Source: an uncultured bacterium (GTDB lineage Bacteria; Poribacteria; WGA-4E; PCPOR2b). From it: a DNA stretch of 64,000 nt. The notes beneath the pieces were generated by a model. It was not told the DNA's origin. It did not search any database and saw only the letters and a program-made list of their open reading frames with translations. The stretch's first letter is position 1. Every line of letters begins with the position of its first letter. Below are positions 1 to 64,000 of the stretch, piece after piece. The translations under genes and the position numbers were made by a program. The stretch covers positions 163,486 through 227,485 of the forward strand of contig CAZOAL010000003.1 of NCBI GenBank assembly GCA_964577695.1, in the 5' to 3' direction.

Positions 1-789
1 GGCATTGATCGGCGCGACACGGTCTACTGCCCTTTTCGGGATGTGGAAGAGGTTCTCTCGTTTGACGCCGTTGAGGAGTACGGTTTGCCCAGTGAAGATG
101 AGCTAATCTCGTATTACGAGCGGGTTTATCAAAACAGTCAGAGGAATCATCCGAAACAGATTTATACCGGCGGGTATTACAAGACCATCGTTTCTGGGCT
201 GATACAGACCTTCGGCTGGGACATGCTGCTTGAGGCAGCCGCTGACCGTCGGCGATTTGATCGGGTGATTGAAAGCTTCTTTCGACTTTCCCTTCATCAT
301 TACCGCGCTTGGGCAAAGACCTCCGTCGAAATCTTTATCTGCCATGACGATATGGTGTGGACGCAGGGACCGTTCATGCACCCTGATTTTTATAGGGCAT
401 CCATCTTTCCACGTTACCGCAAGCTGTGGGAAGTCCTTCACGAGGCGGGCAAAACCATCCTGTACTGCTCGGACGGGACGTGGACGGAGTTCGTGGATGA
501 CATCGCGCGTGCCGGGGCGGATGGATTTATCTTTGAGCCAACGACGTCGCTGGATTACGTCGTCGAGCGGTACGGCAAAACGCATGCGATACTCGGTAGC
601 AAGGTGGATTGTCGAACGCTGACCTTCAGCACACGGGAGGCGATTCGTTCGGAGATAGACGCCACACTCGCCCTGGCGAAGGATTGCCCGGGATTCATGT
701 TCGCTGTTGGCAATCACATCCCCAGCAATGTACCGGTTGAAAATGCCCTATTCTATTTCGATTATCTTAGGGAACACTGGAATCGTTAA
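1..789 (+). CDS. uroporphyrinogen decarboxylase (URO-D/MtaA-like) family protein, 5'-partial (frame open to window edge)
   Basis: ORF 43..789; frame has no stop back to nt 1; C-terminal URO-D-like motifs (FAVGNHIPSNVPVENALFYFDYL). Confidence 0.5.
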   Translation, partial: GIDRRDTVYCPFRDVEEVLSFDAVEEYGLPSEDELISYYERVYQNSQRNHPKQIYTGGYYKTIVSGLIQTFGWDMLLEAAADRRRFDRVIESFFRLSLHHYRAWAKTSVEIFICHDDMVWTQGPFMHPDFYRASIFPRYRKLWEVLHEAGKTILYCSDGTWTEFVDDIARAGADGFIFEPTTSLDYVVERYGKTHAILGSKVDCRTLTFSTREAIRSEIDATLALAKDCPGFMFAVGNHIPSNVPVENALFYFDYLREHWNR

Positions 790-805
790 TATGGGACGGA
801 AGAAT

Positions 806-1000
806 GGAAGGAGAACGTGAAACGTGAAGCGTGAAACGTGAAAGGAAAGAATGGAAGGAAGGGAAGGAAAGGAAGGATGGAAGAAAGGAAGAATGGAAGG
901 ATGGAAGGTTGTTGTTGGAAGGATGGAAGGATGGAAGGATGGAAGGGAAGAAGTTTTTCACGTTTCACGTTTCACGTTTCACGCATCATTTTCTCTAATC
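806..1000. repeat. heptamer-repeat hairpin element: (CGTGAAA)n arm, GGAAGG/ATGGAAGG tract, (GTTTCAC)n arm
   Basis: read directly: cgtgaaacgtgaagcgtgaaacgtgaaagg 813-842; ggaaggatggaagg units 842-955; gtttcacgtttcacgtttcacg 958-985 (inverted to left arm). Confidence 0.85.
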
Positions 1001-1023
1001 TTCCAAAAGGAGGAGTTTTCAGA

Positions 1024-2189
1024 ATGCGCATCTTTGATGAAAAAGAGATCGGTTATGTCCGAGAAGTTTTGAACTCAGGGCGTTTGGGGTGGTATCGTGC
1101 GGGGAAGCGAAGCGGAGGGGCGGCAGGTTCGAGCAGGCTTTTGCGGAATTTGTCGGTTCCAAGCACACAATCACTCGCAGTTCTGCGATGACCGGACTCG
1201 CCCAGGCAGTGAGTTGTTCAGAGGCTGGGTGGGATACGGAAGTTATCTGCGACCCGGTGGTGCATTTTGGTGGGGTCGCGGCTTTATACGAAAATGCCAC
1301 GCCAGTCTTCGCCGATATTGAACGGGATACGTTGTTGATGGACCCGGATTCGGTCCGACAGAAGATTACGGAAAAAACCAAGGCGTTGATTGTTACCAAT
1401 CTGTGGGGATTGTGCGCCCGTCTTGACGAACTGAAGGGTATCTGTGACGACCACGGTATTTTTATGATTGAGGACTGTGCGCACAATATGTGCAGTTACT
1501 GGAAGGGAAAGCATGCCGGTACGTGGGGGCATATCGGCGTATTCAGCTTCCAGCAGGGGAAACATCTGCCGACCGGCGACGGCGGAATGATGGTGACGGA
1601 CGACGATGAACTCGACCATAAGCTTTACAATGAATGGGCTTTTGGCGGTGAGTCGCCCGCCTTCTTCACCCTCAACTTCCGTATGAATGAAGTTACGGCG
1701 GCGATTGGGCTGGCGCAACTTGAGCGGGTGCGCGGATACGTCGAGACGTACAACGCCTGCCTGAAACACCTCAACGGGGCGATTGAAGGGTGCGAGTGGC
1801 TCCGACCGCGCCACGTCCCCGAAGGTGCCATACAAGCCGGTTATAATTGGTGTTGCTTCTGGGAGGGAGACAAACACAGATTAAGCCATGAGCGATTTAA
1901 GCAGGTCGCGAGGGAAGCCGGAGCGCCGTTGGGATTCGGTTTCACGCAGAAACCGGCTTACCTTTTCGATGTCTTTCAATCTGTCACCGACCACACCCAC
2001 CCCGGCCGTAAACCGTTCAAACGACACGCGCCTTATCCGGGGAGGAAATACGCTCAAGGGGATTGTCCCGTCGCGGAAGATACCATCTGGCGGATTGTCA
2101 GCAGCGGGGCGATGCTGGCGACCGAAGAAGCGGGGAAGCGTGCGGCGGAAAAAATCCGCATCGCCATTGAGGTGATGAACAAGGGGTAA
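1024..2189 (+). pseudogene. DegT/DnrJ/EryC1/StrS-family PLP-dependent sugar aminotransferase interrupted by a 1-nt frameshift near 1100-1125 (genuine or assembly error)
   Basis: N-terminus MRIFDEKEIGYVREVLNSGRLGWYRAG is in the frame of ORF 838..1191; the rest (FEQAFAEF...EDCAHN...) is in ORF 1089..2189; G-run gagggg at 1115-1120. Confidence 0.6.
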
Positions 2190-2261
2190 TGATGGAATGC
2201 AGGAGTCGCATCCCTTCGACGACGTTCGTGGAGAGGATTCCGCAGAAAGAAGGATTTAGCA

Positions 2262-2822
2262 ATGGGTTGGTGGAGGAAGTTCGTAAGTTGGTGGCGGCGT
2301 ATTTTGAGAAAAATCATTTACTGGATTTCATGCACTTTTGGATTGAAACCTCCAGAAGGTAATCCGCCCACAGCCTCACAGGAATTAACCATTAAAAACG
2401 ACTTCCCAAACCTTCAGACCTGGAGTGTTACAGAAGCAAGTACCACCGCTTATAACTGTATCGCCTGGAGCGTAGGTATCACGAATCAATGGGTATGGCC
2501 GGGAAATACGGTTGCAGATTTTGACGCATTTTATGCTTCCCATGGCTGGTCCGTCGCAAATAATTGTAATCGCGAATATAAAAAGAGAAAGGTCACTCTC
2601 TATGCAAACAATTCTGATCCGAATGATTGTACGCATTCTTCACGAGAAACTCACGATTGTGGCTGGGATGAAAGCAAATTGGGCTCTCTTGAATGTATCA
2701 TGCATATCCGAGATGAACTGGAAGGTGGATGCTACGGCACTGTTATCCGCTGCTATGAGAAGCGAGATGACAATGCAAATGTAGACCTGTTTAGGGAAAA
2801 GGTGGCTAATCATGGGCAATGA
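2262..2822 (+). CDS. hypothetical protein with Cys/His motifs (YNCIAWS ... THDCGWDE ... IMHIRDE); possible papain-like/amidase-type hydrolase
   Basis: 186-aa ORF; Trp/Arg-rich N-terminus; spaced Cys...His...Asp residues; overlaps next gene by 11 nt. Confidence 0.45.
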   Translation: MGWWRKFVSWWRRILRKIIYWISCTFGLKPPEGNPPTASQELTIKNDFPNLQTWSVTEASTTAYNCIAWSVGITNQWVWPGNTVADFDAFYASHGWSVANNCNREYKKRKVTLYANNSDPNDCTHSSRETHDCGWDESKLGSLECIMHIRDELEGGCYGTVIRCYEKRDDNANVDLFREKVANHGQ

Positions 2823-3162
2823 TAACAAAAAGGTTAAGGAAAAGTTTGATGCGCTGTTTGCAGAGTGGGAAAAAGCCATACAAGCCGCTAAGATTCGACT
2901 CAGTTCCAGACCACAGGATTACATAAACAACAAACCATATTGTGAGATCGTGAAACTGGGTAGAGAGGTTTTGCCTTTCATTATAGAAAAGCTGGAACAG
3001 GTCGAAGGCTCTTGGAACGGAGGGGGATTTTTCCTCAATCAGGCAGTTGTTGAGATTACCGGGAGCAAAATGGAAGAAATTATTGGCAACGATCGGCGTT
3101 TTGTGAGCGAACAGGAGAAGTCAGCTTTGATTGTGAAATGGTGGCGGTTGCAAAAACAATAA
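2812..3162 (+). CDS. small hypothetical protein (116 aa), translationally coupled partner of 2262..2822 (immunity-like position)
   Basis: ORF begins inside the end of the upstream ORF; no recognisable domain. Confidence 0.4.
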   Translation: MGNDNKKVKEKFDALFAEWEKAIQAAKIRLSSRPQDYINNKPYCEIVKLGREVLPFIIEKLEQVEGSWNGGGFFLNQAVVEITGSKMEEIIGNDRRFVSEQEKSALIVKWWRLQKQ

Positions 3163-3286
3163 CCCACCCATCAATGAGAGGGAAGTTATACCATTTCTGC
3201 GTGAAGCGGAGAGGGGGGTTGTTAATGATTACGATATCGCGAGGGGGAGAACCACATCCGGTTTCCCTAACATAAAGGAGTGAGGA

Positions 3287-4507
3287 TTGAAGTTGCACTT
3301 GTCGAGCACCTTTACGGCGTTCAAGCACCGTAACTTTCAACTATGGTGGTTTGGGCAGATGGTGTCCTTAGTCGGCACCTGGATGCAGACAGTCGCTTTG
3401 GGTTGGCTCGTCTATCAACTTACCAACTCTCCACTGTCTCTTGGGTTTGTCGGTTTTTTTCAGTCATTACCGGTGTTGTTACTTTCACTCTTCGGCGGCG
3501 TGGTTGCTGACAGGACGAACAAGCGGGCGCTGATCGTGTGCACACAAACGGCGGCGATGCTTTTGGCATTCGTTCTCTCTGCGCTCACCTTCAGCGGAAT
3601 GGTGCACATCCAGCATCTCTTCCTTGTGGCTTTTTGTCTTGGCATCGTGCAAGCGTTCGATATGCCAGCACGCCAGGCATTTGTGGTTGAAATGGTCGGG
3701 AAAGAAGATTTGATGAACGCTATCGCACTCAACTCGACAATATTCAACGGTGCACGGATCTTAGGTCCGGCTGTCGCTGGCGCGCTCGTTGCGGTTGTGG
3801 GAGTCGGGTGGTGCTTCTTCTTAAACGGCGTGAGTTTTCTTGCTGTCATTGCGGGGTTACTTTTCATGCGTTTTCCCAAAAGCCGAACCGTCGCGCGCCA
3901 AGAATCCGTCTGGGCAAATCTGGCGGAAGGACTGAAGTACATCGTGCGCTCTCCCACCGTGCTGACGCTGGAAAGCCTCGTTGCGGTGGCAAGCCTTTTT
4001 GGCATGCCTTATTCCAGGCTGATGCCCGTGTTTGCAAAGGACGTTCTACAGGTCGGGGCGCACGGCTACGGTTTTCTCTTTTCCGCGACGGGGAGCGGGG
4101 CGCTCATGGGCGCGCTTTTGCTGGCATCGCTCGGCAACTTCCAACACAAAGGCTGGCTTGTGACTGCTGGAAATCTGCTCTACCCGGTGATGCTGTTAGC
4201 ATTCTCCTTTTCCCGCTGGTTTCCGCTTTCACTGGTTTTCCTTGTCGGAGTTGGTTTTTCAATGATTACCCAAAACGCCACGACGAACACCTTGCTTCAG
4301 ACGACTGTGCCTGACCACTTGAGAGGACGGGTGATGAGCGTCCACGCGATCTTCTTCGGAGGGCTGGCACCTTTTGGGGATGTGTTAGCTGGAACTGTGG
4401 CTTCTTTCTCTAGCGCCCCCGCCGCTGTTGGGTTAGACGCGGCTATCGCTTTAAGCTACTCTCTCTTTGTCCTCTTGCGCCTCCCACAAGTACGCAGGCT
4501 TTCATAG
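3287..4507 (+). CDS. MFS transporter
   Basis: 406 aa, about 12 hydrophobic segments, MFS-type motif GGVVADRTNKR after TM2. Confidence 0.75.
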   Translation: MKLHLSSTFTAFKHRNFQLWWFGQMVSLVGTWMQTVALGWLVYQLTNSPLSLGFVGFFQSLPVLLLSLFGGVVADRTNKRALIVCTQTAAMLLAFVLSALTFSGMVHIQHLFLVAFCLGIVQAFDMPARQAFVVEMVGKEDLMNAIALNSTIFNGARILGPAVAGALVAVVGVGWCFFLNGVSFLAVIAGLLFMRFPKSRTVARQESVWANLAEGLKYIVRSPTVLTLESLVAVASLFGMPYSRLMPVFAKDVLQVGAHGYGFLFSATGSGALMGALLLASLGNFQHKGWLVTAGNLLYPVMLLAFSFSRWFPLSLVFLVGVGFSMITQNATTNTLLQTTVPDHLRGRVMSVHAIFFGGLAPFGDVLAGTVASFSSAPAAVGLDAAIALSYSLFVLLRLPQVRRLS

Positions 4508-4574
4508 TTTTTGCACTGAAAAAGGAAAGAAAGAATGGAAGGAAGGGCATGTTTCAATTTTCTGAAAAAATATG

Positions 4575-4662
4575 TTGACACTTTGGACTCAGGACTCAGG
4601 ATTCAGGATTCAACTACATCTTGCATCTTGCATCTTGCATCTTGCATCTTGTATCTTGTATC
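4575..4662. repeat. tandem heptamers (GGACTCA/GGATTCA)x4 followed by (CTTGCAT)x4(CTTGTAT)x2
   Basis: read directly at 4581-4608 and 4616-4660; lies inside the 5' part of track ORF 4535..6394 but upstream of the likely true start. Confidence 0.85.
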
Positions 4663-4663
4663 A

Positions 4664-6394
4664 ATGAAGTGGCAACAGTTTTCTGAAACATGCCGCTTGC
4701 TCGCCCTCATTCTCACTTTGTGCCTTATGCTCGCTCTGAACTGTTTACATGCCGAGAGCGAACTCCCAATCCCAGTCCAGTTCACAGATGTCACCGCACA
4801 AGCTGGGATACACTTCCGGCATGCGGATGGGCGTAGTGGCCGGAGGTATTTTGTGGAGACAATCGGTTCGGGATGCGCTTTCGTTGATTTTGATAACGAT
4901 GGCGCGCCTGATATCTATCTGGTCAATGCAGCAGATTTGCCGGGATTCCACTCCGAGACCCCGCCGATAAACGCCCTCTACCGAAACAACGGGGATGGGA
5001 CGTTTACTGATGTCACCGACCACGCCGGGGTCGGTCATCCGGGCTACGGCACTGGCGTCACAGCGGCGGATTATAACAATGATGGGTTCGTTGACCTCTA
5101 CGTCACAAATTTTGGGGCCAATGTGCTCTACCGCAACAATGGCGATGGCACCTTCGCTGACGTGACAGACCAGGCAGGAGTGGGGGACCCCCGGTGGAGT
5201 GCGGGTGCCGCTTTTGCCGACTACGATAACGATGGCTTCTTAGACCTCTATGTGACCAACTATTGTGATTTTCGCTTCGATGAACACCGGACTTGTCATG
5301 AACAAGGCGTTGAGGTATACTGTGGTCCTGAGGAATTCTCTGGGGTCCCCGATACGCTGTATCATAACAATGGGGATGGCACCTTTACTGATGTCACTCG
5401 TGAAGCGGGCGTGTATAACCCCAAGGGCAAAGGGATGGGCGTCATCTGGGCAGACTATGATAATGATGGGGATTTGGACATTTTTGTGGCAAACGATACG
5501 ACAGAGAATTTTCTTTATCAAAATAATGGCGATGGCACATTCACTGATGTCGCCTGGATGGCGGGCGTTGAAAGCGATGAACGTGGCACTCCGCAGGGAA
5601 GCATGGGAGTGGACTTTGGTGATTATGATAACGATGGATGGCTCGATCTCGTGGTAACCAATTTTCAACGCCAGCTTAATGCAATCTATCATAATGATGG
5701 GAACGGAGGCTTTACCGATGTCTCCTTTATCGTTGGATTTGGATACAGCCTGCCTTATGTGAGTTGGGGTACAGGTTTCTTTGACTTCAACAACGATGGC
5801 TGGCGGGATGTGTTTATCGCCAACGGCCATATTCAGGATGAGATCGAACGCTACGACAAAAGCACCACCTATCTCCAGCCGAATCAACTGTTACTCAATA
5901 ATAGGCAGGGACGCTTCATCGATGTGTCAGCAACAGCGGGTTCAGGCTTGCAGATACACAAGGCAAGTCGAGGCGTCGCCTTTGGGGATTACGACAATGA
6001 TGGGGACATCGATATTCTCATCAGCAACGCAAACGACACGCCCGATCTGTTGCGTAACGATACGCCCCACACCGGTCACTGGATTCTGATTCAAACGATA
6101 GGGACCAAAAGTAATCGAGATGGCATTGGCGCGAGGATTCAAGTGCGGACAGGCAATCACTCAGGGCAGGTCCGCTTTGCGGACTCCCGGAACGGAGCTC
6201 TGACGCAAATTGCGGAAGTCCGTAGCGGTTCAAGCTATATGTCCCAGAACGACAGGCGCGTCCATTTCGGTTTGGGAACGGCCAAAGTGATAGAGCGTCT
6301 TGAGATACGCTGGCCAAGCGGAGTCGTGGATGTGATGGAGAATGTGCCTGTGGATAGACTACTTTATGTAACGGAGGGGGAACACGGAAATTGA
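4664..6394 (+). CDS. secreted ASPIC/UnbV-type FG-GAP (integrin alpha-like) repeat protein, CRTAC1 family
   Basis: signal peptide MKWQQFSETCRLLALILTLCLMLALNCLHA; repeated NNGDGTFTDVT...DYDNDG FG-GAP units; C-terminal UnbV/ASPIC-like region; start moved to ATG 4664 downstream of the repeat tract. Confidence 0.75.
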   Translation: MKWQQFSETCRLLALILTLCLMLALNCLHAESELPIPVQFTDVTAQAGIHFRHADGRSGRRYFVETIGSGCAFVDFDNDGAPDIYLVNAADLPGFHSETPPINALYRNNGDGTFTDVTDHAGVGHPGYGTGVTAADYNNDGFVDLYVTNFGANVLYRNNGDGTFADVTDQAGVGDPRWSAGAAFADYDNDGFLDLYVTNYCDFRFDEHRTCHEQGVEVYCGPEEFSGVPDTLYHNNGDGTFTDVTREAGVYNPKGKGMGVIWADYDNDGDLDIFVANDTTENFLYQNNGDGTFTDVAWMAGVESDERGTPQGSMGVDFGDYDNDGWLDLVVTNFQRQLNAIYHNDGNGGFTDVSFIVGFGYSLPYVSWGTGFFDFNNDGWRDVFIANGHIQDEIERYDKSTTYLQPNQLLLNNRQGRFIDVSATAGSGLQIHKASRGVAFGDYDNDGDIDILISNANDTPDLLRNDTPHTGHWILIQTIGTKSNRDGIGARIQVRTGNHSGQVRFADSRNGALTQIAEVRSGSSYMSQNDRRVHFGLGTAKVIERLEIRWPSGVVDVMENVPVDRLLYVTEGEHGN

Positions 6395-7869
6395 CGCAAA
6401 CCAGGTGGTTTACGAGTGCGCTGATGGGATTTCTGGCGCTTGGAGTCTGGTGTGTTTCGGCTCAAGTTGCTTTGAATCCCGCTTGCGGGGGCGCAGAGGT
6501 TCCAGAAACCATACAATCGCAACTACAACGTGGCGAGGTTTATATTCTCCAGGGGAAATTTGATGAAGCGGAGGGCGTCTATCGGGCGCTCTTGCAGCAG
6601 GATGCAAAATCGGCTGAAGCGTACCGTGGGCTGGGCCTTGTTTACTGGACTCGTGGGATGGTCGGTGAGGCGCTCCGATATTATCAGGAAGCGCTGAGAT
6701 TAAATCCCGAGATGGTCCAAGCGCTGATGGATGTGGGGGTCATCCTATCTCACCTCGGGCAGCATCTGAAGGCGATCGAACATTGCGAACAGGCGATTCG
6801 CCTTGCACCCGATTCGAGTTGGGTCAGGCTGACGTTCGGCGATATCCTCTGGAATGCCGAACGATATGAGGAGGCAGCCCAACAATACCAAGAGGCTTTG
6901 AATCAGGATTCCCATCTCGTGGCGGCGTATGTTGGACTCGGGCGCGCGTATCTGGCTCAAGCGAAGTTGGAAGCGGCGCTCCAGGCATTCGAGGCAGCGT
7001 TAGCCTTGGATGCGAACGCGCAGGATGCCTACTACCACCGTGGCGTCGTCTATTCCAAACAGGGAAAATACGATTTGGCGATTGCAGATTTTCAAAAAGT
7101 ATTGGAACTCAAATCCGACCACGCGGATGCCTATTTTGAGATGGGGTATGCCTATCAACAGCAGCAGCAGTATGAACAGGCAATTCGCGCCTACCGAGGT
7201 GCGCTCCAAATCAATCCAGACGATGCGGTGGTGCATCACAACCTGGCACGATGCTATATCCGCCAGGGAAACCGAGAAGCTGCCGAACGGGAGCGAAAAA
7301 TCGCCCAGCAGCTCCAGGAATATGCGGATGCGATTGCTCATGCGAAAGCCTATATCACTCAATATCCCGATAAGGCAGAGGGGTACGCCTATTTGGCTTC
7401 CCTGTATCAACAGCGCGGTAAATGGGAGGACGCCATCCAGCAGTACCGTCTCGCATTGACGGTCGATACCCACTTCATGCCCGCCTACAGCAACCTTGCG
7501 GAACTTTATACCCAACGGCGGCAATTCGATCTGGCGGTTAAGGTTTATCAGGAGGCGCTCCGGCAGTCGCCCGACAATGTTCAAATACGTGTTGCGTTGA
7601 GCCTCCTTTATCAAAAGCAAAATCGGGCGAAGGAAGCAGTGGAACAACTGAACATCGCACAGGAATTGGTTGAAACGGCTGCGGCTGCCGGAAAAGCTTC
7701 AGCCGAACAGTTGGAGACACTGGCGTTTGTGTACTATGCAAAGGGGTGGTATGATAAAGCAGAAGCGGTTCTGCGGGAGGTGATGCAGTTCGCTCCGAAT
7801 AATCCAAAGTACCTGCGCCAACTGGATACGATTCGCACAGCACGCCGACGTCAGGAAGGGTTAAAATGA
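6391..7869 (+). CDS. tetratricopeptide (TPR) repeat protein with signal peptide
   Basis: about 12 TPR units ([12 protein letters not shown]..., [13 protein letters not shown]..., [13 protein letters not shown]...); 4-nt overlap with the upstream gene; TTG start or ATG at 6424. Confidence 0.75.
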
Positions 7870-8200
7870 GCAAATGTGCAAATGGAAGGAGAGGAAGAAA
7901 AGGAAGGATGGAAGGAAGGAAGGATGGAAGAAGGGAAGGATGGAGGGATGGAAGAATGGAAGATTGGAAGGATGGAAGATTGGAAGGATGGAAGGATGGA
8001 AGGATGGGAAGGATGGAAGATTGGAAGGATGGAGGGATGGAAGGATGGAAGATTGGAAGGATGGAAGAATGGAAGGATGGAAGGATGGGAAGGATGGAAG
8101 ATTGGAAGGATGGAGGGATGGAAGGATGGAAGGATGGAAAGGAAGAAGTTTTTCACGTTTCGCGTTTCACGTTTCACGTTTCACGTTTTACGCCATAAGC
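7866..8200. repeat. about 290-bp degenerate GGAAGGAT/GGATGGAA tandem tract followed by (GTTTCAC/GTTTCGC)x5
   Basis: read directly; the four overlapping track ORFs here encode WKDGRMEG / HPSILPSF low-complexity repeats and are repeat artefacts. Confidence 0.9.
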
Positions 8201-8225
8201 AATACGCATGGAGGAGGAAGCTATC

Positions 8226-9455
8226 ATGTCTATGAATCACAAAGATAAAACCATCTTACGCGATCTCGCCAAGCAAGTGGCAGAGATTGCTAGTTTACCT
8301 ATTATGACTGAACGGAGGGAGATGTGGAAACGCCACAACCGCCTGGAGCGCGTTCGTCCGATGATACTGGTGTTCCCGGAGGGGGCGTGGCGAGAACTCC
8401 TTCCACCATCTGCGCTGGAATGTGAAGATGAAAATGCGAGAGGAATGGAACGGAATCTGCGAAGCCGATTGTACTATCACGACCATCTCCATGATGATAC
8501 CGTCATTGAAAAAGAGTGGATTGTGCATAAAGTGGTGAGAACAACCGGCTGGGGACTTGAAGCCAGGCATATTCCAAGCACCGTCTCCACAGGCGCGTGG
8601 GGCTTCGATCCGGTCATCAAAACCCCAAAAGATTTGAAGAAACTCAGGTTCCCTGATGTTCTATATGACGCGGATACAACCCAGAGAAACTTTGAAGCAG
8701 CGCAAGCACTCTTCGGAGATATTCTGGATGTCAAACTGAAAGGAGTCAGCCGCGTCTCCTTTCACCTGATGAACCTGTACACCGGGCTCCGAGGTCTGGA
8801 ACAGGTGATGTGGGATATGTATGAAAATCCGGGGATGCTCCACGACGCTATGGCATTCTTGGAAGAGGGGCACCACAGAATCGTCAAGCAGTACGAAGAG
8901 CTGAACCTCTTGAGCCTGAATAACGACAGCTCCTATCATTCATCAGGCGGGGTGGGGTACACAGATGAACTCCCCCAACCGGATTATAATCCTGACCGCA
9001 TCCGCCCCTGTGATATGTGGGCGTCTGCGGAGGCGCAAGAGATGGACCCGGTTTCCCCGGAGATGCACGAAGAATTTATCCTTCAGTATGAGAGACGACT
9101 GCTCGAACCCTTCGGGCTGAATGGATACGCCTGCTGCGATGACCTCACGAGGAAGTTTGATTCTGTGTTCCCAATTCCGAATATCCGACGGATATCCATC
9201 GCTCCGTTTGCCGATGTCGATGCCTGTGCCAAGCAACTTCAGGGGAACTATATCTTCTCATGGAAGCCCAAGCCATCCTACCTTGTCGGGACTTTCGACG
9301 ACGAAAAGGTGCGGGCGTATATCAAGCATACGCTTGACGTGACCCAGAATTGCGTCATCGAAATGATCCTCAAAGACACCCACACCTGTGAAAATCATCC
9401 GGAACGCTTTACCCGGTGGACAGCGATTGCGCGTGACCTTGTGGAGGCCCAATGA
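8226..9455 (+). CDS. uroporphyrinogen decarboxylase (URO-D)-like family protein
   Basis: 410 aa; URO-D/MtaA-like C-terminal half (GYACCDDLT..., IEMILKDTH); RBS ggaggaag at 8211-8218 favours ATG 8226. Confidence 0.45.
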   Translation: MSMNHKDKTILRDLAKQVAEIASLPIMTERREMWKRHNRLERVRPMILVFPEGAWRELLPPSALECEDENARGMERNLRSRLYYHDHLHDDTVIEKEWIVHKVVRTTGWGLEARHIPSTVSTGAWGFDPVIKTPKDLKKLRFPDVLYDADTTQRNFEAAQALFGDILDVKLKGVSRVSFHLMNLYTGLRGLEQVMWDMYENPGMLHDAMAFLEEGHHRIVKQYEELNLLSLNNDSSYHSSGGVGYTDELPQPDYNPDRIRPCDMWASAEAQEMDPVSPEMHEEFILQYERRLLEPFGLNGYACCDDLTRKFDSVFPIPNIRRISIAPFADVDACAKQLQGNYIFSWKPKPSYLVGTFDDEKVRAYIKHTLDVTQNCVIEMILKDTHTCENHPERFTRWTAIARDLVEAQ

Positions 9456-9493
9456 TTAGTGCATCGCGGCATAAGTTTTGACCCCCCCTCGGT

Positions 9494-9580
9494 CCCCCCG
9501 TGGACGGGGGGAAGGAAACGCCCCTCCCCGCCCTTCTCCCTCCCTGTCCACGGGGAGGGCCGGGGTGGGGGGAGGCCGGG
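9494..9580. repeat. GC-rich palindromic (REP-like) hairpins just after the stop codon
   Basis: ccccccgtggacgggggg 9494-9511; ccctccctgtccacggggaggg about 9540-9562. Confidence 0.6.
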
Positions 9581-9689
9581 TGGGGGTAAACATCTGTCGA
9601 GTTATTTCTGCCTTGAAGCACTGGTCAACCACAGTGATGATGAATGTTGTGAGGGGGTTGCACCCCCGAACTCAAACTGTCGGGGGTAC

Positions 9690-9905
9690 AACCCCCTTAG
9701 AACCATACATCAAAATCCGAAATCCCAGATCCTTCCGAAGGTTTCAAACCTACGACTTTTTCAGTTATGGGCAAAAGTGAGGCCCAGACTTCCGAAGTTT
9801 CCACAGATGAGTTGAGCGGAGACGATGCAAAACCATGAAAAACCGATTCATCAAAAATCTGGTCTCAAACTTCGGAAGTCTAAGTGAAAAACTCGTATCA
9901 AACCT
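9690..9905. repeat. MITE-like palindromic element, family A (TIR ...cgactttttcagttatgggcaaaagtga...; internal gacttccgaagttt / aaacttcggaagtct)
   Basis: near-identical copies at 21835-21995 and 53105-53300; a partial hairpin at 19060-19100. Confidence 0.8.
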
Positions 9906-10071
9906 TCGGAAGGTTTCGCACAAAGGTGGGGTCGTTATTTCCGCCGATGCGTACTACCTTTTTACCAAAATGCAGATTTTTATTTACATGGGGCGGAAAA
10001 ATTGGTAAGATTTAATACCTTGCTTCCGCCGTTGGTTGCGGAAGCCAACAAATTTGATGGAGGAATTTTTC

Positions 10072-11043
10072 ATGAGTGGAGATGTGTTGCGTTTTGGAGT
10101 CGTTGGTTTAGGAATGGGGATGTCCCGTTCCAATACGATCGCCACCACGGAAGGTGCCCAACTGGTTGCCGTTGCAGACCTCGTTGAGGGGCGACGCAAA
10201 GCGGCCGCGGAGAAGTTGGGTTGTGATACTTACGACGATGCGATCAAGATGTTTGAACGTGACGAGCTAGACGTCGCAATGATCATGACGCCGAGCGGTT
10301 TGCATGCAAAACTCGGTATTGAGGCTGCCAAGCGCGGCAAGCATGTGATTACCACGAAGCCGATGGACGTGAATCTGGATAACTGCGATGCGCTGATTCG
10401 TGCCTGTGAGGAAAATCATGTAAAACTGCTGGTGGACTTTGGCGAACGTTATGGCGAGTGGAATCGTAAGATTCGTGCGGCGCTGGAGATGGGAGCGCTT
10501 GGAAAACCCATCCTGTGCGAACTGCGCATGAAGTGGTTCCGTGCTGACAGCTATTATGAGGGGTGGCACGGCACCTGGGAGCTCGATGGCGGCGGTTCTG
10601 TGATGAACCAGGGCGTGCATTATATCGATCTCGTGCAGTGGTTCATGGGGCCCGTTGCGCGTGTGCTGGGCGCTCATTACGGTGTGTATGCACATGAGCA
10701 TTGTGAAACGGAAGACCTCACCTCGGCGATTATCGAGTTCAAGAGCGGCGCAATTGGCACTGTGTTGACGACCACGACCTTCCCCGGCGACAGTGTCTCG
10801 ATGGTCCAGATTCACGGCGAGAAAGGGGTAATCGGCATCGACCCCCATGTATGGCAGTTTAAGGAGGGAGAACCAGAAATTAATCTACCCCCTTATCCGA
10901 AGAACGTGATTCAGGACGCCATCCGGGTCATTCGAGATGGAGCGCAACCGGCGGTGGATGGCTACGAGGGCAAGAAGTCCGTCGCGCTCAACCTGGCAAT
11001 CTACGAATCCGCTCGCAAAGGCCAACCGGTTGTGCCCGGTTAA
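10072..11043 (+). CDS. Gfo/Idh/MocA family NAD(P)-dependent oxidoreductase
   Basis: MSGDVLRFGVVGLGMG Rossmann N-terminus; RBS ggagg at 10058. Confidence 0.8.
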   Translation: MSGDVLRFGVVGLGMGMSRSNTIATTEGAQLVAVADLVEGRRKAAAEKLGCDTYDDAIKMFERDELDVAMIMTPSGLHAKLGIEAAKRGKHVITTKPMDVNLDNCDALIRACEENHVKLLVDFGERYGEWNRKIRAALEMGALGKPILCELRMKWFRADSYYEGWHGTWELDGGGSVMNQGVHYIDLVQWFMGPVARVLGAHYGVYAHEHCETEDLTSAIIEFKSGAIGTVLTTTTFPGDSVSMVQIHGEKGVIGIDPHVWQFKEGEPEINLPPYPKNVIQDAIRVIRDGAQPAVDGYEGKKSVALNLAIYESARKGQPVVPG

Positions 11044-11049
11044 AAAAGG

Positions 11050-11200
11050 AGTGGTCATCATTCAGAGTACACCTGTAGTCTAGTACCCTGTCACACAAGA
11101 TTTGACCAGTTCGTAGTGGCGACTTCAGTCGCTCTTTTGAACGTTACTACGAAAAGCCAACTTATTGCAAATTAATTTGACAAGGGGCTAGACTACGACT
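11050..11200. repeat. palindromic repeat element, family C (gtagtctagtaccctg ... cgtagtggcgacttcagtcgc ... ggggctagactacgac)
   Basis: reverse-complement copy of the core at 54660-54682 (gcgactgaagtcgccactacg), with the flanking gggggctaaactacgat palindrome at 54725-54770. Confidence 0.65.
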
Positions 11201-11234
11201 GGATTGACCGATAATTATGAGGAGGGAAAATAGG

Positions 11235-12017
11235 ATGGTCTTGACATCAGATTCGATTCATCATTATCGCGAACAGGGATATTTGGTCGTTGAAGATTTG
11301 TTCGCACCTGACGAGTGTGAGGAGATTAATCGCTATGCAGCGGATGTGGTGATGGGGAGGATACCGCTTCCGGAGCGAACCGGAATCTGGATGGAGCCTG
11401 CTGCGGAGGAGATGGGATTGGTGAAGGCGGACAACCGGTACGACTATCTGTTTAAGATCGGCCATCAGATGCACATAGCCGATCCGGTTTTTCAGCGCTA
11501 TGCTGTGCATCCACGGCTGGCGGACGTACTTGAAGGGCTCATCGGGCCGGACGTCAAGTGCGTGCAGAGTATGTACATCGACAAGCCCCGTGGAATCGGA
11601 ATTGGGCAGCCGTACCATCAGGACGCCTGGTATCTGAAAACTGACCCCGATACACTGATGGCAGTCTGGATTGCCTGCGATGATGCGGATTTAGACAACG
11701 GCTGCCTGCATGTCGTCCCCGGCAGTCAGAACGACCCCATCCATACCCACGAGAAGCCGATTGACCCCGACCAGCGCATCTATGCCGAGGTGCATAGCGC
11801 ACGCTCACGCCCAGAGGTCGCTGTGCCGCTCAAGACAGGCAGTGCCGTGTTCTTCGGTGGGCATGTACTGCACCGGTCGGGCAACAACTGCTCGAATCGG
11901 AAGCGGCGATGTTATGTCCTCCACTATGCCGACGCGAAGTCGAAATGGCTCAATGATCCGAAGGCAAAGAATCCGTTTTTGCTGGTGAGAGGGAAAGAAT
12001 ATCCGGGGTGTCTGTAA
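11235..12017 (+). CDS. phytanoyl-CoA dioxygenase (PhyH) family Fe(II)/2OG oxygenase
   Basis: HQDAWY ... HVVPGSQ ... HYA motif spacing typical of PhyH; RBS gaggaggg before ATG 11235. Confidence 0.8.
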   Translation: MVLTSDSIHHYREQGYLVVEDLFAPDECEEINRYAADVVMGRIPLPERTGIWMEPAAEEMGLVKADNRYDYLFKIGHQMHIADPVFQRYAVHPRLADVLEGLIGPDVKCVQSMYIDKPRGIGIGQPYHQDAWYLKTDPDTLMAVWIACDDADLDNGCLHVVPGSQNDPIHTHEKPIDPDQRIYAEVHSARSRPEVAVPLKTGSAVFFGGHVLHRSGNNCSNRKRRCYVLHYADAKSKWLNDPKAKNPFLLVRGKEYPGCL

Positions 12018-12073
12018 CTCATTGTCAATCATCATCTTGACCATTACAATTTCAGCAAAGAAGGCAGATTACG

Positions 12074-12436
12074 ATGACAGACGAGATGATTACAACGCTT
12101 TCCTTCGATGAACTTCCCCCTGATGATGAATCGGCGTGGGAGCAGTTTGATCGCTTAACCGATGCAGAATGTGAAGAGAGACAAGATAGAGACAATCCGC
12201 CGTTGACAGCGGAACAGCGAAAACAATTCAGGCGGGCTTATTTCGTCAAAGGGGAAATGGTCTGGAAAGATGACAAAACGATTGGGGAATTGTTGAAAGA
12301 GAAGGGAGAGGCCCCGACAATCATTCCTGTGGATTCGGACATTGCCGAATGGTTCAAAGCACAAGGGCAAGACTTTAAAGCCCTCATGAATGCAGCACTC
12401 AGAGATTATGTCTCCGCTCACCAAAACGCCCGTTGA
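12074..12436 (+). CDS. BrnA-like (DUF4415) antitoxin-family protein, with no adjacent toxin gene
   Basis: C-terminal IPVDSDIAEWFKAQGQDFKALMNAALRDYVSAHQ resembles BrnA-family antitoxins. Confidence 0.5.
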   Translation: MTDEMITTLSFDELPPDDESAWEQFDRLTDAECEERQDRDNPPLTAEQRKQFRRAYFVKGEMVWKDDKTIGELLKEKGEAPTIIPVDSDIAEWFKAQGQDFKALMNAALRDYVSAHQNAR

Positions 12437-12452
12437 TTGAAAGGGAATCCTG

Positions 12453-15400
12453 ATGCAACAACTTTCCTTGAAACCCACGCACAAGCCTGTCAGGGCATAT
12501 TATGACGCCTTAGCTCGATTTCACGCCATCGGTGTTGCGCATGAAACCGCCGTGCGCTCTGCCTTTTTTAGCCTGCTCGAATCCTGCGGGCGTCAGTTTG
12601 ATTGGACGCTGGTCCCAGAGTGGCCGATGAAACGAGGCAAGAACCAACGGATTATTGTGGACGGTGCGCTCGTGGATGCGTATCACTTGACGCACGGCTT
12701 CTGGGAAGCGAAGGATAGTCAAGATGACCTGGAACGGGAAATCGACAAGAAGTTTTCTACTGGCTACCCCAGAGATAATATCCTGTTTCAGGCACCTGAA
12801 CGGGCAATCCTCTGGCAGAATGACCGACAGGTTCTGGATGCCGATCTCACCCAAGTCGATCAGTTAATCGAAACGCTCACAGCCCTCTTGGAGTATCGCC
12901 CCCCTGATTATGTCGAATGGGAGAAAGCGGTTGCGGAGTTCAAAGACCGCGTTCCTGACTTGGCAACAGGGCTTGTGAGACTCATCGAAAAGGAACGGCA
13001 AACCAACACGCGCTTTCTCTCAGCCTTCACTGTTTTCACCGAGAAGTGTCGTCAATCGATAAACCCTAACATCTCCTCAGCGGCGGTCGAGGAGATGTTG
13101 ATTCAGCACTTGCTCACCGAACGCATCTTCCGCACGGTCTTTCACAACCCGGATTTCAGGGATAAAAATGTCATCGCTTGCGAAATCGAAACGGTGATTC
13201 GAGCTTTGACTTCCCAATCCTTCAGCAGAGATCAATTCCTCAAGAACCTCGATCGGTTCTATGTCGCGATTGAACGAACCGCCGCCACGATTGACGACTT
13301 CTCTCACAAACAGCATTTCCTCAACACGGTCTACGAACAATTCTTTCAAGGCTACTCCGTCAAGGTCGCTGACACACACGGCATCGTCTACACCCCACAG
13401 CCGATTGTCACGTTCATGGTCAAGAGTGTGGAGGACATCTTGCAAAAAGAGTTTGGCAGGTCGCTTTCTGATAGGGACGTGCATATCATCGATCCGTTCG
13501 TGGGAACGGGTAACTTCATCGTGCACGTCATGCAGGAGATCAGGAAAACCGCGCTCCCTCACAAATATGCCCATGAACTCCACTGTAACGAGGTGATGCT
13601 CCTGCCCTACTACATCGCTTCGATGAACATCGAACACGAATACTTTGAAGCAACGGGACACTATCAGCCCTTTGAAGGCATCTGCTTGGTGGATACGTTT
13701 GATCTGGCAGAGGAACGGCAACTCCCGCTGTTTGTTGAGGAAAACACGGCGCGGGTGGAAAAGCAGAAGCGGACGCCGATGTTTGTGATTATCGGGAATC
13801 CGCCGTACAATACGACACAGGTGAATGAGAATGATAATAACAAGAATCGGAAGTATGAAACGATAGATAAGCGCGTGTCGGAAACATACGCAAAAGATTC
13901 AAAGGCTACTAATGTCAATAAGCTGAGTGATCCCTACGTCAAAGCGATTCGTTGGGCATCAGATCGGATCGGTGAGGAAGGTATCGTCGCATTCGTGACG
14001 AACAATAGTTTTATGGATCAAATTGCCTTTGATGGGATGCGTCAACACTTAGCAAAAGATTTTGATGTGATTTATGTCCTCGACTTGAGCGGCAATGTCA
14101 GGAAGAATCCGAAGCTATCAGGCACCACGCATAACGTGTTTGGCATTCAGGTAGGCGTCAGTATTAACCTTTTCATCAGAAAAAGTCAGGCACCCAAAAA
14201 CGCCGCACAGATCCATTACGCACGGGTGGATGAGTTTTGGCGAAAAGAGGAGAAGTATCGGTATCTGGACGAAAAGCAACACAGAGGCACTATTGATTGG
14301 CAATCTATCCAGCCAGATAAGAAAAAGGCGTGGCTGACGGAAGGTCTACACGATGAGTTTGAAACGCTCATATCCATGGGGAATAAGGCATCGAAATCTG
14401 CGAGGGGAGAGGCTGTCGATGCGATCTTCAAGGTTTACAGTCTCGGCGTTGTTACCAACCGCGATACTTGGGCGTACAACTTCAACCGAGATACCCTCAT
14501 CGGAAACATCAAACGAACCATCGCAACCTACAACGAGCAGGTCTTAAAGTGGATTCACCGATCGAATAAAGATGCGAACGTGGATGACTTTGTGCTGTAT
14601 GACGATAGCAGACTGAGCTGGAGCAGAGACTTAAAAGCGGATCTCAACAGAGGACGGCTGGCGGAATTTTCGGAGGAAAAGGTGAGGCAATCCCTCTACC
14701 GCCCGTTTACTCGCACCACTCTGTTCTTTGATCGAATCTTGAACCAGGATGTTTTTGTCTTTCCTTCCATTTACCCCATGCCTGAAACAGAAGCGGAGAA
14801 TCGGGTGATTTGCCTAAGCGCAGTTGGAAATAACAAGGCATTTCATTGTTTAGTGGTAAATATCATACCAGATTTACACTTGACTGGTGATTCTCAATCC
14901 TTCCCCTTCTACACCTACAACGAGGACGGCACGAACCGCCGCGAAAACATTACCGACTGGTCACTCGCTCAATTCCGCAATCACTATGCCCAATCCGCAA
15001 TCCGCAATCCGCAATCCGCAATCGAAAAATGGGATATATTCCACTACGTCTATGCTGTGCTGCATCACCCCGATTATCGTGAACGGTATCAAGCCAACCT
15101 GAAGCGAGAATTGCCCCGCATTCCCTTTGCGCCCGATTTCTGGGCGTTTGCCAGTGCAGGGGAACGCTTGGCAGAGATTCACGTCCACTATGAGGAGCAG
15201 CCCGAATATCCGCTGAAAATGGTTGAGACTCCCAATCAGCGGCTCGATTGGCGTGTCGAGAAGATGCGGCTTTCCAAAGACAAGACGCAACTTCGCTACA
15301 ACGATTTCTTGACGCTGGACGGGGTTCCATCGGAAGCGTTTGACTATCGGCTCGGCAATCGCTCGGCGTTGGATTGGGTGATAGACCAGTATCAGGTCAA

Positions 15401-15554
15401 GACCGACTCACGAAGCGGTATCGTCAATGACCCCAATCGACAGGATGACCCCGAATACATTGTCCGTTTGATTGGACAGGTGATCACCGTGAGTCTGGAA
15501 ACGGTGAAGATTGTGAAGGCTTTGCCAGAGCTGGGGATACCATCGGAAGGGTAA
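12453..15554 (+). CDS. single-polypeptide Type IIL/IIG restriction-modification enzyme (MmeI-like): N-terminal PD-ExK nuclease, gamma-class N6-adenine methyltransferase, C-terminal target-recognition domain
   Basis: PD-ExK signature in IVDGALVDAYHLTHGFWEAKD; methyltransferase motif IV VIIGNPPYN; 1033 aa. Confidence 0.75.
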   Translation: MQQLSLKPTHKPVRAYYDALARFHAIGVAHETAVRSAFFSLLESCGRQFDWTLVPEWPMKRGKNQRIIVDGALVDAYHLTHGFWEAKDSQDDLEREIDKKFSTGYPRDNILFQAPERAILWQNDRQVLDADLTQVDQLIETLTALLEYRPPDYVEWEKAVAEFKDRVPDLATGLVRLIEKERQTNTRFLSAFTVFTEKCRQSINPNISSAAVEEMLIQHLLTERIFRTVFHNPDFRDKNVIACEIETVIRALTSQSFSRDQFLKNLDRFYVAIERTAATIDDFSHKQHFLNTVYEQFFQGYSVKVADTHGIVYTPQPIVTFMVKSVEDILQKEFGRSLSDRDVHIIDPFVGTGNFIVHVMQEIRKTALPHKYAHELHCNEVMLLPYYIASMNIEHEYFEATGHYQPFEGICLVDTFDLAEERQLPLFVEENTARVEKQKRTPMFVIIGNPPYNTTQVNENDNNKNRKYETIDKRVSETYAKDSKATNVNKLSDPYVKAIRWASDRIGEEGIVAFVTNNSFMDQIAFDGMRQHLAKDFDVIYVLDLSGNVRKNPKLSGTTHNVFGIQVGVSINLFIRKSQAPKNAAQIHYARVDEFWRKEEKYRYLDEKQHRGTIDWQSIQPDKKKAWLTEGLHDEFETLISMGNKASKSARGEAVDAIFKVYSLGVVTNRDTWAYNFNRDTLIGNIKRTIATYNEQVLKWIHRSNKDANVDDFVLYDDSRLSWSRDLKADLNRGRLAEFSEEKVRQSLYRPFTRTTLFFDRILNQDVFVFPSIYPMPETEAENRVICLSAVGNNKAFHCLVVNIIPDLHLTGDSQSFPFYTYNEDGTNRRENITDWSLAQFRNHYAQSAIRNPQSAIEKWDIFHYVYAVLHHPDYRERYQANLKRELPRIPFAPDFWAFASAGERLAEIHVHYEEQPEYPLKMVETPNQRLDWRVEKMRLSKDKTQLRYNDFLTLDGVPSEAFDYRLGNRSALDWVIDQYQVKTDSRSGIVNDPNRQDDPEYIVRLIGQVITVSLETVKIVKALPELGIPSEG
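14988..15022 (+). repeat. (CAATCCG)x~4.7 heptamer tandem repeat inside the RM coding sequence
   Basis: cccaatccgcaatccgcaatccgcaatccgcaatcg, encoding QSAIRNPQSAIRNPQSAIE; the 7-bp unit is not a multiple of 3. Confidence 0.9.
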
Positions 15555-15628
15555 GAAAGCAGAGCGGGCAAAACCATCAGACGAACAGCTTGAACTGCTC
15601 TGATAGATTGGATAGAAAGGAAAAAAAG

Positions 15629-15904
15629 ATGAAAACCATTGCCATTGAACAGGCAAAATTAAAGATAAAAGAATCACTTGCATCAAACGACACCCTAATC
15701 GACCAGCGCGAATTAGCGAAAATGCTAGGCATCAATATAAAAGCCGTGGCGCGCGCGTATCACGAGCTGGTCGAGGAAGGCATTGTTCACGAAGAAACCT
15801 ACTTTCTTTGGAAAAACCCGGTCATGCGTCAGCGTCTTTTTGAAGCGATGCAAAGCCAAGAATATATTCCATTTGAGGTGGTTCGTGAAAGACTTGGTAT
15901 TTAA
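15629..15904 (+). CDS. Phd/YefM-position antitoxin
   Basis: MKTIAIEQAKLKIKE N-terminus; immediately upstream of and overlapping the YoeB gene; RBS aaagg at 15615. Confidence 0.6.
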   Translation: MKTIAIEQAKLKIKESLASNDTLIDQRELAKMLGINIKAVARAYHELVEEGIVHEETYFLWKNPVMRQRLFEAMQSQEYIPFEVVRERLGI

Positions 15905-16145
15905 GCCACAAGCGCTTCAAGATTTAGAATGGTGGATTAAGCAAAATCGAAAAGTGGCATTACGAATTTTGTCTCTGTTGCGAGAAATTCAGCAAACCCC
16001 CTTTCATGGCAGAGGTAAGCCTGAGCTTCTGAGGCACCAATATGCCGGTTGCTGGTCCAGACGTATCGATCAAGTCAATCGTATTGTTTATCAGGTTGAA
16101 ACGGATAAAATTATTGTTCATGCCTGCAAAGGTCACTACCAATGA
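15885..16145 (+). CDS. yoeB: YoeB/Txe-family type II toxin (ribosome-dependent mRNA interferase)
   Basis: ...REIQQTPFHGRGKPELLRHQYAGCWSRRIDQVNRIVYQVETDKIIVHACKGHY matches YoeB along its length; GTG start at 15885, 20-nt overlap with the antitoxin. Confidence 0.8.
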   Translation: MKDLVFKPQALQDLEWWIKQNRKVALRILSLLREIQQTPFHGRGKPELLRHQYAGCWSRRIDQVNRIVYQVETDKIIVHACKGHYQ

Positions 16146-16320
16146 AAACCGCCGCCATTTATGCCCGCGACTCACCTGGGCGTGACCGAGACCAGACCTC
16201 CACCATCGATGAAGCGCACATCGACATAGACCGTGCCATCTAGCAGATTTCACCAGAAATAGACAGTCATCGGAGATTTACAATACGGAACAGGAGTCAC
16301 ACGCAGAAGGGAGACAACAG

Positions 16321-16941
16321 ATGCGAGATTTGATCATTCTGGGACTCGGGGCGCACGGCCCGGAGATGGCGGAAATGGTGGAGGCGGTCAACCGCGTAAA
16401 AGAGACATGGCACCTGCGTGGCTTCATCTCCCCGGATGGACATCAGGTTGGGGAGTCTGTCAACGGTTACCCCGTCCTTGGCACGATGGAGGTGTTAAAG
16501 GATTACCCAGATGCTGATGTGGTGCCTCACAACGAGGGGACCGAGCGCCTGAACGTCCCCCGCCATCGGCTAGTGTCACTCATCCATCCCAGCGCCGTTG
16601 TGTCCCGCACGGCGCACATTGGCGTTGGCTGTGTCATTTATCCGCACTGTTACGTCGGTCTCAATGCACGGATAAATGATTTCGTCTTTTGCCTGAGTGG
16701 GTGTATCATCAATCACGATGATGTCATCGAAGAGCGGGTAATCTTCGCGAGTGGGGTCACGCTGGCGGGCGTCGTGCATGTGGAGTCCGACTGCTACCTG
16801 GGTCAGGGGTGTCAGGTCAGGCAACACTTGAGAATCGGTCGGAACAGCCTGATTGGTATGGGCGCGGTGGTGGTCACGGATGTTCCACCGAACAGCGTCA
16901 TGGTCGGCAATCCGGCTCGGAAACTGAGAGAGCGGGGATGA
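16321..16941 (+). CDS. PglD/NeuD-family sugar O-acyltransferase (left-handed beta-helix, hexapeptide repeats)
   Basis: Rossmann-like N-terminus MRDLIILGLGAHG followed by hexapeptide repeats (IGVGCVIYPHCYVGLNARIND...). Confidence 0.7.
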   Translation: MRDLIILGLGAHGPEMAEMVEAVNRVKETWHLRGFISPDGHQVGESVNGYPVLGTMEVLKDYPDADVVPHNEGTERLNVPRHRLVSLIHPSAVVSRTAHIGVGCVIYPHCYVGLNARINDFVFCLSGCIINHDDVIEERVIFASGVTLAGVVHVESDCYLGQGCQVRQHLRIGRNSLIGMGAVVVTDVPPNSVMVGNPARKLRERG

Positions 16942-17254
16942 GCGGACGCCGCGACTGGCTCGGCGTGGATTGACACATCCACGCCACGACTGCCGCTGGA
17001 TTTGTCAATCCAGCGAGAGCAGGAAAAATGTTAGCTACTGAAGTCATCGGACATAATTATTTGAGGCTTGGTCATAATTACCGGCAGATCCCGTTTGGCT
17101 ATGACTTTGCCGTGGGAGCAACCTCCCGGTCGCGAGGCGATGAATCGAGTCCGGCAGGACTCTCCCACAGAATTATGACCAACCCTCAATTATTTTGATA
17201 TTCGCCCCCATTCTGGATGCTTGAGACACTGCTTCCCCGACAAATTAAAAATTG

Positions 17255-17300
17255 AAGATTGAAGATTGAAACATCCGCAATCGACAATTGACAATCGACA
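17255..17300. repeat. tandem heptamers (GATTGAA)x3 then CAATCGACA/ATTGACA units
   Basis: aattgaagattgaagattgaaacatccgcaatcgacaattgacaatcgacaaagg. Confidence 0.8.
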
Positions 17301-17313
17301 AAGGAGATTTTAC

Positions 17314-18084
17314 TTGTCTGAACAACCGATTATCGAGGTCCATCGTCTGACCAAACATTTTGGCGACGTGACGGCGGTCAATGCCCTTTCCTTCACGGTG
17401 GATAAGGGGGAGATTCTAGGGCTACTTGGCCCCAACGGTGCCGGGAAGACCACGACGATTCAGATGCTTCTCGGCTTGACGACGCCCACGTCAGGGGACA
17501 TCCGTATTTTTGGACTCAATGTGCGGAAGCATCGTCTTGCGATTCTACAACGTGTCAACTTTTCCTCCGCTTATGTCTCCCTGCCCAGCAACCTGACAGG
17601 GCGGGAAAACCTGACCGTCTTTGCGCGACTTTACGGCATCCGTAAACCACAGCAGAAAATCGATGCGTTGTTAAATCTATTCGAGATTCCGCAAGCCCGC
17701 GACCGCGTGTCGGGTGCGCTCTCGTCGGGGCAGTTGACCCGCCTGAATCTCTGCAAAGCGTTCTTGAATGACCCGGAGGTGCTGTTCCTTGACGAGCCAA
17801 CCGCCAGCCTCGACCCGGACATCGCCGATAAGGTCCGCTCAACCTTGCGTCAGATTCAGCGGGAACGCGGCGTGACCATACTCTATACCTCCCACAACAT
17901 GCGGGAAATCGAACTGATGTGTGACCGGGTGATTTTTCTCTCGCGTGGAAATATCGTCGCCGAGGGCACCCCCAAAGAAATTCTCGAACGCGCCCGGACA
18001 CAGTCGTTAGAAGAGGTGTTTATCTCAATTGCACGAGATGGGGAACTGAAAGACCTATCAGCAAGAAAAGTGGAGGACAACTGA
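17314..18084 (+). CDS. ABC transporter ATP-binding protein
   Basis: Walker A GPNGAGKTT, signature LSSGQ, Walker B LFLDEP; TTG start 7 nt after RBS aaggag. Confidence 0.85.
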   Translation: MSEQPIIEVHRLTKHFGDVTAVNALSFTVDKGEILGLLGPNGAGKTTTIQMLLGLTTPTSGDIRIFGLNVRKHRLAILQRVNFSSAYVSLPSNLTGRENLTVFARLYGIRKPQQKIDALLNLFEIPQARDRVSGALSSGQLTRLNLCKAFLNDPEVLFLDEPTASLDPDIADKVRSTLRQIQRERGVTILYTSHNMREIELMCDRVIFLSRGNIVAEGTPKEILERARTQSLEEVFISIARDGELKDLSARKVEDN

Positions 18085-18863
18085 TGTGGATGCGAGTGAG
18101 CGGCTTAATTTTGCGCCATCTTTATCTCTATCGGCGGAGTTTGGCACGAGCGGGTGAAATCTTCTTCTGGCCCGTCATGGATCTCCTCGTCTGGGGGTTC
18201 GTCACCGCCTATATGGAACGGCTGAACGTCACGGCCCTTTTCTTGCTCGGTTCGCTGATTTTCTGGGACATTCTCTACCGCTCCCAACAGGCGATTACCT
18301 TTTCTATCACAGAGGAGATCTGGGTCAAAAACATCCTCAACATCTTCATCGCTCCTGTCAGCATTTATGAACTGATGCTTTCGACCTGCCTGCTCGGCGT
18401 GATTAAGGCACTCATTACCGCCGTTGTGTTGGGAGGGCTTGCCTATCTCCTCTACGCCTTCAACCTGTTGGCTGTCGGTATGGCAATCCTCCCCTTTATG
18501 GTCAGCCTTCTTCTGTTTGGCTGGGCGGTCGGGATGGTCACAACAGCGCTCATCCTCCGTTTGGGGCAGGCAGCAGAAGCCCTGGTCTGGGGAGTCCCCT
18601 TCCTGATACAACCCTTCTCGGCGGTCTTTTACCCGGTGGATGTGCTTCCGAAAGTGTTACAGGTGATCGCACACGGTTTGCCCTCAACGTACATCTTTGA
18701 AGGGATGCGAACAGCCCTGCGAACGGGTAGTGTGGATGTTTCCATGCTTATGACAGCGTTTGCCCTCAACGTCGTATACCTGGCTGCCGGTGCAACATTT
18801 TTTGGATGGATGTTCCAGCAGGTGCGGAAAAAAGGCTATCTGAGCCGACTGGGAATGGAATGA
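18084..18863 (+). CDS. ABC-2 type transporter permease
   Basis: six TM segments; ATGA overlap with the ATPase gene. Confidence 0.8.
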   Translation: MWMRVSGLILRHLYLYRRSLARAGEIFFWPVMDLLVWGFVTAYMERLNVTALFLLGSLIFWDILYRSQQAITFSITEEIWVKNILNIFIAPVSIYELMLSTCLLGVIKALITAVVLGGLAYLLYAFNLLAVGMAILPFMVSLLLFGWAVGMVTTALILRLGQAAEALVWGVPFLIQPFSAVFYPVDVLPKVLQVIAHGLPSTYIFEGMRTALRTGSVDVSMLMTAFALNVVYLAAGATFFGWMFQQVRKKGYLSRLGME

Positions 18864-19138
18864 TGAGCGGAAAGGGGAATGTTTTAGAAACCTCTTTACA
18901 CGCTTTGGGGTTGGAAGATTGGAAGAATGGAAGGATGGGTGGCAGGGCTTCATCTTCCATTCGTGCAGGTTTCCTGCTCTCATATCAAGTGCAAACTCAT
19001 TTTTTCAGGAATTTGAAACATGCCACTATTAGTCAACCAAATTTAATCTGAGGGATAGACTTCCGAAGTTTCCGAAACTTCGGAAGTCTGCGAGTCCATC
19101 AATTTAAATTTGGTGAAGCACTCTAAGGAGAAAAAATA

Positions 19139-20392
19139 ATGAAGGTCAATCCACAACAATTTCTTGATGATGGCTATCTCATTTTACGAGAGGTTATTTC
19201 TCCACAACGGTTAGACGAACTGCGCGCCAGTTTTGAAGTCCTTGTTGAACGGCAGAAAGCAATTTGGGTACGTGAGCGCAAGCCCAACGACCCGCCGGGC
19301 GGCGCATGGGAAACTTCAGCCCAGCCACGGTTGGGGGCTTTCAATACTCTTATTGATGAGACAACTGCCAACACAGTTGAATGTTGGTTACACGAAAATA
19401 CGTTGGGTGTCAGTCGCCAACTGTTGAGCGTGCCGGATGCGGCGTCGGTCGCGGGGATGATGTTGATGTGCAGCCCCACGCGCGATCACGGCCCCGCCAA
19501 TTGGCACCGCGATGTCCATCCCATTGACATGGCACCACTCGGTGGCTTGCAGATGGACCTGCTGGAGAAAGGGCCCAAGTATGTACAGTGGAACATCCCA
19601 CTCTATGACGATGATGTGCTGTGGGTGGTGCCCGGCAGCCATCGCCGCCTCAATACCGACGTAGAAAACCGACAACTGCTTGAAAATCCGCGCACCCCCT
19701 TGCCGGGGAGCATCCCGGTTCACCTCAAAGCTGGCGATGGTGTGGTGTATATCAACTACCTCCTGCACTGGGGCAGCAACTACAGCACCAAACTGCGACG
19801 CACCCTTCACGGCGGTCACTCAATTTTCCCTTACTTCCCTGACCTGAGCTTCACGAGGTTCCTTTCGCCTTCGGCGCGGGAGACCTTTGCGTGCTGGGCT
19901 CAGAAAAGCGCAAAGATGCAAGACCTTACAGAGGCAGCGCTCCGCGCTGTTATCAACAAAGATGTCAACACTTACCATGCAGCGGTCGAATCGCTCCAGC
20001 CCGGCGCGGGCGAGAAGGGCAAACTGGCACTGGCAATCTATCTCTCCAAGGCGGCCTATCACATCCACATCTTGAAACGCCCCGACTTTGACAGCCCCGC
20101 AAGTCGAAGACTCTCGGAACGGAGCGGGATTCAAAGCAACTTGCCCGCGGATGTTCGCAGACGCGCGACCAACTCGCACTCAATCACGCTCAACTGGGGG
20201 CCAGCGTTCGCCGTTCGCTTCTCGCAGGCAGAGGCTGACATTTTATGGCAGCGTTTCAAGACGCTTGACGCGAAACTTCAGGCGGAGACGGAGCAGTTTG
20301 TTCCCGGCTTCCAGTCCGGGCCGATGCGATACTTCTTCGAGGAGATGCCAGACGATTTCGATGTCGAAGACTTTATCGCCAGTTGGGATTAA
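19139..20392 (+). CDS. phytanoyl-CoA dioxygenase (PhyH) family protein with C-terminal extension
   Basis: N-terminus MKVNPQQFLDDGYLILREVI...; HRDVHP ... H motif spacing; RBS aaggag. Confidence 0.7.
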   Translation: MKVNPQQFLDDGYLILREVISPQRLDELRASFEVLVERQKAIWVRERKPNDPPGGAWETSAQPRLGAFNTLIDETTANTVECWLHENTLGVSRQLLSVPDAASVAGMMLMCSPTRDHGPANWHRDVHPIDMAPLGGLQMDLLEKGPKYVQWNIPLYDDDVLWVVPGSHRRLNTDVENRQLLENPRTPLPGSIPVHLKAGDGVVYINYLLHWGSNYSTKLRRTLHGGHSIFPYFPDLSFTRFLSPSARETFACWAQKSAKMQDLTEAALRAVINKDVNTYHAAVESLQPGAGEKGKLALAIYLSKAAYHIHILKRPDFDSPASRRLSERSGIQSNLPADVRRRATNSHSITLNWGPAFAVRFSQAEADILWQRFKTLDAKLQAETEQFVPGFQSGPMRYFFEEMPDDFDVEDFIASWD

Positions 20393-20395
20393 GTG

Positions 20396-20500
20396 AGGGC
20401 TAGTCATCATTCCCAGGGGAGGCAGTCGTAGCCTAAGATTCTATCTTGGCCCCTTGCGCAAGGGGCCAAGATAGAATCTTGGGCTACAATTCAACCGCCG
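20396..20500. repeat. gene-end motif gtgagggctagtcatcattcccaggggaggcagtcgtagcc plus family-B core palindrome (gtagcctaagattctatcttggcc..ggccaagatagaatcttgggctac)
   Basis: same motif follows the stops at 42976 and, in diverged form, 11043. Confidence 0.8.
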
Positions 20501-20682
20501 GATAATTATGACCAAGCCTCGATTAAGTGTGGGGCTGGTCCATTTCTGGAAAAATGAGTTGACACGCAGCATCAGCCGGAAGGAAAGGAAGGAAGAAAGG
20601 GGGGAAACCCTTCCCTTCCTTCCTTTCCGTTCACTCTGCTCTTCTTACCCAATTGTCAACATCTTTCTGAAACACCTGTCCA

Positions 20683-21810
20683 TCACACCGCATAAGCCAC
20701 TGAGCCATCTTCGCGCAACAAGGTCTGACCGGTGTTCATGGGTTGGTACGGAGTCTGAGCGATCAGGTTGTCGTCGAGCTCCACACCCAACCCCGGCGCT
20801 TCGGGAATCGGAATAAAGCCCCCCTCGCGTCGGTATGAGGTTTTATAAACCGCGTTGTGAGGGGCTTCGTCGCTTTTGGTGTACTCTTGGGTGATGAAGT
20901 TCGGGATGCTGGCGTCGAGGTGCAGCGAGGCAGCCGTAATCAACGGACTCAGGAAATTGTGAGTCACGACGGCGCTGTGGTAGGATTCGGCGATGGCGGC
21001 GATTTTTTTGCAGTGGGTCAGGCCGCCAGCCAAAGCCACATCCGGGCGCACGTACTGAGGACCACCCGCAGCCAGCAACTCGCGGAACTCCCAGATCGTC
21101 GTCAGGCGTTCGCCGATGCCCAGAGGAACGGTGATGCGCCTGGCAATCTCCGCCTGGGACACAATGCTGTCGATCTGGATGGGGTCCTCCAGGAAGTAGA
21201 GATTAAAAGGTGCCAAAGCCTCAGCCAGGACGATGGCGTTCATAGGAGTGAGTTTGCGGTGGACTTCGACGATTAGGTCCAGGTCGGGGCCGCCGCCCTC
21301 GCGTGCCGCCGCGACCAGGTCACGGGCCGTCTTGACAAGGCGATCCAGGGCCATATTCTGGTATCCACCGACCACCGGGTCGAACTTGAGGGCAGTGAAA
21401 CCCTCCTCCACCGTCGCTTTGGCAGTCTGGAACATTGCCTCCGGGGTGGAGCCGCCAGCCATAAGGTGCAGGCGGATTTTGTCGCGGCAATTGCCTCCTA
21501 ACAGCTCCCACACTGGGACGCCGAAGTGCTTGCCTTTGATGTCCCACAGTGCGATGTCAACGGCACTGATGGCACCACAGAGGGCCGACCCCCGAAAAGG
21601 CCCCATGCGATAGAGGTACTGCCAGTGGTGTTCAATGCGCAAGGGATTCTGGCCGATCAGGTACTTCTCGAAAGTCCCAACGATTCTTTCCACCGCTTCG
21701 GGGTAGCCCCAGCAGGCGGTCTGGCCAATGCCGCTGATACCATTATCGGTATGGATGCGGACCACATAGCCATTGCCAATAAAGAGGGATTCGATTCTGT
21801 CAATTTTCAT
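20683..21810 (-). CDS. mandelate racemase/muconate lactonizing enzyme (enolase superfamily) sugar-acid dehydratase, galactonate/mannonate dehydratase-like
   Basis: N-terminus MKIDRIESLFIG...ISAVDIALWDIKGK...; 375 aa; RBS aaaggag. Confidence 0.75.
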   Translation of the reverse strand: MKIDRIESLFIGNGYVVRIHTDNGISGIGQTACWGYPEAVERIVGTFEKYLIGQNPLRIEHHWQYLYRMGPFRGSALCGAISAVDIALWDIKGKHFGVPVWELLGGNCRDKIRLHLMAGGSTPEAMFQTAKATVEEGFTALKFDPVVGGYQNMALDRLVKTARDLVAAAREGGGPDLDLIVEVHRKLTPMNAIVLAEALAPFNLYFLEDPIQIDSIVSQAEIARRITVPLGIGERLTTIWEFRELLAAGGPQYVRPDVALAGGLTHCKKIAAIAESYHSAVVTHNFLSPLITAASLHLDASIPNFITQEYTKSDEAPHNAVYKTSYRREGGFIPIPEAPGLGVELDDNLIAQTPYQPMNTGQTLLREDGSVAYAV

Positions 21811-21834
21811 GGTGAACTCCTTTCAAAACTGTGA

Positions 21835-21995
21835 ATGACACGACTGTTTCAGTTATGGGCAAAAGTGATGCGCAGACTTCCGAAGTTTCAACATCTGAGT
21901 TGAGCTGAGACGATGTGAAACCATAAAAAACAGATTCAGCAAAAATCGGGTCTCAAACTTCGGAAGTCTCAGTGAAAAACTCGTATGAATAAGGA
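21835..21995. repeat. MITE-like element family A, copy 2
   Basis: aligns base-for-base with 9740-9900. Confidence 0.8.
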
Positions 21996-22104
21996 TTAAC
22001 AGAAAAATCTCGTGGAGATTCATTATCTCATACTTTCATCAACGGGTCAATACGGAAAAAAGCTGATATGCGTGTTTTTAATTGATTTCGGACTTTCCAG
22101 GTTT

Positions 22105-22160
22105 TGAATCCGTCCAGTTTGCGTGTTGCGTATCGCGTATTTCGTACTTCTACGCAACAC
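22105..22160. repeat. inverted repeat tttgcgtgttgcgtatcgcgtatttcgta / tacgcaacacgcaatacgagag
   Basis: read directly. Confidence 0.7.
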
Positions 22161-22327
22161 GCAATACGAGAGTTCGTGTTGGTCAGTTATACGAGTTTTT
22201 CGCTTGGTTCCCTCGCCCCTTGTGGGAGAGGGAGAAAGACGAACCTTCGGTTGGACTCGATTGGGCGATAACCGACAAACTCGTATCAGTTATTGGGAAA
22301 TTCTTTACGAATTAACGGAGGAAGATA

Positions 22328-23254
22328 ATGGCAACGTTGCAAAAGGACGGTTCAGTGTTGCAAATTGAAACGGATAGCTATCACGCCGCCATGCAGACAC
22401 AAGGCTATGTCAGCGGCACGATGGCAGGCAGTTTCATGGACAAACGCACCGGTGCTCGCGATTTGGGGTTCGGCTTGTGTATCATCGATTTTTTACTGGA
22501 GCCGGGAGCTGACGATGAAACGACACCGCCAGCGTTGCGCTACCACTGGGGAGACGCGGTACATGGCCAGATTCCCAAGCGTTATGTGGAACTTCCGCAG
22601 ATTTGCACGCAGGCGAAGCAGCTCCCCTTTGAAGTTGTGGAAGGCGAAGGCTTTGTCGCCGTGCGGCAGTGGTTCAGATGGGATACCGCTCGTCCGCCTT
22701 ACAAAGCAGGCTCGCGTTGGGAGCAATGGCTCGTTTTCCCCGACGGCGTCCGTTGGTTCTTCGCTTACGACAAAGTGACCAGTGCCAACACAGTCGATAA
22801 CCTCGTGTTGCGGATGGATATGCCAGGGCACCTCAAGCACCAACGCGGTGACACATTTGAGGGGGTTTACTTGAGTTATCACGGGGACATCCCATCGGGT
22901 GCGTTTGCTGATGATTTTCCACCCGATGGGCGTTACTTTTATCGGCGCGGTGGCGATGGCAGTGTGCCGCAACGGTTCATCCGCGCTTATCAGTTGCGCA
23001 ACGGCGTTTGGCTGGCAGGGATGGCGTTAGAACCATCGGCCGTTTATGAGGCATGGTGCCACCAGCGCGGCTATGTTTGCTTCATTCAGGAAATCGGTGG
23101 GCGACGTGTACACGCAGGTGAAAGTTTTGGTGCTGTTCACCTCATTGGCTTCTTCGATGACCTTGCTGAGATGGAGCGCGTGTTTGACGCTCACAAAGGC
23201 GCAACGGCTTTGCGAGTGGAGGGTGGTCGGTGGCGGTTGGAAAGTGAAACGTAA
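22328..23254 (+). CDS. hypothetical protein
   Basis: 308-aa ORF, RBS ggaggaag; no recognisable motif. Confidence 0.5.
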   Translation: MATLQKDGSVLQIETDSYHAAMQTQGYVSGTMAGSFMDKRTGARDLGFGLCIIDFLLEPGADDETTPPALRYHWGDAVHGQIPKRYVELPQICTQAKQLPFEVVEGEGFVAVRQWFRWDTARPPYKAGSRWEQWLVFPDGVRWFFAYDKVTSANTVDNLVLRMDMPGHLKHQRGDTFEGVYLSYHGDIPSGAFADDFPPDGRYFYRRGGDGSVPQRFIRAYQLRNGVWLAGMALEPSAVYEAWCHQRGYVCFIQEIGGRRVHAGESFGAVHLIGFFDDLAEMERVFDAHKGATALRVEGGRWRLESET

Positions 23255-23403
23255 TGGAAGGAGGGGAGGGATGGAAGAAAGCAACCTGCCAAGTTCCCTC
23301 TCCCTCCGTGGGAATTGCTTCGCGATATTTGATGTGCAGGGCTTCCACCATAAGGTCAAGTCCACAGAGCTCAGTCACCGAGCGTGCGTTGAAGCTTGGC
23401 GTT

Positions 23404-23874
23404 TCAATGCTTCCGCTTCTTCTGTTGTAATTCCTCTGCTCGTTTTGCTACGATTTGCGCCAGTGTGGTAAAAACTCGGAAATCACCTTTGAGGATGTCG
23501 ATCACATGCTGTCTAAGGACTGTGGCGTATTGCGAGAGAATTCTCTCTAGCTTTCGGGGAGCGAATGCTTCTTGGAATTTCTGTTCAACTCTTGATGATG
23601 GCGATCTGAGCTCAATCAGGTCGTCTAAGTAAAAGCCATTCATTGCATCCGCATATTCCGGGCGTCGGTTATTGACAAGCTGAGAGAGAAAAACAAACAC
23701 CCGATACTCCCTTGGCTCAAAGCGGATGGTGATGGATGTCGTTTGGTTTCGGTACTCAATTTCCGTTCCGAAAGGGTCCCGTTCAGTCGCCACGACCTTG
23801 AAACCAAACTCATCTATCAGAAATTGGAATACATCGTCACACAGTTTTTCAAACCTCTTATTCATATCATTCAT
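23404..23874 (-). CDS. hypothetical protein (156 aa), ATGA-coupled to the upstream 51-aa ORF (immunity/antitoxin-like position)
   Basis: ORF; lower-GC region. Confidence 0.5.
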   Translation of the reverse strand: MNDMNKRFEKLCDDVFQFLIDEFGFKVVATERDPFGTEIEYRNQTTSITIRFEPREYRVFVFLSQLVNNRRPEYADAMNGFYLDDLIELRSPSSRVEQKFQEAFAPRKLERILSQYATVLRQHVIDILKGDFRVFTTLAQIVAKRAEELQQKKRKH

Positions 23875-24026
23875 GGGTGTACCACAGGGTAACCGACCTT
23901 TTCGATCTCCCTGCGCTCCATTTCATAGTAAGGACTGCGGAAAGGTCTTTTGGAATCGGGACCAAGATCTATAATCACCCTTCCCTTTTTCATCTGTTCA
24001 CGTATCCATTTTTTGTTGTTATTCAT
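23871..24026 (-). CDS. small ORF (51 aa) MNNNKKWIREQMKKGRVIIDLGPDSKRPFRSPYYEMERREIEKVGYPVVHP, below the 60-aa ORF-track cutoff
   Basis: translated by hand from the complement; its stop TGA overlaps the ATG of 23404..23874 (cccATGAatg). Confidence 0.4.
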   Translation of the reverse strand: MNNNKKWIREQMKKGRVIIDLGPDSKRPFRSPYYEMERREIEKVGYPVVHP

Positions 24027-24317
24027 CCAATTTTCTGGAATCTCTGATCTGGGTCTATAGTACCTCGCTCCAATCTGTTTCGCTTATGGAATGACACGGG
24101 CTTTCATGTTCTCACCAATCACTACCTTACCGATTCCCCTGTTGGCAGTCTGTTTTCGTTGACCTGAACTTCTTCGCTGAATCAAATTTCCTGGATGGGC
24201 CAATCTATCCAACACCTCCCAAAACCGCACCTGCCCCATACGCGGCATCCACATTCCTAAGTCTTTTCTACCTCTATCTTGTTAAATTCAGAAAACCGGC
24301 GCCAGGCGTGAGGGAAA

Positions 24318-24593
24318 CTACCGATGGAGAAGCACCGAGACCACCCAGTTCCACCCCGCGGAACTGTAGAACGTATACATCTCTAGTGAGAATTCGTCTC
24401 CGAATTTTTCCGCAAAACGCGAGAGCAGGTCTTCCCGCCAACGTCGGCAGTGATTTCGTGTGATCTCAGGTGTTGCCGCCTGTACCATGCGGGAAGCACC
24501 TTTCCCAGCCCATAAACTCAATATGGTATTCCTCTTCAGATACCACACCTGAGGCGCATTGCCATAGGCAAACTGAACACGGCGAATATCCAT
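24318..24593 (-). CDS. hypothetical small protein (91 aa), possibly a gene remnant
   Basis: ORF 18 nt downstream of 24612..25607; followed by about 290 nt of non-coding or decayed sequence. Confidence 0.3.
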   Translation of the reverse strand: MDIRRVQFAYGNAPQVWYLKRNTILSLWAGKGASRMVQAATPEITRNHCRRWREDLLSRFAEKFGDEFSLEMYTFYSSAGWNWVVSVLLHR

Positions 24594-24611
24594 CGGGTAA
24601 GTTCAGCGCAA

Positions 24612-25607
24612 TTAAGGTTCATTTATGATAGTCCAAGCTCGTTGTTTAGCGTACGTATATGCTTCTTGGATGCCAATGAACACAAGTTCTCCTGTATGAG
24701 CTTCAAGCTCAGGATTGATCCCTAGGGTGCATGACCCATCTGGCATGATCCAACCATCATTTGGTATATTAATCCAGTAAACTCCTTCCCAAGACACACT
24801 CTTATCCGGTATTCCAATCCGATAACCAAATGCCTTAGTGAAGTCTGGGTTCGCATCAATAACAACATGCGTAATTGGTTGCTGTCTGCGGCTCAACAAC
24901 TTGTTATATGCTTGTCGATACTCCACAAACTTATCGCGCGATGCCGTATCCCAAGCCTTTCTGACGAGTTCGTCTAAGGCAGCAATTGCTGCCGGGGTGG
25001 TCATTCTTGAAATACATCGTGCCCCTTCTGTCCCCATGTCATCCTTCTTGGTCAGCAAGATGTACGTTACCAGGGCAGTTGCGGCTTCTGAGGTGTTTTC
25101 AATAGCAACCACGTTTATGCCTCGGAGAGCAACCCCATGCTCAAGGTTGCTGTGAAAACCACTCGCAGCACCAATGTGAACTAAACAATTGTAAGCTTTT
25201 CTGGCGCGACTGCTCGCAAACCACCCGGATCTAAGAGCACGGTAGAAATTTTCAATTAGAGAGCTTGGTACTTTTCTTTTCCATTTATCCACTTTCCATT
25301 CATGAGTTAATGGATCGTATCCTGAAGAAACGCTTATGTTCCAAAGACGTAGACGTGCAACTTCACGGTGTGCTGCTTCAAAGGTATCGCACCTGGTATA
25401 CTCTTTCAAGCTACGTGGATCTGCCATAAAGTCTTCTACAAGCACAACATGGGCCCTCCTACTATCCTGGACAATAGCACAGGGTTCCCAAGGAATATCA
25501 CCGTCCAACGGCTCATCAAACCAAATCGATATAACGTAGCCCCATTTTCCGCTGGCAAGTTCTCTTTGGTAGTTTGACAACCATTGGCTTTTAATTTGGC
25601 TAATCAT
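24612..25607 (-). CDS. hypothetical protein (331 aa) of unknown function
   Basis: strong RBS aaggagg before ATG; lower-GC region; no recognisable family. Confidence 0.6.
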   Translation of the reverse strand: MISQIKSQWLSNYQRELASGKWGYVISIWFDEPLDGDIPWEPCAIVQDSRRAHVVLVEDFMADPRSLKEYTRCDTFEAAHREVARLRLWNISVSSGYDPLTHEWKVDKWKRKVPSSLIENFYRALRSGWFASSRARKAYNCLVHIGAASGFHSNLEHGVALRGINVVAIENTSEAATALVTYILLTKKDDMGTEGARCISRMTTPAAIAALDELVRKAWDTASRDKFVEYRQAYNKLLSRRQQPITHVVIDANPDFTKAFGYRIGIPDKSVSWEGVYWINIPNDGWIMPDGSCTLGINPELEAHTGELVFIGIQEAYTYAKQRAWTIINEP

Positions 25608-26035
25608 CGAGTTGCCTCCTTACTTGGCGCAAACTTATAGATGTCAGACCGAGAACGCAGATTAAAGTGAAATGGACCACAGTTCGTGTCCACTTCCCAA
25701 TGCGCGACCTCGAGGTGTCCTTCAAGCAAATGTATCTTCGTAATCTGCGGCGATTTGTTAAATTGACCGGAAAACTTAACATTCTTTGGATTGGGTTCAA
25801 TTCATGGAGTGTCGCACCGCCAATTCTGTCACCTCGCAAAAACGTCTGGTCGAGCCATAAGATTCGACGAAATCTCCAGATGTTGGGATTAAGGAAAACC
25901 AGAGGCAGAAGCCTCCACTCCCACGAACACGGAAGGGCTTTCACGTCACATCTGGCGTTTTCAGCCATGAAAACCCAGCGATTTCGCCAAAACCCTCCCG
26001 TTTTCCTTTGGGCGATTGCCCGCTCTTCCAGAGGG

Positions 26036-26407
26036 TTAGGGTGGTGGAGGGAGAAGATTTTGCACGAAATCCTTTATCGGCTGATAGGCGAGGTTGATGA
26101 GATCTTCGACTTCTGGTGGTGTGAATCGGTACAGCTCATATCTTGCTTGACGGCTTGCCCAGTACAGATCTAAATACTCACTTGCGATAGGCAATCCAAA
26201 TCGCATCACAGCATCATTGCAAGCCCGATGAGAAGTGAAGTGCTGATGATGGCGGTTATCAAAGTATGCTTCAATCCAATGTAATGCTGCGTAAAAAGCG
26301 GCCGTGACAATCCACTCTCGATTCACCGACACCGTTCTGTCTAGCGATTGAAAGAAGGTTTCGTTACGTTGCGCCTGTGTTTCATGTTGCACTTGGCTCG
26401 GCATCAC
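26036..26407 (-). CDS. hypothetical protein (123 aa), helical, HEPN-like candidate
   Basis: ATGA overlap with the upstream gene; AAFYAALHWIEAYF...SHRACNDAV...RQARYE helical pattern. Confidence 0.45.
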   Translation of the reverse strand: MMPSQVQHETQAQRNETFFQSLDRTVSVNREWIVTAAFYAALHWIEAYFDNRHHQHFTSHRACNDAVMRFGLPIASEYLDLYWASRQARYELYRFTPPEVEDLINLAYQPIKDFVQNLLPPPP

Positions 26408-26757
26408 TTCTCCTTTTCATAAAGGACAATCGCCTCTTCGGGAAGGTGTTCTCTTTTGCTGGTAATCATAAAATCAAATAAAAGTCCCGGGTCAGACTTT
26501 CGTACCACTTTGATAAAGCGCTCAATGATTGCCTTACCCAAATCTCGGTTGTCCCGAGCTGTAACTGTCCAGAGGTCAACATAGCCAGCATACGGAATAG
26601 CCCCGATGGTAACAACACCATCGAGTTGACTGACCTTCTGGGCAAATGCCTGACACACTTCTTCGTACTCACCGAGTTCTTTTCGGACCCAGAGTTTTTC
26701 TTTAGCCCATTTTAGCATTTCTTCTTCCGTTTGAACCGTTGCTGGAACGCTCATCGT
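26404..26757 (-). CDS. hypothetical protein (117 aa, MSVPATVQ...), upstream partner of 26036..26407
   Basis: RBS aaggaggg 7 nt before ATG 26757, so the track ORF is trimmed; GVVTIGAIPYAGYVDLW is a weak minimal-nucleotidyltransferase-like motif. Confidence 0.45.
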   Translation of the reverse strand, partial: TMSVPATVQTEEEMLKWAKEKLWVRKELGEYEEVCQAFAQKVSQLDGVVTIGAIPYAGYVDLWTVTARDNRDLGKAIIERFIKVVRKSDPGLLFDFMITSKREHLPEEAIVLYEKEK

Positions 26758-26981
26758 AAATCCCTCCTTCTGAAGTTGATAGGACCACAGCATTATAGCA
26801 CAAGGCACTTTGAGGCGCAAGCGAATCTTTTGATATACAAAAACTGGTGTCCACCTACTTATCTCATGATTCAACCGGCTCTGCCGCTTTTGAATCCGTG
26901 CCCTGGTCGGTCAGGACCGTCAATTTGCCGTGGCCAGCCTTCCAGCCAAAAGTCAGCCATGGCGTTGAGTTCATTCACGTT

Positions 26982-27842
26982 TCACGTTCCTAATTCAGAC
27001 AAAACCCGTCGCAGATAAGCCACATCTTCCTTCGCCCACTGCTCTAAATTGGGTGGGGAGGTGTCCGCATACCCGACCTGGCGGATAATCGATTCATCGA
27101 AGTTATACTCCGTGTGAACTGATAAAGGGCCGTCAAAGCCGAGTTTTCGCAGGGCGCTCAAGCAGCGATGCCAATTGACACATCCCGCCCCAACCTTCAC
27201 GAAGCAGGGGATATAAGGTAGGATATGACCGGCGGGTTGGGGGGCATAGAGAGCGTCCTTGATGCCCACGACGGACAGGTAATCGCGGAGCATCGACAGC
27301 CCCATGGCATCATCCTCCCCATCAAGCAAAAGGTGGCCGAAGTCAGGGTAGGCACCGACATGGCGGGGGTCAAACCCTTTGATGAGGTGCATCAACCCCG
27401 CGCAGTTAGACCCGATACAGGGGCCGCTATGGATTTGATAGCAGGTTTGCACCCCGTATTTTTCGCTCAACTTCACGAACCCTTCGAGGTCAGCGCGCGC
27501 GCCGTCCAGGACCTTCCAGTAATCGTCGCCCTCGTTGAATTTCCAGAACCCGATCTTGAGGCGAGGGACCCCCGCCTCCGCGCAAGCGGCATATAACGTT
27601 TCGGCGTCGGGGGCCTTCGGAGCGGTCATCGTCACCGCTGCTGTCGCCAACGGGCAAACGAGGCCCTGAGTCTGCCAAACCTTCACCGCCTTGGGCAACG
27701 CCTCGATTACGTTCTCAACGTGAATGGGGTGCCCCGGACGGATGCAGATGTCGATGCCATCGAAGCCAAGCGCAATCGCTTTCTCGCCAAGCCGCTCAAT
27801 GGTGAGATGTGAAAAGAATTTAGAATTGATAATGAGTTGCAT
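26982..27842 (-). CDS. sugar phosphate isomerase/epimerase (xylose isomerase-like TIM barrel)
   Basis: 286 aa; family-typical N-terminus ...LGFDGIDICIRPGHP... Confidence 0.7.
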   Translation of the reverse strand: MQLIINSKFFSHLTIERLGEKAIALGFDGIDICIRPGHPIHVENVIEALPKAVKVWQTQGLVCPLATAAVTMTAPKAPDAETLYAACAEAGVPRLKIGFWKFNEGDDYWKVLDGARADLEGFVKLSEKYGVQTCYQIHSGPCIGSNCAGLMHLIKGFDPRHVGAYPDFGHLLLDGEDDAMGLSMLRDYLSVVGIKDALYAPQPAGHILPYIPCFVKVGAGCVNWHRCLSALRKLGFDGPLSVHTEYNFDESIIRQVGYADTSPPNLEQWAKEDVAYLRRVLSELGT

Positions 27843-27844
27843 AT

Positions 27845-27880
27845 CAGGCGTGAAACGTGAAACGTGAAACGTGAAATGTG
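27845..27880. repeat. (GTGAAAC)x3-4 heptamer repeat
   Basis: gtgaaacgtgaaacgtgaaacgtgaaatgtgagg. Confidence 0.85.
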
Positions 27881-27912
27881 AGGATTTGAACCCATGAACT
27901 GATGAACACCCT

Positions 27913-28770
27913 CTACCCGGTGTTTATACTTCCTTCGATTTGACGCAAATAATCCGCAATCTGCCGATACGCCGAGTTCAGCCGCTGCATCATTTCAAGG
28001 CTCCCGCCTTTATCCGGGTGATAATTCAATGCCAGTTGACGGTAGCGAGTTTTCAATTCATCAAAGTCAGCCTGATGAGTAAAGCCCAAAAGTTGGAAGT
28101 TGTTTCGCAAGGCTTCAGGCACGTTAAGTGGCTGATGCTCTGTTTCTTGCCGTTCCACTCGCTCGATCTCTTGCAGACGGAGGGCTTCCAGATGCCTCTC
28201 CAGTGTCATTGAGGACATCAATCGAATTCTATCCACCTCAAAAAACAGTTCCCCGACGCACTTCGCATGAATTTCATCCGGCGTCCCATCCGTCTTCTGA
28301 GCCATCACCCGCTCAAATGCCGCGATTCGCTCCCGTTTATTTTGAGATACAGTCCGTTCATAATATGCCCGAACCAGCTCCTGGTACAGTTGCCATTTGG
28401 GGTGTTGCAAACCGATCGTCGCCCAATTCCGCAACCGACAGCCGATGAACGCATCAAGTGCCTCGCGTGCGACATAAGCGGAAATCTCCTCCTGGATGAC
28501 CTCCATATCCTCTCGATTGAAATCTTGAAAAATCGAGAAATCTAGTTTATGTCGATAGAAATCCTTCAGCCGCTCCAGGTCACACGCTGCAACAAAAGGT
28601 TGGGGCGGTTTGATAAACCCACGCTCCCAGGTGCGAAGTTGTTTCTGGAATCGTTGGACCTCCTTGAAAGAAATACGGGCTGCGACATCATGCGCGTGTT
28701 GCTCAAAAACGTGCCGCAATCGCTCCGAAATAAACGCCAGTTCATCAACGAATAAATAAGTTTTAGACAT
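27913..28770 (-). CDS. J-domain (DnaJ-like) protein, J domain at the C-terminus
   Basis: ELKTRYRQLALNYHPDKGG with HPD tripeptide. Confidence 0.7.
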   Translation of the reverse strand: MSKTYLFVDELAFISERLRHVFEQHAHDVAARISFKEVQRFQKQLRTWERGFIKPPQPFVAACDLERLKDFYRHKLDFSIFQDFNREDMEVIQEEISAYVAREALDAFIGCRLRNWATIGLQHPKWQLYQELVRAYYERTVSQNKRERIAAFERVMAQKTDGTPDEIHAKCVGELFFEVDRIRLMSSMTLERHLEALRLQEIERVERQETEHQPLNVPEALRNNFQLLGFTHQADFDELKTRYRQLALNYHPDKGGSLEMMQRLNSAYRQIADYLRQIEGSINTG

Positions 28771-28796
28771 ATGACTTTTTCACCGTTCGTTCAAAC

Positions 28797-28866
28797 CCCG
28801 GTTGTCCTTTGGACACCGGGTGTTTGAAATTGACACACCCGGTGTCTAAAGACAACCGGGGTGTAA
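28797..28866. promoter_or_regulatory. operator-like 25-bp inverted repeat (cggttgtcctttggacaccgggtgt N11 acacccggtgtctaaagacaaccg) upstream of the J-protein gene
   Basis: read directly; 27-95 nt upstream of the minus-strand start at 28770. Confidence 0.5.
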
Positions 28867-28954
28867 TATTTTTAATTTTAGACGTGCTGATATGGAAAAA
28901 GTATAGCCATTTCGACAATTTTTTACTTTTTTGCTGATGCCGTGCTTCCCTGTT

Positions 28955-28984
28955 TTGCCTTGACTTTTAATCATGCCTTTGCTA
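28955..28984 (+). promoter_or_regulatory. sigma70-like promoter TTGACT-N17-TAAAAT
   Basis: ttgacttttaatcatgcctttgctaaaatag. Confidence 0.45.
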
Positions 28985-29223
28985 AAATAGCGTGGATCTA
29001 ACGGCAAGTGAGATCGTCAACGGTTGGTGACCTGATGACGCGTTACATTCACCTACTGGAAGGCGAAAGGGATGTTTTCATAGCGAACCCATAAACACAC
29101 GATAGAGACAACGAGGAATGAGGGGAGAGGTTACAAAGGCTGAAAGTGATATTGTGAAGAAGATGCTTACCAAGCAAGGAAATCTGTGTTATCATTTTGA
29201 TTATCTAAACGAAGGAGATTTTT

Positions 29224-30801
29224 ATGGATGAGAAAAAGTTATGGACGGCGAAGGCAGCGGGAATGAAAAGAACGCTTTCAGAGATTCCCGAGCCGTCTGC
29301 GTATAGTCCTGTGACAGATGCCCTTCAAAGGGTGACGCAATTAGGCGAACCAGAAATTGCCGCGATTCTCAAGAATTTTAGCTCAATGCCACAGTCAACG
29401 CTGGTTTTCGCGAACCCGGTTTTACATCATGCAATGGTCCACTGTGATAATACAGATATAACCTTGGATATCCGGAGTTTTGCCATTCGCGGCCTCATCC
29501 GAGAAAGTGAAATTGTCGCGGGCGACTTTAGCCCGGCGTATCTCACTTTTGTTGGTTTATTTGGTCGAAAACCAGAGGTCACTCCGGCAGGGGTCGATGA
29601 AGAAGCGATGCTTGACGCCTCCATCAATCGGAAGTTTTACAGGTCGATGGGAATCATCAGAGAAAGCCTCATGGGGCATGAGCCAATGATACAGCAGGTT
29701 GCTGAATTTGTCAAAAAGTTTCCAGATTCGGGACCTGAAATGACCATCCAGTATTTCTCAACGCTCCGAAAAGCGCATCTGGTGAAAAATCGAATACCGG
29801 AGCGGGGATTGAACGATGAGCGGCACCCCGGCGCACTGCTTGTAGAGATGATTAGAACTCATATCGAAAATGTGGCGTTCGGAACGATGTCTGTTTATAT
29901 GCGTCATCTGTTACGAGACAATCCGACCTTAACGGCTGAAGCGCTCGTTCACCAGACAGACGATTTCATCTCTCAAGAAGAGGAGGCAGGAAACATGGCG
30001 TTTCGAGCGTGCTATAGCCTGCTACTCGGTCATCATGTCAATACGGTTGAAAGTAAAATTTTAGAGCGAATGGGGATGATACAACTGCATCATGGTTCCG
30101 CTGGAGCCAACATGGTTGCGCGGTATCTGGCAACTTTACACACCGGGTCGGTTTCAGATTTTTTAAGTGCCTCTCAGATGACTTTAGATGGCAACCGACA
30201 TTTTGGGGCGATTCATGACATGACCCACTTTATGAATGAACTTGAGCCACTAACTCCGGAAAAGCGCGATAAAGCCATTCAGGATAAAGTGCTCAGTGGG
30301 GGATTGCCGACGTTTGGTCACCCGGAAATCGCTGCTGCTGGACGGGCGGACGAAATCCAACAAGACCCACGCCCCGCGATTTACCTCGCCCCGCTCTTTC
30401 GAGCGATAGATAAAGGTCAGATTACGCTAACCGATAAACAGAGAGAACGACTCGCTATCGTTCAGCGCATCTATCAAATCGCTTTTGTTGAGGGAGTCGT
30501 TAAACCGGGAAGGGAACACGAACCCCCACTCCGTCTGACGCCGAATACAGACTTCGGAGGCTGGTCTGTCCAGGAAGCCCTGGGCGTTTATGAAACTGAC
30601 AGGACCCTCCTCACTTATATCTTTAGAGGGTTTGGATGGATGCTGGATGTCCGAGAGCAACTCCAACAAAAAATTATTCGCCCTGTCATTCCACCTGACC
30701 CACGTATTATTCCGACGCCTGGCGCTGACCGAGTGATACCTCAAGTGGTGGTTACTGTTCATAATCGACTTGTTGAGGGGGATGCCTTTACGGTGCATTG
30801 A
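29224..30801 (+). CDS. divergent citrate synthase-like (citrate synthase/citryl-CoA lyase superfamily) protein
   Basis: HHGSAGANMVARYLATLHTGSVSDFLSASQMTLDGNRHFGAIHDMTHF parallels the citrate synthase HADHEGGNVSAHT...LSDPYLSF...GPLHG block; FGHPEIAAAGRADEIQQDPR parallels GYGH..K.DPR; adjacent to icd and mdh. Confidence 0.5.
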   Translation: MDEKKLWTAKAAGMKRTLSEIPEPSAYSPVTDALQRVTQLGEPEIAAILKNFSSMPQSTLVFANPVLHHAMVHCDNTDITLDIRSFAIRGLIRESEIVAGDFSPAYLTFVGLFGRKPEVTPAGVDEEAMLDASINRKFYRSMGIIRESLMGHEPMIQQVAEFVKKFPDSGPEMTIQYFSTLRKAHLVKNRIPERGLNDERHPGALLVEMIRTHIENVAFGTMSVYMRHLLRDNPTLTAEALVHQTDDFISQEEEAGNMAFRACYSLLLGHHVNTVESKILERMGMIQLHHGSAGANMVARYLATLHTGSVSDFLSASQMTLDGNRHFGAIHDMTHFMNELEPLTPEKRDKAIQDKVLSGGLPTFGHPEIAAAGRADEIQQDPRPAIYLAPLFRAIDKGQITLTDKQRERLAIVQRIYQIAFVEGVVKPGREHEPPLRLTPNTDFGGWSVQEALGVYETDRTLLTYIFRGFGWMLDVREQLQQKIIRPVIPPDPRIIPTPGADRVIPQVVVTVHNRLVEGDAFTVH

Positions 30802-30805
30802 ACCG

Positions 30806-30900
30806 CATGAAACGTATTGCGTATTGCGTATTGCGTACTGCGTATTGCGTGAGTCGTGATACCTGAACCTAACACCTAACACCTAACACCTGACACCTAA
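30806..30900. repeat. (GCGTATT)x5 followed by (CACCTAA)x5 heptamer tracts
   Basis: cgtattgcgtattgcgtattgcgtactgcgtattgcg ... cctaacacctaacacctaacacctgacacctaac. Confidence 0.9.
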
Positions 30901-30916
30901 CGAACGAGGAATAAAA

Positions 30917-32167
30917 ATGATCGAATTTGATAAACTCATAGTGCCCGGAGTCGGCGAAAGAATTGGTAGAGAAAACGGTCGATTGGTTTTTCCCAATCGT
31001 CCGATTATTCCTGTGATTGAGGGCGATGGCATTGGCAGAGACATCATGCGTGCCACTCGCCGGGTGATCGATGCCGCCGTTGAAACCGCCTACGGTGGAG
31101 CCAAACGAATCGCGTGGTTTGATATTTATGCCGGCGAGAAAGCCAACGAAATGTATGGGGAATGGTTGCCCCAGGACACCTTCAAAGCCATTCAGTATTT
31201 TCGGGTTGCCCTGAAGGGGCCCTTGACAACGCCTGTCGGCGGCGGATTTCGTAGCTTAAATGTGACCCTCCGTCAAGAACTAGACCTGTATGCGTGCGTT
31301 CGCCCGGTGCGCCATTTTCAAGGGGTGCCTTCCCCCGTGACGCACCCGGAAAAAATGGATGTCGTCATTTTCCGGGAAAATACCGAAGACGTTTATGCAG
31401 GAATCGAATGGGCGCAGGGAACGCCGGAAGCGAAGAAAGTGATTGAATTTCTCCGCACGCAGATGGGAGCGGACATCCGTGAAGACTCAGGGATCGGTAT
31501 TAAGCCGATCAGCATTTTCGGGACGAAGCGCCTGGTGCGAATGGCGCTCCAATACGCCATCGATCATCACCGCCGGAGTGTCACGCTCGTTCACAAGGGC
31601 AACATTATGAAATTCACGGAAGGTGCTTTCCGTGATTGGGGCTATGAAGTTGCGAAGGAAGAATTCGGGGGTCAGACGGTCACAGAAGATGCGGTTTATA
31701 GCCAATACAATGGGAGAATCCCTGAAGGAAAGATTGTTATTAAAGATCGGATCGCGGATAGCATGTTACAGCAGATCTTGACACGAACGGACGACTACGA
31801 CGTCATTGCAACACCTAACCTGAACGGTGACTACCTCTCCGATGCCTGCGCCGCGCAGGTGGGTGGAATCGGGATGGCACCGGGTGGCAACATCGGTGAT
31901 GAACAGGCGCTGTTTGAAGCCACCCATGGGACTGCGCCCAAGTACACCGATCAAGACGTGTCCAATCCCAGTTCACTCATCCTTTCGGCGGTGATGATGC
32001 TCGAACACATCGGTTGGCAGGGTGCCGCAGATCTCGTGACTCAGGGGCTTGGGCAGGCAATTCTACAAAAGCGTGTGACTTATGACCTCGAACGTTTGAT
32101 GGAAGGCGCGACGAAACTTCACACCTCGGAGTTTGGAACCGCAATTATTGAGAATTTTAAATCATAA
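30917..32167 (+). CDS. icd: NADP-dependent isocitrate dehydrogenase
   Basis: collinear with E. coli Icd from the N-terminus ([15 protein letters not shown]...). Confidence 0.85.
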
Positions 32168-32226
32168 TGCGTAATACGTAATGCGTAAAAATCCTACTTA
32201 TTACGCATTACGTATTACGTATTACG
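32166..32226. terminator. heptamer-built hairpin (aatgcgtaatacgtaatgcgtaa / ttacgcattacgtattacgtattacgcatt) after icd
   Basis: perfect inverted heptamer arrays directly after the stop. Confidence 0.55.
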
Positions 32227-32242
32227 CATTCAGGAGAAACAA

Positions 32243-33169
32243 ATGGCTAGGAAAAAAATCAGCGTCATCGGCGCTGGAAACGTTGGCGCGACTGCCGCAT
32301 TTCTTATCGCTCAAAAGCAAGTTGGCGATGTCGTGATGGTGGATATTATCGATGGGATTCCACAGGGGAAGAGTTTGGACATGGCACAAGCATCCCCTAT
32401 TGAGCTCTTTGACGCAAGCGTTACAGGCTCGCTGGATTATGAAGCGACTGCTGGCTCTGACCTCGTCATCATTACGTCTGGCTCTCCCCGCAAGCCGGGC
32501 ATGACCCGCGAAGACCTCTTGCAGACCAATGCGAAAATCGTTGGCATCGTCACGGAAAGCGTGGTGAAGCACTCGCCGAATTGTATCATCGTGATGTTGA
32601 CAAACCCGCTGGACATCATGACCTATCATGCGTGGAAGGTGTCGGGTTTCCCACCCAATCGCGTCCTTGGACAAGCTGGCGTCCTGGATTCAGCGCGGTT
32701 CCGTTATTTTATCGCTCTGGAACTTGGCGTCTCTGTCGAAGACGTTCAGGCACTTGTGATGGGGGGACACGGGGATACGATGGTGCCCCTGCCGCGTTAT
32801 ACAACGGTTGCCGGGGTTCCAATCACACAACTCATGTCCCCTGAGCGAATCACAGCGCTTGCCGAGCGGACACGCGACGGCGGCGCTGAAATCGTCAACC
32901 TGCTGAAAACCAGCGGTTACTACGCCGCCGGTGCCGCGCTCGCTCAAATGGCAGAAGCTATCATCCGAGACAAGAAGCGGATTATCCCTTGCTCGGCTTA
33001 CCTCACCGGACAGTACGGCATCAATGACCTGTACAGCGGCGTCCCGATTAAATTGGGGGCGGGCGGCGTTGAGCAGGTTATCGAAATCGAACTGACAGAC
33101 GATGAACTTCAGGCGTTGCAAACGTCGGCTCAGACGTATCGGGAAGGGATTCAACTGCTGGGGTATTGA
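32243..33169 (+). CDS. mdh: malate dehydrogenase (LDH-like MDH family)
   Basis: KISVIGAGNVGATAAFL Rossmann N-terminus; 308 aa; family conservation throughout. Confidence 0.85.
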   Translation: MARKKISVIGAGNVGATAAFLIAQKQVGDVVMVDIIDGIPQGKSLDMAQASPIELFDASVTGSLDYEATAGSDLVIITSGSPRKPGMTREDLLQTNAKIVGIVTESVVKHSPNCIIVMLTNPLDIMTYHAWKVSGFPPNRVLGQAGVLDSARFRYFIALELGVSVEDVQALVMGGHGDTMVPLPRYTTVAGVPITQLMSPERITALAERTRDGGAEIVNLLKTSGYYAAGAALAQMAEAIIRDKKRIIPCSAYLTGQYGINDLYSGVPIKLGAGGVEQVIEIELTDDELQALQTSAQTYREGIQLLGY

Positions 33170-33333
33170 TGCCGATTATAGTAAACGATCATGGGAATTA
33201 GTTCGTCTATTCAGAAGTTAGGCGCAATGCCAGTTATAGTGGAGGAGTTCTTTCTCTATCCTTACTAGCGAAGGTCAAGTGAGCAATATGATTTGGAACC
33301 GACAGACTAATCGGGAAGGTGAGTCGAGAATTC

Positions 33334-34107
33334 ATGGCAGAGCGAAAAAAGAAAGGGCGTCAGATCGTTGTTCACCTTTTGGCGTTTCTGGTACTCTTGT
33401 GTTTGTGGCAGTCGTTCGCATTGGCGTTCTTTCGGGGTTCAGAAATTTTCCCTGCCCCGTATGCTGTACTGAGAGCGTTGTTTGTGGAGATTCCTCCAAA
33501 AAGCCTTGTCAGTGATTGTGTGGCAAGCCTGAGTCGCGTGGGCGTTGGGTTGCTGGCAGCGATGATTCTGGGCATTGGGTTGGGCGTGCTCTTAGGGATG
33601 TTGCCGCGTGTGGGTCTGTATTTGACGACGCTTATCGAGTTCTTTCGTCCCATTCCGCCCATTGCTTGGATTCCGCTTGCTATCCTGTGGTTCGGCATTG
33701 GGGAGGTGTCGTCTTATTTCATCATATTCATGGCGGCGTTCTTTCCCATTTTCACGAACTCGTTTGCAGGAGCGCGTTCCCTCAGTCCCATCCACACAAC
33801 CGTCGCACGCAGTTTGAAGGTTCGCTGGACACTGTTCCTTCAGCACGTCCTGTTGCCGTCTGCGCTGCCGCAGATTGTGACAGGCGTGCGCGTCGGGTTA
33901 GGCATCGCTTGGATGGCAGTCATCGCATCTGAGATGGTGGCGGCTCAATCAGGCTTGGGTTACATGATTCAACTTAATCGCCTGCTGCTGTTAAGTGACC
34001 GTGTGGTCGCGGGGATGGTCATTATTGGTCTGGTTGGTTATGTAATGAACCAACTGGCACTACTGATTGGCGAGGTGCTAACGCCATGGACACGGCTCAA
34101 CAACTAA
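33334..34107 (+). CDS. ABC transporter permease, NitT/TauT (SsuC-like) family
   Basis: six TM segments; EAA-like loop; GTG 33319 is an alternative start. Confidence 0.75.
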   Translation: MAERKKKGRQIVVHLLAFLVLLCLWQSFALAFFRGSEIFPAPYAVLRALFVEIPPKSLVSDCVASLSRVGVGLLAAMILGIGLGVLLGMLPRVGLYLTTLIEFFRPIPPIAWIPLAILWFGIGEVSSYFIIFMAAFFPIFTNSFAGARSLSPIHTTVARSLKVRWTLFLQHVLLPSALPQIVTGVRVGLGIAWMAVIASEMVAAQSGLGYMIQLNRLLLLSDRVVAGMVIIGLVGYVMNQLALLIGEVLTPWTRLNN

Positions 34108-34925
34108 TCGGTCTTGGGGCACAGGCGGTTGACGCACGGATGGTGGTTTCGGAAGTGAGCAAGGTCTTCCAAAATGGAACTGCCGTGCTTCCCGTGCTGG
34201 AAAGTCTTTCGTTTACGGTGCAAGATGGCGAAGTGTTGGCAGTCGTCGGACCCAGCGGTTGTGGCAAGACAACGCTGCTTCACGTTCTCGGTGGACTACA
34301 ACCCCCCACCGCTGGAAGCATCGTCCTGGATGGAGAGCCATTGACAGAACCGTCTCGGAAAATTTCCTATGTGTTTCAGGAAGATAGCCTCTTCCCCTGG
34401 AAGACGGTGATGGGCAATATATTATTTGCGCTAGAGGCTCAAGACATCGGAAAGAAGGAAGCCGTGCCGCGAGCGCGAAAGTATATTGAGATGGTTGGGC
34501 TGACAGGGTTCGAGCACTACTATCCTGCTCAACTTTCCGGCGGGATGAAACAGCGTGTGGCTCTGGCGCGGGCACTTGCCACCGAACCCGAAATCTTGCT
34601 GATGGACGAACCGCTCGCAGCCCTTGATCCCGAGCGCCGTGAGAAGTTGCAGGAGGAGATCTCGGATATTCAGCATCACCTTGCTCGCACGATTGTCTTA
34701 GTCAGTCACGATGTTGACGAAATTGTATTTCTGGCAAACCGTGTCATTGTACTCTCGGGACGCCCTGCGACAATACGGGAGGAGGTTACTGTTAACCTTC
34801 CCTTCCCACGCACGGCAAGCGTCCGAGCCACCGATGAATTCATGCACATCAAAGCACATATTTGGAAGGTGCTGAGAGGCATCAATTCGACTGAGAATGG
34901 TTCACTAATGAAGGAGAATGAATAA
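34086..34925 (+). CDS. ABC transporter ATP-binding protein, NitT/TauT family
   Basis: Walker A GPSGCGKTT, LSGGMKQR, LLMDEP. Confidence 0.85.
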   Translation: MDTAQQLIGLGAQAVDARMVVSEVSKVFQNGTAVLPVLESLSFTVQDGEVLAVVGPSGCGKTTLLHVLGGLQPPTAGSIVLDGEPLTEPSRKISYVFQEDSLFPWKTVMGNILFALEAQDIGKKEAVPRARKYIEMVGLTGFEHYYPAQLSGGMKQRVALARALATEPEILLMDEPLAALDPERREKLQEEISDIQHHLARTIVLVSHDVDEIVFLANRVIVLSGRPATIREEVTVNLPFPRTASVRATDEFMHIKAHIWKVLRGINSTENGSLMKENE

Positions 34926-34926
34926 T

Positions 34927-35949
34927 ATGAATAAACGAAAGATAGGCTTACTTGTTGCCGTTATTGCGATACTAGCGGTTGCCGCTGTCGGTGTTTATGT
35001 GCTACGCCCCCAAGGCAATCTAACTAACAACACGAATCCAGAACAACAGCCGACGTTGCGCGTGGCGTGGATGACTTCATGGGCAACGGCGGGGCAGGTG
35101 GTAGAGGCACTGATTCATACTGATATATTGAAGCGGCACGGCGTTAAGGCGGAGTTCAAGAGTTTCCTATTCGGACCGCCGATGAACGAAGCGGCACTGG
35201 CGGGCAACGTGGACGTGACCATTGTGGGGGATATGCCTGCCATTAGCCTGCTGGGGCGGTCCGGCAAGTGGTCGGTCGTCTCGCGCACGATTTATTTCCC
35301 CTATGCGCTTATGGTGCGCAGTGACGTTGAGGCGAACGATATCGCTGACCTGAAGGGCAAAACAATTGGCGTGCCGTTCGGCTCTGGTCCGCAACCGACG
35401 CTTTACCGCTGGCTGGAGGAAATGGGCTTGAAGATTGAATCGGATGTAAAGGTCATCAATATATTACCGAATGAAATAGGGGAAGCAATCAAATCCAAAC
35501 GTGTGGATGCGGTCATGACGTGGGAGCCGACAATGACAGTTCTTGAAAAGGATAAGAGCGCGCGGGTGCTGAAGGAGGCAAAAGGTGTAGGCTTTATGTG
35601 CATGTCCAACGAGTTCATTGAGAAACATCCCGACGTTGTCCGCCGCTTTGTCGCCGCGTGGAAAGAAGCCCTGTTTTACACCGCACAACACCGCAAGGAG
35701 ACGGATGAGTGGTTTGCAACGGACTCGCGCTTTCCGCTTGACTTGCTCGCCAGCATTCGCATCGTGGATGACAATCTGAAGATGACGAACCTTGAGGGTG
35801 TGGATGTGCGTCTTACTGATGAAGACATTATGATGAACCAACAGAAGGCCGATTTTGCACTTGAGCAGAAATTAATAGCCGGCCCCCTTGATGTAAGGAA
35901 ACAAATACGACAAGAGTTCGCAACAGAAGGTAACCGGAGGAAACTATGA
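34927..35949 (+). CDS. ABC transporter substrate-binding protein (NMT1/THI5/SsuA-like)
   Basis: signal/anchor IGLLVAVIAILAVAAVGV; RBS aaggag 10 nt before ATG 34927. Confidence 0.7.
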   Translation: MNKRKIGLLVAVIAILAVAAVGVYVLRPQGNLTNNTNPEQQPTLRVAWMTSWATAGQVVEALIHTDILKRHGVKAEFKSFLFGPPMNEAALAGNVDVTIVGDMPAISLLGRSGKWSVVSRTIYFPYALMVRSDVEANDIADLKGKTIGVPFGSGPQPTLYRWLEEMGLKIESDVKVINILPNEIGEAIKSKRVDAVMTWEPTMTVLEKDKSARVLKEAKGVGFMCMSNEFIEKHPDVVRRFVAAWKEALFYTAQHRKETDEWFATDSRFPLDLLASIRIVDDNLKMTNLEGVDVRLTDEDIMMNQQKADFALEQKLIAGPLDVRKQIRQEFATEGNRRKL

Positions 35950-36626
35950 GTGATCATCAATCGGATTCCGATGAAAACCAGTGGCCTATGTACGTACTGT
36001 TAGGGAGTATTTTAGGGGGGCTGATAGTATTTGGCGTGATGTTGATGGTGTCTTGCCCTGGATTGATGTCACAGGAGCCGCCTGAAGGCACCGTAAAAAT
36101 TCATCAACTCCTCTATGAATCCACTTCAATCCTCGGTGTCTCCGTTGCGATCGTGGTGGCTGGTTTAGCAGTTGCAGCTCCTTTGTATATTTTTCTATGG
36201 CAATCCTTGACTGACTCCATTTTTCATGTCTTCCTGACCCTGTCCGACCAATATGAACGGGCAAGTGTAGCAGATAAGGAAAAACTAAAGAAATTAAAAC
36301 AGGAGGCTTTCGACACTTTGCAAGATTTGCAAAACCGTATAAAGCCAATGCGATTGATGTTCGGTTTTTCACTAATCTGGGCAATTTGCCTTTTGGTTTT
36401 GCTTGCTACTGTCATAGTCTTGCCTCGGCAAGAATATGCTTACGTAGTAGCGACAGGCGCTGTCCTTCTTTCTCTTGGGCTCGCGACTTTGTTTTTATCT
36501 CTGGTGCTTCGTGTTCAACGTCTAGGCCCTGTACCTCAAAAGTTCACTTTGCAGATAGCTCTGGCGAAAATTTTGGATGAAAGAGACCACGAGCAGAACA
36601 GGAATAATAACTATGATGAAGATTGA
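35946..36626 (+). CDS. hypothetical membrane protein (226 aa)
   Basis: about four TM segments; ATGA-coupled to the substrate-binding-protein gene. Confidence 0.5.
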   Translation: MSDHQSDSDENQWPMYVLLGSILGGLIVFGVMLMVSCPGLMSQEPPEGTVKIHQLLYESTSILGVSVAIVVAGLAVAAPLYIFLWQSLTDSIFHVFLTLSDQYERASVADKEKLKKLKQEAFDTLQDLQNRIKPMRLMFGFSLIWAICLLVLLATVIVLPRQEYAYVVATGAVLLSLGLATLFLSLVLRVQRLGPVPQKFTLQIALAKILDERDHEQNRNNNYDED

Positions 36627-38040
36627 CCTCATATATCCTGCATCAACTTCTGGTAGCGAAAACTACTCCAGTGAGCCACCGCTGGGACCAATTGCGCTAT
36701 ATTCATCGCTGCCTGAAGAATGGCGTCGTCATGTGCGCTTTCTGGATAGCACCGTAATGACGCAGACGGAGATTGACGAGGGAGTCAACGAGCGCAAAGC
36801 AGATGTTGTTGCCATCAGTTGCACGATGTTCAATTACGCCAACGCAGTGCGTTTGGCAGAAGTTGCCAAACGGAATGGCTCGTGGGTGGTCTTGGGCGGC
36901 ATCCACATCACCTACCTGCGTGACGCGATTTTGGCGAAGATGCAGCAAGGCGAACGGGCAATTGATTTCTTGGTTACAGGCTACGGCGAACCCACCTTCT
37001 ACCCACTACTGCGGGCGTTGGCGATGGGCGGTTCGGTGACGGACATTCCCAACCTGAGTTACATAGAGAACGGACACATCGTCGTCAACCCGTCCGCCTA
37101 TAATCGACACGGTAGCGACCCGCTGGCTGAATCAATTGATTACCGCCCGATTGATTTTCGACGATACAGTGAGAAGTTCCAACGATACGGCAATCTAAGT
37201 TCCGTCAGTGTTGCCGCGTCCATGTTCACTCAACGTGGTTGCGCATACGCTGGCTCGCGCAAATGCACCTTCTGCTCTATTGAGCAAATCAACCCCCGCC
37301 GCCCGCCGAACCTAATTGAGCAGGACATTATAACGCTAATCACAGAGCACCACGCCGACCACATTCGTATCAGCGATGGTGACTTCACGGTGGACATCCG
37401 TCACATGAAGCGTGTCGCCGATGCCGCCGAACACGCCTTTGCCAAGACGGGACGTCGCCCCACCTTCTACTGCTTCGCCCGCGCCGATGAGATTGATGAG
37501 GCGCGAATTGAAGCACTCAAACGGCTGAACGTCGTCTCAGTGTTCATCGGATACGAGTCAGGCAGCGATGAAATGTTGCGGTCTATGCACAAATACACTA
37601 CTAAAGAGCAAAACTTACGTTCCACCGAGTTGCTGAAACAACATGGAATAGACGTAATTTGTGCGGGCATCGTTTTGGGCGCGGAGGGCGAGACAGAAGC
37701 GACGCTTCAGGAAACTCTTCAGTTCGTCCGTGAGTTGAAATCCATTGGCAACACCCATGCTTTAGTTGCTACACCTCTCATCCCCCTGCCAGGCTCGCCA
37801 TCCTTCACCCGCCTGTTGCAAGTGCTAGCAAAAGACGCTCCCGGCAAGTATCAAGAAGTCATCACCGCCGATGACTTCGACATTGAAGAACTCATAGAGA
37901 TCTGGAACAGGTACATGTGCAACGTACCCTTGTCCCGTCTGTTACGGGCTTCTGACGAAATCGCTACTCTATTCCGCATTGGTATTCGCTTTCTCAACTT
38001 CTCGCACGAGGGAAGCGTCACGCTGTCCAACAAAAAATAG
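36619..38040 (+). CDS. B12-binding domain radical SAM protein
   Basis: N-terminal cobalamin-binding-like domain (VVAISC...VVLGGIH); Cys cluster CAYAGSRKCTFCS with Cx8Cx2C spacing. Confidence 0.6.
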   Translation, partial: KIDLIYPASTSGSENYSSEPPLGPIALYSSLPEEWRRHVRFLDSTVMTQTEIDEGVNERKADVVAISCTMFNYANAVRLAEVAKRNGSWVVLGGIHITYLRDAILAKMQQGERAIDFLVTGYGEPTFYPLLRALAMGGSVTDIPNLSYIENGHIVVNPSAYNRHGSDPLAESIDYRPIDFRRYSEKFQRYGNLSSVSVAASMFTQRGCAYAGSRKCTFCSIEQINPRRPPNLIEQDIITLITEHHADHIRISDGDFTVDIRHMKRVADAAEHAFAKTGRRPTFYCFARADEIDEARIEALKRLNVVSVFIGYESGSDEMLRSMHKYTTKEQNLRSTELLKQHGIDVICAGIVLGAEGETEATLQETLQFVRELKSIGNTHALVATPLIPLPGSPSFTRLLQVLAKDAPGKYQEVITADDFDIEELIEIWNRYMCNVPLSRLLRASDEIATLFRIGIRFLNFSHEGSVTLSNKK

Positions 38041-38102
38041 CGCATTGGCTGCTGCACTATGCTCCACAGAAAACCTCACCTTTAGGTTGCGGCTTCGTCT
38101 AA

Positions 38103-38429
<327 letters not shown>

Positions 38430-38465
38430 ACAAAGATTCAGGATACAAGATACAGAATACAGCAT
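38430..38465. repeat. degenerate heptamer tract (gattcag gatacaa gatacag aatacag)
   Basis: read directly. Confidence 0.7.
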
Positions 38466-38506
38466 GTTTCAAATGTCTGAGACTTGTGATAGAATAAGGG
38501 ACAGAG

Positions 38507-38764
38507 GTGATGACGATGCCGACATTGACATTGACCGATGAACAGGTGATTGAATTGGTTAAGCAATTGCCGCCAGAGCGCAAGCGGGTGGCGTTGCTGG
38601 CGGAGGATGCCTGTGCCCGACGGGAGGCACGTCTGGACTATGCCGAGGCACAGTTGCGGCGGCTGTGCGCCGAACGTGGACGGAATTGGGATGCGATGAG
38701 CGAGGACGAGCGCGAGGCGTTCATTGACGACCTGGTGCATGAGGACAGACCATGTGCTATGTAG
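38507..38764 (+). CDS. putative antitoxin partner of the PIN-domain protein (85 aa)
   Basis: small acidic helical protein overlapping the PIN gene by 13 nt. Confidence 0.5.
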   Translation: MMTMPTLTLTDEQVIELVKQLPPERKRVALLAEDACARREARLDYAEAQLRRLCAERGRNWDAMSEDEREAFIDDLVHEDRPCAM

Positions 38765-39165
38765 CCGTGTTCGACACCAACATCCTGTTATCGGGAGTGG
38801 GCTGGCGGGGCAATCCTTATCGCTGCCTTGAGTTGGCACGGGCTGGCATGGTGGAAGGAGTCCTCTGTCAGGAGTTGCTAGACGAGTTGACGGAGAAACT
38901 CCAAACCAGGTTGAAGTTTTCCACTGCTCAAGTCACTGACACTGTTGTCGATTTACTGACCTTCCTGCGGATGGTGACTATCACGAACACCCTAAAGGTT
39001 GTCGCCGCTGACCCCGACGATGACAAAGTGTTGGAGTGTGCGGTGGTCGGCGGAGCAACTCACATCGTCACAGGTGACCGGCACCATCTGCTGCCACTGG
39101 GCAATTATCAAGGCATTTCCATCGTCAGTGCTGCCGATTTTCTCATGCTGGTGCCTGTGCCGTGA
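38752..39165 (+). CDS. PIN-domain ribonuclease (VapC-like toxin)
   Basis: VFDTNILL N-terminal motif; acidic cluster AADPDDDKVLECA; C-terminal IVTGD. Confidence 0.7.
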   Translation: MCYVAVFDTNILLSGVGWRGNPYRCLELARAGMVEGVLCQELLDELTEKLQTRLKFSTAQVTDTVVDLLTFLRMVTITNTLKVVAADPDDDKVLECAVVGGATHIVTGDRHHLLPLGNYQGISIVSAADFLMLVPVP

Positions 39166-39247
39166 TGAAGTGGGGAATTTTACGGAAGTACCAAGGCGAC
39201 GGCAAAAAAGATTGGGGTCAAGTTCAGAGGAAGGTAGTTTTGTAGAG

Positions 39248-40165
39248 ATGAACCAGCGCAAATATCCTGAACCAGACACATTAGTGGCCCTCCTCAAAGA
39301 AAAACGGGATTTAAGCATTCTCGAAGAAGAGGGGTGGTATCGCATTCCTGTCAAAAGTGCGCCCAAATTGCTAGAGCGGGTCAAATATCTGGCGTTCTAT
39401 CAACCGAAGACCTTTGGCGAAGAGAAGTGGCGGGTGCAATATTACGGACGCATCAAACGGATCGACGAAGTGAAACGCATTGAGCTACTACCGCATGAAT
39501 CGTCTCATCCCCGGCGCGATGAACGCTATCATCGGATTGAAATCTCCGACCTTCAGGCATTACCGAAACCAATCGTGAGCTATCGGGGGAGAAGAATCGT
39601 GTTTATCCCGACCACTTTTGAGAAACTGCGCGCTGCGGAAGAACTCAATGATCTGTTTCACGATAGCCCTTTGGAAGATGACCTGTGGCTACAGTTGAAA
39701 AAAGTACAGATTGAGGCGGAAAGACAATATTATGTACAAGAGGGAGGAAGGCGTTATTGTTTGGACTTTGCCCTGCTGTGTCGGGAGGGGAAAATCGATG
39801 TCGAATGCGATGGAGACCAATGGCATCATAATCGAAAAATCGCCCCGATAGACAATAAGCGGGATAATTTCCTCCATCGGAAAGGCTGGCATGTGCTTCG
39901 TTATTCAACGGTACAACTCCAGAAGATGCAGACCAGTTTGAATGAGATCAAAGAGACGATTTATCAGTGTGGCGGGATAGTTCCCACAGGCAAGCCGACG
40001 CCAATGCTGACGGATGGGCCCACTTTGGAGCAGGTCGAGCAACTGGCGGCGCAACTGCCGGCCCAAGAGCAATTGCGGATGGTTGCGCACCTCAGCCAAC
40101 AGTTGAGTGAGCGGGTGGTATCGGAGAAAGTTGAGGAATACGAGCCGCAAGATGATGTTCAGTAA
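39248..40165 (+). CDS. protein with C-terminal DUF559 (Vsr-like PD-(D/E)xK) endonuclease domain
   Basis: YCLDFALLCREGKIDVECDGDQWHHN...RDNFLHRKGWHVLRYS matches the DUF559 core. Confidence 0.65.
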   Translation: MNQRKYPEPDTLVALLKEKRDLSILEEEGWYRIPVKSAPKLLERVKYLAFYQPKTFGEEKWRVQYYGRIKRIDEVKRIELLPHESSHPRRDERYHRIEISDLQALPKPIVSYRGRRIVFIPTTFEKLRAAEELNDLFHDSPLEDDLWLQLKKVQIEAERQYYVQEGGRRYCLDFALLCREGKIDVECDGDQWHHNRKIAPIDNKRDNFLHRKGWHVLRYSTVQLQKMQTSLNEIKETIYQCGGIVPTGKPTPMLTDGPTLEQVEQLAAQLPAQEQLRMVAHLSQQLSERVVSEKVEEYEPQDDVQ

Positions 40166-40306
40166 GCAGAAGTTAGCCCAAAAGTGGAACCTGTCGCTGC
40201 CTGATAGGAGAGATGACAACCTTCAGATTACGGAGCGCAAGGCACTGGAAGGCTACATTCAATGCTTACAGGAAGGATGTAATGTGCCATTGCAAGGGGG
40301 AAAACC

Positions 40307-40699
40307 ATGGAAATACAAGTGATGTCCGTTATGCCGGAGAGGATGGTAAAACTGCTGACCGGCTTGACGGTTAGCGATTGGATTGCTGTTGTGGGGTTAA
40401 TCTTCACCATGGGGGGTGCATTGTATGCCTGGTGGCGGTGGTGGTGGTGCAGTGCCAAAGGTGAACTGAAGCGAATCTACCGGCGCGCTGCCAGGAAAGC
40501 AACGCAGAAAAATAGCAAGCTTGTGCCAATCGTATGTGCCATAGTTGATGAAGCCGATTTTTGGAAAGGGGCATGGTCCCCGCGTGTTTCTGAAACGGAT
40601 GAACGCGAGAGTTTTCGTGAACAATTGAAACGACGGTGCCCTGCTTTGGATGTGACTAAATTAGGGCGTGTTGACGAACTCGGGCAAATGCGCTCGTAG
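40307..40699 (+). CDS. hypothetical membrane protein; C-terminal codons are supplied by repeat element B
   Basis: one TM segment and WRWWWC; the ORF runs into the MITE-like element at 40655. Confidence 0.3.
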   Translation: MEIQVMSVMPERMVKLLTGLTVSDWIAVVGLIFTMGGALYAWWRWWWCSAKGELKRIYRRAARKATQKNSKLVPIVCAIVDEADFWKGAWSPRVSETDERESFREQLKRRCPALDVTKLGRVDELGQMRS

Positions 40700-40795
40700 C
40701 CCAAGTTTCTAACTTGGTGCCTCGTCCCCAACCAAGATAGAATCTTGGGCTACAGTTGGATTGCGAAACAGTTCGTCAACACGCCCTCAACCAGC
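40655..40795. repeat. MITE-like palindromic element family B, full copy (TIR gggcgtgttgacgaact; core gtagcccaag[at]ttctaacttgg / ccaagatagaatcttgggctac)
   Basis: full copies at 46075-46215 and 60655-60795; core-only copies at 20430-20500 and 43010-43075. Confidence 0.85.
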
Positions 40796-42976
40796 ATCAT
40801 TGACTCCGACATAAAGGGCATCCTCTACCTGCGCTGTCTGCGCGGCGACCTCAGTCTGGGGCGGATGTTCGTCGAGGCGGGGCGCATCGTCGGAGGTAGC
40901 GAGGCGTTCCAGCAGACCTACGCCAACCGCGATCTGACCCTTGAGCGGAAACTGGAGTTCTTCTTCCGTGAACTGAGCCGAGCGGGGGACGTCTGGGTGG
41001 TGATGGACAACTTTGAAGACCTGCTTGCCCCCGACGACACCATCGCTGACCCGGAGCTGCGCCAGTTCATCGAAACCGCTGTGGACACCTCGCACACCGT
41101 GCGCCTCATTGCCACCACCCGCGCCATCCCGCGCTTTCGCGGCAGTCAGCAGGTTAAGCCGATAGACCTGCGCGAGGGCTTGCCGGAAGACCAGGCAATT
41201 GCGTATCTGCGAACGGATGGAGCGGACTACGGCCTGGCGGATGCCGACGAGGGGTTGCTGCGCGCCTTCGTCAACCGCGTCCACCGCATCCCGAAGGCGC
41301 TGGAGTCGGTCATCGGCTACCTCTCGGAGAAATATCCTGTGGTGCAGTTGTCCGACCTGATGGCGAACGACGCCCTGTTTGCGGACTTTGACCGCCACGA
41401 CGCGGAGAACGGCTTGAAGCGGCTCATCGCCGAACAGTTTGCCGACCAGACGCCGGACGCGCAGTTGGTGCTGTGCGCCCTGTCTATCTTCCCCAAGCCC
41501 GCCCCGCTCACCGCGCTGCGCTATCTGCTCCCCGCCCTCGACTGGGCGAGCGTCCTGCCCCGTCTCGAACGCAACAGACTGGTTGGCAGACAGGTTGACC
41601 GCTATGACCTGCACCCGATTGTGCGGGAGTATGCTTATGCGCAGATACCTGAATACATGCAGGATTCAAGGTTCAGGTCAGAGCGGAGCGGAGACTCCCC
41701 GATGGGATCGGGACAGGCCGATCTATCGGAGATTCAGGATTCAGGTGAGACAGTGTCTGCACCTTCCACCAACGGCGTGCCATTCACTCGCTCTGCGTTG
41801 CACACGCGGGCGGCGGATTTCTTCCGTGAACTCCGCAAGCCGCAACAGGAGTGGAAGACCATCGCTGACCTTGAGCCGCAGTTGGACGAGTTCCACCATC
41901 GCGTCCGAGCGGGGCAGTATGACGCCGCGGCGCGAGTGCTCAATGACATTGACTTCGACTACCTGCAACTCTGGGGGCACGCCCGAACGGTCATTGAGTT
42001 GCGCCAGCAGTTGGAGGGGAAGTTGACGGACACCGATCTGGCACGCGTCAACGTGGGCCATTTGGGGTTTGTTTATCAGGACACGGGGCGGGTGCGCGAA
42101 GCCATCCCCTGCCTGGAACGTGCCTTACAAAGCGCTCGGGATGAAGACAATCAGGGTGGGATCGGCGTATGGCTGGGCAATCTGGGGAATGCCTACGCCG
42201 ATCTGGGGGAGACGCGCCAGGCTATCGAGTATTACGAGCAGGTGCTGGAGATTGCCAGAGCGATTGGCGACCGACGGGGGGAAGGGAATTGCTTGGGCAA
42301 TCTGGGGATTGCCTACGCCGATTTAGGTGAGAGGCACCAGGCGATTAGGTATTACAAGCAGGCGCTGGCGATTAAACGCGAGATTGGTGACCGAGTAGGG
42401 GAAGGCAAACAGTTGGACAACCTCGGAGCAGCGTACTTGAGGTCAGGCGAGTTCGATTCGGCAATCGGACACTACACGCAAGCAGCGCGTGTGTCGGAAG
42501 AGGTGGGTGACAAAGAAAACCAGTCTTATGCCCTGGGTGGCCTGGGCGCTGTCCACCATCACCGTGTCAACCTCGCCGACGCCCGCCGCTGTTACGCAGA
42601 CGCCCTCGCCCTTGATATGCCGAGGACCGACTACAGTTGCGCCGTCAAGTTAGGTGTCCTCTGCCTGGAAGAGGGCAAGGCAGAGGATGCGCAGGACTAC
42701 TTCGCCCGCGGCATCGCCCTCTGCCGCGCCCTGCTGGAAAAGACGCCGCGTCTTTACGACGCGCTCTACGAACTTGCCCTCGCGCAACTGGGGGGCGGGC
42801 AGCCTGACGGTGCCCTCGTCACCTATCGGCAGGCGTTGGAGGTCTGCGCGGCGAAGGGTGTGGTGCAGAATGCGCTTCAGGACCTGCGGCTGCTGGGACG
42901 GGCGGTGTTGCCGGTGGCAGGGTTGGCGGAGGCGGTGGCGTTGTTGGAGAAGGCTACGGAAGGGGGGGTTAAGTGA
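40745..42976 (+). pseudogene. STAND-type (NB-ARC-like) NTPase-TPR protein lacking its N-terminal P-loop; probably 5'-truncated
   Basis: Walker-B-like VWVVMDNFEDLL and IATTRA present but no GxxxxGK[ST]; ORF starts inside repeat B; C-terminal TPR units (NLGNAYADLGETRQAIEYYEQVLEIAR... x5). Confidence 0.55.
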
Positions 42977-42977
42977 G

Positions 42978-43078
42978 GGGTGGTCATCATTCCAAGGGGA
43001 GGCAATCGTAGCCCAAGATTCTATCTTGGCCTTCCGGCACAAGAGCCAAGTTAGAAACTTGGGCTACAGAAGGGTTTT
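42978..43078. repeat. gene-end motif (gtgaggggtggtcatcattccaaggggaggcaatcgtagcc) plus family-B core palindrome
   Basis: compare 20396-20500. Confidence 0.8.
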
Positions 43079-43190
43079 GGCCGAATGTTGAATATGTGCT
43101 CGGAGTGGTGACGATTCGCCAACGAACACGGAAAGGATATGTCCAAACCGCGTTCCTCGTTGATGGTCTTTCTAAAGGAGGTAAGTTGTT

Positions 43191-43493
43191 ATGGAAAAAA
43201 CCTTAAAGTTCTCGTACTATCCGCCCAGCGATGCGCTGAATATTCACTTTGGCGAGCCGCGCCCGTGTATCTCAAAGGAGATCGCCGATGAGATTTATCT
43301 GAGGCTCGATTCAGAGACGCGCGAGGTCGTTGGTTTAACCATCCTGCATTTTCGCCAGCGATTTACGGGAGCGAAAAATAAGCCCTTGTCTTTCGACATA
43401 CCGGTTCTGGCTCACATTCAATTGCTGATGCGCGAGGCGCAAGCGCTCGGGCTCATTACGCGCCGCGATGTGAGAGGTGCTGAATGTCACTGA
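43191..43493 (+). CDS. DUF2283 domain protein
   Basis: YYPPSDALNIHF...EVVGLTILHF matches the DUF2283 pattern (YDPEADALYIRL...GIEIL). Confidence 0.6.
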   Translation: MEKTLKFSYYPPSDALNIHFGEPRPCISKEIADEIYLRLDSETREVVGLTILHFRQRFTGAKNKPLSFDIPVLAHIQLLMREAQALGLITRRDVRGAECH

Positions 43494-43592
43494 GCAACAT
43501 TCACCTGAACCCTGCGCTTACCGATCGCGACCTGGATTGGGTTTTGGGATGGTTGCACGACCCGCGCACGATAGCGAGAGCAGATTGGCCCG

Positions 43593-44033
43593 ATGCGTTC
43601 ATTGCCTTTGACCATCTTCGCCGACCTGCGGGAGGCGGGAATTGAGTTTGCAGCGCACGACCTGTTGAAACGAGAGGAACGGCGCAGTCCTTACGACCTG
43701 ATGGTGTTGAGACGCAAAGGGGATGTCAAGTTCAGCACCTATTTTCTTCATCTGGCGCGCAGTTTTCCGTTGCGCCACGACTTCTACATCACGCGCCTGT
43801 ATGCCGTGTCGCGGCGGATGTGGCAGGACGTTGTCATTCTGCGCCCCGAGGTGTGGGCGGAACTGGATGGCGAGACGCAGGCTACCGCATTGGAAGACAC
43901 GCTCAATATCTTTCCTACAGCAGCGGAAGTGCAACTGCGTGGGGCACCCTATATCGCGGTGGACTACGCCCTGTGGAAAGACAGGGTGAAAGCGCGACAG
44001 CAAGCGCCAAAGGAGGAAATTTCTGATGAGTAA
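43593..44033 (+). CDS. hypothetical protein (146 aa)
   Basis: ORF only. Confidence 0.4.
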   Translation: MRSLPLTIFADLREAGIEFAAHDLLKREERRSPYDLMVLRRKGDVKFSTYFLHLARSFPLRHDFYITRLYAVSRRMWQDVVILRPEVWAELDGETQATALEDTLNIFPTAAEVQLRGAPYIAVDYALWKDRVKARQQAPKEEISDE

Positions 44034-44274
44034 AAAGTGGACAGAGATGAGCGATGAAGGGTTTGTCCAAATGCTGGACAACCTGTCGAAGCCAGAGTAT
44101 GGGGAACTGACGGACACCGAATTTTTCGGTGCTCTGGCAGCGATGGACGCGGCGGACGAAATCTACCTGACGGGGCACATTGAAAACGGTCAACTGGTCT
44201 TTGACGAACCCGCGCCGCTGCTCGTTAAGGGCAATGTGATTCAACTGGGGCCCAAGCGCATTGTGATTGAGTAA
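44026..44274 (+). CDS. hypothetical small protein (82 aa), ATGA-coupled to 43593..44033
   Basis: start overlaps the upstream stop. Confidence 0.4.
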   Translation: MSKKWTEMSDEGFVQMLDNLSKPEYGELTDTEFFGALAAMDAADEIYLTGHIENGQLVFDEPAPLLVKGNVIQLGPKRIVIE

Positions 44275-44395
44275 GGAAATCTGAATCGGGTGAACAATTC
44301 GCATCAACCATACACATGGACGAGGTTTATTGTTTGACAGTAATCACACCTTGATAGGATTTCTTGAACCATAACCGAAATGGAGTCCTTGAACC

Positions 44396-44932
44396 ATGAC
44401 GACAAAGATGGATTTTACAATAGGTAGTATATCGGATCGAGAGAACCTTGTCGCTTCACTGTGGTACAATAATGTGCTCTGGTGTGAAATCTCTCAAGAG
44501 GAGAGCACTCCCGTCCTTGAGATGTATCCCCATCCAACGGGAAAACCGTGGACATTTCCGTTTGAAGAGGCGTTGGTATGTCTCCAACACGCCGCACGCA
44601 AGCTGTTAGGCATGGACGCGCCGGTGCCACAGCCAACCATGACAACTCAGATGGAAATTAAGATAGCCAGCCTGCCTGATAGAGAGAATCTTGTTGCTGA
44701 AGTGTGGGACGATAAGGTACAATGGTGCGAAATCTCTCAAGAGGAAAGCGACCCCATCCTTGAGATTTATCCCCATCCAACGGGCAAATTTCCGTTTGCA
44801 GAGGCATTCGCATGTCCCCAACACGCGGCACGCAAGCTGGTAGGCCCGGATGAGCCGGTGCCAGAACCGTCGTCATTCGTCGTGAAACAGGTAGCCCAAA
44901 AGGCAGCGAATCCGGATGTTCGGGCAGAATAA
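44396..44932 (+). CDS. hypothetical protein made of two tandem ~85-aa repeats
   Basis: repeat 1 ISDRENLVASLWYNNVLWCEISQEESTPVLEMYPHPTGK...LQHAARKL; repeat 2 LPDRENLVAEVWDDKVQWCEISQEESDPILEIYPHPTGK...PQHAARKL. Confidence 0.55.
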   Translation: MTTKMDFTIGSISDRENLVASLWYNNVLWCEISQEESTPVLEMYPHPTGKPWTFPFEEALVCLQHAARKLLGMDAPVPQPTMTTQMEIKIASLPDRENLVAEVWDDKVQWCEISQEESDPILEIYPHPTGKFPFAEAFACPQHAARKLVGPDEPVPEPSSFVVKQVAQKAANPDVRAE

Positions 44933-44982
44933 CAGGCAATCTTGCCAGCGTTTCACCTTCCGTTAAAGTAAGGAATTTATCC

Positions 44983-45459
44983 ATGCAGATCAAAGACACT
45001 TATACAGTTTCCGCTCCTCATGAAAAGGTATGGGAGTATTTCACAGCCCCTGAATTTTTACAGCAATGTATCCCCGGTTGTGATGAACTGATACCGCTCG
45101 GTGACGATACGTTTGAAGCCATTCTCAGTGTGGGAATTTCTTCGATTAAAGGGGTATACAAAGGCAAGGTCAAGCTGGAAAATAAACAGCCACCTTCAGC
45201 GTATCGACTGGTCGTCCACGGCGAAAGTAAGATCGGGTTCGTCAATGGCGCTTGTCATTTTACGCTGGAAGCGACACAACCTGATCAGACAGCGGTCACT
45301 CTTGACGGGGAATTAATGGTTGGCGGAAAACTCGCCCGCGTGGGTCAACGCATCATCGGCGCGGCAGCCAAGCTGATGATTGGCCAATTCTTCAAGGGGG
45401 TTGCGAAGTTGGCCCAATCTGAAATGGAACCTTCACCAGAAAAGGTGGAAGATTGCTGA
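44983..45459 (+). CDS. SRPBCC-family protein, carbon monoxide dehydrogenase subunit G (CoxG)-like
   Basis: MQIKDTYTVSAPHEKVWEYFTAPEFLQQCIPGCD... matches the CoxG N-terminal pattern. Confidence 0.7.
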   Translation: MQIKDTYTVSAPHEKVWEYFTAPEFLQQCIPGCDELIPLGDDTFEAILSVGISSIKGVYKGKVKLENKQPPSAYRLVVHGESKIGFVNGACHFTLEATQPDQTAVTLDGELMVGGKLARVGQRIIGAAAKLMIGQFFKGVAKLAQSEMEPSPEKVEDC

Positions 45460-45675
45460 TACAGGTGTCGCGTGCTGAAACGAGTAGAGAAAGGGTCAGT
45501 GGAAATCCATTCAAGGGAAAAACGCCGCAGCAAATCGATGAGATGTTCCTTTCGTAGAACATGCGGCTCGCTTGTTCCAACTCCCCATCGAACGAGCGAG
45601 CCGTGCTCGTCCGAGAATCGGACACGTTCTACGGGGCGATCGTCCCCCAAATGTGACATTGGCGAAATAATAGGG

Positions 45676-45906
45676 ATGGGCGATAAGATGCTTACATTTG
45701 AACTTACAAAAGATGCAAACGAGGTCGAGATTCACGGGAATGAGGAAGGATTTCGAGAACTCATTGAGGCGTTATCAATGGTTATCAATACCTCTGGACA
45801 TGATCATTTGATGACGCCTGCATGGGGTGGCTGTGAACTGACCGAAGAAAAACAAGGTAAGGTGAACAGGTTAATCAATAAAGTCACGATTCGTTTATGG
45901 CACTAA
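45676..45906 (+). CDS. small hypothetical protein (76 aa, MGDKMLTFELTKD...GHDHLMTPAWGG...)
   Basis: 3' part of track ORF 45472..45906, starting at the first plausible ATG. Confidence 0.35.
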   Translation: MGDKMLTFELTKDANEVEIHGNEEGFRELIEALSMVINTSGHDHLMTPAWGGCELTEEKQGKVNRLINKVTIRLWH

Positions 45907-45954
45907 TCAGCGCTTCATTGGATTCAGTGGCAAAATGGATTTCACACTTAACTT

Positions 45955-46075
45955 TGAATAAATTTCTTTGACTTTTCACCCTCACCCCCGGCCCCTCCCC
46001 ATCAAGGGAGAGGGGAGCAACACAGTTCCCTCCCCTCGTGGGAGAGGGTTAGGGTGAGGGGGATTCAGAACAAAA
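45955..46075. repeat. GC-rich REP-like palindromes (tcaccctcacccccggcccctccccatcaagggagaggggagc ... ccctcccctcgtgggagagggttagggtgaggggg)
   Basis: read directly; related to the intragenic elements at 52733-52800 and 55350-55420. Confidence 0.7.
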
Positions 46076-46215
46076 AAGTTGAAAGAACTAGGGCGTGTTG
46101 ACGAACTATTTTTCGATCCCGTCGTAGCCCAAGATTCTATCTTGGTTTAGTGCTTGGGGCCAAGTTAGAAACTTAGGCTACAAGCGCATTTCCCCGAGTT
46201 CGTCAACAGAGCCTA
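46075..46215. repeat. MITE-like element family B, full copy; exact reverse complement of the 60655-60795 copy
   Basis: direct comparison. Confidence 0.85.
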
Positions 46216-46238
46216 ATTATAACGAAGGAGAAAGTTAA

Positions 46239-47213
46239 ATGAATATTCCCCCCAAAGAATTTATCCGCGTGATGCCGGGCGTCCTCCGCTCCTTTACGGC
46301 GGAGGTTTTCCAGAAAGCAGGCACGTCAGCAGAAGATGGCGCGTTTCTCGCCGAGTTGCTTGTCCTCACCGATTTGCGCGGCGTGTTTAGTCACGGGACG
46401 CGTCAGGTGCCGGGCTATGTGCAAATGATGCTTGACGGCAAAGTGAACCCGCGCCCCAATGTGCGCCTTGTCGATGAGACCCCGACAACCGCGATTTTCG
46501 ACGGGGATGGCGGCATGGGCCATTTCCCCGCTTACCGCGCCGCAAAAACGGCGGTGCAGAAAGCGAAAGCGATGGGTCTCGGCGCAGCAACGAGTCGAAA
46601 CCACTTTCACTTTGGAGGCGCGGGCAAGTATTCGCGGCTTGCGCTGGAAGCCGATTGCGTTGGATTCGCGGTTTCGGCCCATCGATTCCATCCCCATCCG
46701 GAGAGTTCGGTTTTGACGGCCTCCGGGGCGTCGCCCATGAGTTTCGCCATTCCCACGGGGACTCAACCCCCCATCGTGATGGACGGGGGAAACTGGGTTG
46801 ACCACAACGAACCGCTGGAACAGGCGTTTGCGCGCGGCCCAGCGACCTTTTTCAAAATCCTGGGCTTGGGTGCCGTTTGTCACGCGCTTGGTGGGTTTAT
46901 GGCGGGTATCTGGCTATTCGATAAACCGCCAGGACCCGGCATCTGGGAAGGCGCCAATCAAGGGGCGTTCATCCTTGCCATTGACATCGCCCGATTTATG
47001 CCCATCGCAGATTTCAAGAAAGGGGTTGATCGCCATATCAGCGAAATCCGCCAGATGAAACCTGCCCCCGGTTATGATCGCGCAAATCTGCCCGGCGCTC
47101 TGGAATGGGAACGCGAACGCGAATGGGCGAAGATTGGCATCCCAATCGGGAAGGACCATCAAGCGCAACTGACATCGGTTGGAAATAAACTGGGTGTTCC
47201 TGTGCCATTCTAA
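46239..47213 (+). CDS. Ldh_2 family (malate/L-lactate dehydrogenase-like) oxidoreductase
   Basis: N-terminal pattern ...AEVFQKAGTSAEDGAFLAELLVLTDLRGVFSHGT... typical of Ldh_2/AllD-like enzymes. Confidence 0.7.
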   Translation: MNIPPKEFIRVMPGVLRSFTAEVFQKAGTSAEDGAFLAELLVLTDLRGVFSHGTRQVPGYVQMMLDGKVNPRPNVRLVDETPTTAIFDGDGGMGHFPAYRAAKTAVQKAKAMGLGAATSRNHFHFGGAGKYSRLALEADCVGFAVSAHRFHPHPESSVLTASGASPMSFAIPTGTQPPIVMDGGNWVDHNEPLEQAFARGPATFFKILGLGAVCHALGGFMAGIWLFDKPPGPGIWEGANQGAFILAIDIARFMPIADFKKGVDRHISEIRQMKPAPGYDRANLPGALEWEREREWAKIGIPIGKDHQAQLTSVGNKLGVPVPF

Positions 47214-47254
47214 TTCGCCAATGTCACATTTCACGAGAAGTGAGTCGTCACGCG

Positions 47255-47430
47255 GGATGAGGTGAGTGGTAGGAGTGACGGAGTGATAGGAGTGGTAGGA
47301 GTGGTAGGAGTGATAGGAGTGGTAGGAGATTATCCCTGTGTCTGTCCTCCTCATAAAGCCCCAATGCCCCTAACACCCCTAACACTCCCATGCTCCGTTG
47401 CCCCTAACACCCCTAACACGTCCATGCTCA
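47255..47430. repeat. (GTGGTAGGA/GTGATAGGA)n tract and (CCCCTAACAC)n tract
   Basis: read directly. Confidence 0.85.
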
Positions 47431-47537
47431 GAAGCACTCACTTGTCGAACCAGGGGTCCAATTTGAATCCGATAATGTGACATTGGCGAGGTACTACTCC
47501 CCGAGCGGGGATTTTCTTAAACCGAGGGGCGCATGTT

Positions 47538-47915
47538 TTGTCCCTCCCTGAAACCAAAATGACAAAAGCATTTAAAAAAACTTTAATTGCGTTTTTGCTC
47601 TTTATTTTGCTTCTTATCAGTATCCTTCTCCTCGTTATCCGACAGTGGTCACGATACGGTTCTTTATCTGAGACCATGCGGATGGTTAATTTTAGCGAGC
47701 TCCTGCTTGCGCTCTTAGGGGCGTCAATCTTAATCCTTATCAGCATTGCATTGACCTTTTGGCTTGCCCATGCCTGGTCGATTGAACAACCATCGCTTGG
47801 TGAGCGGATTATTCGCCTGGCGATGGTTGTGAGCATTTTGCTCATCCTGGTCTTCGGTGGCCTGGGAGGTGGCATCATCGTTTTGCGGACGCTCTGGACG
47901 ATTGGGTACTTTTAG
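47538..47915 (+). CDS. small membrane protein (125 aa, three TM segments)
   Basis: hydrophobic segments; ORF. Confidence 0.45.
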   Translation: MSLPETKMTKAFKKTLIAFLLFILLLISILLLVIRQWSRYGSLSETMRMVNFSELLLALLGASILILISIALTFWLAHAWSIEQPSLGERIIRLAMVVSILLILVFGGLGGGIIVLRTLWTIGYF

Positions 47916-48135
47916 GACTTTCCAATTTTAAAAGTCTTCCCAACCGTAGGAATTATCTTGCATTCAGGATTAGGATATGCTAAAATACATTTCCGCTTTA
48001 CTTTGTATGTCAAACTGAACTCACTATATTCGTATTGTAACAGTCGATGGAAGGTATCGACCATATTTGGGGGTGTAAAAGATTCAGAACAGAGGTAGCC
48101 GTTTTCAGAAAAGGGTTCGGCAGCAACAGAATCGA

Positions 48136-48630
48136 GTGAATGAGAGGATTCGAGTCAAACAGGTTTTTGTGATTGATTCAAATAACAAGCAGCTTGGGGT
48201 GATGTACACTCGCGAAGCGTTAGAGCGCGCTCGAGAAGAAGGACTCGATTTAGTGGAAGTTTCCCCTAATGCAGAACCACCTGTTTGCAAGATGATGGAT
48301 TATGGTAAGTTTCAATATGAGAAAAGCAAAAGGGCAAAAGAAGCCAAGAAGAAACAGACCAAAGTCATCCTGAAAGAAATTCAATTTAAATCCGATACTG
48401 CTGAACATGATTATCAATTCAAAATGCGTCATGTCCGTGAGTTTTTGTCGAATGGCTGGAAAGTCAGAACCACTGTTAGATTCAGAGGACGTGAGATGAT
48501 GCACACCGATCTGGGGCGACAACTGCTACAACGACTTGCCGCAGATGTCGATGATATTGCTCAGGTTGAGCAAGCCCCTCAGATGGAAACCAGATCTATG
48601 ATTATGATCTTATCACTAAAATCGTCGTAG
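48136..48630 (+). CDS. infC: translation initiation factor IF-3
   Basis: [58 protein letters not shown] is collinear with IF-3; GTG start, or a rarer upstream start. Confidence 0.85.
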
Positions 48631-48634
48631 GAGC

Positions 48635-48835
48635 ATGAAAATGCCGAAAATAAAAACTCATAAGGGAGCAGCCAAACGCTTCAAGGTTACAGGCACAGGG
48701 AAGATTCGCCGGCACCACGCTTATGCCAACCATTTATTTTTGTCGAAGACGCCGAAACGCAAGCGGAATCTCAGGAAAAGTGCCATTGTGGATGCAACAA
48801 ATGCAAAAAGACTGCGGCGCTTGCTTCCTAAATAG
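48635..48835 (+). CDS. rpmI: 50S ribosomal protein L35
   Basis: [24 protein letters not shown]. Confidence 0.9.
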
Positions 48836-48864
48836 AACCACCACCTTTCCCGAAGGAGTCAAGA

Positions 48865-49212
48865 ATGTCAAGAGTTAAAACAGGTAATGTCCGTAGAAAA
48901 CGCCGCCAAAGGCTTATGAAGCAATCGAAGGGCTATCGGGGTGGGCGTAACAATTTGAAGCAATCCGCCGTGGAGGGTGTAGAAAAAGGCTGGAATTATG
49001 CTTATAGGGATCGGCGGGTTCGCAAACGGGAATTCCGAAGGCTCTGGATTGTTCGTATCAATGCGGCTGCAAGAAGCCATGGCCTATCCTACAGTCGCTT
49101 TATGGATGGATTGAAAAAAGCAGGGATTGAGCTAAACCGCAAGGTCCTTGCCGACATCGCCGTTTATGACGAAGCAGGGTTTGCTCAAATCGCCGCACTT
49201 GCGAAAGGTTAA
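48865..49212 (+). CDS. rplT: 50S ribosomal protein L20
   Basis: [27 protein letters not shown]... Confidence 0.9.
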
Positions 49213-49689
49213 AACTGAGATTCAAATTTCTGTCCCTTTGCCGTTTTGGGGAACAATCCGCGCAATGCGAGCTCTGATTCAAGATGCAAGTTGAGCGAAG
49301 CGAAATCCCGATCCATCGGGAATTCAGAATTCATCCGGGTTCCGGTAAAAAGCGCGAAAGTATTGGAAAAATTAAATTTGCGTAAAGGCTGTGAAAGGAC
49401 AAAGTAAGCTGTTGGGTTATTCCAAACAGAGAGGATGCGTCACTGGCTGAAAGCGCGTCTTTGGAACCAGCCGCCGAATTTCATCCGGGAGCCGCCAAGT
49501 TGAACGCCAATTCGCAAGTAGATTTGTGCCGGAGGTTTCGCCGTTATCGAAACAACCAATGAAGAGGGTAGATGTTTTACAAAAAAACGCGAGAAAGCCC
49601 CGATCTTTAGATCTGGGGATGAATCGCGCCGTCTTTAGGGGATTGTGTTTTAAGCACTTGCGAATATTTGACTAATATAGTATAATATT

Positions 49690-49850
49690 CGCATTCGCAT
49701 TGGGACGACAATGCGTGGCTAACGCCTAGAAGCCCCCGAATTTATTCGTGGGGAGTCGTCACCTGCCAACCAGGGTGGTACCGCGGCAGTATTTGACGCC
49801 TGTGACTTTCGTCCCTAATGGACAAAGTGACAGGCGTTTTTATTTGCACC
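49690..49850 (+). ncRNA. T-box riboswitch leader upstream of pheS
   Basis: T-box consensus ccagggtggtaccgcg at 49770-49786, followed by a terminator hairpin gacgcctgtgac...gtgacaggcg + TTTTT (49795-49846); promoter-like ttgact...tataat at 49668-49690. Confidence 0.6.
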
Positions 49851-49875
49851 TAACACCTACTTCCCGGAGGTAAAC

Positions 49876-50892
49876 ATGCAGGAACAATTAAAACAGATTG
49901 AGACCGAAGCCCTTACAGAACTCAAATCGGTGACGCATCGGCGTGAACTTGAATCGCTTCGGATTAAGTATTTCGGACGCAAAGGTGCCCTCACAGTGGT
50001 GATGAAAGGGATGGGGCAACTCTCCAAAGAAGACCGTCCGGTTGTCGGCAAGTTCGCCAATGAAGTGAGGGCCACCCTGACAGACGCTTTTGATCAAGCG
50101 GGTAAAATCCTCAATCAACGAGAGCGTGAGGGACGGCTTACCGCAGAGGCTGTGGATATTACCCTCCCGGGGCGGCGTCCGCGAATTGGGAAAAAGCACC
50201 CGATCACACAAACCTTTGACCGCATTCAGGAAATCTTCGGCAACATGGGCTTCCAGGTCGCTGAAGGTCCCGAGATTGAACATGAATATTACAACTTTGA
50301 TGCGCTGAACACGCCCGCAGACCACCCCGCTCGTGATGCACATGCGACTTTCTACATTGCGGATGGAATTGTGTTGCGGACACACACCTCTCCGGTTCAG
50401 ATTCGTGTCATGGAAAAACAGAAACCACCTGTGCGAATCATTGTGCCGGGGAGGGTGTACCGATGCGACTCCGATCCATCTCACACGCCGATGTTCCACC
50501 AGGTCGAAGGATTGCTCGTTGATCATCACGTCACTTTCAGCGAGTTGAAAGGCGTACTCTACTCCTTTGTGAAACAGATGTTCGGGGAGAGGACCCGCCT
50601 GCGATTCCGGCCTCACTTCTTCCCCTTCACGGAGCCGAGCGCGGAGGTTGATATTTCTTGCACGGTTTGCGGTGGCAAAGGGTGTCGCCTCTGTTCAGAA
50701 ACAGGATGGCTCGAAATCCTGGGTGCTGGTTCCGTCGATCCGAATGTTTTCCGTTACGTCAACTACAATCCGGAACAAGTCACTGGTTTTGCATTTGGGA
50801 TGGGAGTGGATCGAATCGTGTCGCTACGATTCGGCATCCCCGATCTAAGAATCCTCTTTGAAAATGATATGCGATTCGCACGGCAGTTCTAA
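49876..50892 (+). CDS. pheS: phenylalanine--tRNA ligase alpha subunit
   Basis: class II aaRS motifs; FHQVEG; length 338 aa. Confidence 0.9.
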   Translation: MQEQLKQIETEALTELKSVTHRRELESLRIKYFGRKGALTVVMKGMGQLSKEDRPVVGKFANEVRATLTDAFDQAGKILNQREREGRLTAEAVDITLPGRRPRIGKKHPITQTFDRIQEIFGNMGFQVAEGPEIEHEYYNFDALNTPADHPARDAHATFYIADGIVLRTHTSPVQIRVMEKQKPPVRIIVPGRVYRCDSDPSHTPMFHQVEGLLVDHHVTFSELKGVLYSFVKQMFGERTRLRFRPHFFPFTEPSAEVDISCTVCGGKGCRLCSETGWLEILGAGSVDPNVFRYVNYNPEQVTGFAFGMGVDRIVSLRFGIPDLRILFENDMRFARQF

Positions 50893-50992
50893 TGTGTGAA
50901 ACGTGAAACGTGAAGAGGAACATGCAAACACCTAACACCTAACACCTAATACCTAACACCTTCCACGCATCACGTTTCACGACTTAAAAGGA
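50893..50992. repeat. heptamer hairpin element: (GTGAAAC)x3 ... (CACCTAA)x4 ... CGTTTCACG
   Basis: read directly. Confidence 0.85.
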
Positions 50993-50993
50993 G

Positions 50994-51875
50994 ATGACCG
51001 TTATGTTCACAGGAAAACTATCCCCGAAAAAACGCACAGCGGCTGTCACTTCTCGACGCCTTTCTCGCCGCTCATTTATCAAAGGCGCGGCAGGGGTCAC
51101 CGCCTCGGCGCTCATCGCTGATCGGTTTGTGCCTTCAAGCGAGGCTTTTAGGGAATATCTCCCCTATGACCCCGCACGAGACGCTCACTATGGATTCCGT
51201 TATGGATGGATCCAACACCATCGCCCTTCGCTGGATTCAACGGGCGAAAAATTCGTCTTTGTCCGACTCAAATATCCGGGAGGGGACTGGTACACGAACA
51301 TTATCGATTACTACCGTTGGCCCTCCGACCTCAAATTTACAGAAATTTTGGCGCAAGAAACATCGATTGACGTTGAGCGTCATGAAAACCCGCAGTATGT
51401 CTCGCTTGATGACCCAGAACTTTTCGCTTATCCTTTCCTGTTCATGACAGGACATATCGGTGTCAGTTTTTCGGATGATGATGTGCGAAAATTGCGCGAA
51501 TATCTGGAACGTGGTGGCTTCCTCCATGTGGAGGATTGCGATATTCGACTCGATTACGGTGGGCGTATGCGTCCTGCAATACACCGCCTCATGAAGCAGG
51601 TCTTTCCTGATAAGAAGTTTGAGCGACTCGACCTGAGTCACCAGATCTATCACACCCTCTACAACCACAATGAATATATGGGGGGCGACAAGCTGATTCC
51701 TCCTTACGATTTTGATGAGGCAATCCTGTTCGATGATCGAATCGCTGTCTACTTTTGCCCAAGCGATCTCAACTGCGCGTGGGAAGGGAGGCCGTGTGAA
51801 CCGGCAGGTGAGGAACAACGTCGATGGGCTTATGAGCAAGGGATGAATGTGGTAGCTTATGCGTTGAGCCGCTAA
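50994..51875 (+). CDS. Tat-signal protein, DUF4159-like
   Basis: twin-arginine motif SRRSFIKGAAGVTASAL; conserved FVRLKYPGGDW...FMTGH..SF.DDDVRKLREYLERGGFL block. Confidence 0.6.
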   Translation: MTVMFTGKLSPKKRTAAVTSRRLSRRSFIKGAAGVTASALIADRFVPSSEAFREYLPYDPARDAHYGFRYGWIQHHRPSLDSTGEKFVFVRLKYPGGDWYTNIIDYYRWPSDLKFTEILAQETSIDVERHENPQYVSLDDPELFAYPFLFMTGHIGVSFSDDDVRKLREYLERGGFLHVEDCDIRLDYGGRMRPAIHRLMKQVFPDKKFERLDLSHQIYHTLYNHNEYMGGDKLIPPYDFDEAILFDDRIAVYFCPSDLNCAWEGRPCEPAGEEQRRWAYEQGMNVVAYALSR

Positions 51876-51879
51876 CCAT

Positions 51880-51925
51880 GGAACTTGGAAGGAAGGAAGG
51901 AAGGAAGGGAAGGATGGAAGGCAGG
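51880..51925. repeat. (GGAAGGA)n tract
   Basis: ggaaggaaggaaggaaggaagggaaggatggaagg. Confidence 0.8.
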
Positions 51926-52065
51926 TTTCAAATTTCCTGAAAAATTACTTTACACTGAATCACAAAGATTGTAAAGAGGCTCATAAATATGCCGAAATTT
52001 CTAAACTTCCCGTAATTGGAACAACACGCTGACGGAGGCGTTTTCTGTCTCTGCAAACGTTTATC

Positions 52066-53103
52066 ATGAACGATACAATCACCGCCATCAAGGGAATCAA
52101 AGTTGGACATGCGACGAATCCAGTGGCACGCACCGGGTGTACGGTTATCCTCTGCGAGTCCGGGGCTGTCGCCGGAGTCGATGTCCGCGGCTCTGCGCCC
52201 GGCACACGAGAGACAGATGCCATCCGACCAGGAGGACTGGTTCAGTGTGCACATGCAGTTTTGCTCACGGGTGGAAGCGCGTTCGGATTGGACGCCGCCG
52301 GAGGGGTCATGCAGTACCTCGAAGAGCGAGGTATCGGATTTCCTGCTGGGCCAGTCCGTGTGCCGATTGTTCCGGCGGCGGTCATTTTCGATCTGGGAGT
52401 CGGCGATGCAAGGGTGCGCCCAGACTCGGAAATGGGCTATCGTGCCTGTGTAAGTGCGACAAACCAGCCGGTCAAGATGGGGCAGATTGGGGCTGGAGCT
52501 GGCGCAACCCTCGGAAAGGCGCTGGGGTGCATTCCATCAAACGGCGGCGTTGGATCGGCGTGTCGAAGGTTGAAGTCAGGGCTGATCGTCGGGGCGATTG
52601 TCGTCGTCAACGCGCTTGGGAACGTCGTCGATCCAATGACCGGAGCAATCGTGGCGGGTGCCCGGGATAAAGGGACGGGTGAGTTTGTGGATATTGTGGC
52701 GCGTTCATCCGATGCCACGCTGCCTTTCCCTCCCCCTCACCCCTTACCTCTCTCCCCAGCCCGCTTCGCTTCGAGAGGGGCAGGGAGTGAGGGGAGGGGA
52801 GGGGTCAGGAACGAGAGTGGAACGTTGGGAACGAACACAACCATCGGTATCGTCGCGACCAATGCCGAGCTCTCCCCTACAGCGGTGACGAAGGTGGCAC
52901 AGATGGCGCATGACGGCCTGGCGAGAGCGATTCGCCCAGCTCACACGATGTTCGATGGAGACACGATTTTCGCGCTCTCTCTGGGAACGGAAACGGCTTC
53001 GAGTCCCGATTCTATCGGGATCGCGGAAGTGAATACCATCGGAATCGTTGCGGCGGAGGTCATGGCGGAAGCAATCTTGCAGGCTGTGAAACGTGACGCG
53101 TAA
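52066..53103 (+). CDS. P1/S58 (DmpA-type) family aminopeptidase, carrying an in-frame insertion of a GC-rich palindromic element
   Basis: N-terminal GIKVGHATNPVARTGCTVIL pattern; low-complexity insert LPFPPPHPLPLSPARFASRGAGSEGRGG encoded by the 52733-52800 repeat. Confidence 0.7.
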   Translation: MNDTITAIKGIKVGHATNPVARTGCTVILCESGAVAGVDVRGSAPGTRETDAIRPGGLVQCAHAVLLTGGSAFGLDAAGGVMQYLEERGIGFPAGPVRVPIVPAAVIFDLGVGDARVRPDSEMGYRACVSATNQPVKMGQIGAGAGATLGKALGCIPSNGGVGSACRRLKSGLIVGAIVVVNALGNVVDPMTGAIVAGARDKGTGEFVDIVARSSDATLPFPPPHPLPLSPARFASRGAGSEGRGGVRNESGTLGTNTTIGIVATNAELSPTAVTKVAQMAHDGLARAIRPAHTMFDGDTIFALSLGTETASSPDSIGIAEVNTIGIVAAEVMAEAILQAVKRDA

Positions 53104-53104
53104 T

Positions 53105-53300
53105 ACCAATTCGCGTTTCAAAAAGTTTCCTACTTCGTTATACGAGTTTTTCGCTTAGACTTCCGAAGTTTGACACCCAACCTGCGCGGGACGGTTCCTT
53201 CAAGGTTTCGCATTGTACCGGCTCACCTCGTCTGTTAAAACTTCGGAAGTCTGGGTCTCACTTTTGCTGATAACCGAAAAAGTCGTATCGTTACACTCAG
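53105..53300. repeat. MITE-like element family A, copy 3
   Basis: gttatacgagtttttcgcttagacttccgaagttt ... aaacttcggaagtct ... rc matches the 9700-9900 copy. Confidence 0.8.
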
Positions 53301-53439
53301 TGCAAGCTCTGAACCCTTCGACAAGTTCAGGGCAGGCCGTAGTGAAAGGACACGTTCTGACAGATCGCGCGACAGCGCTACAGATTGTGCTCGTAACGCG
53401 AATGGTTCATTTCGTAAATATCTCCCTTACGGTTTCTCG

Positions 53440-53520
53440 GAATTGGTGAGTGGTGAATGGTGAATGGTGAGTGGCATCGGTCACAACTCACCGCTCACCC
53501 ACTCACCATTCATTGAGCTG
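53440..53520. repeat. inverted repeat of GTGAGTG/GTGAATG heptamers (ggtgagtggtgaatggtgaatggtgagtgg ... ctcaccgctcacccactcaccattca)
   Basis: read directly. Confidence 0.8.
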
Positions 53521-54573
53521 TTACTTCTTCTGCTCCGGAAACGGCGCGCGAATATCGTAACGTCCCGCCTTCAGCACGGGGAGGGTGCCATCTGCCACCA
53601 TCAAATCCAGCGGGGATTCTCTGGTTTTGAGCGGCATCGTGACCACATTTTTGATGCGCAACGACTCGTAGATTGCCATCATGATCTCCATGGTATATCG
53701 CGCCTGCCGCCCGCTACTTCGGTGCTCAGGAATCTTCCCCTCCATCCAATCAATCAATTCTTGAAATTGATCCCTTTCCTCCGGGCGGGGCTTGATCTCC
53801 TGCCAGCCGCTCACTTTGTCATTTTGAAGCAGCACGAGGCCCCCTTCTCCGGTTTTGATTTGGCCCTCCGTCCCGTAGATGCGCGGCATCGGGACTTTCG
53901 GTTCGGGCAGGTCGCCTTCATAGATTCCGCGCGCGCCGCCTTCAAAGCAGACCAGTCCCATGCACAAATCCTCACAGGGGCTGCGACGTTCCCACCGGTC
54001 GGTGGTGCGAGACGTTTGCCCAATTACCCACAGCGTTTCGGGGTCCGATAAAATGTACCGCCAGCCATCGATGGCGTGTGTGCCTGTGTTGAGCAATCCA
54101 GCGTTGGGCTTGGCTCGGTGATGGACCAACGTCGGTTGTCCGATTGCGCCGTCAGCGACCAGCCTGTGAATCTCCGTGCTTGTGGCACTGAACCGCCCAT
54201 TATGTCCGATGACCAGCTTGGCACCATTCTTTTCGCACACATCGATCATGTCATCCGCTTGACCCAAAGACGCCGCCATCGGCTTTTCGCCGAGGATGCC
54301 TTTGACCCCCGCGTTTGCAGCAGCGACAGTGATCTCCGCGCGGACGCCTTGCCATGTTGTGATGCTAACAATGTCGAGCTCCTCTTTTGCTAACATCTGA
54401 TTATAGTCGGTGTACACGGCAGGAATGGAAAATTCTCCGGCGAGTCTTTTCGCTGATTCCTCACCGATATCCATTGCCGCGACCAGTTCCGTTGCCGGAT
54501 TTCGGGCATAAGCCCTCGAATGGGAGTGTCCCATCCCGCCACAGCCAATAATGCCAACTCGATATGTAGCCAT
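53521..54573 (-). CDS. Gfo/Idh/MocA family oxidoreductase
   Basis: MATYRVGIIGCGGMGHSHSRAY Rossmann N-terminus; start trimmed to that Met. Confidence 0.8.
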   Translation of the reverse strand: MATYRVGIIGCGGMGHSHSRAYARNPATELVAAMDIGEESAKRLAGEFSIPAVYTDYNQMLAKEELDIVSITTWQGVRAEITVAAANAGVKGILGEKPMAASLGQADDMIDVCEKNGAKLVIGHNGRFSATSTEIHRLVADGAIGQPTLVHHRAKPNAGLLNTGTHAIDGWRYILSDPETLWVIGQTSRTTDRWERRSPCEDLCMGLVCFEGGARGIYEGDLPEPKVPMPRIYGTEGQIKTGEGGLVLLQNDKVSGWQEIKPRPEERDQFQELIDWMEGKIPEHRSSGRQARYTMEIMMAIYESLRIKNVVTMPLKTRESPLDLMVADGTLPVLKAGRYDIRAPFPEQKK

Positions 54574-54639
54574 CAGTTTGCCTCCTCTTTTTAGCGATTT
54601 TTTTCGCAGATATACCATTTTTACCTGGTTCTAAAGCAT

Positions 54640-54790
54640 TAAATTCGTAGTCGTTCCAAACAGCGACTGAAGTCGCCACTACGGGGAATGCTTTATTTTT
54701 AGAGCAAAATGTGACAATCTGTAGTTTAGCCCCCCCGATCCCTCGGGGGGGCTAAACTACGATAGGTCGCATCTGCTAAAAGTTTAATTT
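54640..54790. repeat. palindromic repeat family C, copy 2 (gcgactgaagtcgccactacg; gggggctaaactacgat palindrome)
   Basis: reverse complement of 11110-11135. Confidence 0.65.
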
Positions 54791-54980
54791 ATAACCGTGT
54801 ACAGTGTAACTCGTGAAGAAGAAAAGACGTTGGAACAAATGTACCACTATGTGAAAAAACCCAGACTCAGACAACGGGCTCTCATGGTCTTGCTTTCTAC
54901 AAAAGGATATTGTCAAAAAGAGATTGCCCCCATTGTCCGGGTCAGAAAGCCCCTTCCGTCTCCGTGCGGCAGGGGCTTTT

Positions 54981-56003
54981 TTATGTCCCTGACGGGATTT
55001 GAAACGTCTCCACACAGGCTTTGATATAAGATTTGATGGCTTTGCCATAATCCGCATCCCGGATGGCGAAGTCGATGAAGGCGCGATAATAGTCCTCATG
55101 GTTGCCAAGGTCATACCGCGTTTCAGATGCCGCCAGTTGCACCGCGCGAACCGGATATCCCTGGTGGATGAGATGTTGAATCGCAGGGGTGACAGGAATT
55201 TCTCCATCCGGCGTCAGAGGAACTTTCCGGATGGCTTCAAAGATTTCGGGACCGAAGATGTAACGCGCATTTACAGCCAGCGAGCTGGGAGCGTCTGCGG
55301 CGGAAGGCTTCTCAACGATGTCGGAAATTTCCACATCACTGCCCTCTCCATCCTTGCCCCCCCCCCTCACCCCCTGCCCCTCTCCCCAGCCCGCTTCGCT
55401 TCGAGAGGGGTGAGGGGGTGCCGGTCCCGATCTTGGATCGGGACTCCCGGAACGGGGCTTGACAACACCGTAGCGGTGAATCTGTTCGCGGGCAACCTTT
55501 CTCACGCCGACCGTACATACGGACTGACGGGTGATATGGGAGTTGACCATACGAATTATATAATTGGGGTCGAGTTCTGAATAGATAATCGTATCACCGT
55601 AGGCGACGATAAACGGTTCAGCCCCCACGAACGTTTCGGCGGCAGCGATCGCGGCACCCGTACCTTGCGGTTTCAGGATGCCGGGCGGTCCCTGTTGACG
55701 GGTGTAAAAAAAGGAAATCCCTCTCGCTTGATAATCGAACGTTCCAAGCCGATCTAATTGTCCGACTTGAGTCAAGTAGGCGATGAGCTCCGTCTGATTA
55801 TCAAACTGGTTCTCGATAATCGTCTTGCTGCGAGAGGTGATGAAGAGAATATCGCGAACGCCAGCAGAGATCATCTCTTCCACAACGTACTGAATGGTGG
55901 GATAACGACCCACCGGAAGCATCTCCTTCGGGAGTGCGCGTGTGGTTGGTAAGAGTCTCGTCCCGAAACCGGAGACAGGGATGACAGCCTTACGTATCGT
56001 CAT
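54981..56003 (-). CDS. galU: UTP--glucose-1-phosphate uridylyltransferase-like sugar nucleotidyltransferase, with an in-frame palindromic-element insertion
   Basis: KAVIPVSGFGTRLLPTTRALPKEMLPV N-terminus; about 45 residues longer than typical GalU, with insert ...PAPPHPSRSEAGWGEGQGVRGGG... encoded by 55350-55420. Confidence 0.65.
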   Translation of the reverse strand: MTIRKAVIPVSGFGTRLLPTTRALPKEMLPVGRYPTIQYVVEEMISAGVRDILFITSRSKTIIENQFDNQTELIAYLTQVGQLDRLGTFDYQARGISFFYTRQQGPPGILKPQGTGAAIAAAETFVGAEPFIVAYGDTIIYSELDPNYIIRMVNSHITRQSVCTVGVRKVAREQIHRYGVVKPRSGSPDPRSGPAPPHPSRSEAGWGEGQGVRGGGKDGEGSDVEISDIVEKPSAADAPSSLAVNARYIFGPEIFEAIRKVPLTPDGEIPVTPAIQHLIHQGYPVRAVQLAASETRYDLGNHEDYYRAFIDFAIRDADYGKAIKSYIKACVETFQIPSGT

Positions 56004-56054
56004 GTATCCTCCTTGCGATGCAAAAACCCTAAATTCAAAAATGAACTACTACCT

Positions 56055-56423
56055 TCATTTGAGTCCGAGACTGCGTTTGAGACAAGTATCAACTTTTCCC
56101 ATGAGTGTATCTGACATCTTTCCAACTTTACGTGATACCAATGAGGCAGGCACTGTCATCACAAAGTCCAATCGCACAATAGAAGTGGCCCTTAGTCCAG
56201 TACCGCCGAAATCTGGATGACTCGCGTGGATTTCTAATTCATTCGCTGTCAGGTTTGTTAGATGTTGTGAGGTGATTGCAGCAAGCATCAGATCATCAGG
56301 GAACCTTCGCGACACTGTATGATCGGAGACAATCAATGCTGGTCGTAACTTTTGCTGCGTACCTGCGGCAGTTAGAAATGGGTAGTCAATCAGGACAACA
56401 TCACCCCGTTCGTAAATTGGCAT
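56055..56423 (-). CDS. MazF/PemK-family type II toxin endoribonuclease
   Basis: RGDVVLIDYPF...KLRPALIVS N-terminal pattern. Confidence 0.7.
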   Translation of the reverse strand: MPIYERGDVVLIDYPFLTAAGTQQKLRPALIVSDHTVSRRFPDDLMLAAITSQHLTNLTANELEIHASHPDFGGTGLRATSIVRLDFVMTVPASLVSRKVGKMSDTLMGKVDTCLKRSLGLK

Positions 56424-56664
56424 CGTAAATATCCTCCTCGGGGCTATCCCAGATCTTTGCGAGTGCCATTTGTTGCAATCTTAAATCGGATTCTGTCACA
56501 CTGGTTTGTTCTGTGAAAGTGTCGATGAGTTTGAGGACCAACACCCCTTCGTCAGCAGCAAGCAGTTTGAATTTCATGCCCTCTATAAGGTTGAGCTGGC
56601 GCAAAACTTCCTCTGGCAAGACCAGATGCCCACCAACCATTTGAGCGTATGGTGTTTCTGCCAT
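56401..56664 (-). CDS. AbrB/MazE-fold antitoxin
   Basis: MAETPYAQMVGGHLVLPEEVLRQL; 23-nt overlap with the toxin. Confidence 0.6.
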   Translation of the reverse strand: MAETPYAQMVGGHLVLPEEVLRQLNLIEGMKFKLLAADEGVLVLKLIDTFTEQTSVTESDLRLQQMALAKIWDSPEEDIYDANLRTG

Positions 56665-56799
56665 GTTCCAATCCTCCTTTTTAATTTGTTCTTGTGCTCT
56701 GCGTGGGCGCATTTCTAGCGCAAGTACCTGCGTGAATCCGCGTAAGCCAAATTTGGCGGTTACTTCATCTGTTAATGATGTACGCTTTCTCTGTCATTG

Positions 56800-58665
56800 T
56801 TACAGAAAATACCGCTCCTTACGCTTCGCAATTTCGTATTTCTTGTAAGCCTCTTGCGCGGTGCCGACCTCAGAAACTTGAGCGACAGGCACATCCCACC
56901 ACGATTCATAGCCGGGGACTCGTTGATCGAAATCGACATCGATCTTGATGACTGTCGTGCGATCCGAACCCTTCGCGTCTCCGAGCGCCGCTTTCAGGCT
57001 CGTTACCGTCGTTGCTTCGATGACATGGGCCCCAAGGCTCGCGGCATTGGCAGCCAAGTCAACAGGTAATATTTCCCCATCCAGTTGTCCTGTTGCGGAA
57101 CTACGGTAGCGAAAGTGTGTCGCAAAGCCTTGAGCGCCAGTTGACTCAGAAAGCCCGCTAATGCTGCTGTGACCGTTGTTATTGACCAATACGATGATGA
57201 GCTTGTACCCCTCCTGGACGGAGGTCATGATCTCTTGGCCCATCATCAGGTAGGAACCATCGCCGACCATCACATACACCTCACGGCTTGGGTCAGCCAT
57301 CTTGATGCCCAATCCGCCTGCGACTTCGTAGCCCATACACGAATAACCGTACTCAAGATGGAACTGCTTGGGATTGCGGGACCGCCAGAGCTTATGCAGG
57401 TCGCCGGGCATGCTGCCTGCCGCGCACACCATGACATCCTGCGGGTCCGAAAACTCATTCACTACGCCGATGACCTCGCTTTGACTCGGCAGAGGGCCGT
57501 GACCGAGATGGTAAAGCCGATTCACTTCAGCCTCCCACCCGTCACGAAATGTGTCAATCTGTGCGCTGTAGTCCGAATCGACATGATAGCCACTCACGGC
57601 TTCTCCCAACTCCTCAAGCGTGACGCGGGCATCCGCAACGAGTGGCAATGCGGCGTGCTTGGCGGCGTCAAACTCGGCGACGTTAATGTTGATGAAACGC
57701 ACATCCGGATTCTGGAACGCTGTTTTGGAAGCCGTTGTGAAGTCGCTCAACCGTGTTCCGATAGCGATGACGAGGTCGGCTTCACGGGCGATGATGTTGG
57801 CACCAAACGTGCCGGTGACACCCATCGCGCCTAAGCACCGGGGGTGGTCGTAACGAAGCGAGCCCTTGCCTGCAAACGTTTCGGCGACCGGAATGCCGGT
57901 CTGTTCGGCGAAACGCGCTAGGTGATCGGTCGCTTCGCTGTAGATGACGCCGCCCCCCGCGATAATCAGTGGTTTCTTGCTCCCGCGTATCCATTCCGCC
58001 GCGCGTGTGAGCAGATTCACATCCGCCCGTGGACGCGGAATCGTATAGACGCGCTTCTCGAACAGCGCGGCCGGGTAATCGAACGCTTCAGCTTGCACAT
58101 CCTGCGGCAATGCCAACGTGACGGTGCCGGTTTCGGCCTGCGAGGTCAGCACTCGCATTGCCTCCGGTAGTGAGGTGATGATCTGTTCAGGTCGGTTGAT
58201 GCGGTCCCAGTAGCGTGAAACTGGCTTGAAGCAATCGTTCACCGAGATGTCCTGTGAGCCCGGCGATTCCAGTTGTTGCAGGACCGGCGCGACGAGGCGA
58301 GTTGAGAAAATATCCCCCGGCAGTAAGAGCACCGGTATCCGGTTAATCGTCGCCCCGGCAGCGCCGGTGATCATGTTCGTTGCCCCCGGCCCAATCGATG
58401 TCGTGCATGCGAATGTGCGCAGGCGGTTGTTCATCTTGGCAAACGCGGCGGCGGTATGCACCATCGCTTGCTCATTGCGCGTTTGATAGAAGCGAAACGA
58501 GTCAGAATATTGATGCAATGCCTGACCGATTCCAGCGACATTGCCGTGTCCAAAGATGCCAAACATGCCGGCGAAGAACTGATGTTCAACCCCATCGCGT
58601 GCTACATACTGGTTCTTGAGAAATTCGACAACGGCTTGACCCATTGTCAATCTTCGAGTTTTCAT
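56800..58665 (-). CDS. iolD: 3D-(3,5/4)-trihydroxycyclohexane-1,2-dione acylhydrolase (ThDP-dependent)
   Basis: collinear with Bacillus IolD from the N-terminus (LTMGQAVVEFLKNQYV...IFGHGNV.GIGQAL...NEQ.M.H.A). Confidence 0.75.
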   Translation of the reverse strand: MKTRRLTMGQAVVEFLKNQYVARDGVEHQFFAGMFGIFGHGNVAGIGQALHQYSDSFRFYQTRNEQAMVHTAAAFAKMNNRLRTFACTTSIGPGATNMITGAAGATINRIPVLLLPGDIFSTRLVAPVLQQLESPGSQDISVNDCFKPVSRYWDRINRPEQIITSLPEAMRVLTSQAETGTVTLALPQDVQAEAFDYPAALFEKRVYTIPRPRADVNLLTRAAEWIRGSKKPLIIAGGGVIYSEATDHLARFAEQTGIPVAETFAGKGSLRYDHPRCLGAMGVTGTFGANIIAREADLVIAIGTRLSDFTTASKTAFQNPDVRFININVAEFDAAKHAALPLVADARVTLEELGEAVSGYHVDSDYSAQIDTFRDGWEAEVNRLYHLGHGPLPSQSEVIGVVNEFSDPQDVMVCAAGSMPGDLHKLWRSRNPKQFHLEYGYSCMGYEVAGGLGIKMADPSREVYVMVGDGSYLMMGQEIMTSVQEGYKLIIVLVNNNGHSSISGLSESTGAQGFATHFRYRSSATGQLDGEILPVDLAANAASLGAHVIEATTVTSLKAALGDAKGSDRTTVIKIDVDFDQRVPGYESWWDVPVAQVSEVGTAQEAYKKYEIAKRKERYFL

Positions 58666-58679
58666 AGTTACCTCCTTAC

Positions 58680-58961
58680 TTATAGTGCTTCGTTTCCGTA
58701 TGAGTTTTCAAACGGTGCAGAGGCAGCGTGGATTCGCGCTTGCTCTACAGCGGTTCCCGATGCTTTCTGCGCGAGATACCCCTCTATCTCCCGTTCGATT
58801 TTTTCAATCAGGAATCGGGTGCTATCTACACACATCTCGCGAATGTCGGGGTGAATCTCAGTCTCATCAAGCGTTTTATATCTTTCCAAGACTCGCTGAA
58901 ACCTTTGAACCCAATCACGAGAGACTTGTAATTCAAAATCATCTTTAATCTTCGTTGCCAT
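58680..58961 (-). CDS. hypothetical protein, downstream partner of the nucleotidyltransferase gene
   Basis: MATKIKDDFEL...; overlaps the upstream gene by 17 nt. Confidence 0.4.
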   Translation of the reverse strand: MATKIKDDFELQVSRDWVQRFQRVLERYKTLDETEIHPDIREMCVDSTRFLIEKIEREIEGYLAQKASGTAVEQARIHAASAPFENSYGNEAL

Positions 58962-59385
58962 GACAAGATACCTCCACAATACCACGCGGGCGTTTCCGCT
59001 GAGTGTGGCATAAAAAAGTCATAAAATCTGTATACAATTCCAGTGGATACTCATACAACACCAAATAGCCCTGGTCCACATCATAGTGCATCCTAGCCTC
59101 GAAGGGGACGAAAAAGCGTTGGTCTTCGGGGTCAATTGCGGCAAGTCGGTGCCGTGGATCCACGACAATCGAGTAATCCAAATCTCCCGGTTCCGGTTTG
59201 GCGGAGACAAAGCTGCCCCACAGCAAAACCCGTTTAATCGTCGGATACTTTCTCGCGCTTTCGACGATGAGGCGTAGCAGATTGCCACCCCGTTCTCGTG
59301 TTGGCTTAACGGACTGTTTTCCCCATTTAGAGAATAGGAAAAAAACAACCCTAAACCTATAAGTATATCCCGCCACGCGGGACAA
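58945..59385 (-). CDS. minimal nucleotidyltransferase (MNT-like) domain protein
   Basis: VLLWGSFVSAKPEPGDLDYSIVV resembles the GS-X9-13-D-x-D motif. Confidence 0.5.
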   Translation of the reverse strand: MSRVAGYTYRFRVVFFLFSKWGKQSVKPTRERGGNLLRLIVESARKYPTIKRVLLWGSFVSAKPEPGDLDYSIVVDPRHRLAAIDPEDQRFFVPFEARMHYDVDQGYLVLYEYPLELYTDFMTFLCHTQRKRPRGIVEVSCHGNED

Positions 59386-59397
59386 CGTGACCTCTTA

Positions 59398-60618
59398 TCA
59401 GGGTTCAAACGCGTCTTGTTCCTTAATGGCATTTTCTTCATAGGCGCGAATTATTTCGACGTTCTTTCTTTCGATTTCGTTGAGCAAGCCTTCGCTGAAG
59501 TTCGGGTTAGGTTTGTACCAATTAAAACTGGAGAAGTAGTTTTGCAGCCACTTATTCTCAAACACTTTACCGCGGCGGGCATAGATCTCGTCGCGCAACT
59601 TGCTCGCGTCTTCAAGAAACAGGCCATCAAGCAAACTTTCAGAAATGGACTTGGTGCTCAGCTCATCGTGAATTCTGCGCTCGAGCTTGACAATCGTCGC
59701 GATATTCTTGATTTCAATCGGGGATAGTTCCGGCTCGCGGAAATCCTTCATCGGTTCGTACCAGGGATGCATATTGAAGTATGTTTGAATCCATTCCGTG
59801 CGGAAGCGACACCCTCGTAATGCATAGACTTCATTTCGCAGTATGCGCAGTTCGTAAAGTCCTAGCCCGTGCAGCATGTCTTCGGTGATAAGTTTGTTTT
59901 GAAACATGTCCATGTCGCCAGGTAACAGGCTGAATTTGCTTTGCTTCTTTTCTACCGCACGAATTGTCGTCAGGTTCTTGCGTTCGGTTTCAGTGAGCTG
60001 CTTGGGGTCGTATTTCTCGCTCGGTTTGTACCAGTAACGTTCCTCGAAATATCGCTGGATCCACGGCTCGTCGTCAAAGCGTTTGCCGTGAATGGCTTCG
60101 ATCTCTGCACGCAAAATGCGATACTCTGCTCGCGAGTGCTCACCCAACTGCCCCTCAGTGATGAAGCGGTCACGATAAAATCGCATGTCACCCAGCTCAA
60201 TGTGTTCATGTTCCCTGGCTTCGGCTTCGCGGATGATGTCAAGGTTTTTGCGTTCGGTGTCGTTTAGCATCGCGTTTTGAAACTTAGGGTCTGGTTTGTA
60301 CCACGGACGATGCTCGAGGAACCCCTGCTGGATGTCCCGCTTTTTAAATACCCGCCCGTGACGACCAAAGACGATAGCACGTAGTACTTGCAGCCTGTCG
60401 AGCGGTTCGCCATATTCATCCCCATCGGAGTCAAAGTTCTTAACTTGCTCCGGGCCGATCTCATCTTTGGTGAAATCAAACTTCTCCCACTCTTCCACAA
60501 ACTTTAGGTCCACAAAGCCGATGAGAGGCTCCTGGGCATTAAGACGGGATGGCCGAACCACGAGCAGCACAGTGAGAATCAAGAAAATACGAAAAGTGAA
60601 GTGATATAAGGTTGACAC
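59398..60618 (-). CDS. secreted YARHG-domain repeat protein (four repeats)
   Basis: four repeats of ...YAxRGxxF...W.Q.YF...WYKP...ERKN..IIR; RBS aaggagg 6 nt before GTG 60618; signal/TM LILTVLLVV. Confidence 0.65.
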   Translation of the reverse strand: MSTLYHFTFRIFLILTVLLVVRPSRLNAQEPLIGFVDLKFVEEWEKFDFTKDEIGPEQVKNFDSDGDEYGEPLDRLQVLRAIVFGRHGRVFKKRDIQQGFLEHRPWYKPDPKFQNAMLNDTERKNLDIIREAEAREHEHIELGDMRFYRDRFITEGQLGEHSRAEYRILRAEIEAIHGKRFDDEPWIQRYFEERYWYKPSEKYDPKQLTETERKNLTTIRAVEKKQSKFSLLPGDMDMFQNKLITEDMLHGLGLYELRILRNEVYALRGCRFRTEWIQTYFNMHPWYEPMKDFREPELSPIEIKNIATIVKLERRIHDELSTKSISESLLDGLFLEDASKLRDEIYARRGKVFENKWLQNYFSSFNWYKPNPNFSEGLLNEIERKNVEIIRAYEENAIKEQDAFEP

Positions 60619-60654
60619 GGCAATCCTCCTTTGGTAAGGAATAGGAAAAATCAA

Positions 60655-60795
60655 GTCTAACACGGTATTAGGGCGTGTTGACGAACTCGGGGAAATGCGC
60701 TTGTAGCCTAAGTTTCTAACTTGGCCCCAAGCACTAAACCAAGATAGAATCTTGGGCTACGACGGGATCGAAAAATAGTTCGTCAACACGCCCTA
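60655..60795. repeat. MITE-like element family B, full copy (inverse of the 46075-46215 copy)
   Basis: direct comparison. Confidence 0.85.
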
Positions 60796-60844
60796 GTCTC
60801 CCTGTCTCCTTGTCCCCTATCTTTCCCTCCTTCCATTCCATCCC

Positions 60845-61879
60845 TTACCATCCGCCTCTTTCGGCAACGAAATCCTCGACCTCACGCATCGTCGGCATAA
60901 AGTTCGCGCAGCCGTGCCGGGTCACGACAATCGCTCCGGTCGCGTTGCCGAGGCGAGCGGATTTCTCCCACCCCCAGCCTTTCAGGCATCCGTAGATAAA
61001 ACCGCTGGCAAAGGCATCCCCAGCCCCAAGCGTATTGTAAACCTCCACGGGGAACGGATCGGCGTTGATCACTTCTCCGCTGGGCAGATAAACGGTTGCC
61101 CCTTCAATCCCACGCTTCATCACTAATGCTTCCGGCCCACCGCCCAGAATCGTCTCAATGGCGTCTGCTACATCACCTTTGATAGTCGGAGCGGAGAGCT
61201 GGGAGTGCTCGATGGAGAGCTGGGAGAGGTCGGTGAGGGTCGCGGCTTTGACCTCCGCTTCTGTGCCGACGGCGATGTCAACCAGCCGTAACGCGGATCT
61301 GATTACCACGCCGAAGGCGCGGGGGTCGTGCCATTGGTCTGCGCGAAAATCCAGGTCTAAAAACACTTTCGTCTCCGTCCCGTGAGTCTTCGACCCGACA
61401 CCTCTCGCACTCTCAGCCGCGAAGAGCGTCGCGCTACGGCTCGGTTCTTTGCTGAGCCCCGTTCCCGAAATCAGCAGGGCATCGCTATCGGCGATGGGGG
61501 CAGCGAGCACATCGTCGATCGTGAGTTCGATGTCAGCACAGTTGTCACGGTAGTAGACCAGTGGAAACCGATCCGGCGGCTCAATTCCAAGCACGACTGC
61601 ACTGGTTCTATGTCCAGGTTTGCGAGGGATGAATTTTGTCTCTATGCCCTCATCATTCAGGAATTTGAGAATGAAATCGCCGACCGGGTCTTGACCCAAA
61701 GCGGTGAGCAGTGCGGCTCGGAGCCCAAGCCGCCGCGTCCCGACGCTGATGTTTGTCGGGCAGCCCCCCACATACGCTGCAAAGTTGGTGATTTCAGTAA
61801 AGGGGGCACCGATATCGTTGGAATAGAGATCGATGGAACTGCGCCCCATCGACAGAATATCATAAATTCGTTTGCTCAT
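60845..61879 (-). CDS. iolC: 5-dehydro-2-deoxygluconokinase (PfkB family)
   Basis: N-terminus parallels IolC (ILSMGRSSIDLY...YVGGCPTNISVGTRRLGL); near iolD. Confidence 0.65.
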   Translation of the reverse strand: MSKRIYDILSMGRSSIDLYSNDIGAPFTEITNFAAYVGGCPTNISVGTRRLGLRAALLTALGQDPVGDFILKFLNDEGIETKFIPRKPGHRTSAVVLGIEPPDRFPLVYYRDNCADIELTIDDVLAAPIADSDALLISGTGLSKEPSRSATLFAAESARGVGSKTHGTETKVFLDLDFRADQWHDPRAFGVVIRSALRLVDIAVGTEAEVKAATLTDLSQLSIEHSQLSAPTIKGDVADAIETILGGGPEALVMKRGIEGATVYLPSGEVINADPFPVEVYNTLGAGDAFASGFIYGCLKGWGWEKSARLGNATGAIVVTRHGCANFMPTMREVEDFVAERGGW

Positions 61880-62096
61880 TGTCTCTCCATGTTTTGGATT
61901 CTGCGATCAGGAATATGATTCTCTACCTTCTCCTGCGTGACCTTGGCCAATCGACGCTATGTTCTTCAGGGGTGTTCCGTTGCTAGTACCTGAGCGATGT
62001 CGAACGTACTTGCACGACCTTCCCAAGCCGCTTGGGTTATGAGTTACTCCATAAATTTCATTGTATCATCATTGAGTCATCTCGTCAATCAAATTC

Positions 62097-62621
62097 TTAG
62101 GTGATGTCGGGGCCAATCGCCTCGCGCACCGCCGCCACCACGTCAACGATATCCTCATCCTTCTCCTGCAAGCGGTTATGCGAATAGGGCCCCTTGATAC
62201 ACACCTCCGCCTTAATCGCGCTGAACCCAAATCCCACCGCATCCTTTGCCTTCGCTACGAGGCTTTCCCTGTACTCCGCCAACGTGTTGCCCGCCGGGAG
62301 AAGGCTGGCATACGGGGTCAGCTCGGGCTGTTTAGCGCCTCCCAATAGCTTCCAGATCGGTTTCCCCTCGGCTTTTCCGCGAATATCCCACAGTGCCATA
62401 TCAAGCGCACCCATGGCACAGATACCAAGCCCTCGCCGTCCGTTCATCGCAGAGCCGATGTACAGTTTTTCCCACAACGCCTCCACCTGTAGTGGGTCTT
62501 GACCGATGAGCATCTCCTTAAGCCCCAAGCCCATGCAGTGCGTTCCGGGTGCCTCGATCAACGCCTTTACCGCCCAGGGATTGGTGTCTGTTTCACCGAT
62601 ACCGACGAGCCCTTCGGTCAA
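62097..62621 (-). pseudogene. internal fragment of an enolase-superfamily (MR/MLE) dehydratase gene
   Basis: aligns to residues ~40-210 of the 20683..21810 protein (GIGET...ALWDIRGK...LLGG); it lacks the N-terminal about 40 aa and the whole C-terminal barrel; 5' side abuts the heptamer tract. Confidence 0.6.
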
Positions 62622-62720
62622 TTGTCAATTGTCAATTGTCAATTGTCAATTGTCGATTGTCAATTGTCGATTGTCGATCCCCTCCTTCCCTTCCTTCCCT
62701 TCCTTCCCTTTCTTCCTCTT
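62610..62720. repeat. (CAATTGT)x4(CGATTGT) tract followed by (CCTTCCCTT)n
   Basis: read directly. Confidence 0.9.
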
Positions 62721-62754
62721 AATGGGCAAATTCAAACCTAAATTGGTATAATGC

Positions 62755-64000
62755 CTATTTTACGCCTGACTTCAGTACATTGAGATAACCATCCGTGGTA
62801 CAGACGATAATCTCCGCAAAGCCATCCCCATCGATGTCAGCCAGGATGGGCGTATCCGGCTCGGCTGATAAATGCGCGCGCCACAGGGTATGATTGGGGG
62901 CGTCGTGGTCTAAGGCGATAATCTCGTTTGAGCCGAGCGGGTACAAAAATTCGTCACGTCCATCGGAATCGATATCGCCGCTGGCAAAGTGTCCGCCGCT
63001 CATGCTGCCGTGACTCCGCAATCCATCAACCCCCCATTTGACCTCGCCCGTTTTGCCATCGTAACAGGCGATGCGTCCATCAAGATGGTAAAACGCAATG
63101 TCGGGGATACCATCGCCATCACAATCGCCAACCCCCTGTAGCCCACGCGCACCGACGGAGTTATCCAGGGCTTTTTCCCAGAGAATCTCCATCGTTGGCG
63201 TAACGACTGTCAGACCGCCAATCGCAAACGAATTGGAAGCCAGCAGAAACTCGGTTTGACCATCGCCGTTGTAATCTGCCGGTATCGGCGTAAAATAGGA
63301 CTGCCAGCGGTGAAAGACCTCGTGCCAGATGTTAATCGGCTTGCGAAGGGGTTCGCCGGTGTTTCCATCTAAGACATAGTAGATATAGGCGTAACTCCCA
63401 TAGATTTCGTGGTAGCCATCCCCATCGGCATCGTAACACGCCCATTGGTTGGGATATGGCCAGGCCTGTCCCTTGTCATCTTGCCACGAACTCTTATGCC
63501 AGCGGACCTCGCCGGTTCGCCCGTCAAGGCAGAGCATTTCTGGCTGCGTACTTGCCTGAATCGTCATCAGGATGTCCCATCCCTCCTCCCGAAAACGCCC
63601 GACGCTGAACGTTTCCGTCAGGCGCGGGCCGATTTCCGCAAGCGCCGACTTCCAATAGATCGAGCCATCAGCGCGGAGGGCGTAGATTGTCGTGTGGGGT
63701 TCATCGCCGGCGTCGCAGCAGATGAGCTCCTTTTTTCCATCACCGTCGAGATCGACTGCGGGGAGGGCCGCATGCCCGGTTTTCCATGTGACCCACACCG
63801 GCTGGGCGTACCCGCGAAACTTCCATCGAGCTGTCGGGCGAGACTTTTGGTCGCGTGGTGGGTCAAGGAGTTCGATGAAGCCAGCGGCATCTTCGACGAT
63901 AATCTCGTTGTGACCATCTCCGTCCACATCCGCAATGGTCGGAGTGGTCCGAAAGTTCCCGGCTTGATAATGGGATTGGAGTTGCGCCGATGCGCCGTCG
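62755..64000 (-). CDS. FG-GAP/VCBS-type beta-propeller repeat protein, 5'-partial (continues past the window end)
   Basis: repeated D.DGDG....G motifs (DIDGDGF, DIDSDGR, DCDGDGIPD, DADGDGY); the frame stays open to nt 64000. Confidence 0.65.
   Translation of the reverse strand, partial: DGASAQLQSHYQAGNFRTTPTIADVDGDGHNEIIVEDAAGFIELLDPPRDQKSRPTARWKFRGYAQPVWVTWKTGHAALPAVDLDGDGKKELICCDAGDEPHTTIYALRADGSIYWKSALAEIGPRLTETFSVGRFREEGWDILMTIQASTQPEMLCLDGRTGEVRWHKSSWQDDKGQAWPYPNQWACYDADGDGYHEIYGSYAYIYYVLDGNTGEPLRKPINIWHEVFHRWQSYFTPIPADYNGDGQTEFLLASNSFAIGGLTVVTPTMEILWEKALDNSVGARGLQGVGDCDGDGIPDIAFYHLDGRIACYDGKTGEVKWGVDGLRSHGSMSGGHFASGDIDSDGRDEFLYPLGSNEIIALDHDAPNHTLWRAHLSAEPDTPILADIDGDGFAEIIVCTTDGYLNVLKSGVK

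What the first reader, a model, noticed from the sequence alone, without database searches (positions are those of the whole stretch)
14988..15022. Out-of-frame heptamer repeat inside the RM gene: candidate phase-variation switch
(CAATCCG)x~4.7 lies inside the coding sequence of the Type IIL enzyme, in its C-terminal target-recognition region. It is the same repeat class that litters the intergenic space. Gain or loss of one 7-bp unit shifts the frame and would truncate the enzyme before its C-terminal domain. This is the classic mechanism of phase-variable RM systems, but heptamer units are not the usual tetra/pentanucleotide tracts.
Basis: partly seen in the sequence, partly recalled or inferred. 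Interest (0 to 1): 0.7.

Follow-up and report, generated by a model that had tools for sequence, protein, structure and literature searches.

The report
Seven-base repeat inside a restriction enzyme gene
A perfect 33-base run of a 7-base unit really does sit inside an intact DrdV-like (Type IIL) restriction-modification gene and could switch it off by slipping, but the evidence favours a tolerated in-frame insertion in a flexible protein loop over a proven on/off switch.

Summary
The repeat is real: (CAATCCG)x4.7, perfect, at 14991-15023, inside a 1033-aa ORF (12453-15554) that matches the solved Type IIL enzyme DrdV over its full length. One or two units more or fewer give a stop within about 40 codons and remove the last 150-175 residues of the target-recognition domain.

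Three results weaken the "switch" reading.
- The tract is exactly +21 nt (+7 aa, three units) compared with all 120 nearest homologues, including a 91% relative. It encodes a loop between two helices.
- That loop is an insertion hotspot across the family. 20 of 161 homologous loci carry 15-153 nt there instead of the standard 18 nt: decayed CAATCNN heptamer arrays or small palindromic inserts. All are in frame.
- The window has 9 perfect heptamer arrays in 64 kb (none expected). All the others are non-coding. This tract is short compared with known heptamer switches (8-38 units).

No allele with another unit number was found. However, k=31 assemblies of run SRR6155503 break inside this array, and a clonal 4.7-unit allele should not cause that. 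This hints at read-level heterogeneity, but not the simple plus/minus one unit pattern.

Verdict: a frameshift-prone repeat of a known kind. Phase variation is plausible but unproven.

The parts
14991..15023 (+). Perfect heptanucleotide tandem array (CAATCCG)x4.7, in frame; encodes QSAIRNPQSAI
   Evidence: TRF, 100% matches; sequence; not expected by chance
12453..15554 (+). Intact 1033-aa DrdV-like Type IIL restriction-modification gene (nuclease, helical connector, N6-adenine methyltransferase, TRD)
   Evidence: ORF; Pfam; PADLOC REase_MTase_IIG, full length; DrdV 7lo5, E 2e-207
12660..12713 (+). Putative PD-(D/E)xK nuclease motif: D70 ... E85-A86-K87
   Evidence: E85, A86, K87 and D88 are invariant in both homologue alignments; D70 is invariant in the 92-sequence set and at least 90% conserved in the 30-sequence set; aligned with the DrdV N-terminal domain. 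The catalytic role is inferred.
13311..14087 (+). Methyltransferase core (Pfam N6_Mtase 287-475, Eco57I 445-545), with DPFVGTGNF and NPPY motifs
14421..15470 (+). Target-recognition domain (Pfam Type_ISP_C, aa 657-1006)
   Evidence: E 3e-101; predicted fold matches the TRDs of LlaGI, DrdV and LlaBIII, E about 1e-17
14988..15026 (+). Codons 846-858: the loop between helices 835-844 and 859-871. It is 39 nt here and 18 nt in 141 of 161 homologous loci, and is the family's insertion hotspot.
   Evidence: AlphaFold TRD model, pLDDT 77-87 in this stretch; gap between DrdV S842 and I843; length survey
14968..14982 (+). Upstream near-copy of the repeat, CAATTCCGCAATCAC (codons Q-F-R-N-H); significance unknown
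   Evidence: Read directly from the sequence
12074..12436 (+). BrnA-like antitoxin gene 17 nt upstream of the RM gene (context only)
   Evidence: Pfam PF14384
15590..16145 (+). HTH protein plus YoeB-family toxin directly downstream (context only)
   Evidence: Pfam and NCBIfam; gene calls on Logan contig L162

Best explanation
The tract is a product of the same 7-base slippage/amplification process that has filled this genome's non-coding DNA with heptamer arrays. Here it arose inside codons 846-858 of an intact DrdV-like Type IIL gene. It survived because the net change is three units (+21 nt, +7 aa). It also falls in a helix-to-helix connection of the target-recognition domain that tolerates insertions throughout the family. 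The present allele is 'on': the frame is open and the catalytic motifs are present. As a perfect repeat the tract can still slip. Any change that is not a multiple of three units gives a protein of 871-887 aa lacking the C-terminal third of the TRD. That should abolish restriction and methylation together, and further slippage could reverse it. Such switching is most likely an infrequent side effect of the tract, not a selected high-frequency switch. Shown: the anatomy, the +21 nt relation to homologues, the insertion hotspot, and the frameshift consequences. Inferred: origin by slippage, loop tolerance, loss of function in truncated forms, and a low switching rate.
For: (1) All 120 nearest homologues (69-91% identity) are exactly 7 aa shorter at this site. 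The 91% relative reads CAGGATGAGACCATCGGC there, with near-identical flanks. (2) Removing 3 units restores the family-standard length, HYAQSAIEKWD. (3) The site lies between DrdV S842 and I843 and is loop or short helix in the TRD model, pLDDT 77-87. The DrdV base-contact residues D803 and K807 lie about 35 residues upstream. (4) 20 of 161 homologous loci have 15-153 nt there instead of 18, all in frame. They carry decayed CAATCNN heptamer arrays (L046, L074, L120, L064/L135, L073) or palindromic inserts (L034, L059, L069, L072, L122, L159, L160), spread over at least three clades. (5) Heptamer arrays are a genome-wide feature: 9 perfect arrays against 0 expected. Every other array checked is non-coding, usually just 5' of a start codon. 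(6) Array sizes across the window (3-8 units) bracket this one. (7) Short tracts switch rarely: about 1e-6 for 3 tetranucleotide units (PMC7383803). Known heptanucleotide switch tracts have 8-38 units. (8) Three assemblies agree with the window without a single gap over about 26 kb, including at least 10 other arrays.
Against: RM genes are classic targets of repeat-mediated switching. The tract is perfect, which suggests recent activity. Logan k=31 contigs break on both sides inside this array (L163 ends at 15019, L162 starts at 14998). A unitig model that reproduces another Logan break exactly (62646) predicts no break for a clonal 4.7-unit allele, so some sequence heterogeneity at the array probably exists in the reads. 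The JGI assembly of the same community lacks this part of the gene. Heptamer arrays of the same phase recur at this exact site in distant relatives, which could also be read as selection for a repeat there. The tract removes a 90%-conserved Asp (D854 column), so the insertion may not be neutral.
Confidence: 0.55

Rival explanations
1. It is a genuine contingency locus. The heptamer tract slips often enough that the population always holds cells with the Type IIL enzyme ON (4.7 units, or 3 more or fewer) and OFF (other numbers). This switches restriction and methylation together, as with Cj0031 in Campylobacter.
For: The unit length is not divisible by 3 and the tract is perfect. Changes of 1, 2 or 4 units truncate the TRD, and 3 units either way restore the frame. 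A fused R-M polypeptide makes OFF switching safe (PMC4889913). The tract passes the '3 or more units' criterion used in REBASE surveys (PMC7383803). Intragenic heptanucleotide tracts have been proposed as switches (PMC2651432). The k=31 assembly breaks inside the array, which a clonal allele does not explain.
Against: No variant allele was found in any collection. There are only 4.7 units. The break coordinates (15019/14998) do not match mixtures with one unit more or fewer (15016/14998 or 15020/14994). The only single variant that fits is an odd +22 nt duplication. No frameshifted allele occurs at this site in 161 homologous loci. The arrays at this site in relatives are decayed, so they persist as coding sequence and not as switches.
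Confidence: 0.3
2. In-frame length variation (steps of 3 units, 7 aa) of this TRD loop tunes enzyme behaviour, such as assembly or cleavage geometry, and does not turn it on or off. This would be analogous to the repeat-number changes in Type I HsdS that alter the spacer recognised (EcoR124I/II; from my own knowledge, not checked here).
For: The observed allele differs from its relatives by exactly one 7-aa period. Loop length varies widely in the family, from -1 to +45 aa.
Against: The loop is not among the DNA-contact residues named for DrdV. The insertions in relatives are heterogeneous (palindromic elements, decayed repeats) with no consistent length classes. Nothing ties loop length to specificity.
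Confidence: 0.05
3. The unit count in the window is an assembly artefact. The true allele has another number of units, possibly out of frame, or the locus is a collapsed mixture.
For: No single independent contig spans the whole array. L163 supplies the left flank plus 4 units plus C, and L162 supplies 3 units plus the right flank. The k=31 graph is branched here.
Against: Both Logan contigs are 100% identical to the window, and their 22-nt overlap fits 4 full units. The resulting ORF is intact and collinear with 120 homologues apart from the 7-aa insertion. A pure longer allele predicts different break points, 15020/14994.
Confidence: 0.05

Closest known systems
[quoted passage not shown]
   Same: Single chain of about 1030 aa with an N-terminal nuclease, helical connector, N6-adenine methyltransferase and C-terminal TRD. 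Aligns over residues 27-1025 at E 2e-207.
   Different: DrdV has no repeat, and its loop between S842 and I843 is 7 residues shorter. The residues aligned with the DrdV specificity contacts (D803, K807) differ here (PDLHLTGDSQSF), so the target sequence is probably different (inference).
Cj0031 (CjeN...), phase-variable Type IIG enzyme of Campylobacter jejuni NCTC11168 (PMC4889913)
   Same: A fused restriction-methylation polypeptide with a repeat about two thirds of the way along the gene (position 2573 of 3732 bp there; 2539 of 3102 bp here). Slippage splits the reading frame and is predicted to abolish both activities together. Only some alleles of the gene carry the tract.
   Different: Cj0031 uses a poly-G tract (G9/G10) with measured ON/OFF variants. 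It belongs to a different enzyme family (Eco57I/TaqI_C-type TRD). Here the unit is 7 nt, there are 4.7 copies, and no variants have been observed.
Heptanucleotide repeats of Haemophilus influenzae (hmw1A/hmw2A promoters; intragenic (AATTTTG)14 in hmw1A; (AACAACC)8-13 in an HI1369 homologue; PMC2651432)
   Same: 7-nt units whose gain or loss shifts the frame or alters expression. Unit numbers differ between strains.
   Different: Those tracts have 8-38 units and documented between-strain variation. They are in surface-protein genes, not RM genes.
Short tandemly repeated heptamers of cyanobacteria (STRR; GGGGA(C/T)T repeats in Nostoc, PMC4692102) and the TAACTGA repeats of Beggiatoaceae (PMC4679880)
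   Same: Many short (about 4-6 unit) heptamer arrays of several sequence families, over-represented in non-coding DNA and often just upstream of start codons.
   Different: The host here is labelled Candidatus Poribacteria, and the cyanobacterial HIP1 palindrome is not enriched. The unit sequences differ. Other Poribacteria loci examined have no such arrays.

Membership tests
DrdV-like Type IIL (Type IIG) restriction-modification enzyme | Single polypeptide with N-terminal PD-(D/E)xK nuclease, helical connector, gamma-class N6-adenine methyltransferase and C-terminal TRD | tested here: met
   Pfam ISP_coupler, N6_Mtase, Eco57I and Type_ISP_C; PADLOC REase_MTase_IIG PDLC03621, residues 13-1024 of 1024; full-length alignment to DrdV, E 2e-207; TRD fold match
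DrdV-like Type IIL (Type IIG) restriction-modification enzyme | Catalytic motifs present (SAM-binding DPxxGxG, NPPY, nuclease D...ExK) | tested here: met
   DPFVGTGNF at 347-355, NPPY at 449-452, D70/E85/K87; conserved or invariant across homologues
DrdV-like Type IIL (Type IIG) restriction-modification enzyme | Methylates one strand of an asymmetric site and cuts at a fixed distance outside it | not testable with these tools
   Needs biochemistry or methylome data
Repeat-mediated phase-variable (contingency) gene | Simple repeat within the ORF whose unit length is not a multiple of three | tested here: met
   7-nt unit, 4.7 perfect copies in codons 847-857
Repeat-mediated phase-variable (contingency) gene | Gain or loss of a unit gives a premature stop and a truncated product | tested here: met
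   Simulated alleles: changes of 1, 2 or 4 units give 871-887 aa; 3 units fewer or more give 1026 or 1040 aa
Repeat-mediated phase-variable (contingency) gene | Tract length in the range shown to switch at high frequency | tested here: inconclusive
   Passes the permissive '3 or more units' survey criterion. The same source gives about 1e-6 for 3 tetranucleotide units and doubts tracts of 4 or fewer units. Known heptanucleotide tracts have 8-38 units.
Repeat-mediated phase-variable (contingency) gene | Unit number varies between cells, reads or closely related strains | tested here: inconclusive
   No variant in the metagenome pattern scan, related loci, fragment search or exact look-ups of products with 1 to 3 units more or fewer. 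The species is represented essentially once. The Logan k=31 break inside the array implies extra k-mers but not a one-unit pattern.
Repeat-mediated phase-variable (contingency) gene | Both in-frame and out-of-frame alleles seen among homologues carrying the tract | tested here: not met
   All 161 homologous loci are in frame across this site, including those with heptamer-derived inserts
STRR-like heptanucleotide tandem repeats | Many tandem arrays of 7-nt units, in several sequence families, far above chance | tested here: met
   9 perfect arrays of 3 or more copies in 64 kb against 0 in 50 shuffles; about 17 arrays by TRF
STRR-like heptanucleotide tandem repeats | Predominantly in non-coding DNA | tested here: met
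   All other arrays examined lie outside coding sequence, mostly just 5' of start codons. This one is the exception.
STRR-like heptanucleotide tandem repeats | Cyanobacterial (heterocystous) host, as originally defined | tested here: not met
   Cluster mates at 90% identity or more are named Candidatus Poribacteria bacterium; HIP1 occurs once against 1.85 expected

The most novel reading that the evidence does not exclude
The helix-to-helix loop of the TRD in DrdV-like Type IIL enzymes is a recurrent, selected landing site for heptamer tracts. In this uncultured Poribacteria-like bacterium a freshly homogenised tract acts as a reversible ON/OFF switch of a defence enzyme, and possibly of genome-wide methylation. 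That would extend repeat-driven phase variation from host-adapted pathogens to environmental bacteria and to 7-nt units. The assembly break inside the array would be the footprint of coexisting alleles.
Probability: 0.15. Interest if true: 0.65.

Novelty: new member of a known kind. Interest (0 to 1): 0.4.

Why it matters
If the tract does switch, it would be a rare candidate for a phase-variable fused (Type IIL) restriction-modification enzyme outside host-adapted pathogens, driven by a 7-base unit. Defence and methylation in an uncultured environmental lineage would then be heterogeneous within a population. If it does not switch, the locus still shows how a genome-wide heptamer-amplifying process invades coding sequence. 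Only net multiples of 21 nt survive, and only in a permissive surface loop. That same loop has repeatedly absorbed heptamer arrays and small palindromic elements in distant relatives. This is useful for annotating this enzyme family and for engineering a DrdV-type TRD at an insertion-tolerant position.

Tried and rejected
- **Search for alleles with other unit numbers.**
  - An exact pattern for the left junction (CAYTAYGCCCAATCCGCAATC) found nothing in metagenome contigs.
  - Related loci reached at most 70% identity in genome contigs and 77% in metagenome contigs.
  - A 144-aa query around the site, meant to catch short same-species fragments, gave at most 74% identity.
  - Exact look-ups of the predicted products with 1, 2 or 3 units more or fewer found nothing.
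  - Look-ups of partial products expected at contig ends failed even for two known Logan partial genes, so that test was uninformative.
- **First whole-protein AlphaFold model.** It was too poor in the TRD (pLDDT about 30) and was replaced by a TRD-only model with a deeper alignment.
- **Cyanobacterial origin.** I suspected this from the heptamers and rejected it. HIP1 is not enriched and the cluster mates are labelled Poribacteria.
- **Logan contig break explained by one-unit alleles or by a longer CAATCCG array elsewhere.** Rejected as the sole cause, because the predicted break points (15016/14998 and 15020/14994) differ from those observed (15019/14998).
- **Breaks at heptamer arrays as a generic Logan artefact.** Rejected. 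The same assembly runs through four arrays, and the one other break (62646) is fully explained by a self-repeating 31-mer in a 38-nt perfect array. The 33-nt RM array has no such repeat.
- **L064 and L135 as evidence for long-term stability of a 3.3-unit array.** Rejected, because the two genes are 99.6% identical around it.
- **Further Logan contigs near the CATCTTG array.** None are on record.
Full report
**Observation.** The window reads ...CACTATGCC CAATCCG CAATCCG CAATCCG CAATCCG CAATC GAAAAATGG.... Tandem Repeats Finder gives 14991-15023, period 7, 4.7 copies, 100% matches. Two adjacent units occur nowhere else in the window, and 0.04 matches are expected from shuffles. The tract lies in frame in ORF 12453-15554 (+), 1033 aa. 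There it encodes QSAIRNPQSAI, one 7-aa period per three units.

**The gene.** Pfam finds ISP_coupler (163-282), N6_Mtase/Eco57I (287-545) and Type_ISP_C (657-1006, E 3e-101). PADLOC matches a full-length Type IIG restriction-methyltransferase model. The best solved relative is DrdV, a 1029-aa Type IIL enzyme (7lo5/7lvv), aligned over residues 27-1025 at E 2e-207. [quoted passage not shown]

The N-terminal 160 residues carry D70 and E85-A86-K87, which are conserved or invariant in the homologue alignments. The DPFVGTGNF and NPPY motifs are present.

The neighbours are a BrnA-like antitoxin, an HTH protein and a YoeB toxin. The whole block is set in a polysaccharide gene cluster.

**Consequences of slippage.** I built alleles with 4 fewer to 4 more units.
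- A change of 1, 2 or 4 units gives a stop 25-40 codons later. The products are 871-887 aa and lack the last 150-175 residues of the TRD.
- Three units fewer give 1026 aa and three more give 1040 aa, both in frame.
- The allele with three fewer units reads HYAQSAIEKWD, which is exactly the length of the family standard.

**Comparison with relatives.** All 120 best homologues (69-91% identity) are 7 aa shorter at this site (HYxDDxIxKWD). The closest lineage is a cluster of metagenome proteins at about 91% identity, with 89.7% DNA identity over 12700-15561. It reads CAC TAC CAG GAT GAG ACC ATC GGC AAA TGG with near-identical flanks, so the tract is specific to the window's lineage. The net difference is +21 nt, or three units.

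**Where it sits in the protein.** In the DrdV alignment the extra residues fall between S842 and I843. DrdV's named TRD base contacts (D803, K807) lie about 35 residues upstream. A whole-protein AlphaFold model was unreliable in the TRD. A TRD-only model with 146 sequences (mean pLDDT 73) places helix 835-844, then loop or short helix 845-858, then helix 859-871, with pLDDT 77-87 there. Its fold matches the TRDs of LlaGI, DrdV and LlaBIII at E about 1e-17.

**The site is an insertion hotspot.** I located the two flanking segments by tblastn in 161 homologous loci from genome and metagenome collections. The stretch between them is 18 nt in 141 loci and 15-153 nt in 20, and always in frame. The non-standard inserts are of two kinds.
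- Decayed heptamer arrays in the same phase as the window's tract:
  - L046: CAATCGT CAATCGA AAATCCA AAATCCA AAATCGA
  - L074: CAATCGT CAATCGA AAATCAA CAATCCC CAATCAC
  - L120: GAATCGG CCATCGG AAATCGT AAATCGG AAATCAC
  - L064/L135 and L073: CAATCTC(C) units
- Small palindromic inserts: L034, L059, L069, L072, L122, L159 and L160.

By pairwise identity these loci fall in at least three clades. The window's own neighbours (L001 92%, L082/L083 77%) have the standard length. More heptamer-like remnants appear among C-terminal fragments (P0121, P0164). The loop therefore tolerates insertions, and heptamer-derived inserts persist there as ordinary coding sequence.

**Genome context of the repeat class.** The window has 9 perfect heptamer arrays of 3 or more copies, against 0 in 50 shuffles. 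Heptamers dominate among unit lengths of 4 or more. TRF lists about 17 heptamer arrays of 3-8 units. Every other array I checked is non-coding and usually sits directly 5' of a start codon. Examples are 4585-4662 before the ATG at 4664 (which begins a signal peptide), and 17251-17301 before a Shine-Dalgarno sequence and TTG start.

The organism is not a cyanobacterium. HIP1 is not enriched, and cluster mates of two window proteins are named Candidatus Poribacteria bacterium. Other Poribacteria loci (187 kb) have no such arrays, whereas filamentous cyanobacterial loci have 23 in 194 kb. The pattern resembles the cyanobacterial heptamer repeats and the TAACTGA repeats of Beggiatoaceae described in PMC4692102 and PMC4679880.

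**Search for variation.** No contig in the JGI metagenome collection carries the left junction. No relative above 77% identity was found in the JGI metagenome or reference-genome contig scans, and none above 74% in the fragment search. The only closer sequences are the ~91% sister cluster already described. The predicted products of alleles with 1, 2 or 3 units more or fewer are not among about 15 billion proteins. Three assemblies of the same community agree with the window over about 26 kb with no gaps, including at least 10 other arrays: the NCBI contig, JGI 3300010391 and Logan SRR6155503. These are weak negatives, because the species is sampled essentially once.

**An unexplained hint of heterogeneity.** Two Logan (k=31) contigs end inside the array. 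L163 covers window 9870-15019 and L162 covers 14998-18918. Both are 100% identical to the window and overlap by 22 nt. L162 occurs in two samples. The same assembly passes through four other heptamer arrays.

A simple k=31 unitig model predicts the Logan break at the 38-nt GTCAATT array exactly (62646), so the model is adequate. For the RM array it gives these results:

| Population modelled | Predicted left end / right start |
|---|---|
| Clonal 4.7-unit allele | no break |
| Mixture with one unit fewer | 15016 / 14998 |
| Mixture with one unit more, or a longer array elsewhere | 15020 / 14994 |
| Observed | 15019 / 14998 |

I then scanned every substitution, and every deletion and tandem duplication up to 35 nt, within about 40 nt of the array. 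Only a 22-nt duplication reproduces both observed ends. That allele would be (CAATCCG)4-C-(CAATCCG)3-CAATC, which is out of frame. Extra k-mers that branch inside the array therefore probably exist in the reads, but their nature is unresolved.

**Comparison with known systems.** Cj0031 of C. jejuni is a fused Type IIG enzyme with a G9 tract at 2573 of 3732 bp. Its slippage splits the ORF and is predicted to abolish both activities, and only some alleles carry the tract (PMC4889913). Heptanucleotide tracts, including intragenic ones, have been proposed as switches in H. influenzae, with 8-38 units and between-strain variation (PMC2651432). REBASE-wide surveys accept 3 or more units as "potentially phase-variable". 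The same survey notes that tracts of 4 or fewer units without strain variation probably do not switch, and quotes about 1e-6 for three tetranucleotide units (PMC7383803).

**Conclusion.** The anatomy is fully explained by a genome-wide heptamer process leaving a three-unit, in-frame insertion in a permissive TRD loop.

My estimates are:
- about 0.55 for a tolerated by-product that can only occasionally knock the gene out
- about 0.3 for a working phase switch
- about 0.05 for in-frame tuning of the enzyme
- about 0.05 for an assembly miscount

This is a new member of a known kind. Read-level counting in SRR6155503 and SRR6155504 would settle the question.

Noticed in passing
window 4585-4662, 8151-8192, 17251-17301, 27849-27881, 30813-30901, 32165-32230, 50896-50961, 62617-62675: Most heptamer arrays lie directly 5' of start codons, often as two different arrays side by side or as inverted pairs (TAATGCG/ATTACGC at 32165-32230). 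The unit CGTGAAA recurs at six places (814, 956, 8151, 26974, 27849, 50896). This resembles the TAACTGA repeats upstream of start codons in Beggiatoaceae and may be a regulatory or RNA-level feature.
   Followed up: partly
window 7882-8139 and 842-946: Long purine-rich 8-mer arrays (ATGGAAGG x31.8; AAGGATGG x12.5). The second is flanked by inverted CGTGAAA heptamer arrays (814-843 and 956-983). Function unknown.
   Followed up: no
window 14998-15019 (Logan contigs L163 and L162): k=31 assemblies of SRR6155503 break on both sides inside the RM heptamer array, although a clonal 4.7-unit allele should not break. Only a +22 nt duplication variant reproduces both break points.
   Followed up: partly
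window 62097-62675 (- strand): The ORF with an MR_MLE_N domain starts at profile position 36, right at the GTCAATT x8.4 array. Its 5' end may have been replaced or truncated by the array and the adjacent CCTTC-rich tract.
   Followed up: no
L001 and proteins P0001, P0260-P0264: The 91% sister lineage lacks the first 72 residues. It starts MVKEEVKQLWEAKD and so has no D70 of the nuclease motif. It also carries a palindromic insert of about 24 nt in another TRD loop (PFAQDPSTSLRASFWAF against PFAPDFWAF here). Its flanks are unrelated to the window's.
   Followed up: partly
L064:6001-9126 versus L135:3001-6108: Two Chloroflexota-type genes are 99.6% identical at both ends but only about 45-65% identical over nt 1360-2454 (the C-terminal part of the methyltransferase and the N-terminal part of the TRD). 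This looks like a swapped specificity block.
   Followed up: partly
family-wide: The family is conserved at about 70% identity across Poribacteria, Caldilineaceae, Hormoscilla and other lineages. Some genomes hold several copies, including two close together on OZ241994.1. More than 100 C-terminal-only ORFs (215-250 aa) exist, some on megabase contigs, which may be split genes.
   Followed up: no
window 12074-12436 and 15590-16145: The RM gene is bracketed by toxin-antitoxin genes (a BrnA-like antitoxin, and an HTH protein plus YoeB) and sits inside a sugar/polysaccharide gene cluster, like a small inserted defence islet.
   Followed up: no
window 18912-18938: Logan contig L162 ends at 18918, exactly where a one-unit variant of the imperfect 8-mer array (TGGAAGAT TGGAAGAA TGGAAGGA) would diverge from the reference. 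This may be repeat heterogeneity there too.
   Followed up: no

What the first reader, a model, noticed from the sequence alone, without database searches (positions are those of the whole stretch)
20396..60795. MITE-like element family B: five copies, an inverted near-identical pair 14.4 kb apart, and copies bracketing the truncated STAND gene
Full copies are at 40655-40795, 46075-46215 and 60655-60795. Their terminal inverted repeats are gggcgtgttgacgaact, and the internal palindrome is gtagcccaagattctatcttgg / ccaagttagaaacttgggctac. Core-only copies are at 20430-20500 and 43010-43075. The 46.1-kb and 60.7-kb copies are exact reverse complements of each other. They could support inversion of the intervening 14.4 kb, which includes infC-rpmI-rplT-pheS. 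Copies at 40.7 and 43.0 kb flank the N-terminally truncated STAND/TPR gene. The 3' ends of ORFs 40307..40699 and 59398..60663 run into the element.
Basis: seen in the sequence. Interest (0 to 1): 0.55.

Follow-up and report, generated by a model that had tools for sequence, protein, structure and literature searches.

The report
REP hairpin pairs nested inside MITEs
The five repeats are real small mobile-DNA relics in a Candidatus Poribacteria genome: two different miniature transposons that each carry the same pair of "GTAG-tagged" REP hairpins, a repeat type that has its own dedicated tyrosine transposase (RAYT). I found no sign that they invert the 14-kb segment.

Summary
There are five copies at about the stated coordinates, far above chance. 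The 46.1-kb and 60.7-kb copies are 98% complementary, not exact.

It is not one MITE family.
- The shared "core" is a head-to-head dimer of a 22-nt REP: an unpaired GTAG tag, a 7-bp stem and a TCT loop. The stem is kept by compensatory changes.
- In seven independent metagenomic loci, this same REP flanks a REP-associated tyrosine transposase (RAYT) gene. It lies on both sides in six; the seventh is cut inside the gene. This is a classical REPtron.
- In the window, each dimer sits in the centre of a roughly 126-nt shell with terminal inverted repeats (TIRs).
  - Shell c (TAGGGCGTGTTGACGAACT) is at 40.7, 46.1 and 60.7 kb.
  - Shell b (GAGGGsTrGTCATmATT) is at 20.4 kb, with a perfect 8-bp target duplication, and at 43.0 kb, where the right end is lost.
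- Both shells also exist without the REP: at window 17.1 kb and in other Poribacteria genomes.
- In metagenomes the same dimer lies inside at least six unrelated TIR families, with 4-bp, 8-bp or TA flanks.

A close relative is colinear across the 60.7-kb junction, so there is no sign of inversion.

Verdict: a new REP family hitch-hiking in MITEs. It is a variant of known kinds and of moderate interest.

The parts
20395..20520 (.). Complete shell-b MITE carrying the REP dimer. TIRs are GAGGGCTAGTCATCATT / AATTATGACCAAGCCTC. It lies between the convergent PhyH-like and MR_MLE genes.
   Evidence: It folds as ssDNA with z = -9.4.
20387..20394 (.). Left 8-bp target-site duplication, GATTAAGT. It contains the TAA stop of ORF 19139-20392.
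   Evidence: 8/8 match with 20521-20528.
20521..20528 (.). Right 8-bp target-site duplication, GATTAAGT.
20428..20487 (.). REP head-to-head dimer. Arms are 20428-20449 (+) and 20466-20487 (-), with a palindromic 16-nt spacer.
40662..40788 (.). Shell-c MITE with the REP dimer. TIR is TAGGGCGTGTTGACGAACT; flanks are TA / TC. It sits at the 5' truncation point of the STAND gene.
   Evidence: The interior is identical to metagenome copy L099, which has different flanks.
40696..40753 (.). REP dimer. Arms are 40696-40717 (+, CAAGTT stem) and 40732-40753 (-, CAAGAT stem). TAG of the first GTAG tag is the stop codon of ORF 40307-40699.
42975..43086 (.). Shell-b MITE with the REP dimer; the right TIR is lost. 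Its first bases overlap the TGA stop (42974-42976) of the STAND/TPR ORF.
   Evidence: L137 gives the intact right side for comparison.
43008..43067 (.). REP dimer. Arms are 43008-43029 (+) and 43046-43067 (-).
46089..46215 (.). Shell-c MITE with the REP dimer, flanked by TA on both sides. It ends 23 nt upstream of the ATG of the Ldh_2 gene (46239).
   Evidence: A Logan contig of the same gene breaks inside it.
46124..46181 (.). REP dimer. Arms are 46124-46145 (+) and 46160-46181 (-).
60669..60795 (.). Shell-c MITE with the REP dimer, flanked by TA on both sides. It is the 98% reverse complement of the 46.1-kb copy. It lies between iolC (60845-61879, -) and the YARHG gene, about 25 nt inside the border of an island that differs in relative L186.
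   Evidence: (I1).
60703..60760 (.). REP dimer. Arms are 60703-60724 (+) and 60739-60760 (-).
17063..17187 (.). Shell-b MITE without any REP. It has a perfect 8-bp target duplication, AATTATTT (17055-62 and 17188-95). It shows that the shell exists independently of the core.

Best explanation
Each copy is a composite of two nested non-autonomous mobile elements.

**Inner module.** The inner module is a head-to-head dimer of a GTAG-tagged repetitive extragenic palindrome (REP), that is, a REPIN-like unit. Each arm reads 5'-GTAG-C-[7-bp stem]-TCT-[7-bp stem] on its own strand. By analogy with E. coli TnpA-REP, the single-stranded hairpin plus the GTAG tag is the substrate that a REP-associated tyrosine (HUH/Y1) transposase, RAYT, binds and cuts.

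**Outer module.** The outer module is an ordinary MITE shell of about 126 nt with TIRs, moved by a DDE transposase supplied in trans. Two unrelated shells occur here.
- Shell b makes 8-bp target duplications.
- Shell c is flanked only by TA.

**Proposed history.** A REP dimer came to replace the central ~45-60 nt of pre-existing MITEs. The composites then multiplied as whole units by the shell's transposase.

**State in this window.** The window encodes neither a RAYT nor a matching transposase, so these copies are passengers or relics. They sit in intergenic spots, at gene ends and at the borders of variable islands.

**Shown:** the hairpin covariation, the RAYT linkage, the TIRs and target duplications, shells without REP, and colinear composites at unrelated loci.

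**Inferred:** the order of events, which enzyme moves what, and current activity.
For: **REP anatomy**
- All 10 arms in the window start with GTAG and then form a perfect or G-T-containing 7-bp hairpin.
- In 74 partner arms from metagenome loci, chosen only by the 6-nt GGCTAC tag, the stem is kept through double changes: CAACTT/AAGTTG 44, CAAATT/AATTTG 4, CAAAAT, CAACAT, CAGGAT, CAGCTT.
- In a separate set of 99 unascertained arms (these were pre-filtered for at least 5 Watson-Crick pairs), pair 10-18 is CG 60, GC 21, AT 10, TA 4 and pair 11-17 is TA 72, AT 22.
- The covariation score is 0.295 against 0.104 for shuffles, with 0 of 500 shuffles reaching it.
- I counted 98 head-to-head dimers and 46 unpaired arms.
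- These features match the published definition of GTAG REPs: stem 5-13 bp, short loop, unpaired GTAG, head-to-head dimers predominant, transposase association (PMC3733652).

**RAYT link**
- Seven distinct loci carry a RAYT gene with this very REP next to it: L168, L172-174, L176-179, L180, L181, L187 and L188/189. Where both sides are visible, the upstream dimer ends 15-53 nt before the start codon. The downstream REP begins 23-28 nt after the stop, or overlaps it in L180. L168 and L172-174 show only the downstream side.
- The protein scores 130 bits on NCBIfam NF047646 'REP-associated tyrosine transposase' (cut-off 80). It also hits Pfam Y1_Tnp and PDB 4ER8 TnpA-REP at E = 7.7e-15.
- A different RAYT remnant (L175) carries a different GTAG REP.

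**Shells**
- Shell b: 9 complete elements, 4 with perfect 8-bp target duplications and 7 with at most 1 mismatch. These include window 20395-20520 and the REP-less 17063-17187.
- Shell c: the same TIR and subterminal sequence occurs without REP in Candidatus Poribacteria MAGs (L031, L041).
- Shell-c composites are colinear in the three window copies and in L057, L072, L099 and L110, each with different flanks.
- The same dimer lies in at least six other TIR families. Shell a has a perfect 4-bp duplication in about 20 of 25 elements.
Against: - No RAYT gene and no transposase matching either TIR is in the 64-kb window. I could not scan the rest of the source genome, so the RAYT link rests on other organisms' contigs.
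- About 96 kb from other Poribacteria, including close relatives L182 and L186, has no REP of this family.
- No clean empty site was found for any window copy.
- Shell c shows no target duplication beyond TA, and its parent IS is unresolved. One TIR lies next to an IS1595 transposase fragment (L007), but IS1595 elements normally make 8-bp duplications (my recollection of ISfinder).
- Composites are the same length as REP-less shells. The REP therefore replaced the interior rather than simply inserting, and I cannot explain this mechanistically.
- The G-T versus A-C asymmetry that would show a strand-specific hairpin is only modest: 19 versus 11 overall and 12 versus 2 at pair 7-21.
Confidence: 0.8

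Rival explanations
1. This is one MITE family. The three full copies are intact, and the two 'core-only' copies are deletion derivatives that lost their TIRs.
For: All five copies share the 60-nt core. Three share 18-19-nt TIRs.
Against: - The 20.4-kb copy has its own complete, unrelated TIRs and a perfect 8-bp target duplication.
- The 43.0-kb copy shares that left TIR.
- The same shell exists with no core at 17063-17187.
- The core occurs naked, in arrays, in six or more other TIR families, and flanking RAYT genes.
Confidence: 0.05
2. The conserved double hairpin is mainly a transcribed RNA element that MITEs happen to carry. It could be a 3'-end stabiliser, a processing site or a terminator-like structure, kept by host selection.
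For: - The stems are kept by compensatory changes, and G-U-compatible C-to-T changes are tolerated.
- Four of the five window copies lie directly 3' of an ORF.
- The literature proposes RNA roles for many REPs (PMC3733652).
Against: - No Rfam family matches, even at E = 10.
- There is no T-run after the hairpins.
- The two arms carry the GTAG tag on opposite strands, so one transcript sees only one arm in the tagged sense.
- The orientation relative to flanking genes is mixed: the 40.7-kb copy is opposite to the 43.0-kb copy.
- The tight, position-specific flanking of RAYT genes (23-24 nt from the stop codon in most loci) and the tandem arrays point to a DNA substrate.
Confidence: 0.1
3. The 46.1-kb and 60.7-kb copies act as the inverted repeats of an invertible 14.4-kb segment, by programmed or recurrent homologous inversion.
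For: The two arms are 131 nt long, 98% complementary and 14,449 nt apart (I1). That is long enough for RecA-dependent recombination (general knowledge).
Against: - Relative L186 has iolC outside the segment and DUF6932-iolD inside it, in the same order and orientation as the window. L185 also keeps iolC followed by iolD on one strand.
- None of the 13 ORFs of the segment tested with Pfam is an invertase or recombinase.
- The segment holds infC, rplT and pheS.
- The flanks show no exchanged target duplications.
Confidence: 0.03

Closest known systems
GTAG-tagged REPs, BIMEs and REPINs with their RAYT (TnpA-REP), as in E. coli, Pseudomonas and Stenotrophomonas SMAG (PMC3733652, PMC3116915, PMC3479197)
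   Same: - An unpaired 5' GTAG followed by a short stem-loop.
- Subfamilies that differ by complementary stem changes.
- Mostly head-to-head heterodimers with 12-28-nt spacers.
- Tandem arrays.
- RAYT genes flanked by the same REP (REPtron).
- An extragenic location.
   Different: - The sequence is new. I found no paper containing the 22-mer, and it is A+T-rich rather than G+C-rich.
- The host here is Candidatus Poribacteria, which is not among the 8 phyla surveyed in 2013 as far as I read.
- In this window every dimer is enclosed in a TIR shell. Most classical REPINs are naked.
REP dimers 'inserted within long palindromic sequences' (Anabaena variabilis GTAG-15, Halothiobacillus neapolitanus CGTC-1; Di Nocera et al. 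2013, section 7)
   Same: A REP dimer sits in the centre of a longer inverted repeat.
   Different: - In those cases one palindrome goes with one REP family, and target palindromes without REP were not found in those two genomes.
- Here the outer palindromes behave as true MITEs, with 4-bp or 8-bp target duplications.
- They also exist without REP, and at least six unrelated TIR families carry the same dimer.
Bacterial MITEs derived from DDE insertion sequences (for example Nezha, RUP, Correia/NEMIS, ERIC)
   Same: - About 125 nt long and non-coding.
- TIRs of 17-22 nt and fixed-length target duplications.
- Intergenic copies that fold into long hairpins.
- The same TIR lies beside transposase genes or fragments (L076 DDE_Tnp_1; L007 IS1595 fragment).
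   Different: - The interior is not a remnant of the parent IS. It is a substrate of a second, unrelated transposase family.
- The parent IS is not identified for either shell.

Membership tests
GTAG REP / REPIN (RAYT-associated) | A short stem-loop (stem 5-13 bp, small loop) with an unpaired GTAG tag at one end | tested here: met
   GTAG, then C, then a 7-bp stem and a TCT loop in all 10 window arms. In the 99 unascertained metagenome arms, GTAG is conserved in 92-98 of 99 and the loop in 95-96 of 99.
GTAG REP / REPIN (RAYT-associated) | The stem is maintained by complementary substitutions among subfamilies | tested here: met
   Three stem pairs show changes on both sides. The covariation score is 0.295 against 0.104 for shuffles, with 0 of 500 shuffles as high.
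GTAG REP / REPIN (RAYT-associated) | Organised as inverted (head-to-head) dimers and clusters | tested here: met
   5 of 5 in the window. In metagenome loci there are 98 dimers against 46 unpaired arms, plus arrays in L168, L126 and L172.
GTAG REP / REPIN (RAYT-associated) | A RAYT gene flanked by REPs of the same family (REPtron) | tested here: met
   Seven distinct metagenomic RAYT loci. RAYT identity rests on NF047646, Y1_Tnp and PDB 4ER8. Not seen in the window, and the source genome could not be scanned.
GTAG REP / REPIN (RAYT-associated) | High copy number dispersed in one genome (tens to hundreds) | not testable with these tools
   Only 64 kb of the source genome is held, with 10 arms. 
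GTAG REP / REPIN (RAYT-associated) | The RAYT binds and cleaves the REP as single-stranded DNA | not testable with these tools
   This needs biochemistry.
MITE, shell b (GAGGGGTGGTCATAATT) | Short, non-coding, with terminal inverted repeats | tested here: met
   About 125 nt long, with 17-nt TIRs.
MITE, shell b (GAGGGGTGGTCATAATT) | Target-site duplication of fixed length | tested here: met
   8 bp. It is perfect in 4 of 9 elements, including both complete window copies, and has at most 1 mismatch in 7 of 9.
MITE, shell b (GAGGGGTGGTCATAATT) | An autonomous IS with the same TIRs | tested here: inconclusive
   In L076 one TIR-b end lies 250 nt upstream of a DDE_Tnp_1 transposase ORF. The other end lies outside the locus.
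MITE, shell c (TAGGGCGTGTTGACGAACT) | Terminal inverted repeats and dispersed copies at unrelated loci | tested here: met
   There are three window copies, four metagenome contigs and two REP-less copies in Poribacteria MAG OZ244587.1.
MITE, shell c (TAGGGCGTGTTGACGAACT) | Target-site duplication | tested here: inconclusive
   Only TA on both sides, in 3 of 4 scored elements. This could be a 2-bp duplication or part of the TIR. There is no 8-bp repeat.
MITE, shell c (TAGGGCGTGTTGACGAACT) | An autonomous IS with the same TIRs | tested here: inconclusive
   In L007 the TIR plus ~60 nt of shared subterminal sequence is followed by the C-terminal 57 aa of an IS1595-type transposase, and is then cut by an IS5-family element.
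Curated structured RNA family (Rfam 15) | A match to a covariance model | tested here: not met
   No hit at gathering score in the whole window. At E up to 10, only chance miRNA-model hits appear.
Invertible DNA segment | Inverted repeats plus a dedicated recombinase, or both orientations observed | tested here: not met
   Inverted repeats are present. None of the 13 ORFs tested in the segment is a recombinase. Relative L186 is colinear. Read-level heterogeneity was not testable.

The most novel reading that the evidence does not exclude
One REPIN lineage has been captured independently by many unrelated MITE families. I count at least six TIR types, with 4-bp, 8-bp or TA flanks, and the dimer always sits at the centre of the palindrome. 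Two readings fit.
- RAYT-driven insertion or template switching targets the apical loop of hairpins that MITEs extrude.
- Alternatively, carrying a REPIN gives a MITE an advantage, such as a second route of mobilisation or host tolerance.

Either reading would make DDE-MITE shells vehicles that carry REPINs between genomes. REPINs are usually regarded as strictly vertically inherited. This would explain why an identical 22-mer is found in contigs whose proteins are at most 40% identical to those of this window.
Probability: 0.25. Interest if true: 0.6.

Novelty: new variant of a known kind. Interest (0 to 1): 0.4.

Why it matters
REPINs with their RAYTs and DDE-type MITEs are usually treated as separate worlds of bacterial "junk" repeats. 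REPINs are described as vertically inherited, single-genome populations.

Here one REP family with an identified RAYT clade sits inside several unrelated MITE shells, which have their own transposition footprints. This gives a concrete system for asking how REP dimers get into palindromes, and whether MITEs can ferry them between lineages.

For annotating this Poribacteria genome, the finding explains:
- assembly breaks;
- spurious ORF ends, such as stop codons supplied by the GTAG tag or by target duplications;
- the repeats that mark the borders of variable islands (the truncated STAND gene and the iolC-iolD island).

Tried and rejected
1. The genome-contig scan with the 18-nt TIR mostly returned single chance or coding matches in Rubrivivax and others. 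Only the three Poribacteria loci were informative.
2. An all-against-all clustering of ORFs near the repeats found no recurrent transposase.
3. A regular expression for the RAYT tyrosine motif (Y..NP) missed the real RAYT, which has YIHYNAV. PDB 4ER8 later confirmed the match.
4. The empty-site search failed. The closest relatives of the iolC locus (L182 at 93% and L186 at about 92%) diverge completely just before the MITE and have other neighbouring genes, so there is no clean empty site.
5. I looked for an 8-bp target duplication for shell c, and for exchanged duplications that an inversion would leave. I found neither.
6. The core and TIR-c were absent from viral contigs.
7. A literature search for the 22-mers found nothing, and nothing on Poribacteria MITEs.
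8. I considered CRISPR because of the 54-nt periodic array in L126. I rejected it: the spacers between repeats are identical, and the unit is the REP plus its flank.
9. I asked whether ORF 40307-40699 and the STAND ORF are one gene split by the MITE, since they are in the same frame. ORF1 is a small membrane-like protein with no P-loop, so this is not supported.

Full report

Yes.
- The 17-nt TIR occurs at both ends of three elements: 7 hits against 0.09 expected.
- The two 22-mers occur as five inverted pairs: 10 hits against 0.00 expected.
- The repeat finder recovers the 46.1/60.7 pair as 131-nt arms that are 98% complementary and 14,449 nt apart (I1). They are near-identical, not exact; three mismatches lie in one TIR.
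- Exact element limits are 40662-40788, 46089-46215 and 60669-60795.

The two 'core-only' copies turn out to be more than cores (section 3).

The window comes from Candidatus Poribacteria. The best named relatives of its iolC gene (60845-61879) are Poribacteria proteins at 78-84% identity. A member of its 90% cluster is annotated Poribacteria, and a 344-aa member sits on a 260-kb contig.

**2. What the shared core is**

Each 22-mer reads GTAG-C-CAAGAT-TCT-ATCTTG-G, so it is itself a 7-bp/3-nt hairpin preceded by GTAG. The two arms of a pair differ (CAAGAT/ATCTTG against CAAGTT/AACTTG). The differences are complementary within each arm and produce mismatches between the arms. Selection therefore acts on the local hairpins, not on the long palindrome.

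- In those contigs I counted 98 head-to-head dimers and 46 unpaired arms.
- I then took 74 partner arms chosen only by their 6-nt GGCTAC tag, so they were not forced by the search pattern. Most keep a perfect stem with other sequences: CAACTT/AAGTTG 44 times, plus CAAATT, CAAAAT, CAACAT, CAGGAT and CAGCTT variants.
- In a separate set of 99 unascertained arms, pre-filtered for at least 5 Watson-Crick pairs, pair 10-18 is CG 60, GC 21, AT 10, TA 4.
- The covariation score is 0.295 against 0.104 in shuffles, with 0 of 500 as high. Slid controls fall to 0.13 or less.

An unpaired GTAG tag, a 5-13-bp stem, a 2-3-nt loop, complementary stem variants and predominantly head-to-head dimers are the published definition of the GTAG REP superfamily (Di Nocera et al. 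2013, PMC3733652).

**3. The RAYT link**

That locus holds the C-terminus of a Y1 transposase, followed after 26 nt by a tandem array of these REP dimers.

Homologues were fetched with their DNA.
- The full-length protein of about 185 aa has HFHLML and YIHYNAVKH motifs.
- It scores 130 bits on NCBIfam NF047646 'REP-associated tyrosine transposase' (cut-off 80).
- It hits Pfam Y1_Tnp, and PDB 4ER8 (TnpA-REP) at E = 7.7e-15.

In all seven distinct loci of this clade (proteins 73-80% identical), the gene has this very REP next to it. Where both sides are visible, a dimer ends 15-53 nt before the start codon. A REP begins 23-28 nt after the stop, or overlaps it in L180. A more distant RAYT remnant (L175) carries a different GTAG REP.

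This is the REPtron arrangement. The core is therefore a genuine RAYT-type REP dimer (a REPIN in Bertels and Rainey's terms, PMC3116915).

No RAYT is encoded in the window.

**4. The outer parts: two different MITE shells**

*Shell c (TAGGGCGTGTTGACGAACT)* encloses the dimers at 40.7, 46.1 and 60.7 kb.
- The same TIR and about 15 nt of subterminal sequence occur in Poribacteria MAG OZ244587.1 as ~128-nt elements with a different interior and no REP (L031, L041).
- In MAG OZ240244.1 the TIR lies next to the last 57 aa of an IS1595-type transposase, and the region is then cut by an IS5-family element (L007).
- Shell-c-plus-REP composites with colinear junctions occur in four metagenome contigs with different flanks. 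L099 is identical to the 40.7-kb copy over the available part.
- The only possible target duplication is TA.

*Shell b (GAGGGsTrGTCATmATT)* encloses the other two dimers.
- 20395-20520 is complete and is bracketed by GATTAAGT on both sides.
- 42975-~43086 has the same left end but has lost its right TIR.
- A further shell-b element with no REP lies at 17063-17187, with a perfect AATTATTT duplication.
- Of nine complete shell-b elements, four have perfect 8-bp duplications and seven have at most one mismatch.
- In L076 a shell-b end lies upstream of a DDE_Tnp_1 transposase ORF. The other end was out of reach.

Composites and REP-less shells have the same length, about 125 nt. They share about 30 nt at each end, so the dimer replaces the centre of the shell.

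**5. The wider picture**

In the metagenome loci the same dimer sits centrally in several further unrelated TIR families.
- Shell a: TTAACTTGACTTTGTCACATTA and relatives.
- TAACGACTTGTGCTA.
- TGATACyGTTGGCGAA.
- TACTTTGTCATTTAGC.
- Others.

Roughly 30% of dimers have no recognisable shell. Shell a has perfect 4-bp duplications (TTAA, ATAA, TTAG, ATAG, CTAA and so on) in about 20 of 25 REP-bearing elements.

At least three different DDE-type insertion footprints therefore carry one REP dimer. Di Nocera et al. noted REP dimers inside long palindromes in A. variabilis and H. neapolitanus, so the architecture has precedent. The multiplicity of shells, their target duplications and the REP-less shells are new details.

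None of the metagenome loci is a close relative of the window; shared proteins are at most 40% identical. About 96 kb from other Poribacteria holds no REP of this family. Neither the core nor TIR-c is in viral contigs.

**6. Context of the five copies**

- *20.4 kb.* The copy lies between the convergent PhyH-like and MR_MLE genes. The TAA stop of the former lies in the duplicated target.
- *40.7 kb.* The copy lies at the 5' truncation point of a STAND/TPR ORF that lacks its P-loop. The small ORF upstream ends at the TAG of the GTAG tag.
- *43.0 kb.* The copy directly follows, and overlaps, the STAND stop codon. The 40-44 kb region has 58% G+C against about 51% elsewhere.
- *46.1 kb.* The copy ends 23 nt upstream of the ATG of the Ldh_2 gene. 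A short public contig of that gene breaks inside the element.
- *60.7 kb.* The copy lies between iolC and a YARHG gene.

**7. Inversion hypothesis**

Relative L186 (GCA_016178185.1) has 92-95% nucleotide identity in iolC and iolD. It aligns colinearly with the window on both sides of the 60.7-kb copy.
- iolC lies outside the putative invertible segment.
- DUF6932-iolD lies inside it.
- Between them is a non-homologous island. It is a HepT-like gene plus a 367-aa ORF in L186, and the MITE plus YARHG in the window.

L185 also keeps iolC followed by iolD on one strand. The assembled orientation is therefore the ancestral one.

The segment carries infC, rplT and pheS, and none of its 13 ORFs tested with Pfam is a recombinase. 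Recombination between 129-nt repeats that are 98% identical remains physically possible. Only reads can exclude heterogeneity.

**8. RNA alternative**

- No Rfam family matches.
- The hairpins lack a T-run.
- Orientation relative to flanking genes is mixed.
- The GTAG tags of the two arms lie on opposite strands.
- The C-to-T change at stem position 7 (G-T on the tagged strand) outnumbers the mirror G-to-A change 12 to 2 in unascertained arms. This fits a hairpin read on the tagged strand of each arm, as expected for a single-stranded DNA substrate. The overall asymmetry is weak (19 versus 11).

A secondary RNA role at gene 3' ends cannot be excluded.

**9. Verdict**

The repeats are real. They are best explained as REP dimers of a new GTAG family, with an identified RAYT clade, nested in two kinds of DDE-type MITE shells in a Poribacteria genome. 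They are non-autonomous and probably passive here.

This is a new variant of known kinds, with moderate interest.

Noticed in passing
window 17063-17187: A shell-b MITE with no REP core and a perfect 8-bp target duplication, AATTATTT (17055-62 and 17188-95).
   Followed up: yes
window 11112-11143 (+) and 54652-54683 (-): A second GTAG-tagged hairpin, GTAGTGGCGACTTCAGTCGC (6-bp stem, TC loop), lies inside a 32-nt inverted pair that is 94% complementary. It may be another REP family with two copies in the window.
   Followed up: partly
window 811-995 and 7854-8194; also L182 1330-1430 and L031 ~5330: Arrays of an 8-nt unit (GGAAGGAT)n are bracketed by inverted heptamer arrays, (CGTGAAA)n and (TTTCACG)n. 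The same 8-mers follow iolC in a close relative and flank a MITE in another Poribacteria MAG. This looks like a lineage-typical simple-repeat structure of unknown role.
   Followed up: no
window 27849-27885, 30867-30912, 50895-50975, 62617-62717: Further short tandem heptamer arrays in intergenic spots: CGTGAAA, ACCTAAC and GTCAATT/GTCGATT.
   Followed up: no
window 32886-33169 and 38146-38429: A 284-nt direct repeat, 97% identical and 5.26 kb apart. It overlaps the 3' end of ORF 32243-33169 and ORF 38130-38429.
   Followed up: no
window 9730-9901, 21818-21989, 53133-53292 (inverted): Another dispersed repeat family of about 170 nt, 75-85% identical, containing GTGAAAAACTCGTAT. A similar motif lies next to a composite element in metagenome locus L055.
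   Followed up: no
window 45980-46062; 52728-52780 and 55358-55410: G/C-rich palindromic elements (CCTCACCCCC...GGGAGAGGGTTAGGGTGAGGGGG). One lies immediately upstream of the 46.1-kb copy.
   Followed up: no
window 40001-44000: The truncated STAND/TPR region has 58% G+C against about 51% in the rest of the window, and it is bracketed by composite elements. This suggests an acquired or rearranged island. Relative L186 has a NACHT gene inserted next to iolD that the window lacks.
   Followed up: partly
L187 2552-2660: The REP dimer downstream of a RAYT gene is followed by the right half of MITE shell a (gactggagcgcgatccAATGTGACAGAGTCAAGTTA), with no left half. It may be a snapshot of how a shell and a REPIN become joined.
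   Followed up: partly
L079, L104, L076, L091 (REP arms): Some REP arms are themselves interrupted by another short G+C-rich insert, for example ...CCGCTCTAAAGAGACGGTGCTGG.... Nesting therefore goes further.
   Followed up: no
L172, L176-L179, L181: The RAYT gene keeps one chromosomal neighbourhood across several metagenomes: ApeA-type HEPN gene | RAYT | heparinase II/III-like gene. This fits a single-copy, vertically inherited RAYT.
   Followed up: partly
L126 2231-2360: A head-to-tail array of the REP plus an identical 32-nt flank, with a 54-nt period. It looks CRISPR-like at first sight, but the 'spacers' are identical.
   Followed up: partly
window 56055-56423 (-) and 38999-40165 (+): A MazF/PemK-type toxin gene and a DUF559/MTES_1575 endonuclease-like gene lie near the composite elements.
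   Followed up: no

Follow-up and report, generated by a model that had tools for sequence, protein, structure and literature searches.

The window is the whole stretch of 64,000 nucleotides that was analysed. The island studied here occupies positions 23404-26874 of it, between a TIM-barrel gene and the convergent p308 gene. Its GC content is 0.466 against 0.519 for the window, which is the minimum among all 3471-bp windows and about 2.4 SD under their mean. The GC3 values showed that the shift is gene-wide (0.41-0.48 in the five credible island genes, 0.59-0.72 in the flanking enolase, p308 and TIM-barrel genes). The GC profile, which a preliminary description of this DNA had proposed as a check, thus agrees with the AT-rich segment noticed there. 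In the tetranucleotide profile, proposed together with it, the distance of the island was only about +1.5 SD, so the island is not the extreme of the window by this measure. Other short low-GC stretches are also present elsewhere in the window.

All of the minus-strand ORFs listed in the preliminary description exist. They are small, promoter-poor and located on one strand, and none of them matched Pfam, NCBIfam, PHROGs or PADLOC, as expected from the earlier remark that they belong to no recognisable families. The list itself had to be revised in three places: the coupled pair encodes 116 and 122 aa, the 51-aa ORF is a fragment of a pseudogene, and the 91-aa ORF is doubtful as a gene (Table 1).

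Table 1. Features of the island, in window coordinates
Feature	Position	Strand	Remarks
156-aa cognate immunity protein, intact (cassette A)	23404..23874	-	homologues directly 3' of full-length RHS toxins
Orphan polymorphic-toxin C-terminal-domain pseudogene (cassette A)	23871..24254	-	in-frame TAA; intact version in L006/P0007
91-aa ORF, doubtful gene	24318..24593	-	no homologue, no visible Shine-Dalgarno
331-aa protein, variable middle slot (cassette C)	24612..25607	-	AAGGAGG Shine-Dalgarno upstream
3' element of the pair module, conserved (cassette B)	25819..26035	-	two or three terminator-like hairpins
122-aa HEPN-fold protein, putative toxic component (cassette B)	26036..26404	-	ATG start; AF2 and Foldseek
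116-aa partner, putative antidote (cassette B)	26404..26754	-	ATG start; immediately 5' of the HEPN-fold gene
Leader of the pair module (cassette B)	26755..26933	-	promoter-like TTGCGC, extended -10, Shine-Dalgarno

The 51-aa ORF (23871-24026) is the 3' fragment of an ORF of about 125 aa, which is broken by a premature in-frame TAA at 24084-24086. Of the two gaps described earlier, the '290-bp non-coding' one (24027-24317) thus consists largely of the 5' half of this pseudogene, and the 428-bp one (25608-26035) is real. The intact version encodes 122-125 aa and has Tyr in place of the TAA. The TAA was found at the same position in four assemblies (the window strain, L001, L003 and L004). An exhaustive HMMER search with the toxin domain retrieved 477 relatives. 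The domain ended a median of 5 aa before the protein C-terminus, and 15 aa or less before it in 127 of the best 150. The N-terminal regions of the long relatives carry RHS_repeat, TcdB_toxin_midN/SpvB, Fil_haemagg_2 or PT-TG. In other bacteria, this tip of about 85 residues is delivered at the C-terminal ends of RHS, Tc-like or CdiA-like proteins. In the window, the domain is preceded by only about 40 residues without a delivery domain, and no RHS or haemagglutinin protein was found among the larger ORFs scanned about 10 kb to either side (12453-20392 and 29224-34107). Because of the in-frame TAA and the lack of a nearby delivery protein, cassette A was filed as orphan and decayed. The toxin has been inactivated in three ways: by the TAA in the window strain, by truncation to 40 aa in L005, and by a deletion of about 375 bp in the P0003/P0004 contigs. 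Since it is a pseudogene here, cassette A does not represent an active weapon.

The start of the immunity gene overlaps the stop of the toxin pseudogene (ATGA). The same linkage was observed behind RHS toxins elsewhere. In L020, a 177-aa gene overlaps the toxin stop (31% identity to the 156-aa protein, E 5e-25), and in L109 a 158-aa gene directly follows a full-length toxin (46% identity, E 1e-44). An immunity homologue immediately downstream of a toxin with a related tip was thus present in both of the full-length toxin loci examined. The immunity gene has stayed intact in every variant, whereas the toxin is broken, truncated or deleted. Its dN/dS of 0.17-0.25 (versus L005 and L006) indicates that it is kept under purifying selection. 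The tip is presumably neutralised by binding of the 156-aa protein, and the retained protein would protect the cell from neighbours that fire the intact toxin. The toxin-immunity module considered in the preliminary description was therefore recovered in the 51-aa and 156-aa ORFs, but as an orphan or decayed cassette with a toxin that is a pseudogene.

The closest known counterparts of cassette A are the polymorphic toxin systems that Zhang, Aravind and colleagues reportedly described in 2012. 'Orphan' toxin-tip/immunity cassettes of rhs and cdi loci are known from enterobacteria. As in these orphan modules, the toxin domain family of the island is found at the very C-terminal end of RHS, Tc, haemagglutinin-repeat and PT-TG proteins, and the immunity gene directly follows the toxin, overlaps its stop and co-varies with it. 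The window copy has no delivery domain, its toxin decays and its immunity gene is kept, and the cassette content differs between close genomes. In contrast to the known arrays, the cassette is a free-standing orphan that does not follow a main toxin, since the roughly 10 kb to each side contain no full-length RHS or CdiA gene. The tip and immunity families also differ from known Rhs/CdiA modules in that neither has a match in Pfam, NCBIfam or PDB. A further difference is the host of the window copy, a Poribacteria MAG that comes from groundwater-type samples.

The middle of the island is occupied by the 91-aa ORF and the 331-aa gene. The 91-aa ORF forms a singleton cluster without a homologue in loci outside the same strain, and its GC3 of 0.58 is unlike that of the other island genes. 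Its last 24 nt or so already lie within the toxin cassette common to L006. The lack of any homologue and its position across a recombination junction make it doubtful as a gene. In the 331-aa protein, a unique N-terminal extension of 110 aa precedes a core of 221 aa, which comprises a helical-repeat region and a small alpha/beta C-terminal region. Only 7 homologues were found in 5.8e9 proteins, all spanning residues ~111-331. The AF2 model has a pLDDT of 69.9 overall, and residues 112-250 of the core are helical at 80-95. This model gave no significant fold match in PDB (best E about 0.1, with the Ctf4 C-terminal region and HEAT-like alphaRep mixed) or in BFVD. No conserved neighbour gene was found, and searches of plasmids and phages with the protein gave no hit. 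The core homologues lie near TIR_2 and CHAT genes. As a best guess, the 331-aa protein may likewise have a protective or accessory part in conflict.

Cassette B (25819-26933) appears to be a self-contained two-gene operon with its own promoter-like leader and terminator-like tail. In the leader, TTGCGC (26820-26815) is followed, after a spacer of 17 nt, by an extended -10 TGcTATAAT (26800-26792) and then by AGGAGG (26768-26763). A consensus scan did not call this promoter, whose -35 matches at only 3 of 6 positions, so it is a reading by eye and not a tool result. The strong ribosome-binding sites mentioned in the preliminary description were seen both here, before the 116-aa gene, and before the 331-aa gene. 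The leader is 90.5% identical to that of L005 over 179 nt and is partly kept before a solo partner gene in L015/L016. On the other side of the pair, hairpins were located at 25991-25974 and 25924-25900. The first ~190-217 bp of the 428-bp gap are conserved with L005 and L022 (84% and 95% identity of the 3' element, respectively), and the similarity stops at 25849 in the former and at 25819 in the latter. In L022 the element persists although the 3' end of the HEPN gene has been replaced.

The stop of the 116-aa gene and the start of the 122-aa gene overlap as TGATG, and the two genes abut or overlap in every complete locus fetched. They are kept as a unit among unrelated neighbour genes in L005, L014, L015/16, L017-19, L021-L023 and L025-L028. 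The AF2 model of the 122-aa protein has a pLDDT of 90.3 and a pTM of 0.85. In a Foldseek search of PDB, the top ~30 matches were nearly all HEPN proteins (prob 0.9-1.0, TM 0.5-0.7, modest E of 0.013-0.8), including 2hsb, 1ufb, 4nqf, the MntA-HepT structures 7bxo/6m6w/5yep, 7ae6 and sacsin 3o10. Sequence profile searches with the protein gave no support for HEPN. A four-helix up-and-down HEPN fold is thus predicted with confidence from this one model and its fold matches.

The canonical Rx4-6H motif is absent from the end of helix 3: alignments A4/A6 showed no conserved His 5-7 residues after any conserved Arg. Some 15 polar positions (His, Arg, Asn and Glu) are invariant or nearly so, even in a homologue of only 31% identity. 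R88 is invariant and ends the helix spanning 74-88. The acidic residue of helix 2, E45, is nearly invariant within the helix 29-51, and the Ex3[KR] form is absent. H55 and H59, which belong to the insert separating helices 2 and 3, are strongly conserved. This layout fits the published AF0298/AbiV variant, in which helix 3 ends with the Arg but lacks the His, and an alternative catalytic His lies in the helix 2-3 insert (PMC3710099). The AF_0298-type HEPN-T structure (2hsb) was also the best fold match of the 122-aa protein (E 0.013, prob 1.0). An alternative site of the AF0298/AbiV type may thus be formed by the Arg ending helix 3 together with the His and Arg-Asn of the insert. The 122-aa protein differs from AF_0298/AbiV in having no detectable sequence similarity to them, a family-specific N-terminal H7/Q10/R13-N14-E15 patch and R62-N63 dipeptide, and a partner of a different type.

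The HEPN protein would be the harmful component of the pair, probably targeting RNA, and the 116-aa protein a stoichiometric antidote. The partner would not be an AMPylating nucleotidyltransferase, since the catalytic G-S and D-x-D motifs are missing: alignment A8 has G51-A52 and D60-x-W62 at these places, and a distant homologue in L028 lacks even these residues. Neutralisation by AMPylation is therefore unlikely. The partner had no Pfam hit, NTP_transf included, and its profile gave only weak ACT-/ferredoxin-like matches in PDB (E 0.18-1).

The pair was compared with the MntA-HepT systems of Shewanella (SO_3165/SO_3166; 5yep, 6m6w, 7bxo) and Aphanizomenon (HEPN/MNT, 7ae6-7ae9). Similarly to these, it consists of coupled small genes, with the putative protective gene first and a HEPN-fold protein of ~120-130 aa second. 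MntA-HepT structures are among the best fold matches of the 122-aa protein, and the genomic distribution of the pair is mobile and multi-copy. Different from MntA-HepT, the HEPN protein has no Rx4-6H, its partner carries neither nucleotidyltransferase motif, and the pair shows no detected sequence-level similarity to either family.

Since the canonical motif is absent, the 122-aa protein could be a non-catalytic HEPN, as are many nucleotidyltransferase-associated HEPN domains, which bind substrates (PMC3710099). On such a reading, the pair would make up a harmless protein of two subunits that binds a nucleotide or another ligand or has a regulatory role, and it would seem mobile only because it is small. 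The stable position upstream of cofH in several related genomes is consistent with this, and so are the weak matches of the partner, which are typical of ligand-binding domains. We consider this reading unlikely. The near-invariant polar residues suggest an active site, and the pair is located among toxin and immunity cassettes. Two or more diverged copies exist in the L005 MAG (P0031 and the L005 copy), the genome of the window probably has two as well, and L015/16 has a copy of the partner with no HEPN gene beside it. Moreover, disruption or mutation affects the HEPN gene alone. The partner is intact everywhere seen, but the HEPN gene is truncated, absent or mutated in several genomes. In L022 it has been truncated by an insertion. 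The near-invariant R62 is C62 in the window, and in the sister strain L003 it is accompanied by S63 (R62C and N63S), so the HEPN protein may be attenuated. With a dN/dS of 0.4-0.9 among the closest copies, calculated from very few substitutions, the copy in the island may be in decay rather than functional. Taken together, the coupled pair would behave like a toxin-antitoxin module.

The comparison with other genomes showed how the cassettes are rearranged. L005, another Poribacteria MAG, carries both end modules at 93-94% nucleotide identity, at a different locus, with different flanks and a different middle cassette. No island gene was found beside the conserved p308 gene in any of the 80 loci fetched from related species representatives. 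The island is thus accessory, compositionally foreign and without a housekeeping role, in line with the acquired accessory genes proposed earlier. Syntenic core-genome homologues with housekeeping annotations, named in the preliminary description as the finding that would speak against it, were searched for and not found. These data make it very improbable that the genes are ordinary, vertically inherited and lineage-specific, with no conflict function and an incidentally low GC. The other low-GC stretches of the window and the lack of annotation for most island proteins would fit such genes. The tip architecture and immunity linkage are direct, however, and already contradict this for cassette A. 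The absence of the island from the equivalent locus in 80 species, the relocated modules in L005 and the gene-wide GC3 shift also argue against it.

The cassette content changes between genomes at sharp breakpoints, which, together with small, single-strand and promoter-poor genes, could point to a piece of an integron-like array of cassettes, or to some other mobile element with site-specific insertion. This is also highly improbable. The genes scanned with Pfam over about 10 kb to each side included no integrase or transposase, and the window has no tRNA. The cassette boundaries have no attC-like inverted repeats or direct repeats, and the boundary elements are not repeated anywhere else. 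The movement of the island is accordingly not accounted for by an integrase, a tRNA or a flanking repeat.

The island could also be an anti-phage defence island in a defence neighbourhood with a Type ISP system, where the HEPN pair would act by abortive infection and the 331-aa protein as a new defence effector. Abi and defence systems often contain HEPN proteins (PMC3710099), a Type ISP restriction-modification gene lies 8 kb away (12453-15554), a paralogous pair in L014 adjoins an AAA_15/AAA_21 ATPase gene, and TIR_2 and CHAT genes occur near the 331-aa core homologues. We regard this as distinctly unlikely. None of the seven island ORFs hit any of the 5027 models of PADLOC-DB 2.0 at E <= 1, so phage defence, which had been suggested in the preliminary description, has no direct support. 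Neither PHROGs nor phage genomes contained phage-derived relatives of the island proteins. Housekeeping genes (ABC transporter, PhyH, enolase and p308) separate the restriction-modification gene from the island, and a polymorphic-toxin cassette, an inter-bacterial rather than an anti-phage system, demonstrably makes up a third of it.

Our results favour a stack of three conflict cassettes, inter-bacterial or intra-genomic in role, that has been shuffled horizontally, and we consider this likely. It is an element of a common kind, made from families not yet catalogued. A more tentative proposal, which we would not expect to hold in all its parts, is that the pair is an undescribed HEPN-type toxin-antitoxin family, the 331-aa protein a new conflict protein, and the ~85-aa tip with its 156-aa partner an uncatalogued polymorphic-toxin family. 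If it is true, a HEPN protein with an alternative, non-Rx4-6H site would be neutralised by a small protein that is not a nucleotidyltransferase and is possibly ferredoxin-like. The 331-aa protein would compete with toxin/immunity cassettes for the same slot. The tip/immunity family would be widespread, with about 480 representatives.

In this Candidatus Poribacteria MAG, the AT-rich minus-strand stretch between the TIM-barrel gene and the convergent p308 gene is a composite accessory conflict island. It combines a predicted orphan polymorphic-toxin/immunity cassette whose toxin is dead (cassette A), a toxin-antitoxin-like HEPN-fold pair which may be attenuated (cassette B) and one rare 331-aa protein (cassette C). 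This type of element is well known, and the component families are uncatalogued. Our analysis turns six 'hypothetical' genes into testable parts; it leaves the understanding of such systems unchanged, and its worth lies in annotation and in candidates for experiments.

Features of the island, with window coordinates
Feature	Position	Strand	Basis
Cassette A: toxin-tip pseudogene and immunity gene	23404-24254	-	broken frame and homologues
Cassette C: 331-aa protein	24612-25607	-	ORF
Cassette B: coupled pair module	25819-26933	-	sequence and conservation
Second gene of the pair, 122 aa, HEPN fold	26036-26404	-	ATG start
First gene of the pair, 116 aa	26404-26754	-	ATG start

The preliminary description had reported a lower-GC island of minus-strand genes without recognisable families. 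The GC content at 23404-26874 was 0.466 versus 0.519 for the window, which was the minimum among all windows of the same size (about 2.4 SD under the mean). The shift was clearest at third codon positions and extended gene-wide, GC3 being 0.41-0.48 in the five credible island genes versus 0.59-0.72 in the flanking enolase, p308 and TIM-barrel genes. The tetranucleotide distance of the island reached only about +1.5 SD. All of the ORFs previously listed were present in our ORF calls, and none of the island ORFs matched Pfam, NCBIfam, PADLOC or PHROGs. The GC minimum, the presence of the ORFs and the lack of a family match thus confirm the observation, subject to the corrections described below. 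The suggested phage-defense function gained no support from the PADLOC search. No match was obtained when the toxin, the 331-aa protein and the HEPN protein were searched by tblastn against plasmid and phage collections, and the HEPN, partner, toxin-tip, immunity and 331-aa families had no significant match among PDB sequences in single-sequence and profile searches.

In cassette A, a 51-aa ORF (23871-24026) and a 56-aa ORF (24084-24254) are the two halves of one reading frame. Its intact counterpart is P0007 (122-125 aa), encoded on a Hainich groundwater contig (L006), in which VIPYAKQIG corresponds to VIP*AKQIG of the window. The same TAA codon (24084-24086) was found in three further assemblies of the same strain (L001, L003 and L004), which rules out an assembly error. 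The premature stop lies inside the conserved domain, 3' of a G-E-x-M..R-V-x-P motif, and the 51-aa product cannot form a functional domain. The broken frame also accounts for the gap of about 290 bp that had been described as non-coding or decayed.

An exhaustive HMMER search with P0007 against 1.84 billion representatives retrieved 477 relatives at E <= 1e-3, while a word-indexed search that used the repaired toxin as query yielded none. The match of about 85 residues was always located at the extreme C-terminus of proteins of 74-1972 aa; its distance to the protein end was 5 residues in the median and no more than 15 residues in 127 of 150 cases. The long carriers were RHS-repeat proteins, one TcdB/SpvB/RHS protein, one haemagglutinin-repeat protein and one PT-TG protein. 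Extreme C-terminal placement on such carriers defines polymorphic toxin tips in the Zhang/Aravind classification. The residues conserved in the tip (numbering of alignment A7) are G12, E13, M15, R18, V19, A23, G27, D61, G63, S72, Y75 and E78; of these, E13, D61 and E78 may point to a metal-dependent hydrolase. The domain had no match in Pfam, NCBIfam or PDB, a 28-sequence profile included, and neither the repaired toxin nor the cassette proteins of L005, a locus from another Poribacteria MAG, had a hit in family scans. Scans of each member of the toxin, HEPN and partner alignments also found nothing. The analysis adds a toxin-tip/immunity family that is widespread (about 480 representatives, on carriers of the RHS, Tc and CdiA types) and that the searches of Pfam, NCBIfam and PDB did not recognise. 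No RHS or haemagglutinin protein was present among the larger ORFs scanned in the window (12-20 kb, 29-34 kb and one at 41-43 kb), so cassette A is a free-standing orphan. Literature searches on Poribacteria and polymorphic toxins found no paper.

The 156-aa gene starts at an ATGA that overlaps the toxin stop. In both of the full-length RHS toxin loci inspected, the gene directly after the toxin was a homologue of it (L020, 31% identity, E 5e-25; L109, 46% identity, E 1e-44), and the 156-aa protein is therefore, by the usual genomic criterion, the cognate immunity protein. The toxin was inactivated by a nonsense codon in the window strain, by truncation to 40 aa in L005, and by a deletion of about 375 bp, read from fused translations, in the contigs encoding homologues P0003 and P0004. 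The immunity gene was unbroken throughout, with a dN/dS of 0.25 against L005 and 0.17 against L006. The toxin-immunity module proposed earlier holds for part of the island, the tip and the 156-aa gene, but the toxin itself is dead.

The coupling of the two genes in cassette B, noted before, was confirmed, and their sizes were corrected from 117/123 aa to 116/122 aa according to the ATG starts. The genes share one base (TGATG). Their leader contains a strong Shine-Dalgarno site and, by our own reading, a candidate extended -10 promoter (TGcTATAAT, 26800-26792), at which a consensus promoter scan made no call; terminator-like hairpins lie 3' of the second gene. The 122-aa protein has just 19 close homologue clusters (59-100% identity) and one more distant homologue (31%) from a metagenome scan, and a genome-contig scan for the family found no match. 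Every complete locus fetched had a homologue of the first gene (105-116 aa; 83 aa in L028) immediately upstream. The neighbours of the pair changed from locus to locus, with NMT1 and a KAP-like NTPase in L005, peptidase S9 and cofH in L014, L015/16 and L023, and MlaD and RadA in L017-19, L025 and L027. The L005 MAG holds a second copy (P0031). In L015/L016, a solo partner gene (5067-5399), 74% identical to that of the window and with the conserved leader, lies without a HEPN gene just upstream of a complete pair. Comparison of L014 with L015/L016/L023 showed that several genomes have a paralogous pair upstream of cofH. In L014, pair and cofH are separated by an inserted AAA_15/AAA_21 ATPase gene and a 147-aa gene, which may be a defence system (6420-8164).

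Sequence profiles of the 122-aa protein matched nothing in PDB and Pfam. Its AF2 model was a confident bundle of five helices (pLDDT 90.3, pTM 0.85), and nearly all of the top 30 or so Foldseek matches in PDB were HEPN proteins (probability 0.9-1.0, TM 0.5-0.7, E 0.013-0.8). They included AF_0298 (2hsb), TT1696 (1ufb), 4nqf, the MntA-HepT toxins (7bxo, 6m6w, 5yep), the AMPylated Aphanizomenon HEPN toxins (7ae6/8/9) and the sacsin HEPN domain (3o10). The canonical Rx4-6H motif, which is located at the end of helix 3 (PMC3710099), is absent from the family. In AF0298-like HEPN-T proteins and AbiV, the Arg is kept and the His is missing, an alternative His apparently coming from an insert between helices 2 and 3 (PMC3710099). 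The 122-aa family fits this layout, with an invariant R88 closing the 74-88 helix and near-invariant H55, H59, R62 and N63 within the 52-69 insert; E45 is in helix 2.

The identity of the 116-aa partner was also considered. Compared with a minimal nucleotidyltransferase, it has G-A for G-S and D-x-W for D-x-D, and assignment to this family as a degenerate member was rejected on the distant homologue in L028, which carries neither motif. The partner profile gave only weak, ferredoxin-like matches in PDB (IlvN ACT, E 0.18; CopZ, E 0.9). The HEPN-T families listed in PMC3710099 include one that lacks the motif and is fused to ferredoxin domains, which may be a lead to the type of the partner. The pair is a rare HEPN-fold two-gene module with a partner other than the usual nucleotidyltransferase.

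Within the pair, damage was confined to the HEPN gene. In L022 it is broken after residue 93, its last 30 codons being replaced by an insert of about 896 bp (733-1628), which codes for an HExxH (HELVH) segment and an overlapping 85-aa ORF, while the conserved 195-bp tail stays; the insert resembles a further toxin/immunity cassette that entered the same hotspot. No HEPN gene accompanies the solo partner of L015/16. In the window, the near-invariant R62 is replaced by Cys, and one of the 8 SNPs in 9 kb that separate the sister strain L003 from the window turns N63 into Ser. Decay of the HEPN gene alone indirectly supports the HEPN protein as the putative toxic component and the partner as its antidote. 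The dN/dS of the pair between the closest copies was 0.4-0.9, from very few substitutions. The island is a clear case of toxin decay with the antidote kept across related genomes and contigs, by nonsense codon, truncation, deletion and insertion, one each.

The 331-aa protein of cassette C had seven homologues in 5.8 billion proteins, all of which covered residues ~111-331 only. Residues 1-110 are unique to this strain, and one homologue has a Cys-rich N-terminus in place of this extension. The AF2 model (pLDDT 69.9) contains a helix stack at 112-250 with values of 80-95, followed by a small alpha/beta region. The remote-homology search proposed for this gene brought no significant fold match, since Foldseek against PDB and BFVD returned at best mixed PDB matches at E ~0.1 (the Ctf4 C-terminal region, HEAT-like alphaRep). 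The homologues belong to series of short hypothetical genes that share one strand, with CHAT, TIR_2, VWA and transposase genes nearby. No conserved partner was found: the adjacent ORFs in these loci showed no relationship among themselves or with the 91-aa ORF of the window. A conserved pairing of the 331-aa and 91-aa ORFs, and with it a toxin/immunity pair of the two, was therefore rejected. The 91-aa ORF is a singleton without a Shine-Dalgarno site that crosses the junction where the similarity to L006 begins, and it is doubtful as a gene. In L005, the middle slot (7191-8190) holds a different cassette, a 112-aa ORF ('SGEIHHAPAAS...', possibly toxin-tip-like as judged by eye only) and then an ORF of about 166 aa; a KAP/STAND-like P-loop NTPase gene (8819-10087) follows the island there. 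The 331-aa protein is a rare accessory protein in an exchangeable slot of the conflict island, and a protective role for it would be a guess.

The window and L005 were 92.9% identical over 26933-25849 and 94.0% over 24020-23417, with unrelated flanks and middle. L022 has the pair module and the 195-bp tail in common with the window, and then a different gene. The simplest explanation is recombination at the cassette borders (25819-25849 and ~24341-24375). No integrase was among the neighbouring genes scanned with Pfam, and neither tRNA genes, Rfam families, att-like direct repeats nor attC-like inverted repeats marked the borders of the island or its cassettes; a direct repeat of 12 nt (22102-22113 and 26888-26899) was at chance level. 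The sister contigs come from groundwater-type metagenomes. The island shows that cassettes for inter-bacterial competition are carried and shuffled by free-living, groundwater-type Poribacteria.

The abutting p308 gene (308 aa, 22328-23254, plus strand) has no Pfam family. Its relatives, at 47-81% identity, were found in 126 species-representative genomes of Poribacteria, Armatimonadota, Planctomycetota, Verrucomicrobiota and Acidobacteriota, so p308 belongs to a widespread uncharacterised family. Island genes were present in none of the 80 p308 loci fetched, which argues against the island genes being housekeeping genes in conserved synteny.

Several other features were observed in the window. 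A 1033-aa Type ISP restriction-modification enzyme is encoded at 12453-15554 on the plus strand (Type_ISP_C, E 3e-101; ISP_coupler; N6_Mtase), and after it comes a low-GC stretch (~15250-16000). The enzyme gene, a second accessory/defence gene, is separated from the island by 8 kb that include housekeeping genes. Tandem arrays of a CGTGAAA heptamer were found at 816-842/957-983, 8152-8192, 26974-26986/27849-27875 and 50895-50914/50969-50981, and a two-unit probe had 18 matches versus 0.18 expected. The arrays form mostly inverted pairs, one of which flanks the entire TIM-barrel gene and touches the left edge of the island. They also occur in the related loci L021 and L023, and their appearance is that of a dispersed, lineage-specific STRR/REP-type repeat. 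At 20389-20526, 20582-20628 and 28795-28862, long intergenic palindromes whose arms reach up to 69 nt yield spurious Rfam microRNA-precursor matches. Finally, a 285-aa protein (27913-28770, minus strand) has one recognisable domain only, a C-terminal J domain (residues 225-273), whose position is unusual for DnaJ-like proteins.
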